Source of the DNA: Variovorax sp.
GTDB lineage: Bacteria; Pseudomonadota; Gammaproteobacteria; Burkholderiales; Burkholderiaceae_C
Reading direction: 5' to 3'
Assembly (NCBI GenBank): GCA_031376455.1
Contig: JANMDU010000058.1
Span: 45,388-109,387, forward strand
DNA: 64,000 bases
How positions within the stretch are numbered: the first letter of the stretch is position 1; each line of letters opens with the position of its first letter. This document shows positions 1 through 64,000 of the stretch, piece after piece. Both the position numbers and the translations under genes were made by a program. Under the pieces are notes generated by a model that was given only the letters and a program-made list of their open reading frames with translations, did no database searches and was not told the DNA's origin.

Positions 1-283
1 AGACAGCCACACCGCTTTTCTCTTCGACAAGATCAACTTCTTGATGGATGCCGTGGTCGGTTTCATCAACATCAACCAAAACAAGATCATCAAAATCTTC
101 TCCGTAGCCAGCGTTGCTTTGTTGCCGCCCACTTTGATCGCCAGCATTTACGGCATGAACATGCAAATCCCAGAAGTGCAAGCTCTAGGCGCATCCGCTT
201 ACCCATTCGTTGTGGCGCTGATGCTTTGCAGCGCGATTTTGCCGATGTGGTACTTTAGAAAGCGTGGCTGGCTCAAGGGCTAG
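1..283 (+). CDS. corA: Magnesium/cobalt transporter CorA, 3' fragment (gene starts before the window)
   Basis: C-terminal KINFLMDAVVGFININQNKIIKIFSV...PPTLIASIYGMN: CorA GMN motif plus final TM helix. Confidence 0.93.
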   Translation, partial: DSHTAFLFDKINFLMDAVVGFININQNKIIKIFSVASVALLPPTLIASIYGMNMQIPEVQALGASAYPFVVALMLCSAILPMWYFRKRGWLKG

Positions 284-348
284 TTTTTTAGGTCTTTTAG
301 GCAGTTAGCCGGCGTATTTATTGCGCAGAGTGCTATTAATTTTGGAGT
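280..348 (+). repeat. Family-1 ~68-bp element; left end overlaps the corA stop
   Basis: ggcagttagccggcgtatttattgcgcagagtgctattaattttggagt. Confidence 0.85.
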
Positions 349-380
349 ATTCGAAGAGTTTCTTTTTGGATGCAGCGGCT

Positions 381-454
381 GCGAGTTAGAGGCATTTCGC
401 CCGCCTTCATGGTGGAGTACCACAAATCAGTCGGGCGAAATGCCTCTAACTCGC
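381..454. repeat. 23-bp perfect inverted repeat with 28-nt spacer
   Basis: GCGAGTTAGAGGCATTTCGCCCG (381-403) / CGGGCGAAATGCCTCTAACTCGC (432-454). Confidence 0.9.
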
Positions 455-550
455 GGCCTGTCTGGTATGCAAAAAATCTTCGCGCGCCAATGATGGCAAA
501 TGCAAATCCTGTTTGCACACTGCGATCAAAACGCCGCCGAGCCAACCACC

Positions 551-699
551 GGCCTGTGGGAGCTGTATTCGGGCGGGCGATTTTTGCATCGCAGCGTTTG
601 AAAACGCGGCGCGTTTTCACTTCAACATTTCAGGCGACAGGTGTCGCCAAGCCCGCGAGAAGGAACCATGAGCCCGCCCGAATACGGCTCCCACAGGCC
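551..699. repeat. 28-bp inverted repeat (1 mismatch) enclosing two smaller hairpins; REP/REPIN-like
   Basis: GGCCTGTGGGAGCTGTATTCGGGCGGGC (551-578) / GCCCGCCCGAATACGGCTCCCACAGGCC (672-699). Confidence 0.88.
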
Positions 700-792
700 A
701 TGGAGCACCAACCATCTCAAACACATTTTTAAGCAAAACAGGCCGTGAGTCCAAGCATCACCTGCGCAGAGCGCTACGAAATAAATAGCGAA

Positions 793-1653
793 TCAAAACC
801 GCTCATCAGCTCCAAGATAACGCCATTGCCCCACCGGAAGTTGCCCCAGTTTGACATTCCCAATCCGCACGCGCTTCAAGCCCGTGACGTGCAAACCCAC
901 CACCTCACACATCCGCCGAATTTGCCTTTTTTTGCCTTCGCGCAGCACAAAACGAAGTTGCTCAGGATTCTGCCAATCCACCAAAGCACGCTTCAAAGGC
1001 TTGTCATCTAACACGATGCCATGCCGCAGTAGATTGAGCTTTTCGAGTGGAAATTGCGATTGCACATCTGGCGTTTGCATATTGCGATTGCTTGCATCTT
1101 TGGCTTTCACCAAACTCACGCGCACCAGATATTCCTTCTCCATATCCGAGTCTTCGCCAATCAGTTGGCGAGCAATCCGGCCATCTTGCGTGAGCACGAG
1201 CAAGCCCACGGAATCAATATCGAGTCGCCCGGCAGGCGCTAAGCCGCGCAATTGCTCGCGCGTAAAACGCAACGGGCTCGAATCAGCCAGCCAATGCGCC
1301 CGGCTGCCAATCAACACAACAGCGGGCTCATGCCCATCCTCGGCTTGCCCGCTCACATAACCGACCGGCTTATTGAGCAAAATCGTCACTTGCCCCGCTT
1401 GATGGCCTTGCGCTCGTTTATCGACCTCGACGCGATCTTGCGGCGTCACTTTAACGCCCATCGGGGCAATCTCTCCATTGACCTTCACCCAGCCACGCTC
1501 GATCCAATCATCGGCCTCGCGGCGCGAACACAAGCCCAACTCGGCCATGCGCTTGTTTAAGCGAATCGGCTCTTGCGGGATGGCAGGCGCTTTGATCACC
1601 CGGACCGCTCCCCCCGCTTTAGCCATCTTCACAGTTTGAGGAATATCGCTCAT
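793..1653 (-). CDS. rRNA pseudouridine synthase, RluF/RluB family (S4 domain)
   Basis: S4 motif RLNKRMAELGLCSRREAD, catalytic GRLDIDS, EGKKRQIRRM. Confidence 0.92.
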   Translation of the reverse strand: MSDIPQTVKMAKAGGAVRVIKAPAIPQEPIRLNKRMAELGLCSRREADDWIERGWVKVNGEIAPMGVKVTPQDRVEVDKRAQGHQAGQVTILLNKPVGYVSGQAEDGHEPAVVLIGSRAHWLADSSPLRFTREQLRGLAPAGRLDIDSVGLLVLTQDGRIARQLIGEDSDMEKEYLVRVSLVKAKDASNRNMQTPDVQSQFPLEKLNLLRHGIVLDDKPLKRALVDWQNPEQLRFVLREGKKRQIRRMCEVVGLHVTGLKRVRIGNVKLGQLPVGQWRYLGADERF

Positions 1654-1654
1654 C

Positions 1655-2386
1655 TCATGATGCCTTCACAAAAGCCGCTTGCCTAAGCGCAGGTATATCA
1701 GGCACTCTTAAGCCCCCATATTCAATGAGCACCAATTGCCGTAACTCCAGCTCACGCAGCGCTTGGTTGACCCGCTGACGCGATAAGCCGACCAAATTCG
1801 CCAGCTCTTGCTGCGTGATCCGTAAAATATTGCTCGTGCCCGGATACAGAATGGGATTGAGCAAACCGGCCAAACCCGCCGCTACGCGCGCCTCCGGGCT
1901 CGTCATCCGGTCGCTCTCTCGCGCCGCGATAAATTGCCCAACCCGCTCATTGAGCTGATTCATCACAAAGCGATTGAACGCAATGCTTTGATCCAGCAAC
2001 CAATGAAAGGTCTCCACTGGAATGCCCGCTACCACGCTGGGGCGAAGCGCTTGAATGTTGTAGCGGTAATTTTCTTGCTTCAATACGGTGCCCTCGCCAA
2101 ACCATCCGCCCGGCGGCACGCCAATCAACGTGATCGTGCGGCCATCAGCCGTCTCATTGCTCATCTTCAGCAGGCCATCGATCAATCCAAACCAATACGT
2201 CACCGGTCTGCCAAAACGCACCACGTAATCGCCCGTTTCAGCATCCCCGACTTGCAGCGCCGCACACGCACGAAGATGATGCTGCGGCTCTAGCACAGCC
2301 AGCCAAGGAATCGCATCGAGTTCTGCTTGCGTCGGCCCGCGCCTGCGTTTGGCGAGGCTGAGCTCTTGAGGGATGTGTTTGCTCAT
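1655..2386 (-). CDS. Crp/Fnr family transcriptional regulator
   Basis: cNMP-binding fold (GGWFGEG) and C-terminal HTH ITQQELANLVGLSRQRVNQAL; divergent from the acyl-CoA ligase/ABC cluster. Confidence 0.92.
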   Translation of the reverse strand: MSKHIPQELSLAKRRRGPTQAELDAIPWLAVLEPQHHLRACAALQVGDAETGDYVVRFGRPVTYWFGLIDGLLKMSNETADGRTITLIGVPPGGWFGEGTVLKQENYRYNIQALRPSVVAGIPVETFHWLLDQSIAFNRFVMNQLNERVGQFIAARESDRMTSPEARVAAGLAGLLNPILYPGTSNILRITQQELANLVGLSRQRVNQALRELELRQLVLIEYGGLRVPDIPALRQAAFVKAS

Positions 2387-2477
2387 AAAAAAGTCGGTAT
2401 TTGTAAGAGAGGCGACAGTTCAGAAAGCAACCGAGGAAAGCCACAAGGGTATTTCCTGCCAAGTGTTTCCCCTAGAT

Positions 2478-2493
2478 TGTCGTTATACAGACA
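2478..2493. promoter_or_regulatory. Candidate Crp-family operator TGTCG-N6-AGACA (second site 2402-2417)
   Basis: Crp-type 5-6-5 geometry in the divergent promoter next to the Crp gene. Confidence 0.5.
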
Positions 2494-2518
2494 TGATAAC
2501 GTCAAATGACTGGCTACA

Positions 2519-4474
2519 TTGCAATGCATGCAGCAAACTTTCCCTCAATTGCTTCTTCAACATGCCGCCGAGCGCCCGGATGCATCGGCTATGCGCGAAA
2601 AAGAATACGGCATTTGGCAAAGCCTGTCGTGGCGCAATCTGGCCAGGATGGTGGAAAGCGTTGCTTGCGGCCTGCACCAAGCAGGCTTGAAGCGTGGTGA
2701 ACACATCGTCGTCATTGGCAGCAATCGCCCGCGCCTGTATGCCAGCATGTTGGCCGCGCAATCTCTAGGCGCGATTCCTGTCCCGTTGTATCAAGATTCT
2801 GCTGCTGCGGAATGCGTTTTCCCCATCACCAATGCCGAGATTCGCTTTGGTATTGTGGAAGATCAAGAGCAAGTCGATAAACTGCTCGAAGTCCAAGAGA
2901 GTTGCCCGCTTCTCACGCATATTTGGTTTGACGATCCGCGTGGCCTACGCAATTACAACGATGCTGGTTTGGCTTCGCTGGATGCGTTGATTGCAGCAGG
3001 CGAGAAATTTGCATCCGCAAACCCAAGTTTTTTTAAAACCGAAGCTCTCGTCGCCCAGCCGCATGATGTGGCTGCTATGTTTTATACGTCTGGCACGACC
3101 GGCAACCCCAAAGGCGTGGTACACACGCATCTCTCGCTGCTTGATCGCAGCGCGGCTGGCGCGAAATTCGACAATTTAAGTTGCCAAGAAAATGTGTTGG
3201 CCTACATGCCGCCCGCATGGATCGGGCAAAACATTTTCAGCTATTCGCAATGGCTCGTTTGCGGCTACACCGTCAACTGCCCTGAGAGCGCCGCCACGGT
3301 GACGATTGACCTCAAAGAAATCGGGCCAACCTATTATTTTGCCCCACCGCGAGTGTTCGAAGGCTTGCTTACCAGCGTGATGATTCGCATGGAAGATGCG
3401 GGTGCGATCAAGCGAGTGATTTTCAAAACCTTCATGGATGTCGCCAAAAAAGTCGGCCCTGCCAAGATGGATGGGCAATCGATTGGTCTCGCAAGCAGCA
3501 TCATGTATGCGCTAGGCAACTTCTTTGTTTACAGCCCGCTGCGAAACAATTTGGGCATGAGCCGCGTTCGCGTGGCCTACACCGCAGGCGAGGCCATTGG
3601 CCCTGATCTCTTCACGTTTTACCGCTCGATTGGCATCAACTTGAAGCAGCTCTACGGCTCAACGGAGACAGCTGTGTTCGTTTGCTTGCAGCCTGATAAC
3701 GCCGTGCGTGCGGATACGGTAGGCGTACCGATTGAAGGCGTGGAAATCAAGGTCGATGACAACGGCGAAATTTTGGTGAAATCACCCGGTTTGCTCAAAG
3801 AGTATTTTAAAAATCCTGCGGCGACCGCTGAAGTAAAAACAGCCGACGGTTGGTATCGCACGAGCGATGCCGGCTTTATTGATGCCAGCGGCCAGCTCAA
3901 AATTATTGACCGCGTGAAAGACGTGGGCCGCATCAAGGGTGGCGCGAATGATGGCGCGATGTTTGCGCCGAAGTATGTCGAAAATAAACTCAAGTTTTTC
4001 CAATACATCAAAGAAGCTGTGGCTTATGGCGATGCACGCAGCCAAGTGTGCGTGATCCTCAATATCGACATGAATGCGGTGGGCAACTGGGCCGAGCGGC
4101 GCAACCTGCCTTATGCGGGCTACACCGATCTCGCACAAAAAGATGAGACGTACAAGCTGATCCGCGAATGTGTGGAATCCGTCAACGCTGATCTCTCACG
4201 CGACACGCTATTGGCAGGCAGCCAAATCAGCCGCTTCCTGGTGCTGCACAAAGAGCTCGATGCCGATGACGGTGAATTGACGCGCACCAATAAAGTCCGC
4301 CGAGGTTTTATTGGCGATAAATACCAACCATTGATTGATGCTTTGTACAGCGGCAAATCGGAGCAATTTATTGAGACGGTGGTGAAGTTTGAAGATGGCA
4401 GGAGCGGGAAGGTGAGCGCGACGTTGAAGATTTCCGATGCGAAGACTTTTGCTACTTTGGCCAAGGCTGCCTGA
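2519..4474 (+). CDS. Long-chain acyl-CoA ligase (AMP-binding); start may be 2528
   Basis: YTSGTTGNPKG, YGSTE and TSDAG adenylation motifs. Confidence 0.92.
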   Translation: MQCMQQTFPQLLLQHAAERPDASAMREKEYGIWQSLSWRNLARMVESVACGLHQAGLKRGEHIVVIGSNRPRLYASMLAAQSLGAIPVPLYQDSAAAECVFPITNAEIRFGIVEDQEQVDKLLEVQESCPLLTHIWFDDPRGLRNYNDAGLASLDALIAAGEKFASANPSFFKTEALVAQPHDVAAMFYTSGTTGNPKGVVHTHLSLLDRSAAGAKFDNLSCQENVLAYMPPAWIGQNIFSYSQWLVCGYTVNCPESAATVTIDLKEIGPTYYFAPPRVFEGLLTSVMIRMEDAGAIKRVIFKTFMDVAKKVGPAKMDGQSIGLASSIMYALGNFFVYSPLRNNLGMSRVRVAYTAGEAIGPDLFTFYRSIGINLKQLYGSTETAVFVCLQPDNAVRADTVGVPIEGVEIKVDDNGEILVKSPGLLKEYFKNPAATAEVKTADGWYRTSDAGFIDASGQLKIIDRVKDVGRIKGGANDGAMFAPKYVENKLKFFQYIKEAVAYGDARSQVCVILNIDMNAVGNWAERRNLPYAGYTDLAQKDETYKLIRECVESVNADLSRDTLLAGSQISRFLVLHKELDADDGELTRTNKVRRGFIGDKYQPLIDALYSGKSEQFIETVVKFEDGRSGKVSATLKISDAKTFATLAKAA

Positions 4475-4490
4475 GATCGACCGACATGAA

Positions 4491-4590
4491 GAACACGGAA
4501 GTCACGAAAGTAGGACGGAAGACACAGAAAACGGGACGCATTTTTCGTGCCTTCCGTGAAGTTTCCGTGTTTTCCGTGTTTTCCGTGTTC
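4491..4590. repeat. Family-2 palindromic element (CACGGAA type)
   Basis: Ends GAACACGGAA / TTCCGTGTTC; ~10-nt internal units. Confidence 0.85.
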
Positions 4591-4613
4591 TCCTATCACC
4601 CCGAAGAAAAATC

Positions 4614-5396
4614 ATGAGCAAGAAAATTGGTGACGTCATCCTTGACGTGCAAAACATCTCACTCGCCTTCGGCGGCGTGAAGGCGCTGTCTGATATCAGC
4701 TTCAATGTGCGTGAGCATGAAGTGCGCGCCATCATTGGGCCGAACGGCGCAGGTAAAAGCTCTATGCTGAACTGCATCAATGGCGTGTACACGCCACAGC
4801 AAGGCTCGATCACATTTCGTGGGCAAACGTTCAAGCACATGGATTCGCACCAAGTGGCCAAGATGGGCGTGGCGCGTACTTTTCAAAATCTCGCGCTCTT
4901 CAAAGGCATGAGCGTACTGGACAACATCATGAGCGGGCGTAATTTGCGCATCAAAAGCAATATCTTCATGCAAGCGCTGCGCTGGGGCCCCGCTGAGCGC
5001 GAAGAAAATGAACATCGTGCGAAGGTCGAAGAGATCATTGACTTTTTAGAAATTCAGGCTTACCGTAAAACGCCGGTGGGTCAATTGCCTTACGGTTTGC
5101 AAAAGCGCGTTGACCTTGGCCGTGCTCTCGCCATGGAACCCCAAGTGCTCTTGCTCGATGAGCCGATGGCCGGCATGAACATCGAAGAAAAACAAGACAT
5201 GTGCCGCTTCGTGCTCGATGTGAACGATGAATTCGGTAAGACGGTGGTGTTGATCGAACATGAAATGGGTGTGGTGATGGATATTTCAGACCGCGTGGTC
5301 GTGCTTGATTACGGCAAGAAGATTGGAGATGGCACGCCTTCGGAAGTGCGCAACAGCCCTGAGGTAATCAAGGCGTATCTAGGAACGGGGCACTAG
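4614..5396 (+). CDS. ABC transporter ATP-binding protein, LivG-like
   Basis: Walker A GPNGAGKS, LPYGLQKRV, LLLDEP. Confidence 0.93.
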   Translation: MSKKIGDVILDVQNISLAFGGVKALSDISFNVREHEVRAIIGPNGAGKSSMLNCINGVYTPQQGSITFRGQTFKHMDSHQVAKMGVARTFQNLALFKGMSVLDNIMSGRNLRIKSNIFMQALRWGPAEREENEHRAKVEEIIDFLEIQAYRKTPVGQLPYGLQKRVDLGRALAMEPQVLLLDEPMAGMNIEEKQDMCRFVLDVNDEFGKTVVLIEHEMGVVMDISDRVVVLDYGKKIGDGTPSEVRNSPEVIKAYLGTGH

Positions 5397-5397
5397 C

Positions 5398-6327
5398 ATG
5401 GGGTTCTTTCTCGAAACTCTACTTGGCGGCCTGATGGCGGGCATGCTGTATTCACTGGTGGCGCTCGGCTTTGTGTTGATCTTCAAAGCATCAGGCGTGT
5501 TTAACTTTGCGCAAGGTGCGATGGTGCTCTTCGCAGCATTGGCCATGGCACGATTCGCAGAGTGGTTCCCGCAGTGGACGGGGATTGAGAACAAGATCGT
5601 TGCCAATCTGTTTGCCTTTGCAGTAGCTGCAGTGATCATGTTTATCGTGGCTTATGTGATTGAGCGCTTGGTGCTGCGGCATTTGGTCAATCAAGAAGGC
5701 GCGACCTTGCTGATGGCTACTCTGGGCATCGCTTATTTTCTCGATGGCCTCGGCCAGACGCTTTTTGGCAGCGCGATTTACAAGATCGATATTGGTATGC
5801 CCAAAGAGCCGATCATGGCGTTTCAAAATACGTTTCAAGGCGGCATTTTGATCAGCCAAGAAGATTTGATTGCTGCATGTATTGCAGCAGGGCTGGTCGC
5901 GATGCTCTCGCTGTTTTTCCAAAAGACGACCACCGGACGAGCGCTCCGAGCTGTGGCGGATGACCATCAAGCTGCGCAATCAATTGGCATTCCGCTGAAC
6001 CGCATTTGGGTGATTGTGTGGTGCGTGGCGGGTATTGTCGCTTTGGTCGCGGGCATGATTTGGGGCAGTAAATTGGGCGTGCAGTTTTCGCTCACGACGG
6101 TCGCATTGCGGGCGTTGCCCGTTGTGATTTTGGGTGGCTTAACTTCCGTGCCCGGCGCAATTATTGGCGGGCTGATCATCGGTGTGGGCGAGAAGCTCTC
6201 TGAGGTGTATCTCGGCCCCATGGTGGGCGGCGGGATTGAAATTTGGTTTGCGTATGTGTTGGCTCTTGTTTTCTTGCTTTTCAGGCCGCAAGGTTTGTTT
6301 GGCGAGAAGATTATTGATCGCGTTTAG
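5398..6327 (+). CDS. Branched-chain-amino-acid-type ABC permease, LivH-like
   Basis: GVFNFAQG, GRALRAVADD motifs; multiple TM segments. Confidence 0.92.
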   Translation: MGFFLETLLGGLMAGMLYSLVALGFVLIFKASGVFNFAQGAMVLFAALAMARFAEWFPQWTGIENKIVANLFAFAVAAVIMFIVAYVIERLVLRHLVNQEGATLLMATLGIAYFLDGLGQTLFGSAIYKIDIGMPKEPIMAFQNTFQGGILISQEDLIAACIAAGLVAMLSLFFQKTTTGRALRAVADDHQAAQSIGIPLNRIWVIVWCVAGIVALVAGMIWGSKLGVQFSLTTVALRALPVVILGGLTSVPGAIIGGLIIGVGEKLSEVYLGPMVGGGIEIWFAYVLALVFLLFRPQGLFGEKIIDRV

Positions 6328-6351
6328 TCGGCCGCACAAGGAATAAGAATC

Positions 6352-7428
6352 ATGTTCTACAGAGAAAACGGTCAGTTCAAAACCAGTTACCGCGCCGACA
6401 GCCAGATCTTTGGCATCACGCAAGATCGCTACGGCATCGCCTTGCTGCTTCTTGCTGCTTTTATCGCTGTGCCGATGTTTGCCAGCGACTATATGTTCAA
6501 GGCGATCCTAGTGCCTTTTCTGATCCTCTCGCTGGCTGCGATTGGCGTGAACATTCTCGTAGGCTATTGCGGGCAAATCTCACTAGGCTCAGGCGCATTT
6601 ATGGCAGTCGGCGCCTATGCGGCGTATAACTTTTTTGTGCGCGTGGATGGTATTCCACTGATTGCAGCCCTCTTGCTAGGTGGTACGTGTGCTGCATTCG
6701 TTGGTGTGTTTTTCGGCATACCGAGCCTGCGAGTACGAGGCTTGTATTTGGCGGTCGCAACGCTTGCTGCGCAGTTCGTTTGCGACTGGGCTTTTCTGCG
6801 CATCAAATGGTTTACCAACAACTCCACCTCGGGCTCTGTGTCGGTCGCTGATATGAGCATCTTAGGTTGGAGCATCAACAGCCCGATGGATAAATATTTG
6901 TTTTGCCTTGGGATGGTGTGTGTGTTTGCGCTGCTGGCTAAAAACTTAGTGCGCTCGGCGATTGGCCGCGAGTGGATGGCGATTCGGGATATGGATGTGG
7001 CAGCAGCGGTGATCGGCATTCGCCCGATGTATGCCAAGTTGTCCGCCTTCGCTGTGAGCAGTTTTATTGTGGGTGTGGCGGGCGCGATGTGGGGCTTTGT
7101 GTATCTGGGCTCATGGGAGCCAGCTGCTTTCAATATTGATCGCAGCTTTCAATTGCTCTTTATGGTGATCATTGGCGGTATGGGCTCGATCATGGGCAGC
7201 TTTTTTGGCGCGGCGTTTATCGTGATTTTGCCAATTTTTCTCAACCAGTTCTTACCATTTTTGGGCAACTTGGTTGGCGTGACGATATCTACAGCAGGCA
7301 TCGCACACAGCGAAATCATGATTTTTGGTGCATTGATTGTGTGGTTTTTGATTGTGGAGCCGCATGGGCTGGCGAGGCTGTGGAGCTTGGGCAAACAGAA
7401 GCTGCGCATTTGGCCATTTCCGCATTGA
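6352..7428 (+). CDS. Branched-chain-amino-acid-type ABC permease, LivM-like
   Basis: GYCGQISLG, GREWMAIRD, IIGGMGSI motifs. Confidence 0.92.
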   Translation: MFYRENGQFKTSYRADSQIFGITQDRYGIALLLLAAFIAVPMFASDYMFKAILVPFLILSLAAIGVNILVGYCGQISLGSGAFMAVGAYAAYNFFVRVDGIPLIAALLLGGTCAAFVGVFFGIPSLRVRGLYLAVATLAAQFVCDWAFLRIKWFTNNSTSGSVSVADMSILGWSINSPMDKYLFCLGMVCVFALLAKNLVRSAIGREWMAIRDMDVAAAVIGIRPMYAKLSAFAVSSFIVGVAGAMWGFVYLGSWEPAAFNIDRSFQLLFMVIIGGMGSIMGSFFGAAFIVILPIFLNQFLPFLGNLVGVTISTAGIAHSEIMIFGALIVWFLIVEPHGLARLWSLGKQKLRIWPFPH

Positions 7429-7553
7429 GGCCACATTGATACCTTATGAGAGAAAAATGGCCAGGTTGGGCGTGCTCGCAAACACCTAGGCTGATTCAAA
7501 TTGGTGAGCGTTGAAATGTTTGTGTATTTATCTTTTTATTTAGGAGACTTCAA

Positions 7554-8891
7554 ATGAAACTTCGTCAACTCACAGCAGCCGTCTTGGTTGCAGCCTCAGC
7601 GCTCGGCGCCACGGCTTTATCTACTTCGGCCATCGCGCAAGAAAAAGTGCAGTTTTTCCCCAGCTTGACGGGCCGCACTGGGCCAGTCGCGCCTAATGCC
7701 ACACCGTTTGCCAACGGCTACTGGGATTACATGAAGCTCGTCAACGAGCGCGGTGGCATCAACGGCGTGAAGACGCTGGTTGAAGAATGCGAGACGGCTT
7801 ACGCCACAGATCGCGGCGTCGAGTGCTACGAGCGCTTGAAGGGCAAGCATGGCGGCGCAACCGTGTTTCAGCCCTTGTCCACCGGCATCACCTTCGCGCT
7901 GACTGAGAAAGTGCCGGGCGACAAAATTCCATTGATTACTTCTGGCTATGGCCGCAGCGATGCAGCTGACGGCAATATGTTCAAGTGGAATTTTCCACTG
8001 ATCGGTCATTACTGGGTCGCTGGCGATACCGTGCTGCAACACGTGGCCAAGCAAGCCGGCGGCTGGGACAAATTGAAGGGCAAGAAAATTGGCGTGGTCT
8101 ACCACGACAGCCCATTCGGCAAAGAGCTGCTGCCGATCATCAATGAGCGCGCAGCGATGCATGGCTTCACGATTCTTCCATTCCCAGTTGCTGCACCTGG
8201 AGTCGAGCAAGGTGCAACATGGCTGCAAATTCGCCAGCAGCGCCCGGATTACGTCGTGATGCAGACCTGGGGTGTGATGACAGCCACGGCCATCAAAGAA
8301 GCTGTGGCCAAGGGCTATCCGCGTGAGCAGATGTTTGGTACTTGGTGGTCTGGCGCTGAGCCAGATTTGAAAGATGTGGGCGCGGCTGCTAAAGGTTACA
8401 GCGCTGTGATGATGCAGCATGGCGCGGAACCTGGCTCTGATGTGGTGAAAGACATCTTGGCCAAAGTGCATGGCAAAAACGCTGGCACGGGCCCCAAAGA
8501 TGAAGTCGGATCTGTGCTCTATATGCGCGGCGTGGTCGGCGCGATGCTCTCGGTAGAAGGCGCGCGTACAGCGCAAGAGCGCTTTGGCAAGGGCAAGCCT
8601 GTGACGGGCGAGCAAGCACGCTGGGGCTACGAAAATTTGAACTTGACGCAAGCCAAGCTCGATGCACTCGGCTTTAAAGGCGTGATGCGCCCCGTCTCCA
8701 CCAGCTGCGCCGATCACATGGGCTCGGCTTGGGCGCGCGTGCATACATGGGACGGCGCGAAGTTCTCTTGGTCTTCAGATTGGCTGCAAGCCGACAACGC
8801 GATCATTCGCCCACTCGTGAAAGCTTCGGCTGATCGTTATGGTACTGAGAAAAAACTTAGCCGCCGCGAAGCCAGCGATTGTGGTTCCTAA
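7554..8891 (+). CDS. ABC transporter substrate-binding protein (Liv/PBP1 type)
   Basis: Signal peptide; RTGP, GGING, EECETAY PBP1 pattern; within the ABC cluster. Confidence 0.9.
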   Translation: MKLRQLTAAVLVAASALGATALSTSAIAQEKVQFFPSLTGRTGPVAPNATPFANGYWDYMKLVNERGGINGVKTLVEECETAYATDRGVECYERLKGKHGGATVFQPLSTGITFALTEKVPGDKIPLITSGYGRSDAADGNMFKWNFPLIGHYWVAGDTVLQHVAKQAGGWDKLKGKKIGVVYHDSPFGKELLPIINERAAMHGFTILPFPVAAPGVEQGATWLQIRQQRPDYVVMQTWGVMTATAIKEAVAKGYPREQMFGTWWSGAEPDLKDVGAAAKGYSAVMMQHGAEPGSDVVKDILAKVHGKNAGTGPKDEVGSVLYMRGVVGAMLSVEGARTAQERFGKGKPVTGEQARWGYENLNLTQAKLDALGFKGVMRPVSTSCADHMGSAWARVHTWDGAKFSWSSDWLQADNAIIRPLVKASADRYGTEKKLSRREASDCGS

Positions 8892-8990
8892 TCGGAACCC
8901 ACCCCCTGAGCCGCTAACGCGTCTTCCCCCTCTGCTGCGCGAGGGGGACACCGCCAGCCGACTGGCAAAGCCAGATCGGCGGCGGTTGCT
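8883..8990. repeat. GC-rich multi-hairpin, REP-like, between SBP and livF
   Basis: GGTTCC/GGAACC, TCCCCCTC/GAGGGGGA, nested CCGCC.GCCGA-CTGGC-aaa-GCCAG-.TCGGCGGCGG. Confidence 0.7.
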
Positions 8991-9071
8991 GGGAACACAG
9001 CTAGAGCAGGATTCTCCTGCTCTCAAATCACAAGGTCGCGTGCGATCTTGTGATTTGAGAAAGCTCACACC

Positions 9072-9920
9072 ATGACCACTCCCACAGCTGCTGAGGCAAG
9101 CAATATCGTCCTCAATGTCAACGGCATTGAGGTGATCTACAACCACGTGATCTTGGTGCTCAAGGGCGTGTCGCTGCAAGTGCCGCAGAGCTCGATTGTG
9201 GCGCTGCTCGGCGGCAATGGCGCGGGCAAGACGACGACCTTGCGCGCTGTATCTAACCTTCTCTCCGGCGAGCGAGGCGCAGTCACCAAGGGCAGCATTG
9301 AGCTGCGAGGCGAGCGCATTGAAAATCTCACGCCGGCGGATTTGGTCAAGCGCGGCGTGGTGCAGGTGATGGAAGGGCGGCATTGTTTTGCTCACCTCAC
9401 GATTGAAGAGAATTTGCTCACCGGCGCTTACACCGTGAAAAACAAAGCGCAGATTGCCGCAAATTTGGAGAAGGTCTACAACTACTTTCCGCGCTTGAAG
9501 ACGCGCCGCACTAGCCAAGCGGCCTACACCTCTGGCGGCGAGCAACAAATGTGTGCGATTGGCCGCGCGCTGATGGCCAATCCAACGATGGTGCTTCTCG
9601 ATGAGCCATCGATGGGTCTGGCGCCGCAGATCGTGGAAGAGGTGTTCAACATCGTGAAAGATTTGAACCAAAAAGAAAAGACGACTTTTCTTCTTGCCGA
9701 GCAAAACACCAACATGGCACTGCGCTACTCGGATTACGGCTACATCTTGGAATCCGGCCGCATCGTGATGGACGGTAAAGCTGCCGATCTCGCGTCGAAT
9801 GAAGATGTGAAAGAGTTCTACCTGGGTGTGGGCAAATCGGCTGATGGCGAAGAAGCTGGTAGCCGCAAGAGCTTCAAAGATGGCAAGAGCTACAAGCGCA
9901 GGAAGCGTTGGTTGGCGTAG
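9072..9920 (+). CDS. ABC transporter ATP-binding protein, LivF-like
   Basis: GGNGAGKTT, SGGEQQM, LLDEPSMGLAP. Confidence 0.93.
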   Translation: MTTPTAAEASNIVLNVNGIEVIYNHVILVLKGVSLQVPQSSIVALLGGNGAGKTTTLRAVSNLLSGERGAVTKGSIELRGERIENLTPADLVKRGVVQVMEGRHCFAHLTIEENLLTGAYTVKNKAQIAANLEKVYNYFPRLKTRRTSQAAYTSGGEQQMCAIGRALMANPTMVLLDEPSMGLAPQIVEEVFNIVKDLNQKEKTTFLLAEQNTNMALRYSDYGYILESGRIVMDGKAADLASNEDVKEFYLGVGKSADGEEAGSRKSFKDGKSYKRRKRWLA

Positions 9921-9932
9921 TGTCCAACAAAC

Positions 9933-10000
9933 AAGATTTTTAAACGAAATGAGTAGTTAGCCGGCGTATCTGCTGCGCAAATTGCTATTAAATTTATAGT
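9933..10000 (+). repeat. Family-1 element, intergenic
   Basis: gtagttagccggcgtatctgctgcgcaaattgctattaaatttatagt. Confidence 0.85.
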
Positions 10001-10027
10001 GAATAAGATGATCGCAGGAGTGATGCA

Positions 10028-11308
10028 ATGACGGACTTTTTTGACGCACTGGAGGCGCGAAGCTCCATGGAGCGCGAAGCTGCACTCATGGCCGCGCTGC
10101 ATACACAAATTGCACATGCGCAAAAGCACACTGCTGCTTTCGCTGAGATTTTGAAGGGCGTGGATGCTGCTGCAATCACCAGTCGCACGGCGCTCGCCAA
10201 GCTGCCGGTGACGCGCAAAACGCAATTGCAAGAACGCCAAAAAGCAGCGCACTCTGCAGGCAGTGATGTGTTTGGCGGCTTCTCTAGCCTCATACGCAAG
10301 AGCGGCTCTGGCAAGGATTCAGGCATGGGACGTATCTTTTCCAGCCCTGGCCCGATCTACGAGCCCGAAGGAAAGAGCGCAGACTATTGGCGCGCAGGCC
10401 GCGCCGTCTTCGCTGCGGGCTTTCGTGCAGGCGATCTGGCGCACAATGCATTTAGCTACCACATGACGCCTGGCGCCTACATGATGGAGAGCGGCGCACA
10501 CGCGGTGGGTTGCACTGTTTTCCCCGCTGGCACAGGGCAAACGGAGCAGCAATTGCAAGCCATGGCTGAGCTGCAACCTGATGGCTATTTAGGCACGCCG
10601 AGTTTCCTCAAAATCTTAGTGGAAAAAGCCCATGAAGCGAATCAAAAATTAAGCCTCAAAAAAGGCTTGGTGAGCGGCGAGGCCTTCCCTCCCAGCTTGC
10701 GCGATTGGTTCACTGAGCGCGATATGCATATTTACCAGTGCTACGCCACAGCTGATCTCGGCTTGATTGCTTACGAGACTGCAGCCAGAGAAGGCTTGAT
10801 CCTCGATGAAGGCGTGATTGTGGAAATCGTGCGCCCAGGCACGGGCGATGTGGTGCCGGAAGGCGAAGTGGGCGAATTGGTCGTGACGTCGCTCAATCCC
10901 ATCTACCCGCTGATTCGTTTCGGCACCGGCGATTTATCCGCTGTGCTGCCCGGCACTTGTCCCACGGGCCGCACGAATACACGCATCAAAGGCTGGATGG
11001 GGCGCGCCGATCAAACCACCAAAATTCGCGGCATGTTTGTGCATCCGGCTCAGGTGGCCGAAGTCGTCAAGCGTTTCCCAGAAATCACGAGAGCCCGCCT
11101 TGTGGTCAGTGGCGAGATGGCCAATGATCAAATGCTGCTCAAAGTAGAAACAACCCATATAGGCAAGCTTGACAACACAGCTTTCCAAGAAAAAATCGCG
11201 CATGCACTGCGAGACGTTACTAAGCTTCGCAGCGATGTGCAGCTGCTACAAATCGGTAGCCTGCCCAACGACGGCAAGGTGATTGAGGATGTGCGGAGTT
11301 ATCAGTAG
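10028..11308 (+). CDS. Phenylacetate-CoA ligase family protein (PaaK-like)
   Basis: SSPGP, QCYATADLG, RFGTGD, GRAD motifs. Confidence 0.88.
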   Translation: MTDFFDALEARSSMEREAALMAALHTQIAHAQKHTAAFAEILKGVDAAAITSRTALAKLPVTRKTQLQERQKAAHSAGSDVFGGFSSLIRKSGSGKDSGMGRIFSSPGPIYEPEGKSADYWRAGRAVFAAGFRAGDLAHNAFSYHMTPGAYMMESGAHAVGCTVFPAGTGQTEQQLQAMAELQPDGYLGTPSFLKILVEKAHEANQKLSLKKGLVSGEAFPPSLRDWFTERDMHIYQCYATADLGLIAYETAAREGLILDEGVIVEIVRPGTGDVVPEGEVGELVVTSLNPIYPLIRFGTGDLSAVLPGTCPTGRTNTRIKGWMGRADQTTKIRGMFVHPAQVAEVVKRFPEITRARLVVSGEMANDQMLLKVETTHIGKLDNTAFQEKIAHALRDVTKLRSDVQLLQIGSLPNDGKVIEDVRSYQ

Positions 11309-11310
11309 TT

Positions 11311-11379
11311 GCTACTGATTTAATAGCGCTTTGCGCAGTGAATACGCCGGCAAACAGCCGAAAAGGCTTAAAAAATCAG
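11311..11379 (-). repeat. Family-1 element between convergent genes; overlaps the rhodanese stop
   Basis: Reverse complement: ggctgtttgccggcgtattcactgcgcaaagcgctattaaatcagtagc. Confidence 0.88.
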
Positions 11380-11921
11380 TTCAGAGCCATCCTGACGGGC
11401 GAATCACGCTCTAGCAACGCGCTCGTACGCACGCGGCTGCCGGCCATGCGAGAAGAGCTTGCAGGCGCATCAAAGGAAACGAGATACTGCGGTACGCGTG
11501 GGCGAGATACAGTCTCTGTCGTCAGTCCATGCCCGCGCAGAGTCCATTCTTGTACGCCGCCAACCAGCCAAAGGACGCGACCCGAAGTGACCACAGCGAG
11601 GCGCTCCCACAAAGCCTTCGCGTTCGCATCGCCTGCATCGCCCATCACGAGCACGGTGCGCGAGCTGTCAATGCCAGCGTTTGCTAGCAAAGCAGCCAAG
11701 TTTTGCAAAGGCAATGACGCGGCATCGGCGGGAAGCGATGCTGCCTGCGCTAAGTGACCTAGGGCAAACGCATCAGCGCCGCGCACATCCACCACATACG
11801 CGCCTTGCGCCACAGCGCTTTGCGCATCATCAGCAGACACGGCAGACTGCTGGCCAGCGTGAACCGGCGCGATCAGCAAAAATAAAAGAAAAGCAGCCCA
11901 GATCAAGCGAATATTTTTCAT
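11376..11921 (-). CDS. Exported rhodanese-like domain protein
   Basis: Signal peptide; VVDVRGADAFALGHL and LVGGVQEW rhodanese patterns. Confidence 0.75.
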   Translation of the reverse strand: MKNIRLIWAAFLLFLLIAPVHAGQQSAVSADDAQSAVAQGAYVVDVRGADAFALGHLAQAASLPADAASLPLQNLAALLANAGIDSSRTVLVMGDAGDANAKALWERLAVVTSGRVLWLVGGVQEWTLRGHGLTTETVSRPRVPQYLVSFDAPASSSRMAGSRVRTSALLERDSPVRMALN

Positions 11922-12128
11922 AAGAAAACAGACTTTAGAGGCAGGGCGACATGCCGTCCAATACAGAGTTGTCAGATGCTCATGGCTTAAAGATATAAAG
12001 CGATAAGCCCATGATTCATATGGGATTTCGGGTAAGTCCTAGGGCTTGAAGAGTGGTTAACACGTAGCCCAAATAGCGTTTTGCCGCGTTAATATGTTGC
12101 AAGTCTTTTTTATTTCTTGGAGAAACCT

Positions 12129-13130
12129 ATGACTCTGTTTAATCGCCGCCTTACCCTCGTCGCAGCTTGCGCGGCTGCTATGGCAGCCGCCATGCCCGCA
12201 ACTGCGCAAGATTTCCCGATCAAAGACAAGCCGATCACCATCGTGGTGCCGTTTGCAGCGGGCGGCCCGACCGATCGCGTCGCACGCGATTTGGCTTTTT
12301 CACTGGCGAAGCCTTTGGGTGCGACCGTGGTGGTCGACAACGCCGCTGGCGGCCCTGGCGGCTTGATTGGTGCGAGCAAAGTGGCCAAAGGCACGCCCGA
12401 TGGCCACATGCTACTCGTGCATCACATCTCGATGGGCGTCTTTCCATCGCTCGTGCGCAATTTGCCATTCAACGTGCAAACAGATTTTGAATATTTGGGC
12501 ATGATTAACGAAGTGCCCATGACTTTGATTGGCCGCACCAGCTTGCCCGCCAACAATTTTGCCGAGCTACGCACATGGGCCAATGCCAACAAAGGTAAGA
12601 TTAATTTGGCTAACGCTGGCATCGCCTCTGCATCGCATCTGTGCGGCATGCTCATTCAAACCGCCCTCGGGGTGGACATGACAACCGTGCCCTACAAAGG
12701 CACAGCGCCAGCGATGAATGATTTGCTGGGCGGCCAAGTGGATTTGATGTGTGATCAAACCACCAACACCTCTGGGCAAATTGAAGGCAAGAAAGTCAAA
12801 GCGTTCGGCGTGACGACCGCTAAGCGCTTGACTACGCCTGCTCTGAAAGACTTGCCAACGCTGCAAGAAGCCGGTTTGAAGGATTTCCAAGTCGGCATTT
12901 GGCATGGCCTGTATGCACCCAAAGGCACTCCGCCTGCCGTGCAGAAGAAAATCAACGATGCTTTGCAGATGGCTCTAAAAGATCCTGAGTTCATCAAAAA
13001 GCAAGAAGCACTTGGCGCGGTGATCTTCACAGACAAGCGCGTGGAAATGGCGGATCACAAGCGCTTTGTGGCCAGTGAAATTGCCAAATGGGCGCCAGTG
13101 ATCAAAGCCTCTGGTGTTTATGCAGACTAA
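12129..13130 (+). CDS. Bug/TctC tripartite tricarboxylate transporter substrate-binding protein
   Basis: [24 protein letters not shown]; GGAG SD before ATG 12129. Confidence 0.93.
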   Translation: MTLFNRRLTLVAACAAAMAAAMPATAQDFPIKDKPITIVVPFAAGGPTDRVARDLAFSLAKPLGATVVVDNAAGGPGGLIGASKVAKGTPDGHMLLVHHISMGVFPSLVRNLPFNVQTDFEYLGMINEVPMTLIGRTSLPANNFAELRTWANANKGKINLANAGIASASHLCGMLIQTALGVDMTTVPYKGTAPAMNDLLGGQVDLMCDQTTNTSGQIEGKKVKAFGVTTAKRLTTPALKDLPTLQEAGLKDFQVGIWHGLYAPKGTPPAVQKKINDALQMALKDPEFIKKQEALGAVIFTDKRVEMADHKRFVASEIAKWAPVIKASGVYAD

Positions 13131-13155
13131 TGCCTGCTGAATAGCGTTCATCATC

Positions 13156-13184
13156 AAAAGCCACCTCAGTCAGGTGGCTTTTTT
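13156..13184 (+). terminator. Rho-independent terminator
   Basis: AAAAGCCACCT-cagtc-AGGTGGCTTTTTT downstream of the Bug gene. Confidence 0.8.
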
Positions 13185-13345
13185 CATGGGCGGCGCGGGT
13201 GTTCACCGATGCGCGTGCGATTTGGCTGCGTAATACTTTGCAGCATGCCTACGCTGCGTCTTATCGATTCGATCACTGAATTATCTTTACAGGATGTGGG
13301 CAGCACATTGCTTAGTGACGATCACAAACACATCAGAGATTTATC

Positions 13346-14398
13346 ATGACACCAATTTTCTCATCATTTTTTAAGCAAAAGAGGCCTTTTGCCGGCATAT
13401 ATACTGCGTGGAATGCTACTATTTTCATAGCAGTTATTATGGCACTACAACTCGGCCTATCAATTACTGCCTTTGCGCAAGCGTGGCCCAGCAAGCCAGT
13501 GCGCATCGTTGTGCCCTTCGCAGCGGGCGGCACGACCGATATCTTGGCGCGAGCGATTGCGCCTGAATTACAAAGAGCTTTTGGGCAAGCCTTCGTCGTC
13601 GAAAACCGCGCTGGAGCGGGGGGCAATGTGGGCGCGGAGCTTGTCGCAAAGAGCAATGATGGCCACACGATCCTCATGGGCACGGTAGGAACGCACGGCA
13701 TCAACAAAGCACTTTATCCCAGCTTGCCCTTCGATCCTGTCAAAGATTTTTCTCCAATCACTGTGGTGGCCTATGTGCCCAATGTGATGGTGATGAATGC
13801 AGAGAAAGCGCGCACTTTGAATATCAACTCAGTACAAGATTTCATCAGGTACGCCAAAGCCAACCCCGGTAAGCTGAATATGGCCTCCAGCGGCAACGGC
13901 ACCTCGATTCACTTGGCTGGCGAGCTGTTCAAAAGCATGGGCGATGTGTTCATGGTGCATTTCCCGTATCGCGGCTCAGGCCCTGCCCTGCTGGATTTGA
14001 TGGGCGGCAGCATGGATTTGATGTTTGACAATTTGCCTTCCGCTTTGCCGCAGATCAAAGCAGGAAAATTGAAAGCCTTGGCTGTGACGAGCAGCGCTCG
14101 CTCGAGCGCTCTGCCCGATGCCCCCACGGTCGAACAAGCAGGTGGCGCGGCGATGAAGGGTTTTGAAGCCAGCAGTTGGTTTGGCTTGCTCGCGCCTTCA
14201 TCCATGCCGGCCGCTCAGGTGCAACGCTTGCAACAAGAAACCGCCAAGGCGCTGGATCGCGCTGAAGTCAAAGACAAACTCGTCGCCCAAGGCGCATTGC
14301 CCGGGGGAAATAGTCCCGCAGATTTTGCCAAACACATTGATGCAGAAATCGCCAAATGGGCGAAAGTAGTCAAGGCATCTGGCGCGAAGGTCGATTAA
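13346..14398 (+). CDS. Bug/TctC family substrate-binding protein
   Basis: [31 protein letters not shown]. Confidence 0.92.
13364..13431 (+). repeat. Family-1 element in the Bug N-terminus
   Basis: ggccttttgccggcatatatactgcgtggaatgctactattttcatagc. Confidence 0.75.
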
Positions 14399-14410
14399 AA
14401 CGAACCCTCT

Positions 14411-14716
14411 TCAAACACCCCAAGTGATGGGAGTTTTGGCTTTCGCGCTGCGTTCCATCAGCAGCACCAGCGGCCAAGCGCGGGTGCGCAGGCTGATGCG
14501 CTTATTGCCTTTTTCTTCGGGCTCATCTGAGGTTGCTCCCGAAGACTCTTCCGAGGCAATTGCTGCTTCAAGTGCGGCTTGAGCAGCCACCATTTGTTCG
14601 GGCAACAAAATTCCTTTGGCGTCAATGCCTTTGCCCATGATCTCCAAGACTTGTCGGCCTGTAGCCTCCAGCATGATCACATCGCCGCTGGCATCAGATT
14701 TGAATTTGTAGAGCAT
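14411..14716 (-). CDS. DUF1840 family protein
   Basis: MLYKFKS..GDVIML and ISLRTRAWPL pattern, recognised from memory. Confidence 0.78.
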   Translation of the reverse strand: MLYKFKSDASGDVIMLEATGRQVLEIMGKGIDAKGILLPEQMVAAQAALEAAIASEESSGATSDEPEEKGNKRISLRTRAWPLVLLMERSAKAKTPITWGV

Positions 14717-15405
14717 CAGACTTTACCTTTGTTGACTGGGGGCAGCTCATCGCCAAGCGAAACCGGGCGTGTGGCGGGGAATTCAGAAGCGCCAAAGCTG
14801 GAGTTGTTCACGGGTATCGTCTCAATAAATCCAGTGATCGGTGCGGCTACCTCCATGGCATCAGAGCCCGGCGCGCGGGGCTCTGGCGAAAGCGGCGCAT
14901 CCGTCTTGCGCTGCGACAGGGAAGCACGCAACTGATCGTAGGCTACAGCACGCGAACTGACCGTCTCAGGCCACCACGCTTGGCTGCTTGAAAGCTCATC
15001 ATGCGGGCAACCCGCATCGGGCAAGATGCGCCAGAGCACCGCTCGCACAGCGCGTGCTACATTCCTATCGTCCTCGCGAATGCGCTTGAGGACTTGCTGC
15101 TCAAATGCGCTGGATTGTGCCCAGAGCTGTTCATCCCAAACACGCAAGCTCACCTGTAATTGAAAGTAAGCATTATCGTCGTCCGCAATCGTGACGACCT
15201 CGTAGCTCAACCAGTGGACGGGAATACCAAAGAAGCTGGCTGTGCGAAATGCTGCTGCCCGCACGATCTCTCTGGCAGCTTTCACATTCTGGAGTTCGAC
15301 GTTGAGCGGTATCGGCTTGCCTTCCATGTCAAAGTAGCCTGTTGAAGGCGAGTCTGCATCAGCTTGATCAGGAGTTTTACCGAGGATTGTTTTAAGCCAG
15401 CTCAC
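14716..15405 (-). CDS. Hypothetical protein; probable GTG start at 15405 (ORF open to 15546)
   Basis: Long ORF with globular core and low-complexity tail; its TGA overlaps the DUF1840 ATG. Confidence 0.7.
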   Translation of the reverse strand: MSWLKTILGKTPDQADADSPSTGYFDMEGKPIPLNVELQNVKAAREIVRAAAFRTASFFGIPVHWLSYEVVTIADDDNAYFQLQVSLRVWDEQLWAQSSAFEQQVLKRIREDDRNVARAVRAVLWRILPDAGCPHDELSSSQAWWPETVSSRAVAYDQLRASLSQRKTDAPLSPEPRAPGSDAMEVAAPITGFIETIPVNNSSFGASEFPATRPVSLGDELPPVNKGKV

Positions 15406-15550
15406 TGTTTTTATCTCTGAGTTTTGATTTGATTGATTGTAGTGAAGGGAAAAATGGGCACAGTGACCGCTCAACCCAAAAATTGACCGCTGAGCGATTG
15501 GTCTTGACACGCCGTAGATCAGGGCAGCCGCCACATCGTTTGACAAAAGA

Positions 15551-15570
15551 ATAGTTTAGGTTTAAATTAT
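15551..15570. promoter_or_regulatory. Candidate MarR operator
   Basis: ATAGTTTA-ggtt-TAAATTAT (1 mismatch), 2 nt before the abmA ATG. Confidence 0.5.
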
Positions 15571-15572
15571 TC

Positions 15573-17990
15573 ATGATGTTTTCAAATTCCATTCCCCCGG
15601 CTCAGCTATCGATCTTGTGTATTGGCGGCGGTCCTAGCGGCTTGTATTTCGCACTGCTGATGAAGAAGCGTTTTCCCGCGATGCGCGTGATCGTGACCGA
15701 GAGAAATAAAGCGTTTGATACCTTTGGTTGGGGCGTGGTGCTCTCTGATCAGACGCTTGGGAATCTGAAAATCGCCGATCCCGTCAGCGCGCAGCTGATT
15801 GGCGATGCGTTTAACCACTGGGATGACATTGAGGTGTTTTTCAAAGGCCGTAGCATGCGCTCCACCGGTCATGGCTTCTGTGGGATTGGCAGAAAGCATT
15901 TGCTCAATATTTTGCAAGAGCGCTGCCAAGAATTAGGTGTGGAATTGGTGTTTGAAGTCGATGTGCAAGATGACCAAGCACTCGCCGCGCAATATGGCGC
16001 GGATCTCGTGATTGCGAGCGATGGCCTCAACAGCCGCATCAGAACACGTTATAGCGCTACCTACAAGCCAGATATTGACACACGCCGCTGCCGCTTCGTC
16101 TGGCTCGGCACGAAGAAAACCTTTGATGCGTTTACCTTTGCGTTTGAGAAAACAGAACACGGCTGGTTTGCCGCGCATGCTTATAAATTCAATGAAGACA
16201 CATCGACATTCATTGTGGAGACACCACACGAGGTGTGGAAGGCGCACGGCTTGGATACGATGGAGCAGCCCGAAGCCATCGCCTTTTGCGAGACATTGTT
16301 TGCCAAGTATTTAGACGGCAACGCGCTGATGAGCAACGCCACGCATCTGCGCGGCAGCGCGATCTGGATACAGTTTCCGCGCGTGGTGTGTAGCAATTGG
16401 GTACACACGGCTGATGTGCAAGGCAAGCACGTTCCCATCGTGCTCATGGGCGATGCAGCGCACACGGCGCACTTCTCGATTGGCTCGGGCACCAAGCTCG
16501 CGCTAGAAGATGCGATTGATCTGGCTGACGAGTTCGTTTTGCATGCCAGCTTAAAAGATAAATCAGGCGTTACCCGGCAAGAAATAAACGAAAGAAGCTA
16601 TGCTTTTGATAGTGAAGCGATTGCGCACATCCTGCAAGCCTATCAAGCACGCCGCAGCTTGGAGGTGTTGAAAATCCAAAACGCCGCGCGCAATTCCACA
16701 GAATGGTTTGAAAATGTGGAGCGCTATGCGGGCATGGAAGTCGAGCAGTTTTACTACAGCCTGCTCACGCGCAGCCAACGCATCAGCCACGACAACCTGC
16801 GTCTGCGCGATGGCAAATGGCTGCTGGGCTATGAGAGCTGGTTTGGCAAACGCCCGAATGCCAAGCATCCCGTGCTACCCATGCTCACACCTTACACATT
16901 GCGCCAGGTGCAGCTCAAAAATCGCATTGTCGTGAGCCCGATGGCGACTTACAGCGCAGTGGGCGGCGAGCTGCAAGATTTTCATTTGGTACACCTTGGC
17001 GCGCGAGCCCTCGGCGGCGCGGCGCTTGTGATGGTGGAGATGACATCGCCCACGATGGACGGAAGAATCACACCCGGCTGCCCGGTGCTGGAGACTGACG
17101 CGCAGCAAGCCGCACTCGCTCGCATCGCACAGTTTTTCAAAACTAATGGCACAGCCAAGCTCGGTTTGCAGCTCGGCCACAGCGGCCCCAAAGGCTCTAC
17201 GCAGCTCGGCTGGGAAACGACAGATGAGCCCTTAGCCAGCGACAACTGGCCACTGATCGCGGCCAGCGCTGTGCCGTATGGCGCGCAAAACCAAATCCCA
17301 AAAGCCATGACGCGCGCCGACATGGACCGTATCACCGCTGCTTTCGTAGCCAGCACGCATCGCGCAGAAGCAGCGGGTGTGGAATGGCTCGAATTGCATT
17401 GCGCCCACGGCTACCTGCTCTCCAGCTTCATTTGCCCGCTCACAAATCTGCGCAGCGATGAATACGGTGGCTCTCTGGACAATCGTTGCCGCTATCCACT
17501 CGAAGTGTTCAAAGCTGTCCGTGCCGTGTGGCCACAAGGTAAACCCGTCAGCGTGCGCATCTCCGCCCACGATTGGGCAGAGGGTGGCAACACCGATGCC
17601 GATGCTGTTGAAATCGCACGCCTGTTTCAAGCCGCTGGCGCAGACATGATCGACGTATCGAGCGGCCAAACCACGCGCGCTGCCAAGCCCATTTATGGCC
17701 GCATGTACCAAGCGCCCTTTGCAGATCGTATCCGCAACGAAGTGGGCATCGCCACGATTGCTGTGGGCGCGATCACCGAGGCCGATCATGCCAACAGCAT
17801 CATCGCCGCAGGCCGCGCTGATCTCTGCGCAATTGCCCGCCCGCATCTGGCTGACCCCGCCTGGACACTTCACGCCGCCGCACAGCAGCAAAGCCGAGAT
17901 GTGCAATGGCCATTGCCCTACATAAGTGGGCGCGATCAGCTGTATCGCGAGATGGCTAAAACCCGTTTGATTGATGCTACTGGTCGCTGA
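15573..17990 (+). CDS. abmA: Bifunctional 2-aminobenzoyl-CoA/salicylyl-CoA monooxygenase-reductase (FAD monooxygenase + Old Yellow Enzyme domain)
   Basis: GGGPSG FAD motif, GDAAHTAHFSIGSGTKLA; C-terminal NRIVVSPM, HCAHGYL OYE motifs; operon context. Confidence 0.88.
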   Translation: MMFSNSIPPAQLSILCIGGGPSGLYFALLMKKRFPAMRVIVTERNKAFDTFGWGVVLSDQTLGNLKIADPVSAQLIGDAFNHWDDIEVFFKGRSMRSTGHGFCGIGRKHLLNILQERCQELGVELVFEVDVQDDQALAAQYGADLVIASDGLNSRIRTRYSATYKPDIDTRRCRFVWLGTKKTFDAFTFAFEKTEHGWFAAHAYKFNEDTSTFIVETPHEVWKAHGLDTMEQPEAIAFCETLFAKYLDGNALMSNATHLRGSAIWIQFPRVVCSNWVHTADVQGKHVPIVLMGDAAHTAHFSIGSGTKLALEDAIDLADEFVLHASLKDKSGVTRQEINERSYAFDSEAIAHILQAYQARRSLEVLKIQNAARNSTEWFENVERYAGMEVEQFYYSLLTRSQRISHDNLRLRDGKWLLGYESWFGKRPNAKHPVLPMLTPYTLRQVQLKNRIVVSPMATYSAVGGELQDFHLVHLGARALGGAALVMVEMTSPTMDGRITPGCPVLETDAQQAALARIAQFFKTNGTAKLGLQLGHSGPKGSTQLGWETTDEPLASDNWPLIAASAVPYGAQNQIPKAMTRADMDRITAAFVASTHRAEAAGVEWLELHCAHGYLLSSFICPLTNLRSDEYGGSLDNRCRYPLEVFKAVRAVWPQGKPVSVRISAHDWAEGGNTDADAVEIARLFQAAGADMIDVSSGQTTRAAKPIYGRMYQAPFADRIRNEVGIATIAVGAITEADHANSIIAAGRADLCAIARPHLADPAWTLHAAAQQQSRDVQWPLPYISGRDQLYREMAKTRLIDATGR
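16546..16613 (+). repeat. Family-1 element (diverged), in-frame in abmA
   Basis: ggcgttacccggcaagaaataaacgaaagaagctatgcttttgatagt. Confidence 0.6.
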
Positions 17991-18000
17991 GCGCCACTTA

Positions 18001-18112
18001 GAACACGAAAGCCACGTAAATGACACGGAACACACAGAAGAAGAACGAAATGCATTTTTCTTTTCTCGGTTTTTTTTGTGATTTCCGTGCAACCTTCGTG
18101 CCTTCCGTGTTT
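18001..18112. repeat. Family-2 palindromic element (CACGGAA type)
   Basis: gaacacgaaagccacgtaaatgacacggaa...ttccgtgcaaccttcgtgccttccgtgtttc. Confidence 0.85.
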
Positions 18113-18132
18113 CCAATCTAAAAACGAAAATC

Positions 18133-18618
18133 ATGGACATCGAAACCCGACTTCATACCGACCATGCGCAAGAACTGCGCCTGTGGCTGCGCATGCTCAC
18201 CTGCACACAAATGATTGAGCGCAACATCCGAGCCGCTTTGCGTGAAAAATTCGACACCACGCTGCCACGCTTTGACTTGCTGGCACAGCTCGAGCGCGCG
18301 CCGCTCGGTCTCAAGATGAACGAGCTGTCGCGCCGCCTCATGGTCACAGGCGGCAACATCACGGGCATCACGGATCAGCTCGTACTAGAGGGCTTAGTCG
18401 AGCGCATGAATGTGCAAGGTGATCGCCGCGCTTATCTCGTGCGCCTTACACCTGCAGGCCGCGAGAGCTTTGCCCATATGGCTGCGGAACACGAACTTTG
18501 GATCACGCAAGCCTTCGATGGCTTAGGAAAAAAAGACATGGCGCAATTGCATAAATTACTGGGCAATGTCAAAGACAGCGCCATAGCGATGAACCTAATG
18601 GCTGACACATCCGCATAA
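18133..18618 (+). CDS. MarR family regulator
   Basis: [35 protein letters not shown]. Confidence 0.92.
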
Positions 18619-18623
18619 AAATC

Positions 18624-19478
18624 ATGAAGCATTACATCTCTGAAAAAAATCCAATGCGCGCGCAATTCTCGCCACAAGCCACCTATGCTGCACAGCATTT
18701 TTCGTATGCATTCGATTCGGCAATAGCAACCATCACGCTCAATCGCCCTGACAAAAAAAACCCGCTCACTTTTGACTCTTATGGCGAGCTTCGCGATTTG
18801 TTTCGTCATTTCGTTTATGCCACTGACGTGAAAGCTGTGGTGTTTACTGGCAGCGGCGGTAATTTTTGCAGTGGCGGCGATGTGCATGAAATCATCGGCC
18901 CGCTCACCAAGATGAGCATGCCAGAAATGCTTGAATTCACCCGTATGACAGGCGATTTGGTCAAAGCCATCAAAGCCTGCCCGCAGCCCGTGATCGCAGC
19001 CATTGATGGCATTTGCGCAGGCGCTGGCGCGATGATTGCACTCGCTGCTGATCTGCGCTTAGGAACGCCGAATGCCAAAACCGCTTTTCTTTTCACGCGC
19101 GTAGGCTTGGCCGGCGCCGACATGGGCGCATGCGCTTTGCTGCCGCGCATGATCGGCCAAGGCCGCGCCGCAGAATTACTCTTTACAGGCCGCGCCATGA
19201 CAGCGCAAGAAGGATTGAACTGGGGCTTTTTTAATGCGCTGCATGAAAGCGCAGATTTGAGCGGCGCTGCAAACAAGTTCGCCGCCCTGCTCGCCGAAGG
19301 CCCCACCTTTGCGCACGGCATGACGAAGGCGATGCTGCATCAAGAATGGGCGATGACGATTGATCAAGCCATTGAAGCGGAAGCGCAGGCGCAGGCGATT
19401 TGTATGCAGACAAGTGATTTCAAGCGCGCTTACGATGCTTTTGTGGCGAAGCAAAAGCCGGTCTTCGAGGGGGATTGA
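18624..19478 (+). CDS. Enoyl-CoA hydratase/isomerase family protein
   Basis: [13 protein letters not shown] crotonase motifs. Confidence 0.92.
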
Positions 19479-19497
19479 CATGCGCAACTGTTATTTA

Positions 19498-19581
19498 GAA
19501 TGCAAAAGACGCGAAAAGAAAAAAGCGATGCTTGGTTTTCTCTTTTGCGGCTTTTGCGAAATTTCTGCGCCTTTTGCGTTC
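19498..19581. repeat. Family-2 palindromic element (CGCAAAA type)
   Basis: gaatgcaaaagacgcgaaaag...cttttgcggcttttgcgaaatttctgcgccttttgcgttc. Confidence 0.8.
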
Positions 19582-19610
19582 AACTCGCTGCGCGCTCAAG
19601 GAGCCTCAGC

Positions 19611-20819
19611 ATGAATCCACGCGCTTCCACCCAGCATTTGAGTCTGCCGTTTTTTGACGCGGCTCACAAAGACATTGGCAATTGCTTGGCGGATTGGCTG
19701 CCCAAGCAAGCAGTGAAAGAGAGCGATGATCGGGCGGCTTGCAAGGCTTGGGTGAAGTTGCTGGGGGCGAATCAGTGGCTGAAGTATTGTGTTCCGTCCG
19801 CACACGGCGGTGCGTTTGAGAAGATTGATTCACGCGCGCTAGTGATCTTGCGGGAGAACTTGGCTTTTCATTCTGCTTTGGGTGATTTTGCATTTGCAAT
19901 GCAGGGCTTGGGCACAGGTGCGATTTCGTTATCTGGCTCGCCTGAGTTGCAGAAAAACTATCTGCCTCAAGTCGCGCGTGGCGAAAAGATTGCCGCGTTT
20001 GCGCTGTCTGAGCCGGATGCGGGAAGTGATGTGGGCGCTATGAATACAGTAGCGTTTCACGCAGAAAATACGCCGGCTAGTGGCCATTTTTTCTATGAAA
20101 TTACAGGCCAAAAGACGTGGATCAGCAATGGCGGTATCGCTGATTTTTATTGCGTCTTTGCTAAGACAGATCTTGATGCGGGTTCACGCGGGATCAGTGT
20201 GTTTGTGTTGGATGCGGGCACGCAAGGCTTGGACGACAGCGAACACATCCAAGTGATGGCGCCTCATCCGCTCGCGGTGCTCAAGTTCGACAAATGCAAA
20301 GTGCCCAGTAGCCAAATGCTTGGCGAAGAAAACGGCGGCTTCAAGATTGCGATGGCAACGCTCGATATCTTCCGCCCCTCTGTTGCCGCTGCTGCTTTGG
20401 GGTTTGCACGCCGCGCTTTGCATGAAGCGCGCTCTTATGCGCAGCAGAGAAAAATGTTTGGCAAAACGCTGGCTGATCAACAAATCACGCAGGCCAAGCT
20501 GGGCGAGATGGCTGCACTGATTGATGCCGGCGCATTGCTCACCTACCGCGCGGCTTGGATGCGCGATGTGGCTCTGCCTGCCGGTGATGCATCACGAGAA
20601 GACTACACCGCTGCTGCTGCGATGGCAAAAATGGTCGCCACTGAAAACGCCAACAAAGTGATCGACATGTCGCTGCAAATGCACGGCGGCATGGGCGTGA
20701 AGGTCGGTACGCATATCGAAGCGTTGTATCGCGATATTCGCTCGCTGCGCATTTATGAAGGCGCCACCGAAGTACAGCAATTGATTCTCGGCAAATCTGT
20801 GCTCACTGGCGTGATTTGA
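19611..20819 (+). CDS. Acyl-CoA dehydrogenase
   Basis: ALSEPDAGSD, KTWISNG, YEGATEVQ; AAGGAG SD before ATG 19611. Confidence 0.93.
   Translation: MNPRASTQHLSLPFFDAAHKDIGNCLADWLPKQAVKESDDRAACKAWVKLLGANQWLKYCVPSAHGGAFEKIDSRALVILRENLAFHSALGDFAFAMQGLGTGAISLSGSPELQKNYLPQVARGEKIAAFALSEPDAGSDVGAMNTVAFHAENTPASGHFFYEITGQKTWISNGGIADFYCVFAKTDLDAGSRGISVFVLDAGTQGLDDSEHIQVMAPHPLAVLKFDKCKVPSSQMLGEENGGFKIAMATLDIFRPSVAAAALGFARRALHEARSYAQQRKMFGKTLADQQITQAKLGEMAALIDAGALLTYRAAWMRDVALPAGDASREDYTAAAAMAKMVATENANKVIDMSLQMHGGMGVKVGTHIEALYRDIRSLRIYEGATEVQQLILGKSVLTGVI
20037..20103 (-). repeat. Family-1 element, in-frame in the acyl-CoA dehydrogenase
   Basis: gctatgaatacagtagcgtttcacgcagaaaatacgccggctagtggcc. Confidence 0.75.
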
Positions 20820-20835
20820 GAAATTTCCACAAGAG

Positions 20836-22467
20836 GTGACTGCTGTGAAGACTGCACAACTTGATTCTTTTGTTCGCGATCAGTTGCCGCCGCAGGCGCA
20901 ATGGCCTGAATATCGGTTTGACCGCCCTGAGCTGCAGTTTCCGCAAGCGCTCAATGCCGTCGAGCAATTGCTTGACAACGCCGTGAGCAATAAAGGCTTC
21001 GCAGATCACGCGATGCTGCGCTCTGCGGTGCGCAACTTCACTTACGCGCAAGCGCAACAAGTGGTCAACCGCATCGCCGCATACCTGATCGAAGACTGCG
21101 GGCTCGTTCCCGGCAATCGCGTGCTGCTGCGCGGGCCCAATTCAATAGGCATGGCGCTTTGCTTCTTGGCTGTTGTGAAGGCAGGCTTGATCGCGGTGGC
21201 CACGATGCCGCTCTTGCGAGCCAAGGAGCTGTCGGAGATCATCCACAAAGCGCAGCCTGCGATGGCTTTATGTGATGGCCAGTGGCTGGCAGAGCTCGAA
21301 ACTGCTCATCAACAAACCCATGCACTGATGCAACGCGTGATCTGCTTTAACACCGAAGCTGATCAAGATTTGGGTGCGCTCTGTGCGAGCAAAAATGGCG
21401 ATTTCAAAGCCTGCCCCACGCTGGCTACCGATGTCGCCATGATGGCCTTTACTAGCGGCACAACCGGCTTACCCAAAGCTGCCGTGCATCTGCATCGCGA
21501 TTTGATGGCTGCTTGCGAATGCTGGCCGCGCCATGTGTTGCAAGCCAAGCCGAGTGACATCACACTCGGCTCGCCTCCTCTGGCCTTCACGTTCGGCCTC
21601 GGTGGCTTGCTGCTGTTTCCGATGTGGGCAGGCGCGAGCGTGTACTTTCATGACAAAGCCTACACGCCAGAAAATATGGTCGATGTGATCAACACGGTTG
21701 GCGCCACGATTTGCTACACCGCGCCCACGTTTTATCGCCAAATGGCCGCATTCGCCAAAGTCAAAGGCACGAAGAGTTTGCGCATCAGCGTGAGCGCAGG
21801 CGAAGGTTTGCCCGATGCGACACGCCAGCTTTGGAAAAAGGCCAGTGGTTTGGAGATGCTCGACGGCATTGGCGCCACCGAGATGTTTCATATCTTCATC
21901 TCCAGCGCCCGCCATGAGATCAAGAGCGGTGCGATTGGAAAAGTCGTGCCCGGCTACACAGCCAAGGTGGTGGATGATGATGGCAAGGAGCTGCCGCGTG
22001 GCCAAGTCGGCAAGCTCGCCGTGATTGGCCCCACGGGCTGCAAATACTTAAGCGACGAACGTCAAAAAAACTATGTCAAAAACGGCTGGAATTATCCCGG
22101 CGACGCCTTCATGCAAGACGACGATGGCTACTTTTTCTTCCAAGCCAGAGCCGACGACATGATCGTGAGCGCCGGCTACAACATCGGCGGCCCCGAGGTA
22201 GAAGATTGCTTGCTCAAACATCCCGCAGTGGCCGAATGCGGCGTGATCGGCCAAGCCGACGAGGAGCGCGGCATGATCGTCAAAGCCGTAATCGTTTTGA
22301 AGAGCGGGCATGTGGGCGATGAAGCGATGATCAAGACATTGCAAGATCATGTCAAAGCCCATCTCGCGCCCTACAAATATCCCCGTGCCATTGAATTTCG
22401 CATCCAGCTGCCGCGCACTGAAACCGGCAAACTACAACGCTTTAAATTACGAACTTTGGCGAACTAA
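20836..22467 (+). CDS. abmG: 2-aminobenzoate/benzoate-CoA ligase family
   Basis: FTSGTTGLPK, DGIGATEMFHIF, GYNIGGPEVE; in operon with abmA. Confidence 0.8.
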   Translation: MTAVKTAQLDSFVRDQLPPQAQWPEYRFDRPELQFPQALNAVEQLLDNAVSNKGFADHAMLRSAVRNFTYAQAQQVVNRIAAYLIEDCGLVPGNRVLLRGPNSIGMALCFLAVVKAGLIAVATMPLLRAKELSEIIHKAQPAMALCDGQWLAELETAHQQTHALMQRVICFNTEADQDLGALCASKNGDFKACPTLATDVAMMAFTSGTTGLPKAAVHLHRDLMAACECWPRHVLQAKPSDITLGSPPLAFTFGLGGLLLFPMWAGASVYFHDKAYTPENMVDVINTVGATICYTAPTFYRQMAAFAKVKGTKSLRISVSAGEGLPDATRQLWKKASGLEMLDGIGATEMFHIFISSARHEIKSGAIGKVVPGYTAKVVDDDGKELPRGQVGKLAVIGPTGCKYLSDERQKNYVKNGWNYPGDAFMQDDDGYFFFQARADDMIVSAGYNIGGPEVEDCLLKHPAVAECGVIGQADEERGMIVKAVIVLKSGHVGDEAMIKTLQDHVKAHLAPYKYPRAIEFRIQLPRTETGKLQRFKLRTLAN

Positions 22468-22473
22468 TCAAGG

Positions 22474-22610
22474 GAACGCAAAATTCGCAAAAACTACGCA
22501 GAAGACGCAAAAGTACCCTGATGAATTTTGGGTGCGAATCATTTCAGCAATGAACACCTCAATCCGTTCCACTTTTGCGTCGTTTGCATATTTCTGTGAA
22601 TTTTGCGTTC
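22474..22610. repeat. Family-2 palindromic element (CGCAAAA type)
   Basis: 13-bp perfect ends GAACGCAAAATTC / GAATTTTGCGTTC; arms about 41 nt. Confidence 0.88.
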
Positions 22611-22647
22611 TTCTCTCACTTCGCTATAACAATTGAGAAAGCCAACC

Positions 22648-23061
22648 ATGCTCCAAATACTCCAACCCCCCGATTGGGCTGCTGCTAAAGGCTACGCCAA
22701 CGGCATCGCTGTCACCCTCACCGCAGGCAGTCAGCTCATCTCCGTGGGAGGGCAGATTGGATGGAATGCGCAGCAGCAGTTTGAGAGCGATGATTTCATT
22801 GCTCAAACACGCCAAGCTTTGCTCAATGTGCGTGCGGTATTGGAGGCCGCAGGCGCAGGCCCTGAGCATATGACGCGCATGACTTGGTACATCACCGACT
22901 GCGAGGAATACAACACGCGGCTCAAAGAATTGGGCGGCGCTTACCGCGAAGTGATGGGGAAAAATTTTCCCGCCATGAGCTGCGTGGGCGTGGCGCGCTT
23001 GGTGGAAGCGCGCGCGAAGGTGGAGATTGAAGTTACTGCCATCAAATCTCAAAACTACTAA
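22648..23061 (+). CDS. RidA/YjgF family protein
   Basis: GYANG, GGQIGW, FPAMS, KVEIE. Confidence 0.9.
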   Translation: MLQILQPPDWAAAKGYANGIAVTLTAGSQLISVGGQIGWNAQQQFESDDFIAQTRQALLNVRAVLEAAGAGPEHMTRMTWYITDCEEYNTRLKELGGAYREVMGKNFPAMSCVGVARLVEARAKVEIEVTAIKSQNY

Positions 23062-23118
23062 TTTGATAGTACTCTACGCACATTTCATAATAGCTTATGG
23101 TCTTTTTCATAAAAAATT
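23054..23118 (-). repeat. Family-1 element (degenerate), overlaps the ridA stop
   Basis: actactaatttgatagtactctacgcaca matches the palindromic end. Confidence 0.55.
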
Positions 23119-23150
23119 CTCTCTGAGCAACACCATGATGCAAGCCAACC

Positions 23151-23963
23151 ATGCACATCCTTGACAACACAACCGTTCAGAATTTTCAGCGCGATGGCGC
23201 AGCTGTGTTGCGCGGTGTGCTGCCCACCATGCAGCTCATGCAACTCGAATTGGGCATCGAAGAAAATTTAGCAAACCTCAGCCCGCTGGCGATTACAGCC
23301 AGTGATGCCGATGACCCCGGCCTATTCGTTGAAGACTTTTGCACTTGGCAAAGCAACTTCCATTACGAGAGCATTTTGAAAGAAACAGCGCTGCCGTGGA
23401 TTGCGCGCGATTTGATGCAGAGCGAATCAGTACGGATTTATCACGACCATCTGCTGGTCAAAGAAGGTGGCACGCGCGCACCGACGCCGTGGCATCAAGA
23501 TCAGCCTTACTACAACATCTCAGGTCGCCAGAATGTGAGCTTTTGGATTCCGGTGGATTCTGTGCTCATCGAAAGCAGCTTGCGACTCATTGCGGGCTCA
23601 CACAGCGGCATATGGTTCATGCCGCGCACCTTTCGGGATGCACAGGCCAAGTGGTTTCCTGAAGGAGCGCTGCAAGAGTTGCCAAATATTGAAGCTGGCC
23701 TCAAAGCCGAGCCTGCGCAATTCAAAGAACTTTGCTGGGCACTCGAGCCCGGCGATTGCATCGCTTTTCACATGCTCACCTTGCACGCCACACGCGGCAC
23801 ATTGCCCGATCAACGTCGCCGCGTATTCAGCGCCCGCTACATCGGCGACGATGCCCGCCACGCCATTCGCCCTTGGCGCACCTCGCCACCGTTTGAAGGT
23901 TTGACCCAACGGTTGCCGGATGGCGCTGAGATGGACGATGCGCAGTTTCCGCGATTGCTTTGA
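23151..23963 (+). CDS. Phytanoyl-CoA dioxygenase (PhyH) family Fe(II)/2OG enzyme
   Basis: TPWHQD (HxD), distal H in TLHAT, RRVFS. Confidence 0.88.
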   Translation: MHILDNTTVQNFQRDGAAVLRGVLPTMQLMQLELGIEENLANLSPLAITASDADDPGLFVEDFCTWQSNFHYESILKETALPWIARDLMQSESVRIYHDHLLVKEGGTRAPTPWHQDQPYYNISGRQNVSFWIPVDSVLIESSLRLIAGSHSGIWFMPRTFRDAQAKWFPEGALQELPNIEAGLKAEPAQFKELCWALEPGDCIAFHMLTLHATRGTLPDQRRRVFSARYIGDDARHAIRPWRTSPPFEGLTQRLPDGAEMDDAQFPRLL

Positions 23964-23972
23964 CAGCGTAGT

Positions 23973-24614
23973 TCAGCTTTCGGCTTGTTGGTTGTGGAAA
24001 TCTTCGTAGATCTCTTTGATGGTTCTGCCATTGAACGTCCAATGCGGTGAGGGCTGTATCGCATAGTCGTCTGGCAAATCGAGTAGCTTGCGAGTCGCCG
24101 CAGTCAGTGAACACACCACGCCCGAAAACTCTACTTTCTTCTCTGCCACGATCACGGCTTGTTGCTGGCCATCTTTTGACATCAGCACGCTGCCATTGGC
24201 AATGCCCAACTCATGGAAATTCATCGGCGGGCGCATGCTGCGTTTGACGGCGAGAGCAGATTGCTTGTCTGCGCTAGGCAGATCGGCTTCAATCGTTTGC
24301 TCAAACTCTGCCGTGATGTCATCGACTTTCAACAGTTTCAAAACTGCAACCACGCGCTCAGGTTCGAGTTTAAAAAACTCACGGTTCGGATTGAGTCGCG
24401 TCATACCAAATGCCAGATGCAGCGCTTTCTCTACTTCGCTGGCGTCTTTTACCTTGCAGGCAAATGCGCAATCAAACGGAATCGGCACGCCGGTGCTGTA
24501 GAGCTGTTTCATACGCTCTTTCACCTCCCGCTGCGTTGTTTTGCCGATTTTGACCAAGCCCGGCATGGCGGGATTGGTCAGCACATAAACAATCTGACTG
24601 AGCTTATCCGCCAT
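23973..24614 (-). CDS. GIY-YIG-like nuclease (T5orf172 domain) with probable C-terminal RAMA-like domain
   Basis: IVYVLTNPAMPGLVKIGKT..V.ERM..L, E..LH, REFF; C-terminal SLTAAT...PSPHWTFNG. Confidence 0.82.
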   Translation of the reverse strand: MADKLSQIVYVLTNPAMPGLVKIGKTTQREVKERMKQLYSTGVPIPFDCAFACKVKDASEVEKALHLAFGMTRLNPNREFFKLEPERVVAVLKLLKVDDITAEFEQTIEADLPSADKQSALAVKRSMRPPMNFHELGIANGSVLMSKDGQQQAVIVAEKKVEFSGVVCSLTAATRKLLDLPDDYAIQPSPHWTFNGRTIKEIYEDFHNQQAES

Positions 24615-24615
24615 T

Positions 24616-25611
24616 TCAATCCACCCTCGCCCCACTCGCCTTCACCGGCTTCTCATACCTGGCCCGCTCGCCCTGCATGAAGGCGGCGAACTCAGATGCG
24701 CTGCTGGGCGATGGCTCGGCCATGAGGGTGGCGTAGCGGGTTTGGGTCTCGGGGGATTTGAGGGCGGTGGTCAACGCCGTGTTGAGTTTGTTCATCACTT
24801 CGGCGGGTGTGCCTGCGGGAGCAACGAGACCCCACCAAGTGTCGACTGCGAAGCCACTGAATAAATTGGGCATGGCCTCGGCGAGCGCGGGCACATCGGG
24901 CATGGTGCTGGAGCGTTTGAGGGTGGTGACGGCCAGCGCTTTGAGCTTGCCGCTGCGGATGTTGGGCGCGGCAGTGGCGAGGTTGTCGAAGTTGAAATCG
25001 ACTTGGGCTGAGAGCAAGGCCAGTTGCGCGGGATTGCCGCCGTTGTAGGGAATGTGGACGGCAAACACGCCAGCGCGCTGCTTGAACATTTCGCCGGCCA
25101 GATGGCCGCCTGAGCCGTTGCCGCCTGATGCGAAGTTGAGTTTGCCGGGGTTGGCTTTTGCGTAAGCGACGAAATCTTGCAGGGTGTTGATATTCAATCG
25201 CTTGGCCGTATCCGCATTCATCACCAGCACATTGGGCACGCGCAGCATTTGCGTGATCGGCGCGAAATCTTTGCCTGCGTCGTAGGGCATCTTGGCGTAG
25301 AGCCAAGGGTTGATAGCGTGTGTGGCGAGCGCGGCGATACCAATGGTCAATCCATCGGGTGCGGCTTTGGCCACAATGTCTGCGCCAATATTGCCGCCCG
25401 CGCCGGGTTTGTTGTCGATGATGACCGTGCCTAGGCTCGTTTTGACTTGCTCAGCAATGAGGCGAGCTGTCACGTCAATCGGGCCACCTGCTGCGTAGGG
25501 AACGACGAGGCGGATCGGCTTTTGTTGGCTAAAAGCGCTAGTAGCCGGCAGGGATATTGCGCTGAGCGCTATTGATTTAGTAGTGATGGAGAGGAGTTGG
25601 CGGCGTTGCAT
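24616..25611 (-). CDS. Bug/TctC family substrate-binding protein
   Basis: PIRLVVPYAAGGPID, DNKPGAGG. Confidence 0.92.
   Translation of the reverse strand: MQRRQLLSITTKSIALSAISLPATSAFSQQKPIRLVVPYAAGGPIDVTARLIAEQVKTSLGTVIIDNKPGAGGNIGADIVAKAAPDGLTIGIAALATHAINPWLYAKMPYDAGKDFAPITQMLRVPNVLVMNADTAKRLNINTLQDFVAYAKANPGKLNFASGGNGSGGHLAGEMFKQRAGVFAVHIPYNGGNPAQLALLSAQVDFNFDNLATAAPNIRSGKLKALAVTTLKRSSTMPDVPALAEAMPNLFSGFAVDTWWGLVAPAGTPAEVMNKLNTALTTALKSPETQTRYATLMAEPSPSSASEFAAFMQGERARYEKPVKASGARVD
25517..25584 (+). repeat. Family-1 element, in-frame in a Bug signal peptide
   Basis: gctagtagccggcagggatattgcgctgagcgctattgatttagtagt. Confidence 0.75.
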
Positions 25612-25636
25612 GATGGTGGTTTCTTTCTTGAGAGGC

Positions 25637-25717
25637 GAACGCAAAAACCGCAGAAAAATCCCAATTGATTTTCTGAATTTTTTGCGTCTTCTGCGTACCT
25701 CTGCGTCTTTTGCGTTT
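25637..25717. repeat. Family-2 palindromic element (CGCAAAA type)
   Basis: gaacgcaaaaaccgcagaaa...tttgcgtcttctgcgtacctctgcgtcttttgcgttt. Confidence 0.82.
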
Positions 25718-25739
25718 TATGGGTTGAGTGCCAAAAAAT

Positions 25740-26741
25740 TTAATCCAGCTTCGCCCCCGAGCGCTTGATGATGGGCTCCCATTTCTTGGCCTCATCAGCA
25801 ATCAGCTTGCCGAAGTCATCTGCACTCCCACCCACCGCATCAAGCCCTGCAGATTTCATGCGCTCTTGCACCACGGCTTCTTTCATGGCGGCGTTGATGG
25901 CGCTGTTGATGCGGTCAATCGTTGCGCGCGGTGTGCCAGCAGCCACCAGCACGCCGTTCCATGCGATGGCTTCAAAGCCTGCGAGCTCTTTCAAGCCGCT
26001 GCTCTCCACGGTGGGCAGCTCAGGCGTGAGGCTGTAGCGCGTTTTGCCTGTGACGGCCAGTGCTTTCATACGGCCTGCGCGCACCTGCGGCAAAATGAGC
26101 GTGGGCACGGTGGCGAGGATTTGTGTGTCGCCAGCAGCTGTGGCAAGCGCGGCAGGCGGGCCGCCGTTGAACGGGATGTGGACGGCGAATGTGCCCGTGA
26201 GCGCTTTCAGATACTCCATCGTGAGATGCGACGATGAGCCATTGCCCACCGAGGCGTAGTTGTACTTCCCAGGGTTGGCATTGAGCAGCGCGACCAGCTC
26301 TTTCATGTTGTTGGCAGGCACATTCGCGTTGACGGCAATGATGTTGGGCTGCGATGTGGTGATCACCACAGGGCTCAAATCTTTGAGCGGGTTGTAGGGC
26401 AGCTTGCTGTAGAGAAAAGGCGCAAACGCCACTGGGCCATTGAAACCAAGCAGCCAAGTGTGGCCATCGGGCGCGCTTTTGGCCACTTCGTTGGTGGCCA
26501 CGGTGCCGCCTGCGGCTGGGCGGTTTTCAATGACGATAGGTTGCCCCAGTGTGGCAGCCAGACGATCTTGCATCGCGCGGGCAATCGCATCGAGCGAGCT
26601 GCCTGCGCCGGAGGCAATGATCCAGCGGATGGGTTTGGAAGGGAAATTTTGAGAAAAAGCGGAGATAGCCGGCGTAGAGACTGCGCAAGCTGCTATGGTT
26701 TTGATAGTGTTTCGTCTAGTGATGAGACCAGGAAAAGTCAT
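25740..26741 (-). CDS. Bug/TctC family substrate-binding protein
   Basis: FPSKPIRWII, ENRPAAGG, NYASVGNGS. Confidence 0.92.
   Translation of the reverse strand: MTFPGLITRRNTIKTIAACAVSTPAISAFSQNFPSKPIRWIIASGAGSSLDAIARAMQDRLAATLGQPIVIENRPAAGGTVATNEVAKSAPDGHTWLLGFNGPVAFAPFLYSKLPYNPLKDLSPVVITTSQPNIIAVNANVPANNMKELVALLNANPGKYNYASVGNGSSSHLTMEYLKALTGTFAVHIPFNGGPPAALATAAGDTQILATVPTLILPQVRAGRMKALAVTGKTRYSLTPELPTVESSGLKELAGFEAIAWNGVLVAAGTPRATIDRINSAINAAMKEAVVQERMKSAGLDAVGGSADDFGKLIADEAKKWEPIIKRSGAKLD
26641..26708 (+). repeat. Family-1 element, in-frame in a Bug signal peptide
   Basis: ggagatagccggcgtagagactgcgcaagctgctatggttttgatagt. Confidence 0.78.
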
Positions 26742-26891
26742 GATGCGAGAGCCATTTGAGTTAAGTTAACCAAACTTTACCTTGCTTTGCATGCCCTTTG
26801 TGAGCGGGTTGCCACTGAGGCGCGTTGTAGGTGCATCTGCTCGATATTGTCATTGGCAGATGCAAATATTCCTTAACCGATGGAGAACACG

Positions 26892-27245
26892 ATGAAATTT
26901 CATACCGCAGTCGCTGCACTAAGCCTGGCTCTGGCTGGCTCAGTTTTCGCACAAACCACTACCCCTGTGGCACCCGCAGCGCCCACCACGCCCCGCGTGG
27001 ACAAGCGCGAAGCCAAGCAGCAGGCGCGCATTGACCAAGGTGTGGCCTCTGGCCAGCTTACTCAAAAAGAAACCACACGCCTAGAGAACGGCCAAGCCCG
27101 CGTCAATCAAGCAGAAGCCAGCGCCAAAGCCGATGGCCAAGTGACGCGCAAAGAAAGAAAGCATCTTGAGCACATGCAAGACAAACAAAGCCGCCACATC
27201 AAGCATCAAAAGAATGACAAGCAAATGGTCAAGCCAGCGGGTTAA
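26892..27245 (+). CDS. Small secreted charged alpha-helical protein of unknown function
   Basis: Signal peptide ending VFA-Q; repeated GQLT.KE..RL / GQVTRKERKHL; GGAG SD. Confidence 0.8.
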   Translation: MKFHTAVAALSLALAGSVFAQTTTPVAPAAPTTPRVDKREAKQQARIDQGVASGQLTQKETTRLENGQARVNQAEASAKADGQVTRKERKHLEHMQDKQSRHIKHQKNDKQMVKPAG

Positions 27246-27264
27246 TTGAGCCCGATGCAGCGAA

Positions 27265-28302
27265 TTAAGCTTTGGCTTTATCGGCTTCTGTGGTGAACGA
27301 GTCTGCGTAAAACTCATCTGATGGCAGGCCGCGCTGTGCGACAAAATCGCGTAACGCGGAATCCACCACAACCGGTGCGCCGCAGGCATACACTTGGGTA
27401 GCGCCCATATCGGAAAAATCATCCAGCACGGCTTTATGAACGAAGCCTGTGCGGCCTGTCCAACCATCTTCTGGCAAAGCATCTGAGACGACAGGGATGT
27501 AGCTCAAATTCGGCATCTCAGCCAAGCGCTCTTTGACCCATGCATCAAGGTATAAATCTTCAGGCCGGCGGCCACCCCAGTAGAGCACAGTGGGGCGCGT
27601 GATATTTTTGAATTGCATATGCTCGATCAATGCTTTGATCGGCGCAAATCCGGTGCCCGAGGCCAACATGACAATCGGCTTATCGCTCTCACGCAAATAA
27701 AAGCTGCCATAGGGCCCTTCGATGCGCAGAATTTCTTTTTCTTTCATCGCACCAAACACGTGATCCGTGAATTTTCCGCCCGGCGTGTGGCGAATGTGCA
27801 GCTCAATCATCGGCGCAGCGGCGTCTAACGTATGAGGCGCATTACCCATGGAATACGCCCGGCGCGCGCCATCGCGCAGCAAAAATTCAACGTATTGCCC
27901 CGCGTGATACTGCACCACATCGTTGGCAGGCAATTGCAGCTTGATGCGCATCACGTCGTGCGAGAGTTTTTCAAGCGCCATCACGCGGCTGGGCATTTTT
28001 TTGATCGGGAACGCGCCAGCTTCGGTGACTTGTTTGGATTCGAGCAATACATCGGAGAGTGGCTTGGCGCAGCAGGTGAGCACAAAGCCGTTTTCCTCTT
28101 CCTCGGCGCTCAAAGCTTTGGATTGATGCGGCCCATGCTCCACGGAGCCTGAGATTTTTTTGCATTTGCAACTGCCGCAGGCGCCATCTTTGCAGCCATA
28201 GGGCAAGCCGATGCCTTGGGCAATACCTGCCGCAAGAATGAATTGATCAGGATTCACTGCGAAGCTGCGATTGCTGGGCTGGATGGTGATTTGGAAAGAC
28301 AT
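27265..28302 (-). CDS. 2Fe-2S ferredoxin-NAD(P)H flavin reductase (CDP-6-deoxy-delta-3,4-glucoseen reductase-like)
   Basis: CKDGACGSCKC, LTCC, RAYS, ASGTGFAP. Confidence 0.9.
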   Translation of the reverse strand: MSFQITIQPSNRSFAVNPDQFILAAGIAQGIGLPYGCKDGACGSCKCKKISGSVEHGPHQSKALSAEEEENGFVLTCCAKPLSDVLLESKQVTEAGAFPIKKMPSRVMALEKLSHDVMRIKLQLPANDVVQYHAGQYVEFLLRDGARRAYSMGNAPHTLDAAAPMIELHIRHTPGGKFTDHVFGAMKEKEILRIEGPYGSFYLRESDKPIVMLASGTGFAPIKALIEHMQFKNITRPTVLYWGGRRPEDLYLDAWVKERLAEMPNLSYIPVVSDALPEDGWTGRTGFVHKAVLDDFSDMGATQVYACGAPVVVDSALRDFVAQRGLPSDEFYADSFTTEADKAKA

Positions 28303-28338
28303 GACAATAGGCGCTGTTAAATTCAAACAGCCTAGATT

Positions 28339-29265
28339 TTGCCTTCAAATCAAAACCCCCTCGGCGCACTGCCGCGCCGCTTTCGCCAACAACGCTTATT
28401 GATCGTCGGTTGTGGCGATGTCGGGCTGCGTGTGGCCGCCCAATTGCCTGCACATGTGCGCTGTCTCGCGCTCACCTCTTCTCCGGAGCGAGCGCCGCAG
28501 CTGCAAGCGTTGGGTATCCAGCCTCTTGTGGGCAATTTAGACGATACGAGCAGCCTGCACCGCTTGGCAGGCATCGCAGATCGCGTGCTCCATCTCGCGC
28601 CGCCACCCACCGAAAATAAAGATGAATGGTGGCGCGATCCGCGCACTGCGCATCTGCTGCAAGCCCTGCGCCGTCGCAGCATGCCAGCCAAGTTTGTTTA
28701 CGGCTCCACCACGGGCGTGTATGGCGATTGCCAAGGCGATTGGGTGAGCGAGCGCCGCGCCACGCATGCTCACACGCCGCGCGCGCATCGCAGAGTCGAT
28801 GCAGAGCAACAGATTTTGGCATGCGCTCGTAGTGGCTTGTCGGCCAGTATTTTGCGAATTCCCGGCATTTATGCCAACAACCGAGAAGGCGGCACACCAC
28901 GCGCGCGTTTGCTCAAAGGCACGCCGGTGCTAGAGGCGCAAGACGATGTGTACACCAACCACATCCACGCCGACGATCTGGCTCGCGCCTGCATTGCTGC
29001 GCTATGGCGCGGCAAACCGCAGCGCATCTATAACGTGGCGGACGACACGCAACTCAAGATGGGCGATTACTTCGATCTCGCTGCTGATTTGTACAGCTTG
29101 CCGCGCCCACCGCGCATCAGCCGCGATGCTGCGAATGGCCAATTACCTTTGATGTTGCTCAGCTTCATGAGCGAATCACGGCGTATCACGAACGAGCGTA
29201 TGAAACGCGAGCTGCGTGTCGTGTTGCGGTACAGCGGCGTCTTGGATGGGTTGCGTTTGACTTAA
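28339..29265 (+). CDS. NAD-dependent epimerase/dehydratase (atypical SDR)
   Basis: IVGCGDVG, STTGVYGD, NHIHADDLA. Confidence 0.88.
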   Translation: MPSNQNPLGALPRRFRQQRLLIVGCGDVGLRVAAQLPAHVRCLALTSSPERAPQLQALGIQPLVGNLDDTSSLHRLAGIADRVLHLAPPPTENKDEWWRDPRTAHLLQALRRRSMPAKFVYGSTTGVYGDCQGDWVSERRATHAHTPRAHRRVDAEQQILACARSGLSASILRIPGIYANNREGGTPRARLLKGTPVLEAQDDVYTNHIHADDLARACIAALWRGKPQRIYNVADDTQLKMGDYFDLAADLYSLPRPPRISRDAANGQLPLMLLSFMSESRRITNERMKRELRVVLRYSGVLDGLRLT

Positions 29266-29351
29266 ATCTGACCGCAATTCCACGATCGGTTTTCGTCAAG
29301 CCTTAGAGACTCGCCACTATTCTCTAACAGCGCGACATTGGAAAAAGACAG

Positions 29352-30260
29352 CTAGGCAGCTGTTCGCGGCATGGAGGTGTCAAGCTGAGCAGGCAATACG
29401 ATGCCTTCGGCCAAGTTGCCGGCTTGCTTCGCCAAACTCTGCGAGAGCTCTTTGCGATAACGATTGAGCTCAGAAGCCGTTGTAAAGCTGCGCTCCATGA
29501 GCAAGCTCATGTTGTGCAGGATGCGCTCTACGACTTTCGTCTCCCACACGGCATCAAAATTGATTTGTTTATCCAACCAATGCTCGAGCCACTCGGGGTT
29601 CGGCAAGCGGCTTTGAATCGTGTCGCGCGGGAAGAGCGCTTTATTCACATGCAAATTGGTGGGATGCAGGGCTTGCGCGGTGCGCCGCGCACTGGCCATC
29701 AGCACGCCGACCTTGGTGAAGGCTGCTTTGGCTTCATCGCCAAATTTGCCAATCGCGCGCTTCATGTAGCGCAGATAGGCACCACCATGGCGTGCTTCAT
29801 CTTGACTGAGCGTGGTGTAGATGTGTTTGATCACCGGCTCGGTATGCCATTCGCTGGCACGGCGATACCAGTGGTTGAGGCGAATTTCGCCACAAAAATG
29901 CATCATCAACGTTTCAAGCGCTGGCGCGGGCTCAAACTCGAAGCGCACATCGTGCAGCTCCTGCTCTGTTGGCACAAGCTCCGGGCGAAACCGTTTTAAG
30001 TACTCCATCAATACCAAAGAGTGCTTTTGCTCTTCAAAAAACCAGATCGACATGAAGGCTGAGAAATCAGAATCATCACGGTTGTCTCGCAGAAACATTT
30101 CAGTGGCTGGCAGAGCAGACCACTCCGTGATGGCATTCATCTTAATCGTTTGCGCTTGCTCATCAGAGAGCAGGCCGCTTTGAAACTGCGCCCAAGGAAT
30201 ATCTTTCTCCATGTCCCAGCGGACGGATTCAAGTTGTTTAAAAAGTTCAGGATAAAGCAT
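29352..30260 (-). CDS. Ferritin-like diiron protein, acyl-ACP-desaturase-like
   Basis: Two ExxH motifs (EEQKH, DEARH). Confidence 0.75.
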   Translation of the reverse strand: MLYPELFKQLESVRWDMEKDIPWAQFQSGLLSDEQAQTIKMNAITEWSALPATEMFLRDNRDDSDFSAFMSIWFFEEQKHSLVLMEYLKRFRPELVPTEQELHDVRFEFEPAPALETLMMHFCGEIRLNHWYRRASEWHTEPVIKHIYTTLSQDEARHGGAYLRYMKRAIGKFGDEAKAAFTKVGVLMASARRTAQALHPTNLHVNKALFPRDTIQSRLPNPEWLEHWLDKQINFDAVWETKVVERILHNMSLLMERSFTTASELNRYRKELSQSLAKQAGNLAEGIVLPAQLDTSMPRTAA

Positions 30261-30483
30261 ATGGGTATCCAATGTTTTCAATGATTCTAGCGCCGCGCTG
30301 TGACGATGCAAGAGGCGCATGGCGCAGAGTCCTGCTGACACTTAAGGGCAAATCGAAACGGGTCTTTGTTGCGTATGTCACAAATAACTCACTCTTATGA
30401 TCCAACAAGCTTCTCGACAGGGCGTTCAAACATCAAAGATGCAAGCAATAGCTGGAATCTTCGCTTGCGCATCATGTTAAAAT

Positions 30484-30497
30484 TTACTAATTAGTAA
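30484..30497. promoter_or_regulatory. Perfect 14-bp palindrome, candidate operator of the cfa/ufa operon
   Basis: TTACTAATTAGTAA, 26 nt upstream of the first ATG. Confidence 0.5.
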
Positions 30498-30523
30498 TAA
30501 TTCAGACAATATCGTCTTAACTC

Positions 30524-31822
30524 ATGAGTTTACCTCGCAAAATCGCCATCATCGGCTCAGGCATTACAGGCCTCGGAGCAGCGCACGCGTTGAGCGGCGC
30601 GGCCGAGGTCACGTTGTTTGAAGCGGGTCGCTATTTTGGGGGTCATGCCAATACAGTCGATGTGACCTTGCCCACACCACATGGCGAGCGCACGCACGGC
30701 ATTGATACTGGTTTTTTGGTCTACAACGAACGCACCTACCCCAATCTGATCGCTTTGTTTGAGCAACTCGGCGTACACACCAGCATGACGGAGATGAGCT
30801 TTTCTGTGCAATGCCGTGATGGCACCAGGCCACTGGAATGGAGTGGAGGCAGTCTAGATACCGTGTTTGCACAGCGCAGCAATCTGTTTCGTCCGCGATT
30901 TTTGAAGATGCTCATGGAGCTATTGCGCTTGAACAAGCTCTGCACGCAGATTGCACAGGCTGGTACGGAGGAGCAATTGGCGCAGCCCTTGCAGGATTTT
31001 TTGGCTGAGCATCGCTTCGGTCAAGAAGTCCGCGAATGGTATTTGCTGCCCATGCTGGGCTGTATTTGGAGTTGCCCGACAAGCCAAATGCTCCAGTTCC
31101 CGGTCTCCACTATGATCCGGTTTTGCAACAATCATGGCTTGATGCAGGTTGCCAACCGCCCTAAGTGGTGGACTGTGACGGGTGGATCGCGCAACTACGT
31201 CAAAGCCATCACCGACAAAATTTCAGACAAACGCTTGAATACTAGCGTCGTGCTTGTGGAAAGAGACGCTGGGGGTGTGCGCGTGATCACGGCGGGCCAA
31301 TCAGAGCGATTCGATCAAGTGATTTTCGCAACACATGCGCCGCAAGCGCTGGCTTTGCTGCGCGATGCCAGCCTGCATGAGCGCGAGATTTTAGGTGCGT
31401 TCAAAACGCAGGCCAATAAGGTTGTCCTGCACACAGAAGCTAGCGTATTACCCAAGGCAAAGCTGGCTTGGAGCGCTTGGAACTACGTGCGCGGCGATGC
31501 CGCCCAAGAAAGCAGCCGCGTCTGCTTGCATTATCTGATTAACAAATTGCAGCCAATCCCGTTTGCGCAACCCGTCGTGGTCAGCTTGAATCCGACGCAA
31601 GATATTTCTAGCGACAAGATCAAGGGTGAGTACGATTACTCGCATCCAGTGATGGATTTGCCAGCGATCGCTGCGCAAAAGCGACTGTCAGAGATCAATG
31701 GCAAAAACAAGATATGGTTTTGTGGCGCGTGGACGCGCTATGGGTTTCATGAAGATGGCCTGATGTCAGGCTTGGCGGCGGCTCGCGTGATCTTGAAACA
31801 GATTCATGGAGCAGCCGTATGA
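30524..31822 (+). CDS. FAD-dependent oxidoreductase (amine-oxidase-like; UfaD/RSP1091-like)
   Basis: IGSGITG, GGHANT, DTGFLVYN, GFHEDG. Confidence 0.88.
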   Translation: MSLPRKIAIIGSGITGLGAAHALSGAAEVTLFEAGRYFGGHANTVDVTLPTPHGERTHGIDTGFLVYNERTYPNLIALFEQLGVHTSMTEMSFSVQCRDGTRPLEWSGGSLDTVFAQRSNLFRPRFLKMLMELLRLNKLCTQIAQAGTEEQLAQPLQDFLAEHRFGQEVREWYLLPMLGCIWSCPTSQMLQFPVSTMIRFCNNHGLMQVANRPKWWTVTGGSRNYVKAITDKISDKRLNTSVVLVERDAGGVRVITAGQSERFDQVIFATHAPQALALLRDASLHEREILGAFKTQANKVVLHTEASVLPKAKLAWSAWNYVRGDAAQESSRVCLHYLINKLQPIPFAQPVVVSLNPTQDISSDKIKGEYDYSHPVMDLPAIAAQKRLSEINGKNKIWFCGAWTRYGFHEDGLMSGLAAARVILKQIHGAAV

Positions 31823-32607
31823 GTAACGCGGCAGGAGGCACTGAACATGTTAATGTGGCCATGATGGGTTTTGGTTGCGTACGCCACACACGCCTGCGTC
31901 CTGCGCGCAATGCATTCACCTATCCCACCTACTTCCTGATGCTGCCCATGCGCAGCATGGCCTTGAATGGTGCGGGAGATTTAGTGCGCAATAGAGGCGC
32001 TGCCATCAGTTTCTACGACAAAGACCACGGCGATGGCCGAGCTGATGCTCTGTCTTGGCTCGATGAGATCTTGCGCAATGAAAGCGTGGAGGACGCATCG
32101 GGCGAAGTGTGGCTGCATTGCTATCCGCGTGTGCTCGGCTACAGCTTTAAGCCGGTGAGCTTTTGGTATTGCCACCGCGCCGATGGTGCGCTTCGCGCGG
32201 TTGTGGTAGAGGTGAACAACACCTTCGGCGAGCGGCATGTGTATTTACTCGATCATGCGAAATTTGGCTGCGAACAAACTGCAACAAAGATGTTCCACGT
32301 TTCTCCGTTTTGCAACGTTGAAGGCCAATATCGCTTCCGTTTTATGACCACAACCGATCAACGCATTGTTCAACGAACGGTGGCTCGCATCGATTACGAC
32401 GATAACGCTGGCGCTTTGCTGCAGACCTCTGTCAGCGGCGATCTGCAGCCGCTCAACGCGCAAGCCGTGCGCAAGGCTATTTTTACTTTCGGCACGATGA
32501 CGCTGGGCGTGATCGCGCGAATTCATTGGCAAGCGGTGAAGCTGTTTATGAAGCGCGTTCCGTTTTTCTCTAAGCCCACGCCGCCCTCTGTTTTGGTTTC
32601 AAGATAA
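31819..32607 (+). CDS. DUF1365 family protein (UfaO/RSP1090-like)
   Basis: RHTR..P..NAFTY, FKPVSFWYC, EVNNTFGERH, K.FHVSPF. Confidence 0.9.
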   Translation: MSNAAGGTEHVNVAMMGFGCVRHTRLRPARNAFTYPTYFLMLPMRSMALNGAGDLVRNRGAAISFYDKDHGDGRADALSWLDEILRNESVEDASGEVWLHCYPRVLGYSFKPVSFWYCHRADGALRAVVVEVNNTFGERHVYLLDHAKFGCEQTATKMFHVSPFCNVEGQYRFRFMTTTDQRIVQRTVARIDYDDNAGALLQTSVSGDLQPLNAQAVRKAIFTFGTMTLGVIARIHWQAVKLFMKRVPFFSKPTPPSVLVSR

Positions 32608-32620
32608 CAAACAACACATC

Positions 32621-33850
32621 ATGCAAAGTTCAACCTCCGCGCAACAATTTGAGATTCCCGCAGGCGCGCCAGCCGCAGCGCGCACTTGCCTCAAACTTTT
32701 GCAACAACTCAAGCACGGCTCGCTCAGCGTTCAACTGCCGGACGGCAGCAGCCAGCATTTCGGCCAATCGAGTGACGTTGCAAAAATTCATGGCAACTTG
32801 AATTTACACAATTGGAATCCATGCTCAGCTGCGCTCAAGTCTGGCGATATTGGCTTCGCAGAGAGCTATATCGCAGGCGACTGGAGCACCGCCAATTTAG
32901 CCAGCGTGCTGCGCATCTTTGTGGCCAATCGCAGAGAAGTTGAAGACATCATCTATGGCACGTGGTTCGGACGTTTGGCTTACCGTATCAAGCATTTGCT
33001 CAATCGCAACACCAAGGGAAATTCACAAAAAAATATCCACGCACATTACGATTTAGGCAACGCTTTTTATGAGCTTTGGTTAGATCAGAGCATGAGTTAT
33101 TCCTCTGCGCTGTTTGAGGGCGATCTGTCCAAACCCATGATCGATGCGCAATACGCCAAGGTGCGCCGTGCGCTACGCATGGCGGGCGTCAAGCCCTCGG
33201 ATCGTGTTTTGGAAATTGGTTGTGGTTGGGGCGGCTTAGCGGAAATCAGTGCTCGCGAGTTTGATGCGAATGTCACGGGGGTAACTCTCTCCACTGAACA
33301 ATTAGATTTTGCGAAACTTCGCATGGAGCGCATCGGTCATGCTGTAAACGCTGATTTGCGTTTACAGGACTATCGCGATATTCAAGACGCGCCCTTTGAT
33401 GCGATTTGTTCGATTGAAATGGTCGAGGCTGTAGGGCGTGAATATTGGGCAGAGTATTTTTCTACCGTCGCCCGACTGCTCAAGAGTGGTGGCAAAGCAT
33501 GCATTCAAGCGATCACAATTGATGACGCGTTGTTTGAGCGTTATGTGAAATCCACAGACTTTATTCAACAGTATATTTTCCCGGGCGGCTGCTTGCCCAG
33601 CCCCAGTGAATTTAGAAAAGCAGCGGAAGCGGCTGGTTTAAAAGTCATCGATCAATTTGCGTTTGGCAAAGATTACGCAGAAACATGCCGACGCTGGCGT
33701 GCAGACTTTCTGCAAAAACGCGCAGTGATCTTGCCACTCGGCTTTGATGAAAAATTCATGCGGACTTGGGAGTTCTATTTGGCTTATTGTGAAGCGGCAT
33801 TCGAAGAGCAAAACATTGATGTCATGCAATTTACTTTGTTGAAAGCATGA
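32621..33850 (+). CDS. cfa: Cyclopropane-fatty-acyl-phospholipid synthase family SAM methyltransferase (UfaM-like)
   Basis: HYDLGN, LEIGCGWG, SIEMVEAVG, IFPGG. Confidence 0.9.
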   Translation: MQSSTSAQQFEIPAGAPAAARTCLKLLQQLKHGSLSVQLPDGSSQHFGQSSDVAKIHGNLNLHNWNPCSAALKSGDIGFAESYIAGDWSTANLASVLRIFVANRREVEDIIYGTWFGRLAYRIKHLLNRNTKGNSQKNIHAHYDLGNAFYELWLDQSMSYSSALFEGDLSKPMIDAQYAKVRRALRMAGVKPSDRVLEIGCGWGGLAEISAREFDANVTGVTLSTEQLDFAKLRMERIGHAVNADLRLQDYRDIQDAPFDAICSIEMVEAVGREYWAEYFSTVARLLKSGGKACIQAITIDDALFERYVKSTDFIQQYIFPGGCLPSPSEFRKAAEAAGLKVIDQFAFGKDYAETCRRWRADFLQKRAVILPLGFDEKFMRTWEFYLAYCEAAFEEQNIDVMQFTLLKA

Positions 33851-33856
33851 CGCGAT

Positions 33857-34453
33857 ATGAAATTTCTCACCACCTTTCGCCACCTAAATGCTACTGTAAT
33901 GATAGCATTTAGCGCTTATTTAATGCCGGCTAGCAGCTTATTTGCCTCTACAAATAGCGCTGCAACGCCTGCGGCGATTGCGCAGGCCATTGGAGGTGCG
34001 CGAGCTATCGGGCAAGCTCGGCTCACGGTGTATGGCTTCAACATCTATGACGCGAAACTTTGGGCTGCTGATGGATTTTCCTCAACAAGCTTTGTAACAC
34101 AACAGTTTGCGCTAGAACTTCGCTATCTGCGCAATTTCAAAGGCGAGATGATTGCCGAGCGTTCACTATCTGAGATGCTTCGATTGGGCGAGATCAGCGA
34201 TGAAAAGGCTTCGAATTGGCTTGCGAGTATGAAGAAAACCTTTCCCGATGTGAAGAAAGGCGATGTGCTGATAGGTATTCATCGGCCAGATGGCAGCGCC
34301 AGTTTCAATTTGAATGGCAAACCGATTGGCGATGTCATCGACGCAGAGTTCACGCGATATTTCTTCGGCATCTGGCTCAGCCCCAGAACGAGCGAGCCAA
34401 AAATGCGCAAAGACTTGATCGGCACAGTAGCTTTTGAGGCGAAGCCAAAGTGA
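33857..34453 (+). CDS. Exported chalcone-isomerase-like protein
   Basis: G..RL..YGF.IYDA.L, L.Y.R, F..IWL pattern; typical position in cfa clusters. Confidence 0.8.
   Translation: MKFLTTFRHLNATVMIAFSAYLMPASSLFASTNSAATPAAIAQAIGGARAIGQARLTVYGFNIYDAKLWAADGFSSTSFVTQQFALELRYLRNFKGEMIAERSLSEMLRLGEISDEKASNWLASMKKTFPDVKKGDVLIGIHRPDGSASFNLNGKPIGDVIDAEFTRYFFGIWLSPRTSEPKMRKDLIGTVAFEAKPK
33890..33956 (-). repeat. Family-1 element, in-frame in the CHI-like signal peptide
   Basis: gctactgtaatgatagcatttagcgcttatttaatgccggctagcagc. Confidence 0.72.
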
Positions 34454-35736
34454 TCCCTGTGCAGCCACTTATCCCCTCGTCGCCTTGGTCTGTGAGCCAA
34501 GGGCTGCGCTATGGTGCTTTGGGTATTGCTTTGGCTTTTGTGGCGTTGCCGCTTTATGTCTTGCTGCCTAATTTTTATGCGCGTGAATTCGGTGTGGGCT
34601 TGACGACACTTGGGGGCATTTTGCTAGGCGCGCGATTGTTTGATGCAGTGATAGATCCTGCGCTAGGCGGTTGGGCTGATCGTTTGTTTGGCCGCTCGGT
34701 CAAAAAGGCTTTGCGCGTGGCTTTCGCGGCAGCAGTGGTGCTGGCGCTAGGGTTTGCAGCTTTGTTTTTCCCGCCTGTGCGCGGCAACGATCTTCTGGTT
34801 TGGGTCACCGTTGCGTTGATCGTGACTTATGCGGCCTACAGCTTTGTGAGTGTGACGCATCAAAGCTGGGGCGCTCGGCTGGGCGGAGATGCAGCATTTC
34901 GCGCGCGCGTTGCCGCATGGCGAGAGGCACCGGGCTTAATCGGTGTGTTGCTGGCATCGACGCTGCCGATTGTGGCTGGGTTGCCTGCCATGGTGGCGGT
35001 GTTTTTTATGCTACTGGCTCTTGGCCTGTGGGCTTTGTCGCATGCACCGAGGCCCGCCGTGAGAACAACCAATGCGGCAGCAAGTCATGCCAAACAAGAT
35101 GTGATGCGGCCTTGGCAAAATGCACGCTTTCGCGCTTTGATGTTAATTTTTGTGTTGAACGGCATTGCCAGTGCTGTGCCAGCGACTTTGGTACTGTTCT
35201 TTGTGCAAGATTTGCTGCAAGCGCCGAAGGATATGGAGGCCGTGTTTCTAGGGGTCTATTTCATCGCCGGTGCTTTGGCCATTCCACTTTGGATGCAAGC
35301 TGTCAAGCGTATCGGTTTGGCGTGGGGCTGGTTGGCCAGCATGGTGCTCTCCATTTTGGTGTTTATCTGGGCTGCGACTTTGGGCGCGGGCGATGTATGG
35401 GCTTATGCAGCGGTGTGTGCTTTGTCTGGGGTTGCGTTGGGTGCTGATTTGGCGTTTCCCAGTGCATTGCTCACCGGTGCTATTCAAGCGCAAGGTGATC
35501 AAGATCAGCATGAGGGCGCCTATTACGGCTGGTGGAACTTTGCGACCAAGCTCAACATGGCGCTTGCAGCGGGCTTAGCACTGCCCTTGCTCGACATGTT
35601 TGGCTACACACCAGGCGCGCGCAGCCCGCAAGCTTTGCACGCTTTGGTGATTGCGTATTGTGTGCTGCCGTGCGCTCTTAAATTAATAGCGTCTGGCGCA
35701 TTGTTTATGGCGGCCAGAGGCCAAAAGTTCACTTAA
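34450..35736 (+). CDS. MFS transporter (GPH sugar/cation symporter-like)
   Basis: About 12 TM segments; ARLFDAVIDP motif. Confidence 0.88.
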   Translation: MIPVQPLIPSSPWSVSQGLRYGALGIALAFVALPLYVLLPNFYAREFGVGLTTLGGILLGARLFDAVIDPALGGWADRLFGRSVKKALRVAFAAAVVLALGFAALFFPPVRGNDLLVWVTVALIVTYAAYSFVSVTHQSWGARLGGDAAFRARVAAWREAPGLIGVLLASTLPIVAGLPAMVAVFFMLLALGLWALSHAPRPAVRTTNAAASHAKQDVMRPWQNARFRALMLIFVLNGIASAVPATLVLFFVQDLLQAPKDMEAVFLGVYFIAGALAIPLWMQAVKRIGLAWGWLASMVLSILVFIWAATLGAGDVWAYAAVCALSGVALGADLAFPSALLTGAIQAQGDQDQHEGAYYGWWNFATKLNMALAAGLALPLLDMFGYTPGARSPQALHALVIAYCVLPCALKLIASGALFMAARGQKFT

Positions 35737-35740
35737 AAGG
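35674..35740 (-). repeat. Family-1 element forming the MFS C-terminus and stop
   Basis: gctcttaaattaatagcgtctggcgcattgtttatggcggccagaggccaaaa. Confidence 0.65.
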
Positions 35741-35745
35741 AGTTA

Positions 35746-36315
35746 ATGATGTCTAGACTTGCTTCACGTCGGTTTTTACTCGCAGCAACGGGTGCGGCGG
35801 CTACTTTGGCAATCACAGGCTGCGGCACGCGCCCACAGGTGGCAGATTACGCCAATGAAAAACCTGTCTTTGATCTCAAAGCCTATTTCAATGGCCGCGT
35901 TGACGGCTGGGGCATCTTCACAGATCGCGATGGCAAAGTCGCGCGGCGCTTCATCGTCACGATGAATTGCTCATGGAATGGCGAAAATGGCATTCTCGAT
36001 GAAGATTTTATCTACAGCGATGGCAAAAAAGAAAAGCGCATTTGGCGCATGAAACGCATGACGGGCACTGATGGTGTCGTCCGCTACGAAGGCCGCGCGG
36101 ATGATGTGGTGGGCATCGGCAATGGCGAGCAACGCGGCAACGCGTTTCGCTGGGGCTACACGCTCGCGCTACCGGTCGATGGTAAGGTTTACGAGGTGCA
36201 GTTCGACGATTGGATGTACCAAGTGGACAACCAAGTCGTGATCAACAAAGCCACCATGAGTAAATTCGGTATTACGCTTGGCGAGCTAGTCGTCACATTT
36301 TCGAAGAAAATTTAA
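35746..36315 (+). CDS. DUF3833 family lipoprotein
   Basis: Lipobox ITGC; YFNG, LDEDF.YSDG, FDDWM, KFGI. Confidence 0.88.
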   Translation: MMSRLASRRFLLAATGAAATLAITGCGTRPQVADYANEKPVFDLKAYFNGRVDGWGIFTDRDGKVARRFIVTMNCSWNGENGILDEDFIYSDGKKEKRIWRMKRMTGTDGVVRYEGRADDVVGIGNGEQRGNAFRWGYTLALPVDGKVYEVQFDDWMYQVDNQVVINKATMSKFGITLGELVVTFSKKI

Positions 36316-36377
36316 ATCTCATCGGATTCCCGTTGGCTCTCCGTGTCCATCAGATCAAACATAACAAAGCAGCCATC

Positions 36378-37148
36378 ATGAGCCTGAACCCAAAAATCGC
36401 CAATTGGCATGGCAAACGTATTTGGCTCGTGGGCGCATCAACAGGCATTGGCCGCGCCACGGCTGAAGCGCTACATGCGCAAGGTGCCACAGTCATCGTC
36501 TCGGCGCGAAGCGCTGCGCCTCTGGCAGAGCTCGCGGCACTCTGTCCGGGCATGCAAACCATTGCGCTTGATGCCACCGATGAGGTCGCTGTGAAAGCGA
36601 CGGCCGCCCAACTGATTGCGGATGGCGGAATTGATCTCATGATGTACTGCGCCGGTGTTTATCAGCCGCTCCGTGCGCAAGAGCTGAGTAGTAGCACGAT
36701 GGCGCAGCATATGCAGGTTAACTATCTGGGTGCGGTGTACGTGACGGAGGCAGTGCTGCCAGCGATGCTCATCTCCAAGCGCGGGCATTTGAGCTATGTA
36801 TCCAGCGTGGCAGGGTTTCGAGGTTTGCCCAAATCTTTGGCCTATGGGCCAACGAAAGCAGCCATGATCAACATGGCAGAAACGCTGTATATTGATTTGC
36901 ATGATGAGGGTTTAGGCGTAAGCATCATCAATCCAGGATTCGTCGAGACGCCGCTCACTTCTCAGAATACTTTTCATATGCCAGCTCTAATTAAGCCTGC
37001 GCAAGCTGCTACTGAAATCATAGCGGGCTGGGAGACGGGTAAATTTGAAATGCATTTCCCGAAGCGCTTTACGAGCTGGCTAAAAATCATGCGCAGCATG
37101 CCGTATAGCGTGTATTTCAAGATGACACGGCAATTCACGGGGCTTTAG
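36378..37148 (+). CDS. Short-chain dehydrogenase/reductase
   Basis: GASTGIG, YGPTK (YxxxK). Confidence 0.92.
   Translation: MSLNPKIANWHGKRIWLVGASTGIGRATAEALHAQGATVIVSARSAAPLAELAALCPGMQTIALDATDEVAVKATAAQLIADGGIDLMMYCAGVYQPLRAQELSSSTMAQHMQVNYLGAVYVTEAVLPAMLISKRGHLSYVSSVAGFRGLPKSLAYGPTKAAMINMAETLYIDLHDEGLGVSIINPGFVETPLTSQNTFHMPALIKPAQAATEIIAGWETGKFEMHFPKRFTSWLKIMRSMPYSVYFKMTRQFTGL
36997..37024 (+). repeat. Partial family-1 element in the SDR gene
   Basis: ctgcgcaagctgctactgaaatcatagc (right half only). Confidence 0.45.
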
Positions 37149-37151
37149 AAA

Positions 37152-37595
37152 ATGCCTCACATTACATCTGATCCGCGCGTGCAGCGTATCGCAGATTTTT
37201 TTGAAACTTTGCAGCCTGCATCTGTGCAGCGAATGGATGAGCTTTATACGCAAGATGCCTATTTCAAAGATCCGTTTAACGAAGTGCGCGGGCTAGAAGA
37301 GGTGCAGCGTATATTCAGCCACATGTATGTCGCGCTCAACGCTCCGTATTTTGTGGTGACAAACACCGTGACGCAGGGCGATCAGTGTTTTGTCGTTTGG
37401 GATTTCAAATTCCGCTTCAAGCGCTTTGATACGGTGACTGTGCAAACCGTTCGTGGCTGCTCGCATTTGCAGCTTGCGCCGGATGGACGCATTGCTTTTC
37501 ATCGAGATTACTGGGATGCGGCTGAAGAGTTGTATGAAAAATTGCCCTATGTTGGGTCTTTGATGCGCTGGCTCAAAAAGCGCGCTAATGCCTGA
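37152..37595 (+). CDS. SnoaL/NTF2-like protein
   Basis: FKDPFNEV, HRDYWDAAEELYEKLP. Confidence 0.88.
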   Translation: MPHITSDPRVQRIADFFETLQPASVQRMDELYTQDAYFKDPFNEVRGLEEVQRIFSHMYVALNAPYFVVTNTVTQGDQCFVVWDFKFRFKRFDTVTVQTVRGCSHLQLAPDGRIAFHRDYWDAAEELYEKLPYVGSLMRWLKKRANA

Positions 37596-37608
37596 AAGAA
37601 AACAGATC

Positions 37609-38370
37609 ATGATCAAATATTTTCAAAAGACATTTGCAGTGTTATCGCTGTGCTTCGTAGCAACAGCAACGCAAGCGGCGGATCTCAAGGTGTTGACCGC
37701 TGGCGCTTTTAAGCCAGTGCTGGTTGCTCTGCAACACGAATTTGAAAAGCAAACCGGACATCGCTTAATCATTGACAACGATACAGCGGGTGGCTTGCAA
37801 AGGCGGATTGCGGCTGGCGAGGCATTTGATGTACTTGTGGTGACGCCTGCTGTCTTGACGACGCTCGGAAGCCAAGGAAAATTATCAGAGAGCAGCGCGC
37901 AGCGCTTGGCTCGCGTGGCCATCGGCGTCGCGGTTAAAAATGGTGATCGAGCGCCAGATATTTCCACGGTGGCAAATTTTCAAGCAGCGCTGCTAGCCGC
38001 ACGGGCTGTCGCCTATATCGATCCTGCAGCGGGCGGATCGAGCGGCATTTATCTCTCCAATTTGTTTGAAAAGTGGGGGCTCAAAGAGCGCATCAATGCC
38101 AAGGCTGTGCTCGTACCGGGCGGCTTGGTGGCGGAGCGGCTCTTGAACAGTCAAGCAGATTTGGCGGTGCATCAGATTAGCGAGATTTTGGCTGTTCAAG
38201 GCGTGACCTTGGTCGGGCCGCTTCCCGCAGAAATTCAAAACTACACGGTTTACAGCGGCGCAATTTCTAGCAGCAGTGCGCAAGCGATAGCAGCCAAGCA
38301 ACTCATTGATGCCTTGAACAGCCCAGCAGCTGCTGCTATTCTGCAGAGCAAGGGCATGGAGCGGCCCTAA
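37609..38370 (+). CDS. ModA-like periplasmic substrate-binding protein
   Basis: Signal peptide; DPAAGGSSG, QISE, GPLP.EIQNYT. Confidence 0.82.
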   Translation: MIKYFQKTFAVLSLCFVATATQAADLKVLTAGAFKPVLVALQHEFEKQTGHRLIIDNDTAGGLQRRIAAGEAFDVLVVTPAVLTTLGSQGKLSESSAQRLARVAIGVAVKNGDRAPDISTVANFQAALLAARAVAYIDPAAGGSSGIYLSNLFEKWGLKERINAKAVLVPGGLVAERLLNSQADLAVHQISEILAVQGVTLVGPLPAEIQNYTVYSGAISSSSAQAIAAKQLIDALNSPAAAAILQSKGMERP

Positions 38371-38378
38371 AGAATTCG

Positions 38379-39461
38379 TTAAACGGGCAGGGCGAGCAAC
38401 TGCCCAGATTGCACGACCAGCGCGCCATCCAGCGTCACAGTGCAGTGCTTCATCGGTAGATCAAAATGCCCCAACGTGTAGCGCCCAGCGCTCTCGTTTG
38501 CACCGGTGCTGTAGAGAAAACTTCCCGCCGCGCAGCGCAGCTCAGTGCCGTTGAAATCCCGTTTGTCAAACATGGCCATGCTGTCGAACCGCCCAGCTGG
38601 ATTGAGGCCGTAGCCCACATGTGAGACGGCGTAAGCCGCTTTGTGGCCATCGCGCGCCTCCCATGCGGAGAGATATTCGCGCATGAGCTGTGCATCGACG
38701 CCCGAGCCTTCAATCTTTACGATGTGATCGTTTTCAATCGTGAGCGCAATGGGCTGCTCAATGTAGCGTTTGAAGGCCAAATTCACATCGCCCGTACCAA
38801 GCACCAAACGGCCGTTGACACTGCCTGCTTTGGGAAAGGTAAGCACCAGGCCGCCGGGGAAATGCGTCATTGTGCCGGGCTTGCTGGTGCATCCCCAATT
38901 GCCGCCGCTGGGGGCGCCTTCTAAGGCGATGTGCAAATCTGTGCCCGCGCTGCTGCCCACATGCATCGTCCTTGTGCCGCGCAAACGCTTGCTATGCGCT
39001 TTCACGGTATGTTCCAACGCATCGTCAGGTAACAGACGGCAGAGGGCTTCGGGATGCTCGTTGCTGATGTAAATCACACGCGGCTGCGTGCTGCCATTCC
39101 CTTTCAAAATCGCAGGCAGCTCGGGAGCATGCATGAGGCCTTCGACGGTGCAGTCAATCACGAGATGGCAAGCTGCAAGGGCATGGATGACAGGAGCAAT
39201 GCCGCCGATGGCCGTGCTCGCGCCTGTGGAACGAATGATGGGTGACGTAGGCTGAGCAAGAGCAGGTCGCGTCGGCAGCGTCAAAATGAAATGTTGCGCG
39301 CCGATGCGAGCCAGAGCATGGCGCATGGCCTCGATCAAATCTGAACGCGATTGGCTTTCGCACAAAATCGCCGCTGTCTCGTTGTTTTGCAAGGCACAGC
39401 GGCGTAGTAGCAACTCAAAGCAATCGATCCAATGGGGTTCGAGGCGGCTTGGGTTTGTCAT
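38379..39461 (-). CDS. NicX-like / peptidase M29-fold protein
   Basis: SNEHPE, SHVGYGLN, HFDLPM; family assigned from memory. Confidence 0.65.
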   Translation of the reverse strand: MTNPSRLEPHWIDCFELLLRRCALQNNETAAILCESQSRSDLIEAMRHALARIGAQHFILTLPTRPALAQPTSPIIRSTGASTAIGGIAPVIHALAACHLVIDCTVEGLMHAPELPAILKGNGSTQPRVIYISNEHPEALCRLLPDDALEHTVKAHSKRLRGTRTMHVGSSAGTDLHIALEGAPSGGNWGCTSKPGTMTHFPGGLVLTFPKAGSVNGRLVLGTGDVNLAFKRYIEQPIALTIENDHIVKIEGSGVDAQLMREYLSAWEARDGHKAAYAVSHVGYGLNPAGRFDSMAMFDKRDFNGTELRCAAGSFLYSTGANESAGRYTLGHFDLPMKHCTVTLDGALVVQSGQLLALPV

Positions 39462-39514
39462 GGTGCAGCGATGGGCATTGAAGAGAGGGCATACTACATG
39501 AAAACTTTCATCAC

Positions 39515-40021
39515 ATGGCCTCATTCAACTCTCCATCCAACTCTGCGTCGCCACTCGCGCTGCGCTCAGCGCTCGGCTTGTTTGCCACGGGCGTCACCAT
39601 TATTACCACGCGTGCGCTTGACGGCAGCATGATCGGGCTCACGGCCAATTCGTTTAACTCAGTATCGCTCACGCCGCCGCTTGTGCTCTGGAGCATTGGG
39701 CAAAAGGCTGGCTCTCTGCAAGCATTTTTACAGGCCAAGCATTACGCCATCCATGTGCTGGCTGTTGAGCAGCAAGCCTTGGCTGAGCGCTTTGCAGGTA
39801 AAGCCACGGATCGGTTTGCGGGCGTGGTGATGCACGAAGGCAGAGGTGGCATCCCGCTCCTAGAAGGCTGCGCAGCCGTGTTTGAATGCGAAGCGAAGAG
39901 CCAGTATCCTGAAGGCGATCATGTGATTCTTGTCGGCGAAGTATTGGCCTGCCAACATGATGCAAGTCGCGCGCCGCTGCTGTTTCATGGCGGAAAGTTC
40001 TATACCGAGCATCCTTTATGA
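39515..40021 (+). CDS. Flavin reductase family protein
   Basis: FATGVTII, TANSFNSVSLTPPLV, GDH. Confidence 0.92.
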   Translation: MASFNSPSNSASPLALRSALGLFATGVTIITTRALDGSMIGLTANSFNSVSLTPPLVLWSIGQKAGSLQAFLQAKHYAIHVLAVEQQALAERFAGKATDRFAGVVMHEGRGGIPLLEGCAAVFECEAKSQYPEGDHVILVGEVLACQHDASRAPLLFHGGKFYTEHPL

Positions 40022-40944
40022 GCGTGCGTGCTCTGCCTCAGCGCAAAGATCATTTGGATGGGCTAGCGATTGTTTTACTCTTAGCTTGCTGCTTGTTTTG
40101 GGGCTTGCAGCAGGTGCTGGCCAAAGCCACACTCACTGAAGTACCGCCGGTGTTTCAATCGGCTTTCAGAGCGATTGGCGCGACCGTTTTGCTATCCCTG
40201 TGGTGCAAGTTGCGTGGTGTTCCACTTCTGGTGCGCGATGGATCGCTCTGGCTGGGGCTGCTAGCCGGTGCATTTTTTACCTTTGAATTTGCCTGCATTT
40301 ATCTCGCGCTTAGCCATACCGGCGCATCGCGCGTGACGGTATTTCTCTATACCTCGCCTTTTTGGGTGGCTGCGCTGCTGCCGATCTTCGTTAAAGCGGA
40401 GCGCATGAATCGGCTGCAGTGGCTGGGCTTGTCTTGCGCATTCGCGGCTGTGGTGTTCGCGCTTTGGGAGAGCTTGCAGAAAGCAGGCTCTGGGCGTTTA
40501 GGGGATATCTTAGCTTTGCTCGCAGGCGCTTCTTGGGGGCTCACCACGGTGGTGATCCGCGCGACATCGTTGGCAAAAATCAGCGCGGAGCGGTTGCTGT
40601 TTTATCAACTCGCTTGTAGTGCCGTCGTTTTGCCATTGATCTCGTGGGCTATGGACGAGCGCTGGCCATCGCTCGGCGGGCTCAGCAGCTTCGCATGGAT
40701 CTCGCTTTTCTTGCAAACTGCCGTGGGCGCATTCGCAAGCTATTTGCTCTGGATGTGGATGCTCACGCGCTATCCAGCAGGAAAGATGAGCGCTTTCGTT
40801 TTCCTCACGCCTGTATTTGCATTGGTGTTTGCAGCGCTCTGGCTGAGTGAACCAGTAACAGCCAATTTGGTGATCGCGATCGCGTTGGTTTGCCTCGGTA
40901 TCCTGCTGGTCAACAAGCGTTGCTCTGTTTTTAAAGCGCTATAA
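40018..40944 (+). CDS. DMT/EamA family transporter
   Basis: About 10 TM segments in two EamA halves. Confidence 0.9.
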   Translation: MSVRALPQRKDHLDGLAIVLLLACCLFWGLQQVLAKATLTEVPPVFQSAFRAIGATVLLSLWCKLRGVPLLVRDGSLWLGLLAGAFFTFEFACIYLALSHTGASRVTVFLYTSPFWVAALLPIFVKAERMNRLQWLGLSCAFAAVVFALWESLQKAGSGRLGDILALLAGASWGLTTVVIRATSLAKISAERLLFYQLACSAVVLPLISWAMDERWPSLGGLSSFAWISLFLQTAVGAFASYLLWMWMLTRYPAGKMSAFVFLTPVFALVFAALWLSEPVTANLVIAIALVCLGILLVNKRCSVFKAL

Positions 40945-41005
40945 AAAGAGTAGCGCTTTGCGCAGTAAATACGCCGGGTAAGTGCCAAAAAGGCTTAGAA
41001 ATTAC
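40938..41005 (-). repeat. Family-1 element; overlaps the DMT stop
   Basis: gctataaaaagagtagcgctttgcgcagtaaatacgccgggtaagtgccaaaaaggcttagaaat. Confidence 0.88.
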
Positions 41006-41012
41006 TCAAAGA

Positions 41013-42008
41013 TTATGTTTTTGGCAGCAAGCCCAACCGCTCAATCGTCGCGCGCTCTTGCGAGAAGGTGCGCACGGCATAGCGCGAATATTCTGCGCTG
41101 TCCATCCAGATCACGGGCTGGTGAAATTTATCAAATACTTCGAGCACCTTCGGATCTTGGCTGACTTTGAGCAAGGCCGCTTCGAGCACCTTGATCACCG
41201 CTGAATCCATGCCTTTGGGGCCGCCAATGCCAAACGGGGAATCAGAGATCGTGTCCCAGCCGCTTTCGCGCACGGTGGGCACTTCTGGGAAGGCTTTGGT
41301 GCGCTTGCTTCCTAGCGTTGCGAGATAGCGCAGCTTGCCCGATTGCACATGCGGGAAAAATTCAGTGGTGCCGCTCATGACCGGGATTTGGTTGCCCAAA
41401 ATGGCTTGCAAAATCTCGGCTGAGCCTTTGTAGGGAATGGGGTTGGTGGTGAAGCCGGCTTTTGCGGCGAATTCTTCAAAAGCCAAATGCGGCGTGGTGC
41501 CCGTGCCGGTGTGGCCGTAGTCGAGCTTGCCGGGATTAGCTTTGGCCCATGCCACCATCTCTTTGATGGTTTTGAAGGGCGCATCAGCCGTGGCGGCGAT
41601 GCCGAAGGCGTAGCCCGTGACGCAGGCGATATGCGTGAGATCGTTGACCGGATGAAAAGCCATTTTTTGCATATGCGGCAGGCGATACACGCCGAGCGGC
41701 AATTGCGTAAGCGTGTAGCCATCGGGCTTGGCGTTCAGCATCGCATTTGCGCCCAGCGTGCCACCGGCTCCGGGCTTGTTGTCTACTGTGACTGTAGCGC
41801 CGCCGAGTGCTCGCCCCATCGCCTCGCCAATCGCGCGCACCGCAGCGTCAGACGCGCCGCCTGCGGGCCAAGGGCAAATCAGCGAGATCGGGCGAGAGGG
41901 GAATTTATCCTGCGCTTTTGCCCAAGGGCTCACGAGTGCAGGGGCGGCAATCAGGGCGGCGGTTCGAGCGAGAGTTTGGCGGCGAGTGAATTTGGCGTTG
42001 GGGTTCAT
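41013..42008 (-). CDS. Bug/TctC family substrate-binding protein (Tat-like RRxxL leader)
   Basis: FPSRPISLICPWPAGGASD, PYKGSAE. Confidence 0.92.
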   Translation of the reverse strand: MNPNAKFTRRQTLARTAALIAAPALVSPWAKAQDKFPSRPISLICPWPAGGASDAAVRAIGEAMGRALGGATVTVDNKPGAGGTLGANAMLNAKPDGYTLTQLPLGVYRLPHMQKMAFHPVNDLTHIACVTGYAFGIAATADAPFKTIKEMVAWAKANPGKLDYGHTGTGTTPHLAFEEFAAKAGFTTNPIPYKGSAEILQAILGNQIPVMSGTTEFFPHVQSGKLRYLATLGSKRTKAFPEVPTVRESGWDTISDSPFGIGGPKGMDSAVIKVLEAALLKVSQDPKVLEVFDKFHQPVIWMDSAEYSRYAVRTFSQERATIERLGLLPKT

Positions 42009-44149
42009 GAGAGCGTCCTTTTCAGATGATTTTCAGCGTAACGCACATACCAATCCAAGCAATCCGGGTTTGCCATGGCATCTTTGTTCACCACTTTCTC
42101 TAGCGGCTGCCCCAGCATGAGTTTCTTGATCGGTAGCTCTTGCTTTTTACCGCTCAAAGTGCGCGGAATGGCATCAACTTGTAACGTCTCATTGGGTACG
42201 AAGCGCGGCGAGAGTTGTTTGCGGATGGCATCGTGTATTTTTTCTTTCAACGCATCATCCAGCATGAGGCCGGGGCGCAGAGCGACGAACAGTGGCATGA
42301 AGCTCGCCTTGCCCAAGTATTCCAAATCCACCACCAAGGCATCGAGCACTTCAGGTAGCGCTTCTACCGCCGAATAAATCTCACTCGTGCCCATGCGCAA
42401 GCCCGCGCGATTGATCGTCGCGTCACTTCGGCCATAGATAGTGCAGCCGCCATCCGTGCCGATTTTGAGCCAATCGCCGTGTCGCCAGACAAGGCGCTTT
42501 TCTCCTTGCGAATTGATCGTACTGTACATATCGAAATAGCTGGAGAGATAGCGCTCGTTGCCCGCATCGCCCCAAAAATACAGCGGCATGGAAGGAATCG
42601 GCTGTGTACACACCAGCTCGCCCACTTCGCCGATGACCGGTTGGCCATCTTCATTCCAAGCCTCTACCGCGCAACCGAGCAAGCGGCATTGCATTTGGCC
42701 GGGAATTTGCACTAACTCACGATGACCGCCAATGAATGCACCGCAAAAATCTGTGCCACCGGAGATGTTGCACCAGAAGATTTCCCAAGCCCGTTCGCCC
42801 AGAGCTTGACTCGTCCTGAGCTCGTCGAAGGGTCGAAGGGTGTGCTGATGGAGAGCTGCAAATTGCTCCGATCCCCAGCGCTGCACGTCTTCCGCCAACG
42901 GCGAGCCTGTGGAGCCCAGCGCACGCACTTGCCGCAGTTCATGCCCCGCTGTTTGCAATGCACCTGCGCTCACACCCGCCTTCATACAGTTAGCCCAATA
43001 CGCAGCGCCCGCACCAAAAAATGTGCAGCGATGCCGCGCCACAAATCGCCAAAGAATCGTCCAATCCGGCGCATCTTTCGAGCCGGATGGCGAGCCGTCG
43101 TAAATGCAAATCGTCGTGCCAGTAGCCAGCCCTGCCATCTGCGCATTCCACATCACCCAGCCCGTGGAGCTGTACCAGTGGTAGCGCTCGCCCCAGCTGT
43201 TGGCGTGATAACTGCAGCCCACATCATTGCCCAGCGATTTCATCGCGAGCAACGTCAGCACAATACCTCCATGGCCATGCACGATGGGCTTGGGCAAGCC
43301 GGTGGTGCCACTGGAGTAAACAATCCACAGCGGATGATCAAAGGGCAGCATCTCGGGCTTGAAGGTATCAATTTCTAAGCCTTTTCGATGGGTAGCAGGC
43401 ATAAAATCTGCGCACAGTGCTATTGATTTAATAGTATTTGATATTGCCCAAGGCGTGCGGAGCACGAGCAGATGGCTCACGCTCGGCAGCCCTGCGCACA
43501 GCTCCTGTACCACGCCCGAGCGGTCAAGCGCTTTGCCTGCGTAATGCACGCCATCCACAGCAATCAACACCTTTGGCGTGATCTGCTTGAAGCGATCGAG
43601 CACAGCCGGTGTGCCCATATCCGGCGCACACACGCTCCACACTGCGCCGATGCTCATCGTCGCCAAGCAAGCCACAATCGTCTCAGGAATGTTAGGCATA
43701 TACGCTGCCACGCGATCCCCGCGCTGCACGCCCATCTCGCGCAACGTGATCGCTAGCGACGCCACTTGAGATTTCAATTCGGGCCAGCTGAGCTCACGAA
43801 TCTCTCCCAGCTCGTTCTCGCTGACGATGGCCATCATGCCCGCTGCGTGCGAATCTGAAGCATGCCGCAACACCTGCGCCGCATAGTTCACCTGCGCACC
43901 AGGAAACCACTTGGCCTGCGGCATGCGGTCATCGGCCAATGCCGCGCTGTACGGCGTGGGTGACTCAATCTCAAAGTAATCCCAAATCGATTGCCAAAAT
44001 GCATCCAGCTCCGTCACAGACCATTGCCAAAGCGCGTCATAGGTTTCAAAACGCAGGCCGCGCTCGCGAGCAAGCCAGTCTTGATACAGGCGAATTTGCG
44101 CAATATTGGGTGGGCAAGCCAGTGATGAAGGCGTTAAAGTCATGAGCAA
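42005..44149 (-). CDS. Acetoacetate-CoA ligase
   Basis: YDALWQWSV, YSSGTTGLPK, ISGGTD, GRSDATINR.G.R.G. Confidence 0.92.
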   Translation of the reverse strand: MLMTLTPSSLACPPNIAQIRLYQDWLARERGLRFETYDALWQWSVTELDAFWQSIWDYFEIESPTPYSAALADDRMPQAKWFPGAQVNYAAQVLRHASDSHAAGMMAIVSENELGEIRELSWPELKSQVASLAITLREMGVQRGDRVAAYMPNIPETIVACLATMSIGAVWSVCAPDMGTPAVLDRFKQITPKVLIAVDGVHYAGKALDRSGVVQELCAGLPSVSHLLVLRTPWAISNTIKSIALCADFMPATHRKGLEIDTFKPEMLPFDHPLWIVYSSGTTGLPKPIVHGHGGIVLTLLAMKSLGNDVGCSYHANSWGERYHWYSSTGWVMWNAQMAGLATGTTICIYDGSPSGSKDAPDWTILWRFVARHRCTFFGAGAAYWANCMKAGVSAGALQTAGHELRQVRALGSTGSPLAEDVQRWGSEQFAALHQHTLRPFDELRTSQALGERAWEIFWCNISGGTDFCGAFIGGHRELVQIPGQMQCRLLGCAVEAWNEDGQPVIGEVGELVCTQPIPSMPLYFWGDAGNERYLSSYFDMYSTINSQGEKRLVWRHGDWLKIGTDGGCTIYGRSDATINRAGLRMGTSEIYSAVEALPEVLDALVVDLEYLGKASFMPLFVALRPGLMLDDALKEKIHDAIRKQLSPRFVPNETLQVDAIPRTLSGKKQELPIKKLMLGQPLEKVVNKDAMANPDCLDWYVRYAENHLKRTLS
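42791..42840. repeat. REP-like CCGTTCG..GAGCT.GTCGAAGGG fragment, in-frame in acetoacetate-CoA ligase
   Basis: ccgttcgcccagagcttgac-tcgtcctgagctcgtcgaaggg-tcgaaggg; internal direct duplications. Confidence 0.55.
43368..43435 (+). repeat. Family-1 element, in-frame in acetoacetate-CoA ligase
   Basis: aatttctaagccttttcgatgggtagcaggcataaaatctgcgcacagtgctattgatttaatagt. Confidence 0.78.
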
Positions 44150-44193
44150 GATATTAGCCCCTCAACCTCAGAGCGCATGCACGGAGATTCCCG

Positions 44194-44715
44194 ATGAGCC
44201 TACCCACAGATTTCACTTCTTTGCCTGCGCACATGGCCACACCCAAGCTACAAGCCGTCATGCATCTCACCGTGCGAGTGGCTCAACCGATTGAGGCGGG
44301 AGACATCACGCATGCGCTAGGCACAGGCAAACGCCGCATCATTCCGATCATCGGTGGGCAGGTTCAAGGCGCAGCTCGCGGCCATTCGATGCAAGGCGAA
44401 ATACTCGCGGGTGGCGCAGATTTCCAACTCGTCACCAGCGCGTCATCCGCCCAGCTTGATGCGCGCTACCTCATTCGCTTAAATGACGGCAGCCATATTT
44501 ACGTGACCAACAGCGCTGTGCGCACCGGCAGCCAAGAAGACATCGCGGCGCTGGTGCGCGGCGAAGCTGTGCCACCTGAACGCATCTATTTCCGTTGCGC
44601 CCCCCGTTTCGAAGTCGAGCGCGCAGATCTCGCGTGGATGACACAAACGCTTTTCATCGGCACGGGTGCGAGATTTCCAGATCGGGTGGAGATGGTGTTT
44701 TATGAGGTGAAGTGA
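44194..44715 (+). CDS. DUF3237 family protein
   Basis: RRIIPI.GG, GGADFQ, LDARY, YFR..PRFE. Confidence 0.85.
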   Translation: MSLPTDFTSLPAHMATPKLQAVMHLTVRVAQPIEAGDITHALGTGKRRIIPIIGGQVQGAARGHSMQGEILAGGADFQLVTSASSAQLDARYLIRLNDGSHIYVTNSAVRTGSQEDIAALVRGEAVPPERIYFRCAPRFEVERADLAWMTQTLFIGTGARFPDRVEMVFYEVK

Positions 44716-44813
44716 AAAGTATCAACACATTTCAAATGTGTCGATGCTTTTGAAAAAGAATGACAAGACATATGCTATGTGTCGAAATAACTCAATTTTT
44801 TCGACAATAAACG

Positions 44814-47800
44814 CTAGCAGAGCAGCCGCTTCAAATACTTCCCCGTATAACTCGCCTCACTCTGCGCCACCTGTTCCGGCGTGCCAACTGCAACCACTTG
44901 CCCGCCCCCCGAGCCGCCCTCAGGCCCCATGTCGATGAGCCAATCGGCGGTTTTGATCACGTCGAGGTTGTGTTCGATGATGACGATGGTGTTGCCTGCG
45001 TCTCGCAATTGATGGAGCACTTTCAAGAGCAATTCAATGTCTGCAAAGTGCAAGCCGGTGGTGGGTTCGTCCAAGATATAGAGCGTGCGGCCGGTGTCGC
45101 GTTTGCTGAGTTCGAGCGCGAGCTTGACGCGCTGGGCTTCGCCGCCGGAGAGCGTGGTGGCGCTTTGGCCGAGGCGGATGTAGCTCAATCCCACGTCGAG
45201 CAAAGTTTGCAGCTTGCGCGCAATCGTGGGCACCGTTTTAAAGAATTCGAAGGCATCGCCTACGGTGAGGTCAAGCATGGCCGCGATGTTTTTGCCTTTG
45301 TAGAGGACTTCCAAAGTCTCGCGGTTATAGCGCAAGCCTTTGCAGACATCGCAGGGCACATACACATCGGGCAAAAAGTGCATCTCCACTTTCACCACGC
45401 CATCGCCTTGGCAGGCTTCGCAGCGGCCACCGGCCACGTTAAAACTAAAGCGTCCTGCGCCGTAGCCGCGCTCTCGGGCGACGGGCATCTCAGCGAGCAA
45501 TTCTCTGATCGGCGTAAAGAGTCCGGTATACGTTGCTGGGTTGGAGCGCGGCGTGCGGCCAATCGGAGATTGATCGACGTTGATCACTTTGTCGAAATGC
45601 TCCAAGCCTTCCATCTCGGCATAAGGCGTGGGCTCATCGTGGCTGCGATAGAGGCTGCGCGAGACGGCTTTGTGCAGCGTGTCGTTGACCAGCGTCGATT
45701 TGCCTGAGCCAGAGACGCCGGTGACGCAGGTCATGAGGCCAACCGGAAAGTCAACGCTCACGTTTTTCAGATTGTTGCCCGTCGCGCCAATCAATCGGAG
45801 CAGCTGGAATTTCTCGTCTACCTTGATGGTGGGCTCTTTCTTCTTGTAAGTGCGCTCGGGGTAGCGAGATTTCGCAGCGTACACGACAGGCGCTTTGATC
45901 TGAAGCGGCAGCCAAGCGTGGCGTTTGCTTGGCACAGCGATTTGCCGCCGCCCGCTCATGAATTGCCCCGTGAGCGAGTCGGGCGCTTCTTCGATTTGCT
46001 TGGCCGTGCCCTGCGCAATGATGCGCCCGCCATGAATGCCTGCGCCCGGGCCAATGTCCACCACATAATCGGCCGCGCGAATCATGTCTTCATCATGCTC
46101 CACCACGATCACGCTGTTGCCCAAATTGCGCAAATGCTTCAGTGTGCTGATGAGGCGATCATTGTCGCGCTGATGCAAGCCAATGCTCGGCTCATCGAGC
46201 ACATACATCACGCCCGTCAGTCCGCTGCCGATTTGCGAGGCGAGGCGAATGCGCTGCGATTCGCCGCCCGATAAAGTCTCTGCGCTGCGCGAGAGGCTGA
46301 GATAACTCAAGCCCACATCGTTTAAGAATTTCAGTCGCGAAGCAATTTCTTTGATCACCTTGCCAGCGATCTCTGCTTTCGCGCCTGTCATCTTCAAGCT
46401 CTCAAAATAGCGCTGTGCTTCAATCAAAGTTGCGCTACCGATTTGGCTGATAGTCTTTGATTGCGATGCATCCTTTGAGTCAACCAGCCGCACATTGCGC
46501 GCTTCGCGCTTCAAGCGCGTGCCTTCGCAAGCCGTGCAAGGCTGCGTATGCCGATAGCGCGCTAAATCTTCTCGCACAAGGCTCGATTCCGTCTCCCGGT
46601 AGCGCCGCTCCATGTTGTGGATGATGCCCTCAAACGGATGCTTCTTCTTGACTTTTTTGCCCACAGACTCACCGCTTTCCATGGTGTAGTTGAAGGCAAT
46701 ATCTTCTTCGCCGCTGCCCTGCAAAATCACGCTCTGCACGTGCTCTGGCAACTCCTCAAACGCTTTTTCCACATCAAATTTATAGTGCTTCGCCAGCGAT
46801 TCGATTAAGGCAAAGTAATAGCCATTGCGCCGATCCCAGCCTTTGATTGCGCCGCTGGCCAACGACAAAGATGGAAAGGCCACGATGCGAGATGGATCAA
46901 AAAACTCCATCATCCCAATACCGTCACACGTCTCGCAAGCGCCCATGGGCGAGTTAAAAGAAAACAATCTTGGCTCTAGCTCGCCAATGGTGAAGGCGCA
47001 GACCGGGCAAGCAAATTTTGCGTTGAACCAATGCTCACTTGTCTTCTTGCCTACTTTTGTGGCTGATTTTTCAAGTGTTTTAGCCACTTCGCCGGCGTGT
47101 TTATTGCGCAAAACGCTATCATTTTCATCATCCATATTCACGGCAATCGCTCTGCCTTCAGCCAAGCGCAGCGCTGCTTCAAAGCTTTCAGCGAGCCGCT
47201 GTTTCATCTCCGGCTTGACTTTGAGTCGATCAATCACCACATCAATATCGTGCTTCTCGGTTTTCTTCAGCTTAGGCAGTTCATTGAATTCAAACATCTG
47301 CCCGTTGATCCGAAAGCGCACATACCCTCGCGCCTGCATATCCTCAAACACATCTGCGAACTCGCCCTTCTTCTCCCGCGCAATCGGCGCCAGAATCATC
47401 ACCTTTGCATCCTGCGGCCAAGCTAATACTGCATCCACCATTTGCGAAACCGTTTGCGATTGCAGCGGCAGCAAGTGATCCGGGCAATGCGGTGTGCCCG
47501 CGCGAGCAAACAGCAAGCGCAAGTAGTCGTGGATCTCGGTCACGGTGCCCACAGTCGAGCGCGGGTTGTGGCTCGTGGCCTTCTGCTCAATCGAAATCGC
47601 AGGCGACAAGCCTTCAATCACATCCACATCCGGCTTATCCATCAGCTGCAAAAACTGCCGCGCATAGGTCGACAAACTCTCCACATACCGCCGCTGCCCC
47701 TCGGCATACAGCGTGTCAAATGCCAGCGAAGATTTGCCCGAGCCCGACAAGCCCGTGATCACGACAAGTTGATTGCGCGGAATATCCAAATCCACATTTT

Positions 47801-47897
47801 TCAAATTGTGCGTTCGCGCCCCACGAATACTGATGTGGGTGTGCAGGGCTTGGCCGAGGTACGTGCCGTTTTGTGTGCTGTCAGCAGAGGAATTCAC
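44814..47897 (-). CDS. uvrA: Excinuclease ABC subunit A
   Basis: GARTHNLKN, two Walker A motifs ([16 protein letters not shown]), zinc fingers, LSGGEAQR. Confidence 0.98.
47064..47131 (+). repeat. Family-1 element, in-frame in uvrA
   Basis: gatttttcaagtgttttagccacttcgccggcgtgtttattgcgcaaaacgctatcattttcat. Confidence 0.85.
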
Positions 47898-47933
47898 AGT
47901 TTTACGCTTTTCAAAGTCAACCGAACATCATAG

Positions 47934-48065
47934 CGCGGATGGATTTTTTGCATCGCTTGTCTCAGTGCAGCATGTATGGCATTTGTGCCATGCCTGCTCT
48001 CGCCCTTGGCGGTTTGGTTGGTTGCCACTTGGGGCATAAAAACGCCGCCTCGGTCTCGGTCATGA
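47934..48065 (+). pseudogene. Possible relic of the 3' end of a YajR-like MFS gene
   Basis: Hydrophobic open stretch ...LAVWLVATWGIKTPP resembles the last MFS helix; sits at the usual uvrA-MFS-ssb position. Confidence 0.35.
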
Positions 48066-48162
48066 AAGCGCCGCTACGCTCTGCTGCATAATGCTTTTGC
48101 TACTCTTAGAAAGAGCAGCGCACTTCACCCAATTTAAGCACTGAAACATTAGGAACACACAC

Positions 48163-48687
48163 ATGGCCTCCGTCAACAAAGTCATTCTCATGGGCAACTG
48201 CGGGCGCGATCCCGAGATTCGTTATTTGCCCTCTGGCGGCGCGGTGGCCAATATCTCGATTGCCACATCCAGCAAACGCAAAGACAAAACCTCTGGCGAG
48301 ACGATTGAAGATACGCAGTGGCATCGCGTGACGTTCTACGACCGCTTGGCCGAGATCGTGGGCGAGTATGTGAAAAAGGGCAATCCTGTTTATGTCGAAG
48401 GCCGCTTGAAATACGGCAAATACACCGACAAAGACGGCATTGAGCGCAACACGGTAGATGTGGTGGCCACCGAGATGCAATTGCTTGGCGCTCGCCAAGG
48501 CGCGGGCTCGCCGGATGAAGGCGGCGGCGGTGGCGGTGGTGGTTACTCCCGCGCGCCTGCTCCAGCTTCGCGCCCACCCGCAGCCCGCCCAGGTTCTATG
48601 CCTGCCAGCTCTGCGTCTTCCGGTGCAGCGCCCAAAGCCAAGGCAGGCACTGGCTTTGACGACATGGATGACGATATTCCGTTTTGA
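48163..48687 (+). CDS. ssb: Single-stranded DNA-binding protein
   Basis: [11 protein letters not shown]-rich linker, acidic DDDIPF tail. Confidence 0.98.
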
Positions 48688-48718
48688 TCTTTTGGTTTCA
48701 CTGTTGGTCATATTTTGG

Positions 48719-48811
48719 GAACACGGAGAGCACGGAAGTTGCACGAAAGACACCAAAAAAGAGAGATGCTTTTTCCGTGCTTTTCGTGAAATATTTGTGA
48801 CTTCCGTGTTC
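48719..48811. repeat. Family-2 palindromic element (CACGGAA type)
   Basis: gaacacggagagcacggaagttgcacgaaag...ttccgtgcttttcgtg...cttccgtgttc. Confidence 0.85.
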
Positions 48812-48834
48812 TTTATGTTTGAGCACAATAAGCC

Positions 48835-49719
48835 TTGAATACCCGCCTAGTCCTTTATCTCGATCTGATTCGTTGGAATCGCCCGGCTGGCTGGCTGCTG
48901 CTGCTGTGGCCGACGCTCTCTGCTTTATGGATTGCAGCCGGCGGCTTCCCAGGATGGCATTTGATCATCGTGTTTACTTTAGGCACGATCCTTATGCGTA
49001 GCGCTGGCTGTTGTGTCAACGATGTTGCCGACGCAGATTTTGACAAGCATGTGAAGCGCACCGCTGGGCGACCTGTCACCAGTGGCAAAGTAAGCAAAAA
49101 AGAAGCGCTACTGCTTGGCGCTTGCCTATCTCTGCTGGCTTTCGGCTTCGTGCTCACCACGAATTTGCTCACGGTGCTGTATTCGTTTGCCGCGCTAGCG
49201 ATCACGCTCGCGTATCCCTTCGCCAAGCGCTTCGTTGCGATGCCGCAAGCCGTGCTCGGCGTCGCATTCAGCTTCGGGATTCCGATGGCCTTCGCTGCAG
49301 TATCGGGCGGCAACTCGCTAAACGAGTTGCAAGGCGGTGTATCCAAACTCGCTTGGATTTTGCTGCTTGGTAATCTCTTCTGGGTGCTTGCCTACGACAC
49401 GGAATACGCCATGGTGGATCGGGATGATGATCTGCGCATCGGCATGAAAACATCGGCCATCACGCTCGGGCGCTTTGATGTAGCCGCTATCATGCTTTTT
49501 TATGGTGTTTATATGCTTTTTTGGCTGATAGCCGGCATAGAATCTGCGCAAAATGCTATCAAATTAGTAGTATTGATCAGCATGAGTGGGCAAATCTTTT
49601 GGCATTGGCAGCTCATCCGCACGCGCTCGCGCGAGGGCTGTTTCAAAGCGTTTCGACTCAATCACTGGCTCGGTTTGACGCTGTTTATCGGCATCGTTGC
49701 AGCCAGCTTGGTCAAGTAA
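48835..49719 (+). CDS. ubiA: 4-hydroxybenzoate octaprenyltransferase
   Basis: [32 protein letters not shown]. Confidence 0.95.
49504..49571 (+). repeat. Family-1 element, in-frame in ubiA
   Basis: ttttttggctgatagccggcatagaatctgcgcaaaatgctatcaaattagtagt. Confidence 0.82.
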
Positions 49720-49767
49720 CCGCCCAAAGAAGCGCCAAAAAACGCCAGGAGGCCCCGGTGACTTTAG

Positions 49768-50448
49768 CTAAACGTAGTAGGCCGTGCGTGTCATCAGCTT
49801 AGAGATCGCTCGCATCGCTTGCTTGGCGGGCTCGGGCAGTTCGACAGCTCCCGCCTCTTGCGCCTCATGTGCATGCGCTATTTCGTCTTGCTGCATCACG
49901 GCAAGCACGGCGCGCGAGGCATGATCCGCGCTTGGCAAGCCACCAACGGAGGGCGCAGCTAGGTGCGATTCCAAATGCGCCTCTACCTGCCGCTCTGTCT
50001 CCACCATAAAGCCCAGGCTGACGTGCTCGCCAAAGCGAGAGGCCAGCAGCCCCATTCCAAATGCGCCCGCATACCACAGCGGATTGAGCAGCGATGCCCG
50101 AGCGCCCAGCGCCTTCAAGCGTTCAGCCGTCCAAGCCAAATGATCGCCTTCCTCTTGCCCAGCCTTGATAAATTGTGCGCGGAGCGCTTCATCTTTAGTA
50201 GCAAGCGCCTGCCCCGCATACAAAGCCTGTGCGCAGACTTCGCCAACATGATTGATCCTCATCAGCGCCCCAGCATGCGCACGCTCCCGAGCATCCATCG
50301 CATCAGGCTGGCCGCTGGTGTCAAACGTATCCAGCACGATAGGCGCAGCGCGGTTAGCCACAGGCTCAGCGAGCAAGGTGCGCAACGCGCGGTCTGCCGT
50401 TTGGATCAAAGCATCTGGCCAATTTAAGCGCACGTCTGTTGGTTTCAT
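49768..50448 (-). CDS. coq7: Demethoxyubiquinone hydroxylase
   Basis: MRINHVGEVCAQALY, EE.DH, ETERQVE.HL, DE..H. Confidence 0.93.
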   Translation of the reverse strand: MKPTDVRLNWPDALIQTADRALRTLLAEPVANRAAPIVLDTFDTSGQPDAMDARERAHAGALMRINHVGEVCAQALYAGQALATKDEALRAQFIKAGQEEGDHLAWTAERLKALGARASLLNPLWYAGAFGMGLLASRFGEHVSLGFMVETERQVEAHLESHLAAPSVGGLPSADHASRAVLAVMQQDEIAHAHEAQEAGAVELPEPAKQAMRAISKLMTRTAYYV

Positions 50449-50804
50449 GTTTAAAATTGTCGCATTAGGGGATGTAAAAGGTTACGGATAGCGCACATAA
50501 CCACGCCAGAGCCTGCGCTTTCGCCACAATGCACGCGGCTTCGAACTAGGATGTTCCCTGATACAAAATTGAATAATAAAGTATTCATTTTCAATATCGC
50601 GTCGTAAACCTACCACAAGCTGTTGCCTGTGCGCAACGAGTAGGTCGTGTTCAGGGTAAAAATTGGCGTGTTTCTTTGCTTGGCTGCCGTCGTTCGTGTC
50701 CAATAGAGCCAACTTCCCGAAACGGAGGTTGGCCCGGGACTCTGGAAGTTTGCGATAAGCAAACTTGCAACCGAAGCCCTATGTTTAACCTTGGAGAATT
50801 CTCA

Positions 50805-51914
50805 ATGAAAAAGACTCTCGTAGCACTGGCAGCCTTTGCTGCAACAGCAGCTTTCGCGCAATCCAGCGTGACCATTTCCGGCGTCGCTGACGTTGGTATC
50901 ACCTATGACAGCACCGCAACTGGCGCCAACGGCACCGGCAATGGCGGCGGCGGCAAGCTGCAACTCGGTACAGGTAACAACAACCGTATTTTGTTCACTG
51001 GCGTGGAAGATTTGGGCGGCGGCATGGCCACCACCTTCGCATTCCAACTCCGTTTGGATCCAACCCGTGGCACTAACGAGCGCGGCGCGAACTCCACCGG
51101 CAACCAAACCAACGCTCCGTTTGTTGCACCAGCAACAAACGCAAACCAGTTCACATCACGTCCACTGTTCCAAGGCGAGACCACTGTTGGTCTGCGCGGC
51201 GGTTTCGGCCATCTGAAATTGGGTCGCTGGTTGACAGCGGTTCAGTTGCCTAACGGCGGCATGATAGATCCATGGGGCGTGACAACTGTTGGTGGCAACA
51301 TTTACGCTCGCGGCTTCGCATCCGACTACATCCAAGGCGGCGAAGGCCGTGTTGGTAATGCATTGTTCTACAGCTCACCTAACCTGTCTGGTTTCGGCGT
51401 GAATGCTTCCTACGGCTTTGACAAAGGCCCGTCAGGCAAGCAACACCAAGCTATTGCTGGTACATATAACAACGGCCCAATCCAAGCAATGCTTGGTATG
51501 GAGCGTAACCGTTTCGGCGACAAGCTGACGCAGTTGGGCGGTAACTACAACCTCGGCGTTGCTCGTGTCTATTTGGGTTATGGCAAGATCGATGGCGGAA
51601 CAGCTGCTGACCGTTTAGGCGCAGCCTATCTCTCCACCGCTTCTGGCCCACAAGTCGCTGCTGATGGTTCTATCAAGAACCTCTCCTTGGGCGTGAACGT
51701 GCCAGTTGGTGCTGCTACTGTCCGCGCTGGTTTCAGCCGCTGGAATGGTACAGGCGCTGCTGGTCAATTGAAAGAGAACAAGTTTGGTTTGGGCGTGAAC
51801 TACGCATTGTCCAAGCGTACCTTCATCTATTCTGATGTCGCAAGCACCTCACGCAAAAACGCTGCTCTCAGCGCTCAGCGTCAGTTCGACTTGGGTATCG
51901 GTCACTCCTTCTAA
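50805..51914 (+). CDS. Gram-negative trimeric porin
   Basis: MKKTLVALAA signal, SSVTISG, EDLGGG, YALSKRT, terminal F. Confidence 0.93.
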   Translation: MKKTLVALAAFAATAAFAQSSVTISGVADVGITYDSTATGANGTGNGGGGKLQLGTGNNNRILFTGVEDLGGGMATTFAFQLRLDPTRGTNERGANSTGNQTNAPFVAPATNANQFTSRPLFQGETTVGLRGGFGHLKLGRWLTAVQLPNGGMIDPWGVTTVGGNIYARGFASDYIQGGEGRVGNALFYSSPNLSGFGVNASYGFDKGPSGKQHQAIAGTYNNGPIQAMLGMERNRFGDKLTQLGGNYNLGVARVYLGYGKIDGGTAADRLGAAYLSTASGPQVAADGSIKNLSLGVNVPVGAATVRAGFSRWNGTGAAGQLKENKFGLGVNYALSKRTFIYSDVASTSRKNAALSAQRQFDLGIGHSF

Positions 51915-51956
51915 TTTGATGCGGATCTAGCATCCGTTGAAAATTAAACAGGCTTA

Positions 51957-51988
51957 AAGCCATTCAGAGAAATCTGAGTGGCTTTTTT
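51957..51988 (+). terminator. Rho-independent terminator
   Basis: AAAGCCATTCAGA-gaaa-TCTGAGTGGCTTTTTT after the porin. Confidence 0.8.
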
Positions 51989-52146
51989 ATTTTTAAGTCA
52001 CAACGCAGAACTGCGCGCGAGACGAATCGGCTGTGCTTTCGTTGAAAGCAACCCAAATCGGGGTAAATCCTCGAACATCTGGCGCGATATTTGCTGCATC
52101 ATTCAGTGTCTCGAATAAAGCCCGCTTCGGGCGCGAAAGTAAGCTC

Positions 52147-53748
52147 ATGAACCTTAAACTATCTCTCATTTCGACGAGCATCGCAGCTAGTGTGATGCTG
52201 TCTGGCATGGTCAATTCGGCTGTAGCCAAAACCTTCAAATGGACAAGCGCGAGCGATATTCCGACGCTGGATATTCATTCACAGAATAACGCGTTGGCCA
52301 ATGGCGTGCATGCGGCTATTTATGAATCGTTGGTGTACTACAACAGCAAGACGTTTCAACCCGAGCCGATTTTGGCGACGGCTTGGAAACTGGTCAATCC
52401 TAAGCAAATGCGCATCACGCTGCGCCAAGGCGTTAAATTTGCGGATGGCAGCGCATTTACTGTAGACGATGCGGTGTTTTCTTTGCAGCGTGCGATGGCC
52501 AAATCGTCTAACTTTGGTCCTTACGTTTCTGGCTTTGATCGCATAGAAAAAGTTGACGGCACAACGCTCGATATTCACCTCAAAGGCCCCAATCCAGTGT
52601 TGATCAACCAACTCACCGAGTTGCGCATGATGAGCAAAGCTTGGGCGGAAAAAAATAAATCGGTCGATCCCAAAGACATCCGCACCAAAGATGAGAGCTT
52701 CGCGCACCGCAATGCGATGGGCACTGGTCCTTATATGGTCAAAGAGTGGATGCCCGATCAGAAACTGGTGATGGTAAAAAATCCCAACTGGTGGGGTTGG
52801 AATGCGAAGACAACGACAACCAACGTGACCGAGATTGTCTACACCCCCATCAAATCCGAAGCCACGCGAGGCGCAGCTTTGCTCTCCGGCGAGGTGGATT
52901 TTTCGCTCGATCCCAGCCCGCAAGATTTGCCTCGGCTGCGCGAAGCATCATCTTTGAAGGTGGTGGACGGGGCAGAGGCCCGCACGATTTTCTTAGGGAT
53001 GGATCAATTCCGCGCTGAGCTGCCTGGCTCTAACGTGAAGGGCAAAAACCCTCTCAAGGATGTGCGTGTGCGCAAAGCGCTTTACCAAGCCATCGACATC
53101 AATGCGATTCATAAAGTGACGATGCGCAACATGGCCGCGCCCACAGGCACCATGATTGCATCTCAGGTGAACGGCTGGACAAAAGCCCTTGACGCGAGAC
53201 ATCCGTTCAATATTGATGCTGCTAAGAAACTGCTGGAAGAGGCGGGCTACAAAGACGGCTTTGAAGTGGATTTTGCCTGCCCAAACAACCGCTACATCAA
53301 CGACGAGAGAATCTGCCAAGCCGTTACAGTGATGTGGTCAAAGATTGGCGTGAACGCTAAGCTGCGGACACAGCCTTTGGTAACGTACTTCCCGATGATT
53401 CAGCGCTATGAGGCCAGCATTTATATGCTTGGCTGGGGTGTGCCTACCTTTGATGCGCTTTACAGCTTGCAATCTTTGCACCGCACGGTGGGCGTGGGCG
53501 GCGATGGCAACTACAACGTGGGGCGTTATTCCAACCCCCAGATGGATGGCTTGATCGAGCGTATCAAGGTCGAGACAGAGCCAACATTGCGGCGTGATCT
53601 GATTGGCAAAGCTTTGAAGCTATCTCACGAAGATGTAGCCTACCTTCCTCTTCACAACCAAATCATCCCTTGGGCGATGAAGAAGAATATTGATGTGGTG
53701 CATCGTGCAGACAACCGCATCGATTGGCGCTTGGTCAAGGTTAACTGA
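52147..53748 (+). CDS. Family 5 (peptide/nickel) ABC substrate-binding protein, standalone
   Basis: LRQGVKFADG, GTGPY, VRKALYQAID. Confidence 0.92.
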   Translation: MNLKLSLISTSIAASVMLSGMVNSAVAKTFKWTSASDIPTLDIHSQNNALANGVHAAIYESLVYYNSKTFQPEPILATAWKLVNPKQMRITLRQGVKFADGSAFTVDDAVFSLQRAMAKSSNFGPYVSGFDRIEKVDGTTLDIHLKGPNPVLINQLTELRMMSKAWAEKNKSVDPKDIRTKDESFAHRNAMGTGPYMVKEWMPDQKLVMVKNPNWWGWNAKTTTTNVTEIVYTPIKSEATRGAALLSGEVDFSLDPSPQDLPRLREASSLKVVDGAEARTIFLGMDQFRAELPGSNVKGKNPLKDVRVRKALYQAIDINAIHKVTMRNMAAPTGTMIASQVNGWTKALDARHPFNIDAAKKLLEEAGYKDGFEVDFACPNNRYINDERICQAVTVMWSKIGVNAKLRTQPLVTYFPMIQRYEASIYMLGWGVPTFDALYSLQSLHRTVGVGGDGNYNVGRYSNPQMDGLIERIKVETEPTLRRDLIGKALKLSHEDVAYLPLHNQIIPWAMKKNIDVVHRADNRIDWRLVKVN

Positions 53749-53771
53749 TTCGCGTTGATTTGTTGTCTCCC

Positions 53772-53805
53772 AAAAGCCCGCTTGATTCGTCAAACGGGCT
53801 TTTTT
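53772..53805 (+). terminator. Rho-independent terminator
   Basis: AAAAGCCCG..TTGA-ttcg-TCAA..CGGGCTTTTTT. Confidence 0.78.
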
Positions 53806-53841
53806 CATGGCGTTTGTGGACGGCTCAAATGCACAAGCATC

Positions 53842-53856
53842 GTAAAGCTCTGTAAA
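53842..53856 (+). promoter_or_regulatory. CpxR/OmpR-family-type direct repeat
   Basis: GTAAA-GCTCT-GTAAA upstream of DUF1800. Confidence 0.45.
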
Positions 53857-53910
53857 CCTTGCCAACGATGTTGCGCAATCAGGCGTTGAGTTGATCACAG
53901 GAGTATCGCG

Positions 53911-55434
53911 ATGAAAACAACATGGATAGCGGCCTGCCAGCAGGTTGGCAGCACCGCTTTACTCAGCATCTGCGCGGCCAGTAGCTTTGCGCAGGCATTG
54001 CCAGACACCAGCCCTGCGGCCATTTGGCGAGCCACCTCTCGCCTGGGGTATGGCCCCACGCCCGCGCTCGTGCAATCCGCGCAGGCCGGCAGCAAAGCAT
54101 GGAGCTTGGCACAACTCGACGCCGCCCGCGCAAGCAGCCAACGCGCAGCCTTTGTGCCTCCTGTTTTACAGGTGCTTGCAGCCAGCCAGCAGCAAGTCAG
54201 TGCGCGTTATCATGAAGAACGTGAAACACGCAGAGACACTCGCACAGCTCTGGACAATCGTGCGGCCTTGCAAAAGGCAACCTCTCCGATTCAAGCGGGA
54301 GTGGCGATGAATTCAAGTGATGCATCCACCATATCACTCGCTGCACCCAGTTTAGGCAACGATCCGACAAACTACTCGCGCGACATTCAGCTTGCCGCCG
54401 GCGCTTGGCGCTTAGCTTCTTGCAGCAATCCCGAGATGGAAAATCCGCTGCTCTCGCGCATGACGGAATTTTGGTTCAACCATTTCAATGTGTTTGTAGG
54501 TAAAGGGACGGTTCGACCCTATGTCGGCAATTATTTGCTGACTGCGATTCGCCCGCATGCTTTGGGCAAGTTTGAAGATTTGCTGCTAGCTACCGCGCAG
54601 CATCCAGCGATGCTGATGTATCTCGATCAAGCGCAGAGCTCAGTGCGCGGCTTGAACGAGAACTATGCGCGTGAACTGATGGAGCTGCATACTTTGGGTG
54701 TTAACGGCGGCTACACGCAGGCCGATGTGCGCGAGCTCGCTCGCATCCTCACCGGGTGGAGCGTGGACATACAAAATGGCCAAGGCTTTGTGTTTCGCCC
54801 GCGCGCGCATGAAGAAGGCGCTAAGACGGTGATGGGGCGCACATTCAACGAAAGCGGGCAAGCACAAGGCATCGCGGCGATTAAGTTTTTAGCATCACAT
54901 CCAGCAACCGCGCAGCGTATCGCTGCGCGGTTAGCTACGTTTTTTGTAGCAGATAAGCCCGACAAGGCATTCACAGACCGCCTCGCCCGCACCTTCACGC
55001 AAACCGGTGGCGATCTCCATGCGGTCATGAAAAGTTTGATCGAATCGCCAGAGTTTTGGGAGAGCGGCAACACGCTTTTCAAGACACCGATGGATTTTGC
55101 TTGCTCCTGTCTTGCCGCTGCGGGCGCAGTGAAAGAGGATTCAAGCCGCAATCAAAATCTGCGCCAAGCCACAGGATTTTTGGCACTTGCTGGCCAGCCG
55201 CTGCATGGCTGGCAAACGCCGGATGGCTACAAGACAGATGCGACCACTTGGCTCGCCCCCGAAGCGCTCACGCGCCGCGCCGATTACGCTTTCGGTATCG
55301 CAGGCCGCGTTGACGAGCCTACGTTTTTGCAAAACTTTTATAGCAACGCAACACGAGAGCGCATTGCAAAAGAAACCGCCATCAACATGCGCATCGGTCT
55401 GCTGCTAGCCGCACCAGAATTCATGAGCAAATGA
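53911..55434 (+). CDS. DUF1800 family protein, exported
   Basis: FWFNHF, NENYARELMELHTLG, ILTGW. Confidence 0.92.
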   Translation: MKTTWIAACQQVGSTALLSICAASSFAQALPDTSPAAIWRATSRLGYGPTPALVQSAQAGSKAWSLAQLDAARASSQRAAFVPPVLQVLAASQQQVSARYHEERETRRDTRTALDNRAALQKATSPIQAGVAMNSSDASTISLAAPSLGNDPTNYSRDIQLAAGAWRLASCSNPEMENPLLSRMTEFWFNHFNVFVGKGTVRPYVGNYLLTAIRPHALGKFEDLLLATAQHPAMLMYLDQAQSSVRGLNENYARELMELHTLGVNGGYTQADVRELARILTGWSVDIQNGQGFVFRPRAHEEGAKTVMGRTFNESGQAQGIAAIKFLASHPATAQRIAARLATFFVADKPDKAFTDRLARTFTQTGGDLHAVMKSLIESPEFWESGNTLFKTPMDFACSCLAAAGAVKEDSSRNQNLRQATGFLALAGQPLHGWQTPDGYKTDATTWLAPEALTRRADYAFGIAGRVDEPTFLQNFYSNATRERIAKETAINMRIGLLLAAPEFMSK

Positions 55435-55444
55435 GGAGACACAA

Positions 55445-56830
55445 ATGACAAGCTTTCATTCGCTAGGCCATTCACCACTCAATCGCCGCAGCTTGATCGC
55501 GCAAGCCATGGCGCTTGGCGCAAGCGGCTTGATGAGTGGGCAAGTGTTGGCCCAGCGCGCACCGAGCGGCTCGCCAGCAGGCGCGTTGAATCAAGGCCGG
55601 ATGGTGGTTGTCTTCCTGCGCGGCGCGTATGACGGGCTCTCAGCGCTTGTGCCCTATGCGGATAAAAATTACTACGCCATGCGTCCGAATATCGCCATCG
55701 CCGCGCCCGATGGCTCGCGCGAGACGGCGCTCAGACTCGATGATCGTTTTGCCATGCATCCCGCACTCTCGCCCCTCATGCCGCTGTGGAATGAGGGCTC
55801 ACTCGGCGTGATTGCCAGCGCTGGCTTGGCTACGCCGAATCGCTCGCATTTTGATGCGCAGTATTTGATGGAGATTGGTTTGCAAGAGAAGAGCAGCACG
55901 CCGATGGGCTGGCTCAACAAGCTCTCAGCCAGCAGCGCAGGCTCAGCACTTGGCGTGGGCGAGGCCAATCCGGCGATTCTCTCAGGCCAAGCCGCTGTCA
56001 AGCTGATCCCGCGTGGGGATGCCGCTGCGCGCACCGGCGTGTTGGCCAACGAGAAACAACGCAGCGCCTTGATGGATTTGTATGCGGGCAATGACACGGT
56101 CAGCGAAGCATTTCGCCAAGGCGCGGGCAGCCGTATGCAGACCTCGCAAGAGCTCATCAATGAGCGCAATATGCGCACCGCGAATGCCAACGCCAATGCG
56201 GAAATAGACGGGATGGCCAATACAAACAATCGGCGCATGCTTGACAAACATGGCACGCCGCAAACCACTGCGGCACAAGCGGCACAAATGCAAGCTGCCA
56301 GCAATGGCGCGGCAGACCCTGTCGGCCTCGCTCTTGATGCTCAACACCTCGCCACGCTTATGCGCAACGATCCCAAACTGCGCCTTGGCTTCCTATCCGC
56401 CGGCGGCTGGGATACGCATGCCAATCAGGGCAATGCGGTGGGTGGCTTGGCCAATAATTTAGGCAATCTCGCACGCGGTCTGGCGCAATTGCGTAGCGAA
56501 TTCGATCAAAGTGGCGATCTCATCATCGTCATGAGCGAATTTGGCCGCACGAGCGCAGAAAACGGCACAAAGGGCACCGATCACGGCTTTGGCAACGCGC
56601 TCTGGCTGATCGGCAACCGTGTGCAAGGCGGCAAAGTGCATGGACTGTGGACGGGGCTTGCTCGTGGCAACTTAAACGACAACCGCGATCTGCCTGCACA
56701 TCACGATTACCGCGCCGTACTCGCGCAGGCTCTGCGCAGCACGTTTGCATTGCCTGATTCCCAGTTGCAAACGCTGCTGCCCGGTAGCAATTGGGATCAG
56801 CGCCTAGATGGATTATTTCGTAAAACTTAA
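55445..56830 (+). CDS. DUF1501 family protein, Tat-like leader
   Basis: NRRSLI leader; FLRGAYDGL, SHFDAQ, GGWDTH, SEFGRT, GTDHG. Confidence 0.92.
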   Translation: MTSFHSLGHSPLNRRSLIAQAMALGASGLMSGQVLAQRAPSGSPAGALNQGRMVVVFLRGAYDGLSALVPYADKNYYAMRPNIAIAAPDGSRETALRLDDRFAMHPALSPLMPLWNEGSLGVIASAGLATPNRSHFDAQYLMEIGLQEKSSTPMGWLNKLSASSAGSALGVGEANPAILSGQAAVKLIPRGDAAARTGVLANEKQRSALMDLYAGNDTVSEAFRQGAGSRMQTSQELINERNMRTANANANAEIDGMANTNNRRMLDKHGTPQTTAAQAAQMQAASNGAADPVGLALDAQHLATLMRNDPKLRLGFLSAGGWDTHANQGNAVGGLANNLGNLARGLAQLRSEFDQSGDLIIVMSEFGRTSAENGTKGTDHGFGNALWLIGNRVQGGKVHGLWTGLARGNLNDNRDLPAHHDYRAVLAQALRSTFALPDSQLQTLLPGSNWDQRLDGLFRKT

Positions 56831-56888
56831 AGCGTTTTTGGCAGTTCGCCGGCGTATTTATTGCGTAAAGTGCTATTCTTTTTGCAGT
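56821..56888 (+). repeat. Family-1 element; left end overlaps the DUF1501 stop
   Basis: tttttggcagttcgccggcgtatttattgcgtaaagtgctattctttttgcagt. Confidence 0.88.
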
Positions 56889-57015
56889 AACCTGTAGACT
56901 TCTATTTGCGTCGCAGCGTCTGAATACGACCGCCACAGACCACAGGCCTGCAAATGCGGCGAGGAGCAGCAGACTGTCCCCGCCTTGATAGCATAGTCAA
57001 GCGATTGTTGAAACA

Positions 57016-57699
57016 ATGCAAAGCATGTCTACTCTCTACCTCGTGCGCCACGGCCAAGCCAGTTTTGGTGCGGCTGATTATGACAATTTGAGCGATCTCG
57101 GCGCGCAACAATCCGCTGTGCTTGGTCTGTATCTCAAAGCAAAGAATATTTCTTTTGATGCCGCTTACATCGGCACGCTTCGCCGACATGCACAGACGTA
57201 CGCGGGAATTGCACAAGGCTTGGGATTGAGCGAGCAAGCGCGCGCTAGGCCTGGACTTAACGAATACGACAGCAATGCCGTCGTGCAGGCCATTCATCCC
57301 GAACCTTTATCGCAAGAGAATTCACCAGAGAACTATCGCAAACATTTCCGCTTGCTGCGCGATGGGCTGTCTGCTTGGATGGCGGGCACAGCATCGCCGC
57401 TTGGCATGCCGGCGTATCCCGATTTCGTCAAAGGCATCACCGATGTGCTCGATGAAGTGCGCGCGGAGTTTGGTGCCAAAGAGGATGCGCGCATTTTGAT
57501 TTGCTCCAGCGGCGGCCCGATCAGCACAGCCGTGGGCCACGTCTTAGGCACATCGCCTCAAGCCACGATTGAGCTCAATCTACGCATTCGCAACAGCAGC
57601 GTCACTGAATTCGCGTTTACGCCGAAGCGCCATATGCTGGTGACTTACAACACCTTGCCGCATCTTGAGGACAAGCCTGATTGGGTCACATACGCCTGA
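57016..57699 (+). CDS. Histidine phosphatase family protein
   Basis: LVRHGQ motif. Confidence 0.9.
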   Translation: MQSMSTLYLVRHGQASFGAADYDNLSDLGAQQSAVLGLYLKAKNISFDAAYIGTLRRHAQTYAGIAQGLGLSEQARARPGLNEYDSNAVVQAIHPEPLSQENSPENYRKHFRLLRDGLSAWMAGTASPLGMPAYPDFVKGITDVLDEVRAEFGAKEDARILICSSGGPISTAVGHVLGTSPQATIELNLRIRNSSVTEFAFTPKRHMLVTYNTLPHLEDKPDWVTYA

Positions 57700-57755
57700 G
57701 CAATTAGCGCTCAGTCTGCACCGGTGCTGTACGGTTTGTCACACTAGCCACGCAT

Positions 57756-57773
57756 TTGTCATATAAATTTCAT
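57756..57773 (+). promoter_or_regulatory. Candidate Pho box
   Basis: TTGTCAT-ATAA-ATTTCAT upstream of GDPD. Confidence 0.5.
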
Positions 57774-57818
57774 CGTTATGTCGTATGGTTCATAGATCTT
57801 TATTTTGGTAGAAGACAC

Positions 57819-59003
57819 ATGACAACCCATTCTGCAATGAAAAATATTTTGATCGGCCTCGTGGCGATTTCTTTGCTGGCAGCTTGCGCCAGCAAACCCA
57901 GCCCCGCACCCGGCCAGTACCCCACACTGAACGGCCAAGCGCCCTTGGTGATCGGTCATCGCGGGGCGAGCGGTTATTTGCCTGAGCACACGCTAGAGGC
58001 TTACAAACTCGCTATTGAACAAGGCGCAGATTTCATCGAGCCAGATTTGGTGGCCACGCGCGATGGTATTTTGATTGCACGCCACGAGCCCAACATCACC
58101 AACACCACCGATGTTTCCACACGCCCTGAGTTTGCTGCACGTAAAAACAAGCGCAAGGTAGATGGTGCAGATGAGGAGGGTTGGTTTGCGTCCGACTTTA
58201 CACTGGCAGAAATCAAAACTTTACGCGCGAAACAACCCGTTGCTGAGCGCGATCAAAGCCACAACGGCAAATTCAGCATCCCCACATTGGACGAGATCAT
58301 TGCTCTGACCAAAGAGCAAAGCGCCAAAACGGGTCGACAAATTGGCATCTATCCTGAGACCAAACACCCCACCTATCACAACGATCTCAAGCTCAACTTA
58401 GAAGATCGTTTGCTAGAAATTCTGGCCAAACATAGCTACACGCAGAAATCTTCTCCTGTGATCATTCAATCCTTTGAAGTGGCAAATTTGAAGTATTTGC
58501 GCAGCAAAACGCAGGTGCGCTTGGCGCAATTGATTGATGCGGATGATGTTAAGCCCGATGGCAGTATGGATTTGGCCGCACCTTTCGACAAGCCTTATGA
58601 CTTTGCAGTGCTTAAAGATCCGCGCACCTTTGCTAGCCTGCTCACACCTGCGGGCCTGGCCGAGATCAAAACCTATGCGGATGGCATTGGCCCTTGGAAG
58701 CCGTATTTAATGTCTGCACGGCAGGTGGATCGCAATGCTGACGGGAAAATGGATGATCTGAATGGCGATGGCAAGATGGATGAGCGTGATCGCGTATTGA
58801 TGCAGCCCAGCGCCGTGGTGCGCGATGCGCATGCTGCTGGATTGTTTGTACATGCATTCACTTTCCGTAACGAGCCTCGCCGCCTTGCGTCTGACTATGC
58901 CGGTGATCCGAAGGCGGAATATGAAATGTTTTACAAGCTCGGTGTGGACGGTGTGTTTAGCGATTTTCCGGACACTGCAGTGGCAGCTCGCAAGGCACGT
59001 TGA
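57819..59003 (+). CDS. Glycerophosphodiester phosphodiesterase, lipoprotein
   Basis: Lipobox LAAC; [25 protein letters not shown]. Confidence 0.93.
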
Positions 59004-59022
59004 TGCTATCGCCGGCGTGTGG

Positions 59023-59346
59023 CTAGCCTTGCCACACGCCGTAGCCTTTGGCTTGGAGCCGAATCGCCAATTCGACCTCGATTTTCTTCGCCGTCACATG
59101 CGGCATCGGGTTGAGGTGTTCGTAGAGTTCGGGCATTAAGTGCAATCCGAAATCGGTGACGAATTTGTTGGCTTGAATGCCGGCTTTGTGTTTGTCAAAC
59201 CGCGTATCGGGATCGAGCCCCGTCATGCCGACATACACGAAGGGCTGGCCCATCACGTAATCGGGGTTGCAGCGACGAAATTTCCCGCTGTTCCACACAC
59301 GATCATCAAGTGCGATCACATAAACGTGAGACTGGCCGCGCGGCAT
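59023..59346 (-). CDS. Small GIY-YIG-like protein
   Basis: HVYVI...VYVGMTG..P..RF..H..G and a late E..L helix. Confidence 0.7.
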   Translation of the reverse strand: MPRGQSHVYVIALDDRVWNSGKFRRCNPDYVMGQPFVYVGMTGLDPDTRFDKHKAGIQANKFVTDFGLHLMPELYEHLNPMPHVTAKKIEVELAIRLQAKGYGVWQG

Positions 59347-59369
59347 ACTGTGCGCTATCAATGTTTTGT

Positions 59370-60284
59370 TTACGCGTTGCTTGTGCCGGCTTCGCCTCGT
59401 AGGCGCAGCGCGATCTCATACAGCGCATTGCGTGGCTCGCCTGTAATGTCCGCAGCTATTCTGACGGCGGTTTTGGTAGGTAGCTCAGGCAGCAGCAGTT
59501 TTAAGATGCGTTCACCTTCTCCTGCGATAGATTCAGAGGCTGCTTGCGGATGAATCGCCAAAGCAAATTCGCCGATGCAGCGATGCTTGTCTTGTGCGAG
59601 CCATGCAGCAAAAGTATTTGAAGGCATCGTGGCGAGCTGCTCAAATTGTTTGGTCAGCTCGCGGCCCACGGTGATAGGGCGCGCTCCCAATGCCGAAAGA
59701 GCTGTCGCTAGGGCTTCAATGCGATGCGGTGCTTCCAGCAACACAATGGCACGCGGCTCTGTGCTCAAGCGCTGAATCTGCGCTTCTCTCTCTTTGGCTT
59801 TGGACGATAAGAAGCCTTCAAAAACAAAACCACCTGCATCGCCAACAAGCCCCGCTGCGCTGATCAGCGCCGTGATGCTGCTCGCGCCGGGCAGCGGCAT
59901 CACGCGATAGCCTGCTGTATGCACAGCCGCAGCTAGGCGCGCACCGGGATCGCTCACAGCGGGCGTGCCCGCATCGCTGACGTAGGCCACGCGTTCACCA
60001 GCCTGCAGCTTGGCAATAACGCCTGCAGCCGCTTCGCGCTCGTTATGCTCATGCAGCGCCAGCAGTGGTTTTTGGATGCCATAAATGCCCAGCATGCCTT
60101 GCGTGTGACGCGTGTCTTCGCAGGCTACTTTGTCGACCATCCCCAACACATACAAAGCGCGCAGCGAAATATCAGCGAGATTGCCAATCGGTGTGGCAAT
60201 CATGTACAGCGTGCTTGCTGGATACAGCTGCGCACCAGCTGCAGAATGCGCAGCGGCCAAGGCGGGGGAAAAATCGGCTTTCAA
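59370..60284 (-). CDS. rsmI: 16S rRNA (cytidine1402-2'-O)-methyltransferase; probable TTG start 60284 (ORF open to 60311)
   Basis: ATPIGNLADIS.RA, CEDTR, SDAGTPAVSDPG, RELTK. Confidence 0.95.
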   Translation of the reverse strand: MKADFSPALAAAHSAAGAQLYPASTLYMIATPIGNLADISLRALYVLGMVDKVACEDTRHTQGMLGIYGIQKPLLALHEHNEREAAAGVIAKLQAGERVAYVSDAGTPAVSDPGARLAAAVHTAGYRVMPLPGASSITALISAAGLVGDAGGFVFEGFLSSKAKEREAQIQRLSTEPRAIVLLEAPHRIEALATALSALGARPITVGRELTKQFEQLATMPSNTFAAWLAQDKHRCIGEFALAIHPQAASESIAGEGERILKLLLPELPTKTAVRIAADITGEPRNALYEIALRLRGEAGTSNA

Positions 60285-60311
60285 GGTCTGCTTTCGCGGC
60301 ACAATCACCAC

Positions 60312-60755
60312 ATGGAATTATTCAAGAGCATAGCGGCAAAAGGGATGACAACAGCCGCCGCTGCCTCGTCTGCTTTTCCTGCACGATTGACCACGAAAGC
60401 TGTGGGAGACAGCGGCGAAGAACTGGCATTGCGCTTCCTGCTCAAAAATGGTTTGCAGCTCATTGCGCGCAATTTCAAAACGCCGGGACGCGGCGGCGGC
60501 GAGGTAGATCTGATCATGCGCGCAGCCGATAGCACGCTGGTCTTCGTGGAAGTGCGCCAGCGCAAGAGCGCAAGCCATGGCGGCGCAGCGGCCAGTATCG
60601 GCACACAGAAGAAGCGGCGCATTATCTATGCCGCGCAGCATTACATCAGCCATCTTGTGCGCATGCCGCCTTGCCGCTTTGATGTGATCGCGCTCCATGG
60701 CGAGGGCGCAGAGGCGAAGATAGACTGGCTGGTCGCAGCTTTTGATGCATCCTGA
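60312..60755 (+). CDS. yraN: YraN/UPF0102 family protein; start uncertain
   Basis: G..GE..A, RN, GEVDLI, FVEVR, RFDVI; synteny. Confidence 0.9.
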   Translation: MELFKSIAAKGMTTAAAASSAFPARLTTKAVGDSGEELALRFLLKNGLQLIARNFKTPGRGGGEVDLIMRAADSTLVFVEVRQRKSASHGGAAASIGTQKKRRIIYAAQHYISHLVRMPPCRFDVIALHGEGAEAKIDWLVAAFDAS

Positions 60756-60849
60756 TGCAAATATGGCGTAAAAATCTCAGTTTGCACCCACAAATACAAG
60801 AAACTCTGCTATCAATTTAGTATCATTGCGGCAAGACCAATTGCCTACC

Positions 60850-61455
60850 ATGCTCGAACAACGCATTGAAAAAAATTTCATCGACAGCGCCGACTTAACC
60901 TACCAAGCTGCACTGGTGTTAGGCAAACCGATCGCACAGGCCACCGAAGCGCTGCTCGCCTGCGTCACCAATGGTGGCAAGGTGCTGATCTGTGGCAATG
61001 GCGGTTCGGCTGCGCAGGCGCAGCACTTTGCCGCTGCGTTCGTTGGGTGCTATGAGCGCGAGCGCCCTGAACTTGCCGCGATTGCTTTGACGAGCGACAG
61101 CGCCATCTTCAATGCGATGAGCCATGACAATGGGTTCGAGCTGATTTTTGCGAGGCAACTGCGCGCCCTCGGTACGGGGGGCGATGTGCTCGTGGCACTC
61201 TCGGCCAGCGGTAATTGCGCCAATGTGATCAAAGCCATCGAAGTGGCGCAAGAGCGCGAGATGATCGTGATCGCGCTCACGGGAAGTCAAGACGGGAAAA
61301 TAGGCGGCAAGATCGGTGCGATGCTATCTGAGACGGATGTGCATATTTGTGTGCCGCATGCTCGCGCATCGCGGATTCAAGAGGTTCATCTGCTCGCGCT
61401 GCATTGCTTGTGCGACGGAGTAGATGCCATGTTGTTGGGTGATCAGGAGAATTGA
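60850..61455 (+). CDS. SIS-domain protein, GmhA/DiaA family
   Basis: CGNGGSA, IQEVH; lies between yraN and BON like E. coli diaA. Confidence 0.88.
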   Translation: MLEQRIEKNFIDSADLTYQAALVLGKPIAQATEALLACVTNGGKVLICGNGGSAAQAQHFAAAFVGCYERERPELAAIALTSDSAIFNAMSHDNGFELIFARQLRALGTGGDVLVALSASGNCANVIKAIEVAQEREMIVIALTGSQDGKIGGKIGAMLSETDVHICVPHARASRIQEVHLLALHCLCDGVDAMLLGDQEN

Positions 61456-62123
61456 TGAACACTATGAATTTAATAGCACGTCGCGCAGTATTAATGCCGG
61501 CTACTGCTCTAGTAGGATCATATTTATTGGCCGGCTGTGTACCTTTGGTGATAGGTGGCGCAGTCGTGGGTGGCACGCTTGTTGCCACAGATCGTCGAAC
61601 TTCCGGCGCGCAGTTGGAAGATGAGGGCATTGAGTTGCGCAGCACCAACCGCTTGCGTGAAGCTTTCATCGAACGGGTGCATATCAATGCCAACAGCTAC
61701 AACCGCCAAGTGTTGCTGACAGGCGAAGTACCCACAGAAGCCGATAAAGTGCGGGCGCAAGAGATCGTGAGTCGCGTGGAAAATGTACGCAGCATCGTCA
61801 ATGAACTCGCCGTCTTGGGCAACACATCCCTGACTTCGCGCTCCTCCGATTCGCTCGTCACGGGCCGCGTGAAAGCAGGCTTTGTGGACGCGAAAGATTT
61901 ATATGCCAACGCCTTTAAAGTCGTCACCGAGCGCGGCACGACATATCTGATGGGCCGCGTCTCTCAGCGAGAAGCCAACCGCGCTACTGATATCGCCCGT
62001 ACCACGCCCGGCGTACAACGCGTCGTGCGCGTGCTGGAGATCATCAGCGAAGAAGAGTTGCAGCGCGCGCTCCCGCAACCCGCTAAGCCAAGCACTTCTG
62101 CGCCCACGAATCCCTCCAATTAA
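61452..62123 (+). CDS. Dual-BON-domain lipoprotein (YraP/DolP-like)
   Basis: Lipobox LAGC; DRRTSG...D, VLLTGEV, YLMG.V. Confidence 0.9.
   Translation: MMNTMNLIARRAVLMPATALVGSYLLAGCVPLVIGGAVVGGTLVATDRRTSGAQLEDEGIELRSTNRLREAFIERVHINANSYNRQVLLTGEVPTEADKVRAQEIVSRVENVRSIVNELAVLGNTSLTSRSSDSLVTGRVKAGFVDAKDLYANAFKVVTERGTTYLMGRVSQREANRATDIARTTPGVQRVVRVLEIISEEELQRALPQPAKPSTSAPTNPSN
61461..61527 (-). repeat. Family-1 element, in-frame in the BON lipoprotein signal peptide
   Basis: actatgaatttaatagcacgtcgcgcagtattaatgccggctactgc. Confidence 0.75.
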
Positions 62124-62154
62124 CTGGCCTGAGCTATTGGCAAGGCGTCTTTAA

Positions 62155-62230
62155 GAACGCGCAAGACACACAAGATACCTTCTCGGTTTTTTCTGTGACT
62201 TCCGTGCAAATCTCCGTGATTTCCGTGTTC
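62155..62230. repeat. Family-2 palindromic element (CACGGAA type, left arm eroded)
   Basis: ...ttctgtgacttccgtgcaaatctccgtgatttccgtgttc. Confidence 0.78.
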
Positions 62231-62270
62231 TTCTGTTTGAATGAGTCGACCACTCATTTCGTACCTGACA

Positions 62271-62307
62271 TGTAACTCAATCACAGGCACAATGTAATTT
62301 GATTACT
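62271..62307. promoter_or_regulatory. Two candidate HexR sites
   Basis: TGTAAC-TCA-ATCACA and TGTAAT-TTG-ATTACT, 22 bp apart, upstream of pyk. Confidence 0.6.
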
Positions 62308-62336
62308 TCGCAGTGACTAGAAAGTTTGGAGACAAT

Positions 62337-63782
62337 ATGAAAGAACGCATTCCCACGCACGCTACAAAAATCGTAGCGACCATTGGTCCGGCATCATCGA
62401 CAGTTGAAATACTGGAGGCCATGATTCGCGCTAAGGTGAGTGTAGTTCGGCTCAATTTCAGCCACGGCACAGCGCAAGATCATATTGACAGAGCGCATAT
62501 GGTGCGCGAAGCCTCGCGTCGCGCAGGCCGTGTGGTCGCAATCATGGCCGATTTGCAAGGGCCGAAGATTCGTGTGGGAAAATTTGCGAACAGCAAAGTA
62601 CAGCTGCAAAACGGAGCGGCTTTTGTACTCGATGGAGATCGCACGGAGTTGGGCGATGTGACTGCAGTAGGCTTGGATTACAAAGAGCTGCCGCGCGAAG
62701 TCAAAAAAGGTGATGTGCTCTTGCTCAACGATGGCCTGATCGTGTTGGACGTGACAGCGATCAAAGGTGAAGCGGTGCATACCGTGGTGCGCCTCGGTGG
62801 CGAGTTGTCCAACAACAAAGGCATCAACAAACAAGGCGGCGGCTTGACAGCGCCCGCGCTGACCGCGAAAGACATGGAAGACATCCGCACCGCGATGAGC
62901 TTTCAGGCCGATTATGTGGCGGTGAGTTTCCCGAAGAATGCGACCGATATGGAGATGGCTAGGCAGTTGTGCAATGTGGCTGGCGCGGAGTTCAAACACA
63001 AACCTGGCCTCATTGCGAAGATCGAGCGGGCAGAAGCGATTCCGCACTTGGAGGCGATCTTGCGCGCGAGTGATGGCATCATGGTCGCGCGCGGTGATCT
63101 GGCAGTCGAAGTGGGCAACGCCGCTGTGCCCGCGCTGCAAAAGCGCATGATCAAAATGGCGCGCGAGATGGACAAAGTGGTCATCACCGCCACGCAAATG
63201 ATGGAAAGCATGATCACCAACCCCGTGCCCACGCGCGCCGAGGTCAGCGATGTGGCCAATGCTGTGCTCGATGGCACAGACGCCGTGATGCTCTCCGCCG
63301 AGACGGCTTCCGGAAAATTCCCACTGGAGACGGTGCAGGAGATGAGCCGCGTGTGTGAAGCGGCGGAAGCGGCGGAAGACGTCAAACTTGATGCAGACTT
63401 TACCGGCAAGACCTTTGATCGCATCGATCAATCGATTGCGATGGGCGCATTGTTTACCGCGCATCATCTCGGCGCAAAAGCCATCGTCGCGTTAACCGAC
63501 AGCGGCTCCACGCCACTGTGGATGAGCCGTGCGCGGATTCATATTCCGATTTATGCGCTCACACCAAAGATCAGCACGCAACGCAAAATGGCGCTGTATC
63601 GCAATGTGAGGCCGCTCTTTATGGAAACTGTCGTCGACAAAGACAGCGCGTTAGCCGCAGCAGAAGCGCATTTGAAAGCGCGCGGTATCGTGAAAACCGG
63701 CGATGTGTATGCAATCACCTGTGGCGAGCCCATGGGCGCGCCGGGCGGCACGAACATGCTGAAGATTTGTAGCGCGAGTTGA
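62337..63782 (+). CDS. pyk: Pyruvate kinase
   Basis: TKIVATIGP, RLNFSHG, DLQGPKIR, ARGDL, ATQMMESM, DAVMLS.ET. Confidence 0.97.
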   Translation: MKERIPTHATKIVATIGPASSTVEILEAMIRAKVSVVRLNFSHGTAQDHIDRAHMVREASRRAGRVVAIMADLQGPKIRVGKFANSKVQLQNGAAFVLDGDRTELGDVTAVGLDYKELPREVKKGDVLLLNDGLIVLDVTAIKGEAVHTVVRLGGELSNNKGINKQGGGLTAPALTAKDMEDIRTAMSFQADYVAVSFPKNATDMEMARQLCNVAGAEFKHKPGLIAKIERAEAIPHLEAILRASDGIMVARGDLAVEVGNAAVPALQKRMIKMAREMDKVVITATQMMESMITNPVPTRAEVSDVANAVLDGTDAVMLSAETASGKFPLETVQEMSRVCEAAEAAEDVKLDADFTGKTFDRIDQSIAMGALFTAHHLGAKAIVALTDSGSTPLWMSRARIHIPIYALTPKISTQRKMALYRNVRPLFMETVVDKDSALAAAEAHLKARGIVKTGDVYAITCGEPMGAPGGTNMLKICSAS

Positions 63783-64000
63783 GTCCTTAGGTCTCGCTCT
63801 GCGTCTTTTCTGAGCCCGCCATCGCCACGGCACACCCACCTCCGCAAATGTCCCCCAGCGGGGTTTTGGTGTTGCATCGCTTCGGTGAGAAGCTTGCCCC
63901 GCCTCCTCCTTTATTTTGCTGCGATGGATGCGCCGCGCCGATGGCTGCGAACGTATCTGTTAACTCTCTAGCAACGTAGCTCAAACGAAATAGCGTTTTC

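Follow-up and report, generated by a model that had tools for sequence, protein, structure and literature searches.

The genome of this freshwater Comamonadaceae bacterium carries about 940 copies of a 65-nt DNA motif that are old and constrained. We tentatively read the motif as a lineage-specific double-stranded DNA signal, recognized by a putative sequence-specific protein and kept by molecular drive of the DNA-uptake type, an explanation to which we give somewhat less than an even chance. An iterated nhmmer search with a 65-position model returned 943 copies at E<1e-3 in 3.4 Mb (approximately one per 3.6 kb) and none in block-shuffled DNA; the hits are thus far beyond chance, and an earlier note that had described an abundant repeat was right. 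A 23-nt core pattern gave 6 matches versus 0 in 100 shuffles, and repeat finding recovers motif families of 8-10 copies. The motif is rigid, with 906 of the 943 copies free of indels relative to the model, and its 65 positions hold about 61 bits of information. It is built of GC-rich boxes (TAGCCGGC, CTGCGC, GTGCTA and ATAGC) with A/T tracts in between, where AAA and TTT can replace each other. The GCTA-N9-TAGC-like palindrome reported earlier exists as a dyad, though without compensatory change in the inner pairs (C:G at positions 51:61, 18 versus 17.8 expected). Orientation with respect to genes is balanced for internal copies (99 sense, 104 antisense) and on the 5' side of genes (105/100), with 81/59 on the 3' side. 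The lack of orientation bias and of dyad covariation shows that the motif acts as duplex DNA, not as RNA or a hairpin.

The window, the whole 64,000-nt stretch analysed, holds 16 full copies and one partial copy (Table 1), a slightly lower count than the earlier estimate of about 18. Four copies clearly lie within genes (20036, 43372, 47068 in uvrA and 49508 in ubiA), and four N-terminal coding copies read as export signals from the predicted start codons (25521, 26645, 33889 and 61460). Copy 35673 forms a C-terminus. Copy 13368 sits at the beginning of a gene or shortly before it, probably ahead of the true start. The other six full copies (285, 726, 9937, 11310, 40937 and 56825) fall between genes or at their ends. 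This mapping departs somewhat from the earlier placement, which had about 11 copies in frame in coding sequences. Copy 20036 has coding flanks on both sides in one common frame, and its acyl-CoA dehydrogenase exceeds the best outgroup match by about 7 aa in length (tblastn h367, 36% identity, possibly a paralogue). Copy 25521 encodes the MQRRQLLS-ITTKSIALSAISLPATSAFSQQK-PIRLVVP region, which is most of the predicted export signal of its Bug protein, and an outgroup Bug protein (h613) aligns across it. Judged by such translations, some copies appear to encode signal peptides.

Table 1. Motif copies in the window. Coordinates of full copies are those of the nhmmer model; E-values are from nhmmer.
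Feature	Position	Strand	Setting	E-value
Copy	285..349	+	Intergenic, directly past stop codon of ORF ending at 283	1.3e-13
Weak copy	726..790	+	Intergenic, adjoins end of minus-strand ORF 793-1653	1.1e-6
Copy	9937..10001	+	Intergenic, flanked by ORFs 9072-9920 and 10028-11308	5.6e-14
Copy	11310..11374	-	Separates convergent genes 10028-11308 (+) and 11376-11921 (-)	1.6e-15
Copy	13368..13432	+	5' end of Bug/TctC-type gene 13346-14398	2.2e-14
Copy	20036..20100	-	Within acyl-CoA dehydrogenase gene 19500-20819, read in the antisense stop-free frame	3.6e-12
Right-half remnant (TGCGTAGAGTACTATCAAATTAGTAG)	23049..23084	-	Inverted match to 49541-49576, 83%; under nhmmer threshold	
Copy	25521..25585	+	N-terminal part of Bug protein 24616-25644 (-)	4.9e-10
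Copy	26645..26709	+	Encodes predicted export signal of Bug protein 25740-26741 (-)	1.9e-9
Copy	33889..33953	-	Signal-like N-terminal region of ORF 33857-34453; orthologs in G005 and G007	1.3e-8
Copy	35673..35737	-	Forms C-terminus and stop of ORF 34450-35736; orthologs in G005 and G007	1.1e-8
Copy	40937..41001	-	Separates convergent genes 40018-40944 (+) and 41013-42008 (-); G007 ortholog	2.7e-12
Copy	43372..43436	+	Within acetoacetyl-CoA synthetase gene 42005-44149 (-)	1.1e-11
Copy	47068..47132	+	Within uvrA 44814-47897 (-), third reading frame	3.2e-9
Copy	49508..49572	+	Within ubiA 48835-49719 (+), sense stop-free frame, over membrane segment	1.7e-14
Copy	56825..56889	+	Overlaps stop codon of ORF 55445-56830	2.5e-10
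Copy	61460..61524	-	Predicted signal peptide of BON-type lipoprotein 61452-62123, as far as lipobox LLAGC	2.9e-10

Copies are fewer than expected in coding DNA, yet at least one fifth of those in the genome lie in genes, with a preference for certain frames. Gene-internal copies are read in the sense stop-free frame in 84 cases, in the antisense stop-free frame in 79 and in the other four frames in 40, so that the two stop-free frames account for 80%. The four reading frames reported earlier are real. The earlier note was also right that copies lie in frame within genes such as uvrA and ubiA, and that the likeness resides in the DNA and is not protein homology. In-gene copies score 43-45 bits with a core information of 1.62-1.65, and intergenic copies 46.8 bits and 1.64. 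Since the in-gene copies are as well kept as the others, the DNA constraint overrides coding.

The sites are stable over long evolutionary distances. Across sister species with about 80% DNA identity, 84 of 102 copies (82%) occupy the same site; 32 of 37 anchored copies of G005 and G011, and 52 of 65 copies of G014, G001, G007, G010 and G009, have a same-place copy in this genome, rates that were ascertained in one genome only and are free of a bias toward intact cores. Syntenic DNA is 72-88% identical and the element flanks about 50-57%. In 30 orthologous pairs, which were detected in both genomes with one model and hence favour intact cores, the core positions are 0.90-1.00 identical. The low-information positions are about 0.56 identical, like the flanks and well above the 0.25-0.3 of random pairs, which identifies the compared pairs as true orthologues.

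The preferred sequence differs among lineages at these stable places. The G010 dialect has GCCGTTAT in 14 of 18 copies, where about 80% of the copies in this genome have GCCGGC(A/G)T, and at 9 of 13 orthologous loci GTTA or CTTA in G010 stands against GGCA or GGCG here; the ortholog of copy 9937, at G010:18328, is likewise written in the G010 dialect (CCCGTTAT). In another genus, G016, the motif takes a distinct 58-nt form, found 109 times in 725 kb and never in shuffled DNA. A copy in G016 dialect lies at the orthologous place for 11 of 43 in-gene sites, and 16 of the 43 exceed 10 bits in G016, compared with 2 in controls shifted by 400 nt. For these orthologous G016 copies, the G016 model gives much higher scores than does the model of this genome.

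Copies are single and not clustered, and their spacing is more even than random, with an index of dispersion of 0.73 and only 2.4% of gaps below 300 nt (8% expected). Their orientation may lean slightly with the sign of the local GC skew. Acquired DNA has few of them: in the most atypical tenth of windows there are 1.37 copies per 10 kb versus 2.95, and the copy-free stretches include a 30 kb conjugative island and a 20 kb photosynthesis gene cluster.

Comparison of individual genes indicates that new sites arise by two routes, in-place change and short in-frame addition. Protein and DNA alignments of 23 genomes show an in-frame gain in uvrA of 54 nt in five genus members and of 60-84 nt in five others, with 84 nt in this genome, and no gain in the genus members G010, G002 and G012 or in any outgroup. 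By contrast, the ubiA stretch TSAITLG..CFKAF measures 204 nt in 12 genus members and equally in outgroups of other families. Approximately 65 nt have been replaced there without length change, with some 35 differences from the allele of the genus member G009, which has no element likeness at the site. Because G016 also has a copy at this site, in its own dialect, G009 may instead have lost one. All genus members examined share the position of the acetoacetyl-CoA synthetase copy (DNA alignment, six species), and the 4 aa added in the alignment window come from a 4-aa gap just upstream of that copy. G016 has an own-dialect copy in this gene, with equal peptide length across it, that scores 33.2 bits with the G016 model versus 10.5 with that of this genome. 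Where a copy is missing from the outgroup, the host protein usually exceeds its outgroup counterpart by 4-30 aa, net length change across in-gene sites runs continuously from 0 to about 30 aa, and outgroup peptides at several sites are already similar to the motif peptide (e.g. h364, h577 and h287). A mobile element adding segments of about 20 aa, as earlier supposed, thus agrees with uvrA, where filled and empty sites differ in length, but not with ubiA, where element-free relatives carry homologous peptides of equal length, an outcome that the earlier note itself had named as refuting its reading.

A recombination or binding site, which the earlier note had offered as an alternative, fits these observations best. 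The most likely driving force would be a molecular drive like that of DNA uptake signals. Fragments bearing the motif would be favoured in uptake, or in some other form of transmission, and would recombine into the chromosome through flanking homology; better-matching alleles would spread at each locus, and the motif would follow any shift in what its reader recognizes. The presence of the motif at ubiA without length change speaks for such a process. Several traits of the uptake sequences of Neisseriaceae (DUS) and Pasteurellaceae (USS) (PMC2817400; also PMC3630211) were each tested on the motif and found in it: hundreds to thousands of copies in about equal orientations, spacing more even than random, under-representation in genes yet presence there in preferred reading frames, possible in-place origin without length change, long-conserved sites, rarity in acquired DNA and lineage-specific dialects. 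The likeness is drawn from sequence traits, whereas the property that defines DUS and USS is preferential uptake.

The uptake explanation is weakened by several differences. The motif is five times as long as uptake sequences and, with its 65 nt and 61 bits, exceeds DUS (10-12 nt) or USS (about 30 nt; PMC2817400, PMC3630211) several-fold in length and information; at one per 3.6 kb it is also sparser than uptake sequences, which occur about once per kb. Unlike DUS and USS, many in-gene copies add 4-30 residues. These lengthenings would need an added copying step, as point mutation plus drive fails where uvrA gained 54 nt at once. Sequence-specific DNA uptake is, to our knowledge, not known in this family, and a literature search for it found nothing; unlike for DUS and USS, there is no candidate receptor, and we know of no precedent for a pilin-type receptor that reads 65 bp. 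The genome encodes ComEC, DprA and an HHH_3 protein, but an E. coli control matches the same competence families and, since such genes are near-universal, finding them does not separate the explanations.

Regular spacing and a dearth of copies in islands are likewise expected of any old, selected host site. It is conceivable, though on balance unlikely, that the copies are roughly regular sites for a nucleoid-associated, topoisomerase-type or other architectural protein, kept by purifying selection, with dialects that follow co-evolution with the binding protein. The alternation of GC boxes with interchangeable A/T tracts suggests shape read-out on bent or wrapped DNA, and the unbiased orientation, the base-by-base conservation at stable sites and the full strength of in-gene copies all agree with this. 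Gyrase, IHF and Pol I, moreover, are known to bind REP/BIME elements in enterobacteria. However, selection would have to act on each of about 940 sites, override coding and push two substitutions through hundreds of loci, which is difficult when each site brings only a tiny benefit, and we know of no architectural protein that needs a 61-bit site. The core pattern is matched in 57 of the 201 genera of the family; its absence from the other 144 also counts against a host site, a weak point because the pattern misses other dialects.

It is improbable that the motif is a non-autonomous mobile element akin to MITEs, REPs or Rickettsia palindromic elements, inserted by an enzyme acting in trans and surviving in genes where it is in frame. 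Such an element would account for the clean presence or absence in uvrA, the longer host proteins, the high copy number and the variation of the consensus among lineages; moreover, the ssb-ubiA interval of G005 holds the motif where this genome holds a different repeat. However, terminal inverted repeats were not found (5/20 bases match), nor were target-site duplications of 3 nt or more, and the length changes have no single fixed size. The length neutrality of ubiA against the whole order and the core bases fixed at orthologous sites, which is not neutral decay, also speak against such an element, as does the change of dialect at orthologous loci, which insertion cannot bring about. The single Y1 transposase gene is flanked by its own, different repeats, and members of the Y1 (RAYT-type) family occur in 14 of 16 motif-rich versus 13 of 16 motif-poor genomes; there is thus no link to the motif, and the earlier remark that no mobilising enzyme is at hand holds.

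Other known repeats share some traits with the motif. Rickettsia palindromic elements (RPE), the analogy first drawn, are reportedly found in frame within genes (Ogata et al. 2000). Like RPE (mentioned in PMC1779305), the motif lies in frame in many unrelated housekeeping genes, in several frames, adding residues while the protein stays intact (uvrA). RPE are treated as insertions that then decay, whereas some motif copies add no length (ubiA), and copies keep their places across genera with core bases under constraint and shift dialect in place; the two share no sequence likeness, and the motif is a poor palindrome. REP/BIME and REPIN-RAYT elements (PMC3733652, PMC8049555) are similarly short, very abundant and long-persisting, with a species-specific consensus; the dyads of the motif, two of them clear in the G016 dialect, resemble REP, and its TAGC boxes recall the GTAG tag. 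Yet REPs are extragenic, and the motif, unlike REP/BIME, occurs as single copies, often in genes, with a dyad lacking compensatory changes; unlike in REPIN-RAYT systems, it does not co-occur with a RAYT-type gene. The Betaproteobacterial repeat element (BRE; Hot et al. 2011, PMC3110155) also occurs in Comamonadaceae genomes, with some copies in coding sequences, but is about 90 nt long, 69% G+C and often in tandem arrays. Direct comparison with the published BRE list gave no common motif.

It is quite improbable that the cell actively rewrites sites from another site or a master template, by short-patch conversion or by a single-stranded copy annealing at the replication fork: this would give length-neutral overwriting, as at ubiA, and concerted dialect change at many loci without uptake, with motif-like outgroup peptides as if partial likeness seeded conversion, but exact stretches common to copies reach only about 10-16 nt at most, too short for RecA-type pairing, the low-information positions are inherited per locus and not homogenised, which argues against whole-copy overwriting, and the ubiA case may be a loss in G009.

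For the bacterium and its relatives, an existing site keeps its chromosomal place through the divergence of species and even genera. When a lineage shifts its preferred sequence, hundreds of sites shift along with it, including those in genes, where the host protein must accept the peptide that the motif dictates.

The dispersed element noticed by eye in the earlier note is a genuine repeat: a 23-nt core pattern has six matches in the window and none in 100 shuffles, and a repeat search of the window recovered families of 8–10 copies in direct and inverted orientation. An nhmmer model seeded by 13 window copies was iterated over the whole source genome (3.40 Mb, 160 contigs), where the window occupies C138:45388-109387, and comprises 65 positions with the consensus TTTTTAAGCAAAATAGGCCTTTAGCCGGCATAGAATCTGCGCAGAGTGCTATTAAATTAATAGCA. 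With this profile, 943 copies were detected in the genome at E<1e-3 and zero in block-shuffled DNA; the density of one copy per 3.6 kb amounts to ~2% of the genome. Against the ~18 copies counted in the earlier note, 16 copies and one right-half remnant were found in the window.

The alignment to the model is free of indels in 906 of the 943 copies. The most conserved positions are GCT at 48–50 (100%), TGCG at 38–41 (96–99%), CCG at 25–27 (93–95%), A at 62 (99%) and G at 63 (96%). The remaining positions are almost unconstrained, and the A/T tract at positions 11–13 accepts AAA or TTT equally. Conservation spans about −1 to +68 and is lost within 2–3 nt beyond positions 0 and 68, and the total information of the motif is 61 bits. 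An RNA family was ruled out for the window, in which Rfam has no match at gathering thresholds. An RNA or single-strand hairpin was also rejected: mutual information over 906 copies peaks at adjacent positions, not at pairing partners, and the variable inner pairs of the GCTA-N9-TAGC dyad (51:61 and 52:60) display neither covariation nor compensatory change, with C:G at 51:61 seen 18 times versus 17.8 expected. Terminal inverted repeats, a feature of MITEs, are missing (5 of 20 matches between the first 20 nt and the reverse complement of the last 20). The search for target-site duplications revealed no direct repeat of at least 3 nt above control at any offset, and only marginal dinucleotide excesses (e.g. 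77 vs 41). The lack of covariation, terminal inverted repeats and target-site duplication indicates that the constraint acts on the duplex sequence rather than on a folded strand. By-eye comparison with the consensus also disposed of a promoter or sigma-54 site, whose −35/−10 and −24/−12 spacings do not fit, and of an IHF site.

The copies were placed relative to genes with a codon-usage model trained on long ORFs, a crude form of gene calling. Taking as internal those copies that lack a stop and have both 180-nt flanks coding on the same strand and in the same frame, 203 copies are internal and 325 have no coding flank, with the others located at gene ends. The classifier is strict: the window copies in the uvrA, ubiA, acetoacetyl-CoA synthetase and acyl-CoA dehydrogenase genes are all internal, and it missed the uvrA and ubiA ones. 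As an independent check, 725 kb (~20%) of G016, a Comamonadaceae outgroup of another genus, was searched by tblastn with ORF segments spanning copies. Seventy alignments (about 66 distinct sites) cross a copy, 43 of which are at least 40% identical and represent 41 distinct copies. Scaled to the whole genome, this places about one fifth of the copies in conserved genes, in agreement with the classifier.

Genes read the motif in several frames, as had been noted from the window. Of the 203 internal copies, 84 are read in the sense stop-free frame, which encodes NLKQKRPLAGVESAQSAIKSIAS, 79 in the antisense stop-free frame, which encodes AINSIALRADSTPANGLKDLKN, and 40 in the other four frames. 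Both orientations are equally frequent inside genes (99 sense vs 104 antisense). Gene-adjacent copies are balanced in orientation when 5' of the gene (105/100) and modestly biased when 3' of it (81/59). Orientation appears to lean only slightly with the sign of local GC skew (111/89 and 107/122), which rules out a replication-oriented motif of the Chi/KOPS type. Four window copies appear to be read as export signals, as predicted from the protein sequences of two Bug/TctC-type proteins, a BON-type lipoprotein, in which the copy extends up to the lipobox, and one further ORF; the start codons of these four ORFs are predicted. In the window, Bug/TctC-type binding-protein genes also form two tandem pairs of paralogues that are 70–82% alike in blocks of DNA, and all but one of these four genes have the motif at the 5' end.

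The copies are evenly spaced, with an index of dispersion per 10 kb of 0.73 and 2.4% of gaps below 300 nt versus 8% expected, although part of this evenness may simply reflect that the motif favours intergenic DNA. In the compositionally most atypical tenth of windows, the density is 1.37 copies per 10 kb, versus 2.95 elsewhere. One copy-free stretch of 30 kb, on contig C126, encodes TrbI, a VirB11-type ATPase and a C5 DNA methylase, and is on these grounds assigned to a conjugative island. Another, of 20 kb on contig C39, is the photosynthesis gene cluster (BchB-type, BchH, PucC).

The positional stability of the motif was assessed against other genomes of the genus, of which the closest sister species share 72–88% DNA identity in syntenic blocks; the sample comprises 30–80 kb per sister species, besides the ~20% of the one outgroup genome. 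Copies were taken from pieces of G005 and G011, anchored by their flanks and then sought in the source genome, where 32 of the 37 are matched by a copy at the corresponding position. Of the other sites, four were inspected, and three of these hold weaker copies with the right half intact. A further 52 of 65 copies from G014, G001, G007, G010 and G009 are common to the source genome, and the overall orthologous retention is 84/102 (82%), a value that is not circular because the copies were ascertained in one genome only. In 30 orthologous pairs, core positions are 0.90–1.00 identical and low-information positions ~0.56, compared with 0.49–0.57 for the flanks and 0.25–0.3 for random pairs. These identities imply that the pairs are truly orthologous: the core is preserved, and the free positions diverge as fast as the DNA around them. 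The motif is preserved equally well inside and outside genes, with median scores of 43–45 versus 46.8 bits and a core information of 1.62–1.65 versus 1.64.

The proposal of the earlier note that insertion of the element adds residues to proteins holds for uvrA and probably for many sites, and fails for ubiA, where the copy is length-neutral. UvrA has 18–28 extra residues exactly at the copy in ten genus members, and a short loop in their place in G010, G002, G012 and every outgroup. At the DNA level, five of the ten species gain 54 nt, four gain 60–78 nt and the source genome gains 84 nt, and a gain of 54 nt is smaller than a full copy (65–68 nt). In G007 (L009), UvrA also has 24 inserted residues, HAPVRSDPVEGPVEVQAGSARTEY, which lie ~30 residues ahead of the motif site and occur in no other genome compared. 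By contrast, the stretch of ubiA from TSAITLG to CFKAF measures 204 nt in 12 of 12 genus members and in outgroups of other families of the order. Eleven of the genus members carry the copy (E down to 2e-17 in a small search) and G009 does not. It is doubtful that the copy-free ubiA of G009 represents the ancestral empty site, since G016 has a copy there and loss in G009 is as likely. At least one copy has arisen without length change.

In the acetoacetyl-CoA synthetase gene, all genus members examined share the copy and its position, and in G016 a copy lies over a homologous peptide that is equally long. Another in-frame extra segment of this gene (..PFDELRTSQALGER..), at which the blastn alignments to G010, G001 and G009 break with ~55–60 nt more in the source genome, seems to be another repeat type. 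Across all copies aligned with G016, the net length difference is continuous, from 0 (15 cases) to about +30 aa, as measured from local alignments in a window of ±8 aa that include some low-identity matches. Host proteins are mostly longer by 4–30 aa at sites where G016 shows no trace of a copy; at sites where it has one, the net difference mostly stays within 0–11 aa, apart from a single case of 23. Copies can thus be gained with added length, without one fixed size.

Among the known element classes, the motif is not a MITE, a REP/RAYT element or a BRE. The single filled/empty length expected of a MITE is replaced by values of 0 (ubiA), 54–84 nt (uvrA) and a continuum of 0–30 aa (70 alignments). 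REP/REPIN elements are imperfect palindromes kept as hairpins and are extragenic, whereas the motif has no pair covariation and 203 copies with coding flanks on both sides. A link to RAYT transposases was ruled out. The sole Y1_Tnp (RAYT-type) gene of the genome, on contig C79, is flanked by AAATTAAATAGGGTCAGA repeats and not by the 65-nt motif, and the Y1 family is not co-distributed with the motif: among genomes of the Comamonadaceae, it occurs in 14 of 16 that are rich in the motif and in 13 of 16 that are poor in it. Three tandem CAAATTAAATAGGGTCAGA units precede this gene and an inverted pair of them follows it, and the CAAATTAAATAGGGTCAGA family is small, with no more than a handful of copies genome-wide. 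Published Bordetella BRE sequences (Hot et al. 2011) share no boxes with the motif consensus on direct comparison. Rickettsia palindromic elements resemble the motif only in lying in frame inside genes; the residues that such elements add have a counterpart in uvrA (+18 to +28 aa) and probably at many sites (+4 to +30 aa), and none in ubiA, of equal length across the order. The literature searched contains no description of this element.

A structured variation among lineages became apparent when the motif was sought in other genomes. A first pattern, GCCGNC..., seemed scarce in some genus members (G003, G009, G010) and absent from other genera, an artefact of lineage-typical versions, or dialects, as the copy densities obtained with nhmmer for G010 and G007 are normal. 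In G010, 14 of 18 copies have GCCGTTAT; in G007, GTTA is present in 7 of 17, together with other mixed states. The form GCCGGC(A/G)T is found in the source genome, G005, G011, G001 and G014. At 9 of 13 loci orthologous between G010 and the source genome, GTTA or CTTA stands against GGCA or GGCG, and G014 and G001 match the dialect of the source genome at nearly all shared loci. The outgroup G016 has the version AGCAAAATTGGCCTCTAGCGCTTGTCGATCAAGCGCCAGCAGCTATTAATTTAATAGC, with length and outer boxes unchanged and a clear dyad at the centre, in 109 copies per 725 kb (0 in shuffled DNA). A copy in this dialect occupies the orthologous place in 11 of 43 in-gene sites of the source genome, and scores above 10 bits were obtained at 16 of those 43 versus 2 in controls shifted by 400 nt. 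For the orthologous copies, the G016 model far outscores that of the source genome (e.g. 39.6 vs 8.8 bits). The pattern common to both dialects, TAGC-N13-GCGC-N5-GCTA-N9-TAGC, which catches only ~13% of the copies of the source genome, is present in 57 of 201 genera with at most 241 matches per genome, and its reversed control gives 0–1 matches per strand per genome. The genomes compared are mostly metagenome bins, and detection everywhere began from the model of the source genome. The same locus carries different lineage-typical versions in different lineages, a result that requires concerted change and that insertion followed by decay cannot produce.

The motif is a rigid duplex-DNA motif, stable in position and constrained base by base, that is tolerated and fully kept in genes and changes in concert within lineages. 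We infer that a protein recognizing the motif, a sequence-specific reader, would exist, and that the sites would be kept by molecular drive or by selection tied to it. DNA uptake sequences (DUS/USS) occur in great excess, in equal orientations and at even spacing, are under-represented in genes yet present there with a frame bias, are scarce in acquired DNA, originate in place by mutation and recombination rather than by insertion, and are long conserved at their sites (PMC2817400); they also exist as dialects (PMC3630211). The motif reproduces the genomic signature of excess, equal orientations, even spacing, frame bias and scarcity in acquired DNA. Its sites likewise arise and persist in place with dialects, as illustrated by the length-neutral ubiA, the 84/102 orthologous copies, the 9/13 loci of G010 and the copies of G016. 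Because the whole signature matches these listed traits, a drive of the uptake-signal type is tentatively regarded as the single most likely mechanism. Against it, the motif, with 65 positions and 61 bits, exceeds all known uptake signals (about 10–30 nt) several-fold in length, the family is not known to take up DNA in a sequence-specific way, and many in-gene copies add residues. ComEC, DprA and an HHH_3 protein are encoded in the genome, but E. coli controls also match these families, so that finding them is compatible with uptake without favouring it.

A binding site selected for an architectural role, in which selection rather than drive would keep the sites, is the next candidate, though a rather improbable one. 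A true mobile element, which would be in keeping with the length-adding copies, is unlikely in view of the different dialects at the same locus, which oppose insertion and decay. An active rewriting or conversion process, for which the concerted change could speak, is the least likely of these. None of the readings accounts for the making of length-adding copies such as that of uvrA.

Coming back to the uptake-type drive, it is conceivable, if on balance doubtful, that Comamonadaceae possess a third, independently evolved class of uptake or kin-recognition signal. Such a signal would be 65 bp long with ~60 bits and genus or species dialects, its drive would overwrite coding sequence (signal peptides, membrane helices, a UvrA loop), and a change of reader would lead to the same substitutions through hundreds of loci. 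In an equally novel variant, the signal may be spread by a putative template-based site-rewriting enzyme and not by uptake.

The consensus of the source genome has no match in the plasmid collection. A copy of the motif superfamily, in a TAGCCCTTG...CAAGCGC dialect, is located on pCTX-M3 in the gcuF/orfF cassette (annotated as a DUF1010 protein) of a dfrA12-gcuF-aadA2 class 1 integron, and the same match occurs in >1,700 plasmid records (enterobacterial plasmids). Its score of 36.3 bits with the G016 model exceeds the median of genuine G016 copies, which points to a Comamonadaceae origin of the cassette. On a 242-kb replicon of Diaphorobacter sp. HDW4A, a named Comamonadaceae isolate, the end of cobN is overlapped by a full G016-type copy (53.2 bits), and Comamonas and Acidovorax replicons give weaker matches. 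A second, unrelated repeat family, composed of palindromes of short TTCCGTG-type and CTTTTGCG-type units, lies between genes; the ssb-ubiA spacer holds this family in the source genome and the 65-nt motif in G005.

Coordinates of the features mentioned in the text
Feature	Record	Positions	Remark
Inverted repeat	window	377-458	39 nt, 85% complementary, 4 nt between arms, just after first motif copy
Tandem Bug/TctC-type gene pair	window	12117-14398	
Tandem Bug/TctC-type gene pair	window	24616-26741	
Extra segment, acetoacetyl-CoA synthetase gene	window	42786-42857	
Second repeat family	window	4484-4531	
Second repeat family	window	18071-18111	
Second repeat family	window	48770-48818	
Second repeat family	window	62188-62228	
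Second repeat family, also	window	19542-19581	
Second repeat family, also	window	22474-22513	
Second repeat family, also	window	22583-22618	
Second repeat family, also	window	25629-25664	
Copy-free stretch	contig C126	1-30000	
Copy-free photosynthesis gene cluster	contig C39	10001-30000	
Y1_Tnp gene	contig C79	5354-6052	
Y1_Tnp gene with flanking repeats	contig C79	5270-6160	
Motif-superfamily copy, pCTX-M3	NC_004464.2 (L264)	2990-3053	
G016-type copy, Diaphorobacter sp. HDW4A plasmid	NZ_CP049911.1 (L265)	1502-1559	

The dialects provide ready-made provenance markers, as for the gcuF (orfF) cassette, and gene callers and homology tools should expect 20-residue segments dictated by the motif. 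If the uptake-type reading is true, a whole family common in fresh water, soil and glacier-fed streams would possess a long DNA signal to which ~2% of the genome conforms and which sets parts of many protein sequences. This signal would offer a natural system for DNA-level drive or constraint against protein coding, in which the DNA wins, as in-gene copies are as well kept, and would show the joint change of hundreds of sites upon a change of reader. The confinement of sequence-specific DNA uptake to two families would then become directly testable in a cultured isolate.

Follow-up and report, generated by a model that had tools for sequence, protein, structure and literature searches.

Hairpin repeats with modular arms between co-directional genes of a Variovorax genome

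The window analysed here, a stretch of 64,000 nucleotides from a Variovorax sp. contig (JANMDU010000058.1), contains seven long palindromes built from short repeated units, and the question arises as to what kind of element they represent. All seven, first noticed in a sequence-only reading of the window, have been found again at the same starts (Table 1), and each of them (7/7) is non-coding and flanked by co-oriented open reading frames, as that reading had proposed. The division into two subtypes also stands, with 4491, 18001, 48719 and the right arm of 62155 in the CAC type and 19498, 22474 and 25637 in the CGC type. The termini originally described, GAACRC or GAAYGC and the complement, apply with exceptions: most copies run GAACRC...GYGTTC, while 19498 begins GAATGC, 18001 finishes GTGTTTC, 25637 finishes GCGTTT, and 62155 has a degenerate left arm.

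Table 1. Palindromic elements of the window and a small open reading frame across one of them (positions are those of the window)
Feature	Position	Strand	Context
CAC-type element, 4+5 units	4491..4590		between acyl-CoA ligase-like gene (2519-4474) and ABC ATPase gene (4614-5396)
Small 43-codon ORF across the 4491 element	4486..4617	+	ATG 12 nt past the upstream stop; TGA overlaps the downstream ATG
Degenerate CAC-type element	18001..18113		between flavin oxidoreductase gene (15573-17990) and MarR gene (18133-18618)
CGC-type element, short left arm	19498..19581		between enoyl-CoA hydratase gene (18624-19478) and acyl-CoA dehydrogenase gene
CGC-type element, long loop	22474..22610		between AMP-binding ligase gene (20836-22467) and RidA-like gene
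CGC-type element, left arm cut to 2 units	25637..25717		between minus-strand genes 24616-25644 and TctC gene 25740-26741
CAC-type element	48719..48811		between ssb (48163-48687) and + strand ORF 48835-49719
Element with degenerate GAACGCG... left arm and intact CAC-type right arm	62155..62230		between + strand ORFs 61452-62123 and 62313-63782

Through an arm-profile search of the whole 3.4-Mb genome, a total of 213 arms have been identified, invariably in the order plus arm, then minus arm. The genome holds about 94 paired elements, in addition to about 25 degenerate or contig-end copies; the family, of about 100 copies, fills roughly 4% of its junctions between co-directional genes. With a detector of unit clusters, 91 elements were obtained in the real genome and none in the reversed one, and the pattern read backwards gave no match in 41 genomes. 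All arms pair within 300 nt; the apparent solo arms have degenerate partners or lie at contig ends, of which at least 17 in this draft are in or beside a copy. The elements carry no annotation in the one deposited record examined.

The orientation bias suggested by the window persists among these many further copies. Of 83 classifiable copies, 73 (88%) lie between co-directional genes, 5 between convergent and 5 between divergent ones, against a background of 72, 14 and 14%, respectively (binomial p = 3e-4). No copy overlaps the 3' end of a gene, and the median distance is 21 nt from the preceding stop codon and 27 nt to the following start. The genes adjoining the elements or lying between them are ordinary housekeeping genes, and the operons concerned include sox, etf, ABC transporters, ribH-nusB and purA. 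A strong hairpin placed just downstream of stop codons could be read as a transcription terminator or attenuator between genes, which is nevertheless a very improbable explanation: the 3' flank of the element is TTAAW, with no U-tract, the terminator scan of 4000-23900 makes no call at any of the four elements there, convergent gaps are depleted (5/83, p = 0.02), and the enrichment is found inside operons, where downstream genes still need expression.

The arms follow the consensus AGAAC-ACGGAAG-N-CACRGAAR-YTN-CACGGAAG-N-CACRGAAAA and possess characteristic features: (i) four 8-nt units per arm, C-R-C-R-R-A-A-R, starting at 0, 9, 20 and 29 (188 arms), so that the initially estimated spacing of 9-10 nt was close, the measured one being 9/11/9 nt; (ii) CAC triplets and a unit A that are 97-99% invariant, with variable positions that are nearly all A or G; (iii) a double unit recurring every 20 nt, about two turns of DNA; (iv) two arms in inverted orientation, separated by a variable loop in which an A-rich part precedes a T-rich one; (v) ends formed by the inverted whole arms, with termini GAACAC...GTGTTC. 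The number of units per arm ranges from 2 to 6. The copy C144:29209 has a duplicated double unit, the right arm of 4491 contains five units, and the palindrome is sometimes continued by the flanks. Such variation would suit palindromic microsatellites arising in place, by slippage of the units of about 10 nt and hairpin-templated strand switching with no transposition, as would the copy-specific loops and the lack of a target-site duplication. This origin is nonetheless quite improbable, since about 100 independent origins of one 8-nt unit, of the terminal GAAC and of the 9/11/9 rhythm are very unlikely, and the empty orthologous sites consist of a spacer of 0-19 nt alone, with no seed sequence.

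The elements fold into an imperfect hairpin of about 40 bp, with a mean of -47 kcal/mol compared to -19 in shuffled sequences (z = -9), and the stability is equal for the sense and antisense strands. At the variable positions, no covariation of the arms inside one element has been detected (identity 0.578, against 0.614 +/- 0.012 for shuffled partners), and column 37 and the central spacer even show a preference for mismatches between the arms. The RNA-pairing test on the sense strand revealed no preference for G.U over A.C (150 v 168). The conservation is therefore not explained by pairing alone. Across dialects, in contrast, 81 elements drawn from many genomes show that the type-defining positions do covary between the arms (GC 52, AT 27, mismatch 2; AT 44, GC 37, mismatch 0). 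No two copies share a loop, and the choice of base at the R positions appears random, which gives no hint of recent copy-and-paste bursts.

Comparison of orthologous operons, a check put forward with the first description, revealed junctions that hold an element in some congeners and lack it in others. The site at 4491 is empty in G002, G004 and G009, where stop and start overlap as ATGA, and occupied in six genomes. The site at 18001 lacks an element in G011 and G014 and has one in G012, and that at 19498 is empty in G011 and G013 (2 nt from stop to start) as well as in G010. At 22474, the CGC type is present in G014, the CAC type in G011 and the CGCGAAAG type in G006, in addition to one empty state. 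The truncated copy at 25637 is orthologous to a complete 4+4 copy in G014, and at 48719 a CAC-type copy is present in G006 as well. Dialects of the same architecture, CACGGAAG, CGCGAAAG, CGCAGAAG and CGCAAAAG, occur at orthologous junctions; they are lineage-specific, with the two arms changing in concert, and G006 has CGCGAAAG at three sites. The re-use of one junction by different dialects, which tells against a dispersed mobile repeat, would need either a strong target preference or in-situ conversion. In the orthologous copies the core positions are retained, and the variable positions and loops have diverged. Metagenome contigs across the window were too mixed and gave no clean excision joints.

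The distribution of the family is uneven. The arm pattern yields from 0 to 99 matches per congener genome, and the architecture is patchy, being found in Ramlibacter, Variovorax-labelled metagenome-assembled genomes, Brachymonas, Acidovorax and Polaromonas; in the sampling of the bacterial family by genus, 2 of about 201 genera gave matches. The phage and plasmid collections contained a single match, on a 2.5-Mb Variovorax replicon, with none on phages or ordinary plasmids. Accumulation of DNA-uptake-sequence-like motifs through biased uptake and recombination, a process that would yield species-specific dialects, frequently in inverted pairs behind genes, would agree with such dialects at orthologous sites and with hundreds of inverted units per genome, yet it is extremely improbable, the clustered units being confined to ordered 4+4 arrays with fixed termini, with no stand-alone clusters.

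More weight has to be given to arrays bound by a host protein, in which a sequence-specific DNA- (or RNA-) binding factor, for example a nucleoid-organising or regulatory one, would recognise four sites on each of the two inverted arms, with the dialects following shifts in its specificity. The invariant C.C..A with free R positions and uncorrelated arms, the mismatch preference of column 37 and the central spacer, the core retained in diverged orthologues, the dialects shared by several sites of one genome and the period of about two DNA turns are all in agreement with such arrays. It is hard to reconcile with them that housekeeping junctions are empty in some congeners, with genes abutting, and occupied in others, that matches occur in so few genera, that two dialects exist side by side in one genome and that copies decay through unit loss; a candidate protein was not found either. 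On balance, such binding arrays are unlikely.

The palindromes are probably a non-autonomous, dispersed hairpin repeat of the ERIC/Correia/REPIN-like kind, with modular arms, co-transcribed inside operons. The description as a mobile hairpin element, given in the sequence-only reading, gains indirect support from the empty and occupied orthologous sites, from the range of matches among congeners and from the patchy genera; against it, no target-site duplication, autonomous copy or adjacent mobility gene was seen. With k = 2-6 and offsets of 0-6 to each side, direct repeats around the elements are no commoner than in shuffled flank pairs, so that of the traits of MITEs the terminal inverted repeats are present and the target-site duplication is absent. 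No cargo-bearing copy, and no transposase or nuclease between or beside copies, was seen in the draft of 160 contigs, which breaks at these repeats. The suggested link to GxxExxY/PD-(D/E)xK genes gained no support, as the genome contains no YhgA-like PD-(D/E)xK transposase and the neighbours are housekeeping genes. Among 119 foreign loci, the only recurrent neighbour is an Atm1-like ABC transporter, apparently representing one shared site.

Several known identities have been considered and rejected. The sole RAYT gene of the genome, a PF01797 match (C79:5396-5728), is flanked by unrelated AAATTAAATAGGGTCAGA repeats. The arms consist of purine-rich tandem units that are not self-complementary and carry no GTAG, and since a single arm is not itself palindromic, the element is not a REP; the motif GCGTC is restricted to the CCGGACGC dialect. 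Integron attC sites were considered because of the location between co-directional genes, but RYYYAAC/GTTRRRY does not describe the ends of the element, which adjoins housekeeping genes. There was no evident fit to the DnaA box or to the CRP, PhoB and other known binding consensuses, and a comparison of the window with Rfam matched no family.

No published description of the family was found in the literature, and the unit strings were found in no paper. The modular-arm architecture is apparently undescribed and comparable in kind to that of ERIC, Correia and REPIN elements. ERIC (IRU) sequences of Enterobacteria are imperfect palindromes of about 126 nt, located in transcribed spacers, often intra-operon, and their copy number varies greatly among related species. 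Correia (NEMIS) elements of Neisseria measure about 100-150 nt, have long inverted ends, form co-transcribed RNA hairpins and encode no transposase of their own; their terminal inverted repeats are 26 bp long, with a TA duplication, and an IHF site is present. Like the members of this class, the present elements are imperfect palindromes, some 100-130 nt long, in spacers between co-directional genes. They resemble ERIC in size, in the long imperfect hairpin, in the intra-operon spacers and in the uneven copy number among relatives, and differ from it in the arms of four tandem 8-nt units with a purine-rich strand, in the lack of a detected target-site duplication and in their occurrence in Comamonadaceae. 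With Correia elements they share the size range, the long inverted ends and the lack of a transposase of their own, and presumably the co-transcribed RNA hairpin. Unlike in Correia elements, the entire arm is made of repeated units, and a duplication was not found. There is no evident relation in sequence to ERIC.

The likeness to REPINs and BIMEs relates to the high-copy, intergenic inverted doublet with a long hairpin, the lack of a target duplication, the persistence at orthologous sites and the lineage-specific types, and the differences to the non-palindromic arm, the missing GTAG tag and the sole RAYT with its own flanking repeats. The BOX element of Streptococcus pneumoniae, boxA-boxB(n)-boxC, has a variable number of internal units, is intergenic and is co-transcribed. 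The present family is likewise modular, variable in unit number, intergenic and presumably co-transcribed, but it is a symmetric palindrome of 8-nt units with an unrelated sequence. BRE elements of Betaproteobacteria, including Comamonadaceae, are about 90 bp long, with 69% G+C, tandem and sometimes intragenic (PMC3110155), and CGTC-tagged REPs are transposase-less tagged palindromes with stems of 8-9 bp and loops of 4-5 nt (PMC3733652). Neither fits the 4+4-unit hairpin architecture.

As to the mode of movement and the function of these hairpin repeats, we infer the following. The invariant C.C..A, with no covariation of the arms, points to a sequence-specific partner, and the elements would spread, or would formerly have spread, via a trans-acting function reading this motif. 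The subfamilies may have been amplified successively, the CGC type representing an older wave common to distant congeners and the CAC type dominating here. A bolder proposal is a two-part system of the elements and a sequence-specific protein, neither RAYT nor classical DDE transposase, that would read C-R-C-N2-A units at intervals of 9 or 11 nt in each arm and co-evolve with about 800 units per genome, whereby species-specific dialects overwrite older copies at the same junctions. This proposal is tentative and rather doubtful; if true, it would mean that the elements live in a long-term association, like that of REPINs and RAYTs, with a partner of a novel kind, or that they belong to a novel system, peculiar to some Comamonadaceae, for organising the chromosome or mRNA. 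Given the invariant bases, the free purines and the covariation across dialects but not within elements, the family is a good place to seek a new protein partner, and it also lends itself well to studies of the concerted evolution of dispersed repeats.

The elements are presumably co-transcribed with their host operons; in Ramlibacter lithotrophicus, RNA-seq contigs enter one copy from each flanking gene. As stem-loops between cistrons they could plausibly alter mRNA decay or processing, or may simply be tolerated. If they act on mRNA, the relative expression within many housekeeping operons would be lineage-specific. Motifs resembling the Shine-Dalgarno sequence are about three-fold depleted on the sense strand (GGAGG 6 v 19, GGAG 8 v 24, GAGG 9 v 29; p = 0.015-0.002), and selection probably maintains a distance between the elements and both stop codon and ribosome-binding site, and excludes such motifs from the sense strand. 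Open frames through the elements are equally common in the sense and antisense directions (67 v 62 elements; with ATG, 21 v 20), so that translation is not a property of the family. At the 4491 site, a frame equivalent to the small ORF of Table 1 is retained in 6/6 occupied species.

In silico analysis located long imperfect palindromes, of a family whose two inverted arms typically carry four 8-nt units each, at all seven window sites for which the sequence-only reading had described them. Copy number and orientation bias, which that reading had left to a genome-wide motif scan, now stand at 94 paired elements, with 73 of the 83 classifiable ones between co-directional genes. In the scanned assembly (3.40 Mb, 160 contigs, 54% G+C) an initial regular expression yielded 78 elements, and a profile built from 168 arms gave 213 arm matches in a constant order, a + strand arm followed by a - strand arm no more than 300 nt further on. 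Pairing accounts for the 94 elements and leaves 25 matches unpaired; on inspection, the partner arm of the latter is degenerate or the match is located at a contig end. A looser detector recovered 84 elements of the CAC type and 7 of the CGC type, the two subtypes, versus none in the reversed genome. At least 17 contig ends fall within or next to a copy, so the family contributes to breaking up the draft assembly.

To define genomic context, genes were called by a simple procedure based on ORFs (2,893 genes, 87% coding). The remaining classifiable elements lie between convergent (5) or divergent (5) genes, against background co-directional/convergent/divergent proportions of 72/14/14% (count) and 62/18/20% (length); the co-directional excess is significant against both (p = 3e-4 and p = 1e-7, respectively). 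The elements begin a median of 21 nt behind the stop codon (interquartile range 13-26) and end 27 nt (19-40) before the next start, and no classifiable element overlaps a gene 3' end. Their neighbours are housekeeping operons: sox, etfBA with acyl-CoA dehydrogenase, liv- and dpp-type ABC transporters, ribH-nusB and purA. The predicted fold has a mean energy of -47 kcal/mol versus -19 for shuffled sequences (z about -9), equal on either strand. The elements do not resemble terminators. Within the elements, Shine-Dalgarno (SD)-like motifs occur on the sense strand at roughly one third of their antisense frequency (GGAGG 6 v 19, GGAG 8 v 24, GAGG 9 v 29; p = 0.015-0.002), while control words are balanced. 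In Ramlibacter lithotrophicus, RNA-seq contigs enter an element copy from both flanking genes; this evidence is weakened by the contigs being directionless and by possible DNA carry-over. For the host, the likeliest consequence would be that of a putative intercistronic mRNA stem-loop.

Alignment to the profile gives the arm consensus A-GAA-CACGGAAG-N-CACRGAAR-YTN-CACGGAAG-N-CACRGAAAA, with units starting at 0, 9, 20 and 29 and hence a double-unit period of 20 nt. Invariance is 97-99% at the four CAC triplets and at the A lying three bases behind each; elsewhere in the units most positions are nearly always A or G, and C is avoided throughout the arm outside CAC. The loops, A-rich and then T-rich, are not alike between any copies, and an A+T-rich flank of about 8 nt borders each side. 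Among the CAC-type elements of this genome the arms do not covary (variable-column identity 0.578 vs 0.614 +/- 0.012 for shuffled partners); mismatch between arms is favoured at column 37 (p = 6e-4) and in the central spacer (p = 0.009), and G.U is not preferred over A.C on the transcribed strand (150 v 168). Across dialects (the same architecture with different unit sequence) and genomes, in contrast, the type-defining positions covary almost perfectly in 81 elements (GC 52, AT 27, mismatch 2; AT 44, GC 37, mismatch 0). The inverted symmetry is thus a property of the family, and within a family the base pattern is kept rather than the pairing, which argues for a putative sequence-specific partner. 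We infer that such a partner recognises the pattern and that long perfect palindromes are avoided as well. Unique flanks prolong the palindrome by 10-15 nt in a few copies (for example tcgttcatagaaata, element, tatttctatgaacga), giving the look of an element placed on the apex of a pre-existing hairpin.

The strict CAC pattern gave 99 arm matches on both strands in this genome, 59 in G011, 22 in G006, 0-8 in the other congeners and none in 26 other genera. With a degenerate pattern and one genome per species, the architecture was found in Ramlibacter, Variovorax-labelled MAGs, Brachymonas, Acidovorax, Polaromonas and unclassified Comamonadaceae, most of them being CCGGACGCAGAAG..., and an even family-wide sample gave matches in only 2 of about 201 genera. 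The element is absent from the phages and ordinary plasmids searched. Orthologous junctions are occupied in some congeners and empty in others (see table); orthologous copies retain the core pattern, their loops and variable purine (R) positions have diverged, and some have lost units. One congener, G006, carries the CGCGAAAG dialect at three sites.

Element sites of the window and related features (G000, genome under study; other G numbers, congener genomes; C, contigs; L, loci)
Position	Feature	Occupied (type or dialect)	Empty
4491	element	G000 (CACGGAAG); G006 (CGCGAAAG); G001, G008 (CGCAGAAG); G003, G007 (CGCAAAAG)	G002, G004, G009 (genes overlap in ATGA)
4486-4617 (+)	small ORF through entire 4491 element	same junction in G001, G003, G006, G007, G008 (L009-L015)	
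18001	element	G012	G011, G014
18099, 18108	T>C in right arm of 18001 element, metagenome run X4		
19498	element		G011, G013, G010
22474	element	G000, G014 (CGC, equal distance from stop); G011 (CAC); G006 (CGCGAAAG)	G010
20733-26200	stretch compared with G010:C29 (L037, L043)		
25637	element		
48719	element		
62155	element		
C2:23667-23789, C123:10146-10269, C144:140355-140493	palindrome prolonged by flanks		
C6:23, C49:14, C52:2, C28:76, C69:12572, C92:7812	examples of contig ends in or beside a copy		
C79:5240-6160 region (L007)	RAYT-like Y1 transposase gene, outside window		

Gain and loss at the junctions, the subfamilies of dialects and the patchy occurrence are consistent with a non-autonomous hairpin element that amplifies and is comparable in kind to ERIC, Correia and REPIN. 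No target-site duplication, cargo or recurrent adjoining mobility gene was found at the copies, no YhgA-like nuclease in the genome and no matching Rfam family; the unit strings do not occur in the literature searched, and the element is distinct from BRE and from the CGTC/GTAG REPs. The CGC copies are common to distant congeners and partly decayed, and the CAC type dominates in this genome, which suggests that amplification came in successive waves. That different dialects repeatedly use the same tiny junctions requires strong target preference or else in-situ conversion.

A link to a RAYT, the Y1 transposase mobilising REP/REPIN repeats, was rejected. The single RAYT-like gene of the genome has three tandem AAATTAAATAGGGTCA(G/C)A repeats on its upstream side and one inverted copy on its downstream side, and this REP hairpin takes the place of the element's right arm at the 19498-equivalent site of G006 and G012.

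At site 4491, each of the six occupied species has exactly one frame that opens with an ATG on or close to the upstream stop and closes with a TGA sharing bases with the downstream ATG (129-237 nt), and it is kept despite differing dialects and loop lengths. Of the 3 frames on each strand there, just 1-2 (sense) and 0-2 (antisense) are open. Genome-wide, open frames through elements are not in excess. By its sequence, this looks like a locus-specific bridging ORF preserving translational coupling, which it would restore after being broken by element insertion.

Downstream of the 22474 element, contig G010:C29 matches the window at 99% identity; identity is only 77% immediately upstream of the element and 94% over the upstream gene, with a truncated CAC-type copy in place of the CGC type. 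The break reflects either recombination at the element or a G010 assembly contaminated by a strain close to the present one. In a strain about 1.5% divergent over the window's contig (run X4), both differences in the right arm at 18001 change the middle base of GTG to GCG, the base position separating the CAC and CGC dialects.

Follow-up and report, generated by a model that had tools for sequence, protein, structure and literature searches.

The Rickettsia palindromic elements (RPE; Ogata et al. 2000, Science 290:347) are reportedly repeats of which many lie in frame within protein-coding genes. Like the repeat family described here, they are short, high in copy number and restricted to one genus; many of their genic copies are in frame without destroying the gene, insertions are conserved among species, and the encoded peptide is tolerated at permissive protein sites. 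They differ from the present family in sequence and in host (here a free-living genus of Comamonadaceae) and in length (~100 to 150 nt versus ~66 nt), while the element described here has no significant palindromic fold and is involved in about 50 leaders. To our knowledge, no account presents RPEs as systematically giving rise to signal peptides, and a full-text literature search combining RPE and signal peptides found nothing. The DNA uptake sequences (USS/DUS) of Pasteurellaceae and Neisseria also have preferred reading frames in tolerant protein segments. They resemble the present family as abundant motifs whose coding copies are limited to particular frames and permissive protein regions, but they are cores of 9 to 12 nt rather than a 66-nt unit, and we have no evidence of a DNA-uptake role for the element described here.

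RPE work is cited in PMC2229807 and PMC2759123. A stretch of the predicted YPO1552 signal peptide consists of the Yersinia small mobile sequence YPAL/RU-2 (Delihas 2007, PMC2759123; Delihas 2008, PMC2229807). As here, an intergenic repeat of small size, open in a hydrophobic frame, has joined a gene in frame and contributes to a signal peptide predicted to be cleaved, and the signal sequences of homologues from other genera are unrelated. YPAL/RU-2 is, however, a MITE-like sequence of 103 to 168 bp with terminal inverted repeats, reported in this role for one main locus encoding a hypothetical protein of unknown function, whereas the present family involves dozens of well-known envelope proteins with genus-wide conservation and measured enrichment and adaptation. 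MITEs and REP/REPIN sequences, the subject of two reviews (PMC10969869, PMC3184786) and of an account of REP-associated transposases (PMC2817692), are likewise non-autonomous short dispersed repeats with hundreds of copies, mostly at gene boundaries; for our element, by contrast, neither terminal inverted repeats nor a target-site duplication were found, it is not a GC-rich hairpin, and a third of its copies are translated.

Throughout, the window is the whole 64,000-nt stretch of DNA that was analyzed; the host is a freshwater betaproteobacterium with a 3.4-Mb genome. The repeat unit is ~66 nt long (TACTATTAATTTAATAGCACTTTGCGCAGTATATACGCCGGCTAACTGCCTAAAAGGCTTAAAAAA), and a profile search of the genome returned 876 copies at E ≤ 1e-4. 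Its core pattern is matched 16 times in the window, versus 2.07 expected from shuffles, and 536 times in the genome, where the reversed control pattern has 0 matches. The element was found in 15 of 15 same-genus genomes searched and was essentially absent outside the genus (~120 other genera of the family searched). Its ends are sharp, AT-rich and non-genic in look, about half of all copies are non-coding, and the AT-rich, near-palindromic 5′ arm is atypical of coding sequence in a genome of 54% GC. A search for terminal inverted repeats at the ends and for target-site duplications flanking the copies found none, and fold prediction gave no significant structure. On each strand, exactly one frame of the consensus has no stop codon. 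The peptides from these two open frames are rather hydrophobic (ITINLIALCAVNTPANCLKSLKN and FFKLFRQLAGVFTAQSAIKLIV), and both frames are used in leaders; the first-pass annotation had rightly called the encoded peptide hydrophobic but had counted a single frame. The forward frame of the consensus (K-x-IALCAV-x-MPA) looks like a good n/h/c core, while the 3′ third encodes the charged NCLKSLKN and no cleavage region.

We put at roughly 85% the probability that in-frame translation of this genus-specific, high-copy repeat yields much of the export signal of ~50 envelope proteins. Five such leaders lie in the window. All five sites were significant family members (E 1e-4 to 5e-13) when the whole 3.4-Mb genome was searched with an nhmmer profile made from 10 other copies in the window, with the five leader copies left out.

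13346..14398, plus strand: Bug/TctC periplasmic binding protein gene, start at 13346 upstream of the element (PF03401, E 1e-64)
13363..13434, minus strand: element copy in the leader of that gene, reverse-strand frame (nhmmer E 5e-13)
24616..25611, minus strand: Bug/TctC gene, start ATG at 25611 (MQRRQLLS...; PF03401, E 4e-72)
25519..25587, minus strand: element copy in its leader, forward frame (nhmmer E 1.3e-6; 2.3e-10 on the locus set)
25740..26741, minus strand: Bug/TctC gene, tandem paralogue of the 24616 gene (PF03401, E 1e-73)
26663..26711, minus strand: element copy in its leader, forward frame (nhmmer E 2.4e-7)
33857..34453, plus strand: Chalcone_3 (chalcone-isomerase-like, CHI-like) protein gene, predicted exported (PF16036, E 2e-8)
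33886..33949, plus strand: element copy in its leader, forward frame (nhmmer E 1.3e-4; 1.2e-8 on the locus set)
61455..62123, plus strand: BON-domain lipoprotein gene (PF04972, E 3e-24)
61456..61505, plus strand: element copy in its leader, forward frame (nhmmer E 2.6e-8)

The first-pass annotation had proposed that the element encodes much of these five leaders, and both the nhmmer matches and the translations agree; Pfam likewise bears out its family names (three TctC/Bug, one Chalcone_3, one BON), and translating those bases in the gene frames gives the peptides it quoted. In the 13346 gene, the element does encode part of the leader, residues ~7 to 30 of 44, but from the reverse-strand frame: it gives the n-region and an extra hydrophobic stretch, a host-type h/c-region follows, and the cleavage site does not come from the element. 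The 25519..25587 copy, kept in 12 same-genus loci, encodes residues ~9 to 31 (ITTKSIALSAISLPATSAFSQQK), which provide both h-region and AFS|Q site in a predicted 28-aa leader; the 26663..26711 copy, kept across 15 same-genus loci, encodes residues ~10 to 27 (RNTIKTIAACAVSTPAI), with SAFS|Q next, in the diverged 3′ third. The earlier proposal had the element seemingly supply the AFS motif in two cases; AFS|Q is a derived state of leader copies, the consensus encoding ...PANCLKSLKN. The 24616 and 25740 genes form direct repeats spaced 1124 nt apart (D1, D12, D16), and their leaders probably descend from one insertion; because these genes are tandem paralogues, the five leaders, all real, represent at most four events. 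In the CHI-like protein the copy encodes residues ~11 to 31 (NATVMIAFSAYLMPASSLFAS), with clearer copies in same-genus orthologues (e.g., ..VLIALCAGFMPATGQLAYA, 2e-14). In the BON lipoprotein it encodes residues ~2 to 17 (NTMNLIARRAVLMPATA), which make up the n-region and the h-region's first half; a host-type tail and lipobox (LLAG|C) come next, and copies in same-genus orthologues score between 1e-5 and 3e-14.

The leaders belong to a broader set of in-frame gene copies. About a third of copies are translated, and 273 lie in frame within genes with coding signal on both flanks, 212 of them in the two open frames. Other copies in the window are as follows.

275..353, minus strand: intergenic copy (nhmmer; intergenic copies E 1e-14 to 2e-19)
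9932..10004, minus strand; 11306..11383, plus strand; 40934..41008, plus strand; 56818..56892, minus strand: intergenic copies (nhmmer, same E range)
20032..20107, plus strand: in-frame copy in an acyl-CoA dehydrogenase gene, forward frame
35669..35747, plus strand: copy forming the final ~22 codons and stop codon of an MFS transporter gene
43365..43439, minus strand: in-frame copy in an acetoacetyl-CoA-synthetase-like gene, forward frame (nhmmer and Pfam)
47059..47134, minus strand: in-frame copy inside uvrA, in a third frame (filled and empty same-genus sites)
49505..49573, minus strand: in-frame copy in the membrane region of ubiA, reverse frame (nhmmer and Pfam)

The uvrA site is filled in nine same-genus genomes and empty in three (G010, G012, and G002); the family therefore does insert into coding sequence.

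Genome-wide, element copies are present in 53 predicted leaders, of which ~7 look like false calls by a crude rule set that is also partly circular, since a hydrophobic element makes an export call more likely. These 53 copies in 70 kb of leader amount to 0.75 per kb, compared with 0.13 per kb in other coding sequence (5.7-fold, binomial p = 5e-22) and 0.125 per kb in the first 35 codons of non-exported proteins (p = 9e-16). Two controls avoid the circularity. Bug proteins, whose export status is independent of the predictor, have 5 copies in the leaders of 39 paralogues and 0 in ~11,600 mature codons (by our own arithmetic p ~1e-5, or ~1e-4 with the tandem pair counted once). Among 20 sampled carriers, at least 15 belong to typical envelope families (e.g., DsbC, PBP5, MltB-like, MlaA, GspD, SCO1); carrier families judged independently of their N-termini are MlaA, SCO1, GspD secretin, DsbD_N, PBP5-type S11 peptidase and SLT_2 transglycosylase, and further GDPD, SIMPL, TolA-binding YbgF-like, DsbC, PCuAC, DUF1223 and cupredoxin. 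At gene 5′ ends, in-frame phases are in excess in both the reverse (43/33/86, chi-square p = 4e-7) and the forward orientation (34/47/67, p = 0.004). Enrichment in leaders over other coding sequence, on which the first-pass annotation had let its proposal depend, is thus found both genome-wide and in the Bug family, and supports the view that leaders tolerate or co-opt the insertion and that the repeat may be building targeting signals. Since leader density does not exceed the density in non-coding DNA (1.02 copies per kb), tolerance plus adaptation in place suffices, and active co-option or positive selection for insertions is not demonstrated.

Leader copies are adapted. Mean hydropathy in the forward frame is 1.30 in leaders, compared with 0.76 in non-coding copies (read virtually) and 0.19 in internal copies (p = 2e-6 and 1e-16), the number of charged residues is 0.85, 1.66, and 2.43, respectively, and the reverse frame follows the same trend; copies within genes, for example uvrA, are the more hydrophilic ones. 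CCGGC..GCTTTTTCTCA is common to seven copies, down to the choice of synonymous codons (GCT TTT TCT), and six of the seven lie in leaders of proteins unrelated to one another (DsbC, SIMPL, cupredoxin, a Bug protein, and two others with His-starting mature parts); TTRATGCCGGC, which encodes LMPA, is found in 8 of 32 leader copies in the forward frame versus 8 of 546 others. Such sharing would be expected if a leader-adapted sub-lineage (..IALCAGLMPAI(S/T)AFS(Q/H)) spread or were copied between genes as a portable signal-peptide cassette, by transposition or gene conversion between copies, so that leaders would be more than mere sites of tolerated insertion; we think this unlikely. It would also fit the normal length of forward-frame leaders (median 30 aa, versus 36 aa for reverse-frame leaders and 29 aa for leaders without the element), as if the native leader had been replaced, and the near equality of leader and non-coding densities, although only one-third of random insertions would be open-frame. 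Leader copies, however, cluster at amino-acid-changing positions and not at third codon positions (nearest-neighbour clustering 5.2% versus 3.7% expected, p = 0.28), in keeping with convergent selection acting on the same initial sequence; the shared TTTTT can be explained by a T-loop variant found among ordinary copies (CTTTTTGCTT, 11 copies); and the leader copies examined are all ancient and orthologous across the genus, with no recent gene-to-gene transfer seen.

We regard as very improbable the reverse direction, in which the family arose from a signal-peptide-coding segment turned mobile. The core-like forward consensus would suit it, as would a GC-rich genome of another genus (G131), in which the core of the leader MKSLIATLSIALCAGLMPAGSAFA|D fits the search pattern at 0 mismatches and other copies number no more than a handful. 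The large non-coding share, the AT-rich, non-genic-looking ends, and the charged 3′ third of the consensus argue against it, and by our own estimate a 22-codon stretch with one open frame on each strand is not statistically unusual.

Hardly credible is the idea that copies lie in 5′ untranslated regions, with true starts downstream and the open frames an accident of the stop-free consensus. With one open frame per strand, ~1/3 of copies just upstream of genes would be in frame by chance; our home-made gene calls and start choices favoured the downstream ATG at 13439; and some public annotations of orthologues of the 25740 gene are 311 aa long and start inside the element. In one reverse-frame lipoprotein, two orthologous or paralogous copies are interrupted within the element by an in-frame TAG, and their translation has to begin at an internal Met, so the upstream part of reverse-frame leaders can be dispensable, and some upstream starts in this class may be wrong. 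Nevertheless, the start codons of the five window genes lie upstream of the element or within its 5′ arm, and public gene calls contain the exact proteins from 13346, 25611, 26741, 33857, and 61455 and none of the shorter or longer alternatives tried (e.g., the 13439 start or the TTG-25644 form). Orthologues do not conserve the ATG at 13439; an upstream ATG and an open frame through the element, by contrast, are present in 9 of 10 same-genus orthologues retaining the extension (L100 lacks the ATG). Forward-frame leaders have their sole predicted hydrophobic core and cleavage site in or right behind the element, and mature Pfam domains begin directly behind it. Same-genus orthologues of all five leaders diverge yet keep the open frame and a signal-peptide look, while those in other genera have unrelated leaders (an RRR-type leader in the outgroup of the 13346 gene, and lipoprotein leaders of similar length in ~70 BON orthologues). 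This comparison had been proposed in the first-pass annotation, and it speaks, with the core, cleavage-site, and Pfam positions, against the downstream starts considered there. The DsbC and 390-aa lipoprotein leaders behave likewise, and the SCO1 leader is conserved across the genus (same-genus comparison only). The phase excess, the obligate envelope nature of the carriers, and differences between leader and non-coding copies exactly as signal-peptide selection predicts point the same way. That leaders resemble the repeat through convergence or composition (Ala/Leu-rich peptides, GC-rich codons) is very improbable as well: ordinary leaders here do have motifs such as ..AAMPATAQ (Bug at 12129), and clustering confined to amino-acid-changing positions shows convergence acting on these sequences, but the best leader copies reach E 1e-14 to 1e-17 in the whole-genome nhmmer search, the match takes in the atypical 5′ arm, and orthologues outside the genus lack the genus-confined element.

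On the preferred reading, translation of the repeat as export signals, the ~66-nt repeat would have landed in, or recombined into, many genes. Because the consensus is stop-free in one fairly hydrophobic frame per strand, copies would survive in coding sequence where the peptide is harmless or useful, and a cleaved N-terminal signal peptide would be the most permissive such place. The forward frame, (N/T)-T-(I/M)-K-x-I-A-L-C-A-V-x-M-P-A, would provide an n-region Lys, an h-core of 8 to 9 residues and a Pro-Ala helix break, its 3′ third either having become a remodelled site of the AxA type (AFS|Q, AFA|Q, ATA|Q) or passing into what remains of a host tail with its lipobox; given the normal length of these leaders, the element would now stand in for the native one. 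The reverse frame, F-F-K-x-N-R-x-L-A-G-V-x-x-A-Q-S-A-I-x-L-I-V, would add a basic n-region and an extra hydrophobic stretch before the host h/c-region, making leaders ~7 aa longer. The near-palindromic 5′ arm could readily give an ATG (from ATT), and the element may sometimes supply the start codon. We infer that the leader peptides are working Sec, Tat, or lipoprotein signals, and that insertion in a genus ancestor was followed by trimming and adaptation. None of the leader sites examined shows a clean before/after state within the genus; because all are ancient, insertion followed by trimming and recombinational replacement look alike. If this reading is true, selfish repeat DNA has been reused as protein-targeting signals on an unusual scale.

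Repeats of 50 to 65 nt are spread over the window in both orientations, and their core pattern, TAGCNNTNNGCGCAN8GCCGGC, occurs there 16 times against 2.07 expected from shuffles. A profile of the window copies gave about 1,000 matches across the genome that holds the window (C138:45388-109387; 3,395,967 bp in 160 contigs, 54.3% GC), and a refined profile gave 876 copies at E ≤ 1e-4, rising to 960 at E ≤ 0.01. When the best copies were aligned together with flanking sequence, a unit of ~66 nt with sharp bounds emerged, TACTATTAATTTAATAGCACTTTGCGCAGTATATACGCCGGCTAACTGCCTAAAAGGCTTAAAAAA; among the 278 best copies, information content falls to zero within 2 to 4 nt of both ends. The consensus is free of stops in exactly one frame per strand, reading ITINLIALCAVNTPANCLKSLKN in the forward and FFKLFRQLAGVFTAQSAIKLIV in the reverse direction.

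The element matches none of several familiar repeat classes. The ends and flanks of the 278 best copies contained no TIR, conserved target duplication, or conserved target, and membership among the MITEs was dropped for lack of a TIR and a target-site duplication. A structured-RNA or hairpin reading was likewise abandoned because the consensus fold (−10.1 kcal/mol, z = 0.24) is no better than that of shuffled sequences; the palindromes present (CTAT..ATAG, TGCGCA, and GCCGGC) are short and local only, and an Rfam scan of the window matched zero families. In structure and composition the element also does not fit REP/REPIN sequences, which are GC-rich imperfect palindromes of 20 to 40 nt that often come as inverted pairs and are accompanied by a RAYT transposase gene. 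The window also has another repeat family, unrelated to the element, with TTCCGTG/CACGGAA-like units forming long inverted repeats between genes, at 4484-4590, 18063-18092, 48771-48818, and 62180-62232 (repeat-search entries D8, D13, and I9).

The host genus belongs to the Comamonadaceae, and the closest relatives are MAGs and one isolate (Variovorax sp. PCZ-1), labeled “Variovorax sp.,” whose sources are streams fed by glaciers and habitats of that kind. By BLAST the element is present in 15 of 15 same-genus genomes and in 0 of 26 other genera. With up to one mismatch, this genome has 536 occurrences of the core pattern and 0 of a reversed control pattern; the core pattern is seen 0 to 2 times in 119 further genera of this family and six times in one. 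The six matches in the GC-rich genome of that different genus (G131; sites C303:3350-3750 [L235], C197 [L236], and C229 [L237]) include copies with an element-like AT-rich 5′ arm and a leader, MKSLIATLSIALCAGLMPAGSAFA↓DAGHDHGD; they represent either a cousin family present in few copies or leader-bearing genes gained by horizontal transfer.

Five genes in the window carry the element in their leaders, as the first-pass annotation had claimed:

13346, start of a Bug gene (Pfam TctC/Bug); element read in its reverse-strand frame
25611, minus strand, ATG start of the Bug gene 24616 (TctC/Bug); forward frame
26741, minus strand, start of the Bug gene 25740 (TctC/Bug); forward frame
33857, start of the CHI-like gene (Pfam Chalcone_3); forward frame
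61455, start of the BON lipoprotein gene (Pfam BON); forward frame

All five were matched in a genome-wide search with a profile built from ten other window copies, the leaders themselves being left out (E-values of 5e-13, 1.3e-6, 2.4e-7, 1.3e-4, and 2.6e-8). Translation returned the peptides that the annotation had quoted, and Pfam agreed with the protein families that it had named. Where it had spoken of one small, hydrophobic frame, two open frames are in use, the forward one in four leaders and the reverse one in the 13346 gene. The predicted cleavage sites or lipobox read AFA↓Q, AFS↓Q, AFS↓Q, LFA↓S, and LLAG↓C. Since the 24616 and 25740 genes are tandem paralogs (1,124-nt register), the five leaders represent at most four events.

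The true starts do not lie downstream of the element, as public gene calls, conserved open frames, and orthologs all indicate. A public protein collection with independent gene calls holds the exact products that begin at the five starts listed, while products from 13439, 25644, 61464, and 61452 are absent from it. An uninterrupted frame runs through the element into the mature protein in ten same-genus orthologs of the 13346 gene, with an upstream ATG present in nine (the exception is ortholog L100), and the Met at 13439 aligns with differing residues. In the 24616, 25740, and CHI-like genes, the sole hydrophobic core and the cleavage motif lie in the element region, which is kept in frame at 12 to 16 same-genus loci.

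Same-genus orthologs thus keep the element leader, whereas the other genera examined have unrelated ones: the 13346 ortholog in a genome of another genus starts with an ordinary leader of the RRR type, the CHI-like proteins of outgroups have unrelated leaders, and the BON lipoprotein has the element leader in seven same-genus orthologs (nhmmer, 1e-4 to 3e-14) and unrelated lipoprotein leaders of similar length in ~70 orthologs from Polaromonas, Rhodoferax, Curvibacter, and others. On one contig of a same-genus MAG (G010:C29; L117 and L131), two Bug genes are 99 to 100% identical to the 24616-26741 pair of the window, and the same MAG has its own orthologs on C45 that are 83 to 87% identical; with 5% contamination reported for this MAG, C29 probably stems from a strain close to the window strain, the other option being a very recent transfer.

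Orthologs of the 25740 gene appear in public annotation as 311-aa and as 329- or 333-aa forms (e.g., MBS7809094.1 versus WP_249661446.1 of Variovorax sp. PCZ-1). Judging from the length difference, the 22-aa shorter form would begin near the Met of ..SMPAI.. inside the element and be without a signal peptide; if so, the element misleads start prediction. Gene callers and pipelines are inconsistent in start placement at element copies (e.g., 311 versus 329 aa), a point that matters for annotation.

Across the genome, where a home-made gene caller based on ORFs and codon usage gave 3,109 genes (87% coding), 125 copies sit at the 5′ end of an ORF whose in-frame start precedes the middle of the element. 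Many unrelated proteins thereby start with M..NTIKxIALCAVLMPAI(S/T)AFSQ.. or with ..FFKxNRxLAGVxxAQSAIxLIA followed by a host-type tail. Predicted signal features (a basic n-region, an uncharged hydrophobic h-region, and a c-region having small residues at −3/−1 or a lipobox ahead of Cys+1) were found in 53 element N termini, ~46 of which are convincing on inspection. The crude, rule-based signal-peptide caller, also home-made, assigned leaders to 748 of the 3,109 genes and 35 of 40 Bug hits. The enrichment in leaders that the first-pass annotation had named as a check was borne out, predicted leaders having 5.7-fold more copies than all other coding sequence (P = 5e-22).

Density of element copies by genomic compartment
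Predicted leaders (53 copies in 70 kb): 0.75 per kb
Mature parts of exported proteins: 0.078 per kb
First 35 codons of other proteins: 0.125 per kb
Rest of other proteins: 0.152 per kb
Non-coding DNA: 1.02 per kb

As this caller is partly circular with the element, a census of the Bug family and a Pfam sample served as independent controls. A leader copy is present in 5 of 39 full-length Bug paralogs and none in ~11,600 mature codons (by our own arithmetic P ~ 1e-5, or ~1e-4 when the tandem pair is counted once). Of 20 carriers sampled, at least 15 fall within typical envelope families by Pfam; the sample includes MlaA, SCO1/SenC, GspD secretin, DsbD_N, S11 D-Ala-D-Ala carboxypeptidase (PBP5-type), SLT_2 (MltB-like), GDPD, SIMPL, TolA-binding YbgF-like, DsbC, PCuAC, DUF1223, and cupredoxin proteins. 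In a sampled sensor kinase and an ABC permease, the element forms an N-terminal membrane segment. Because ORF calls themselves need open frames, we anchored a phase test on the first start downstream of the element, and it showed that the open phases are overrepresented where genes begin (reverse, 43/33/86, P = 4e-7; forward, 34/47/67, P = 0.004) corresponding to ~75 translated N-terminal copies. These sequence-level results support the interpretation of the first-pass annotation that a repeat may be supplying targeting signals, here putative Sec or lipoprotein signal peptides.

Leaders are one niche of a wider in-gene phenomenon. Inside ORFs with coding signal on both sides lie 273 copies, 212 of which use the two open frames; window examples are found in uvrA, an acetoacetyl-CoA-synthetase-like gene, ubiA, an acyl-CoA dehydrogenase gene, and the C terminus of an MFS transporter, and the Pfam domains around the in-gene window copies are intact. 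The uvrA copy is polymorphic:

47059-47134, element copy in uvrA, compared at loci L001-L015

The site is empty in three genomes (G010, G012, and G002) and filled in nine of the same genus, which proves that the element family enters coding sequence. In place of 9 nt in the empty allele (ACGCAGAAA), filled alleles contain 63 nt of element, and those 9 nt resemble the 3′ end of the element (ACGCCTGAAAAA). The alleles hint that entry is not a simple insertion and suggest microhomology or replacement at uvrA instead.

Once in place, copies differ according to context. For this comparison a single reading frame was applied to all copies, non-coding ones being translated virtually. Relative to non-coding copies, leader copies are more hydrophobic (P = 2e-6) and less charged (P = 7e-5), while internal copies depart in the opposite direction (hydropathy, P = 1e-16; charge, P = 2e-7); the reverse frame changes in the same direction.

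Forward-frame translation of element copies by context
Leader copies: mean hydropathy 1.30, charged residues 0.85
Non-coding copies: mean hydropathy 0.76, charged residues 1.66
Internal copies: mean hydropathy 0.19, charged residues 2.43

In two cases the first-pass annotation had the element apparently supplying the AFS cleavage motif; the motif is indeed present in leader copies, but the consensus encodes ..PANCLKSLKN, which the leaders have changed to ..PAI(A/S)AFS... Internal copies in soluble proteins have IALRAD in place of IALCAV (genome-wide; window 43365-43439 and 47059-47134). The same 22 codons, drifting opposite ways in leaders and soluble proteins, have thus been molded by context. 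Met at the third codon rises from 12% of non-coding copies to 30% of leader copies, indicating that the start codon often comes from the element's 5′ arm, the BON gene being one case. Forward-frame leaders are of normal length (median 30 aa versus 29 without the element), whereas those in the reverse frame have a greater median (36 aa, P = 0.007). The forward frame thus now takes the place of the native leader, and the reverse frame is an addition ahead of it.

Whether leaders tolerate or co-opt the insertion had been left as alternatives. Since copy density in leaders (0.75 per kb) does not exceed that in non-coding DNA (1.02 per kb), tolerance alone can explain where copies survive. It is improbable, though slightly less so than the next possibility, that the element is more than tolerated and acts as a portable signal-peptide cassette, a leader-adapted lineage, ..NTIKxIALCAxLMPAI(S/T)AFS(Q/H), replacing the native leaders of envelope proteins that are unrelated to one another. 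Replacement would proceed by recombination or gene conversion between copies or by templated repair, and it would explain the normal length of forward leaders, the replacement of 9 nt at uvrA, and the near-identical leader DNA, which according to this proposal is found in several copper-handling and redox proteins. If it were true, a selfish repeat would be homogenizing export signals throughout a genus and renewing them as well.

Leaders of the form ..IALCAGLMPA(I/T)xAFS↓H, nearly identical in DNA and with a mature His start, were observed at C2:21068, C2:21713, C21:9881, and C149:16162; Pfam confirms only a cupredoxin among these proteins, C2:21068 and C149:16162 lying outside the scan. A PCuAC copper chaperone ~600 bp from C2:21068 has a different element-derived leader.

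Improbable as well, by a slightly wider margin, is a leader-specific sublineage of the element that moves between genes. CCGGC..GCTTTTTCTCA is common to seven copies, down to the choice of synonymous codons, and six of the seven are leaders of unrelated proteins; on all sites leader copies are mutual nearest neighbors more often than expected (20.8% versus 3.7%, P < 0.001). At third codon positions, however, the clustering is gone (5.2% versus 3.7%, P = 0.28), so the shared AFS-type ends read as convergence from common material and not as shared descent, and a T-loop variant of the ordinary element can explain the shared TTTTT. We therefore prefer the explanation that leader copies adapted convergently where they stood to that of a mobile cassette; in the pairing of tolerance with co-option, tolerance suffices and the mobile form of co-option is disfavored.

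All leader copies examined (those of SCO1, DsbC, a 390-aa lipoprotein, and the five genes in the window) are genus-wide and older than the radiation of the genus, within which orthologs are 70 to 95% identical. No within-genus before/after pair was found at the leaders of SCO1, DsbC, the 390-aa lipoprotein, BON, CHI-like, or the three Bug genes, and the only filled/empty pair within the genus is that of uvrA. In a lipoprotein homologous to that at C10:32936, two loci (L196 and L205, from G010 and G007) have an in-frame TAG inside the reverse-frame element copy, which forces the start to the internal Met of the element (MNLIASRLTILIAC..LGC), and the restarted leader reads MNLIASRL...LGC; one species has a trimmed leader of the same lipoprotein. 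Different parts of one element thus serve as leader in different species. In several species, orthologs of the 13346 gene (L097-L106) have ..TARRA(S/T)LLIA.. in place of the element-encoded ..TAQSAIKLI.., a twin-arginine-like motif that has arisen inside the repeat-derived sequence of a Bug protein leader.

Rickettsia palindromic elements (RPEs), the subject of work by Ogata in 2000, are reportedly selfish repeats translated within genes. By function, as an in-frame intragenic repeat, the element is RPE-like: it has high copy number, restriction to one lineage, and in-frame copies inside intact host genes, it has no stable palindromic hairpin, and its host is a Comamonadaceae genus instead of Rickettsia. 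The usual view of signal-peptide evolution is that each gene's own N terminus drifts slowly. A single-locus precedent for a repeat-derived leader exists in Yersinia, where a YPAL/RU-2 sequence lies in the predicted signal peptide of YPO1552 (PMC2759123; PMC2229807), and the same two papers cite RPEs as selfish repeats translated inside genes. Literature searches found no description of the element itself or of repeat-derived leaders at such a scale.

About 7% of the predicted leaders in a free-living bacterium derive from one selfish repeat, and the carriers include housekeeping envelope proteins (DsbC, the PBP5-type carboxypeptidase, the MltB-like transglycosylase, MlaA, the GspD secretin, and SCO1). 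The element-derived leaders may be of practical use, as a set of related export signals that comes ready with its natural variants. They also amount to a natural experiment in which one start sequence of ~22 codons has been placed in leaders, in the interiors of soluble proteins, and in non-coding DNA, and the opposite divergence in leaders and soluble interiors directly measures what selection demands of a leader. Selfish DNA in genes, of the Rickettsia type, is thereby extended to an abundant environmental lineage.
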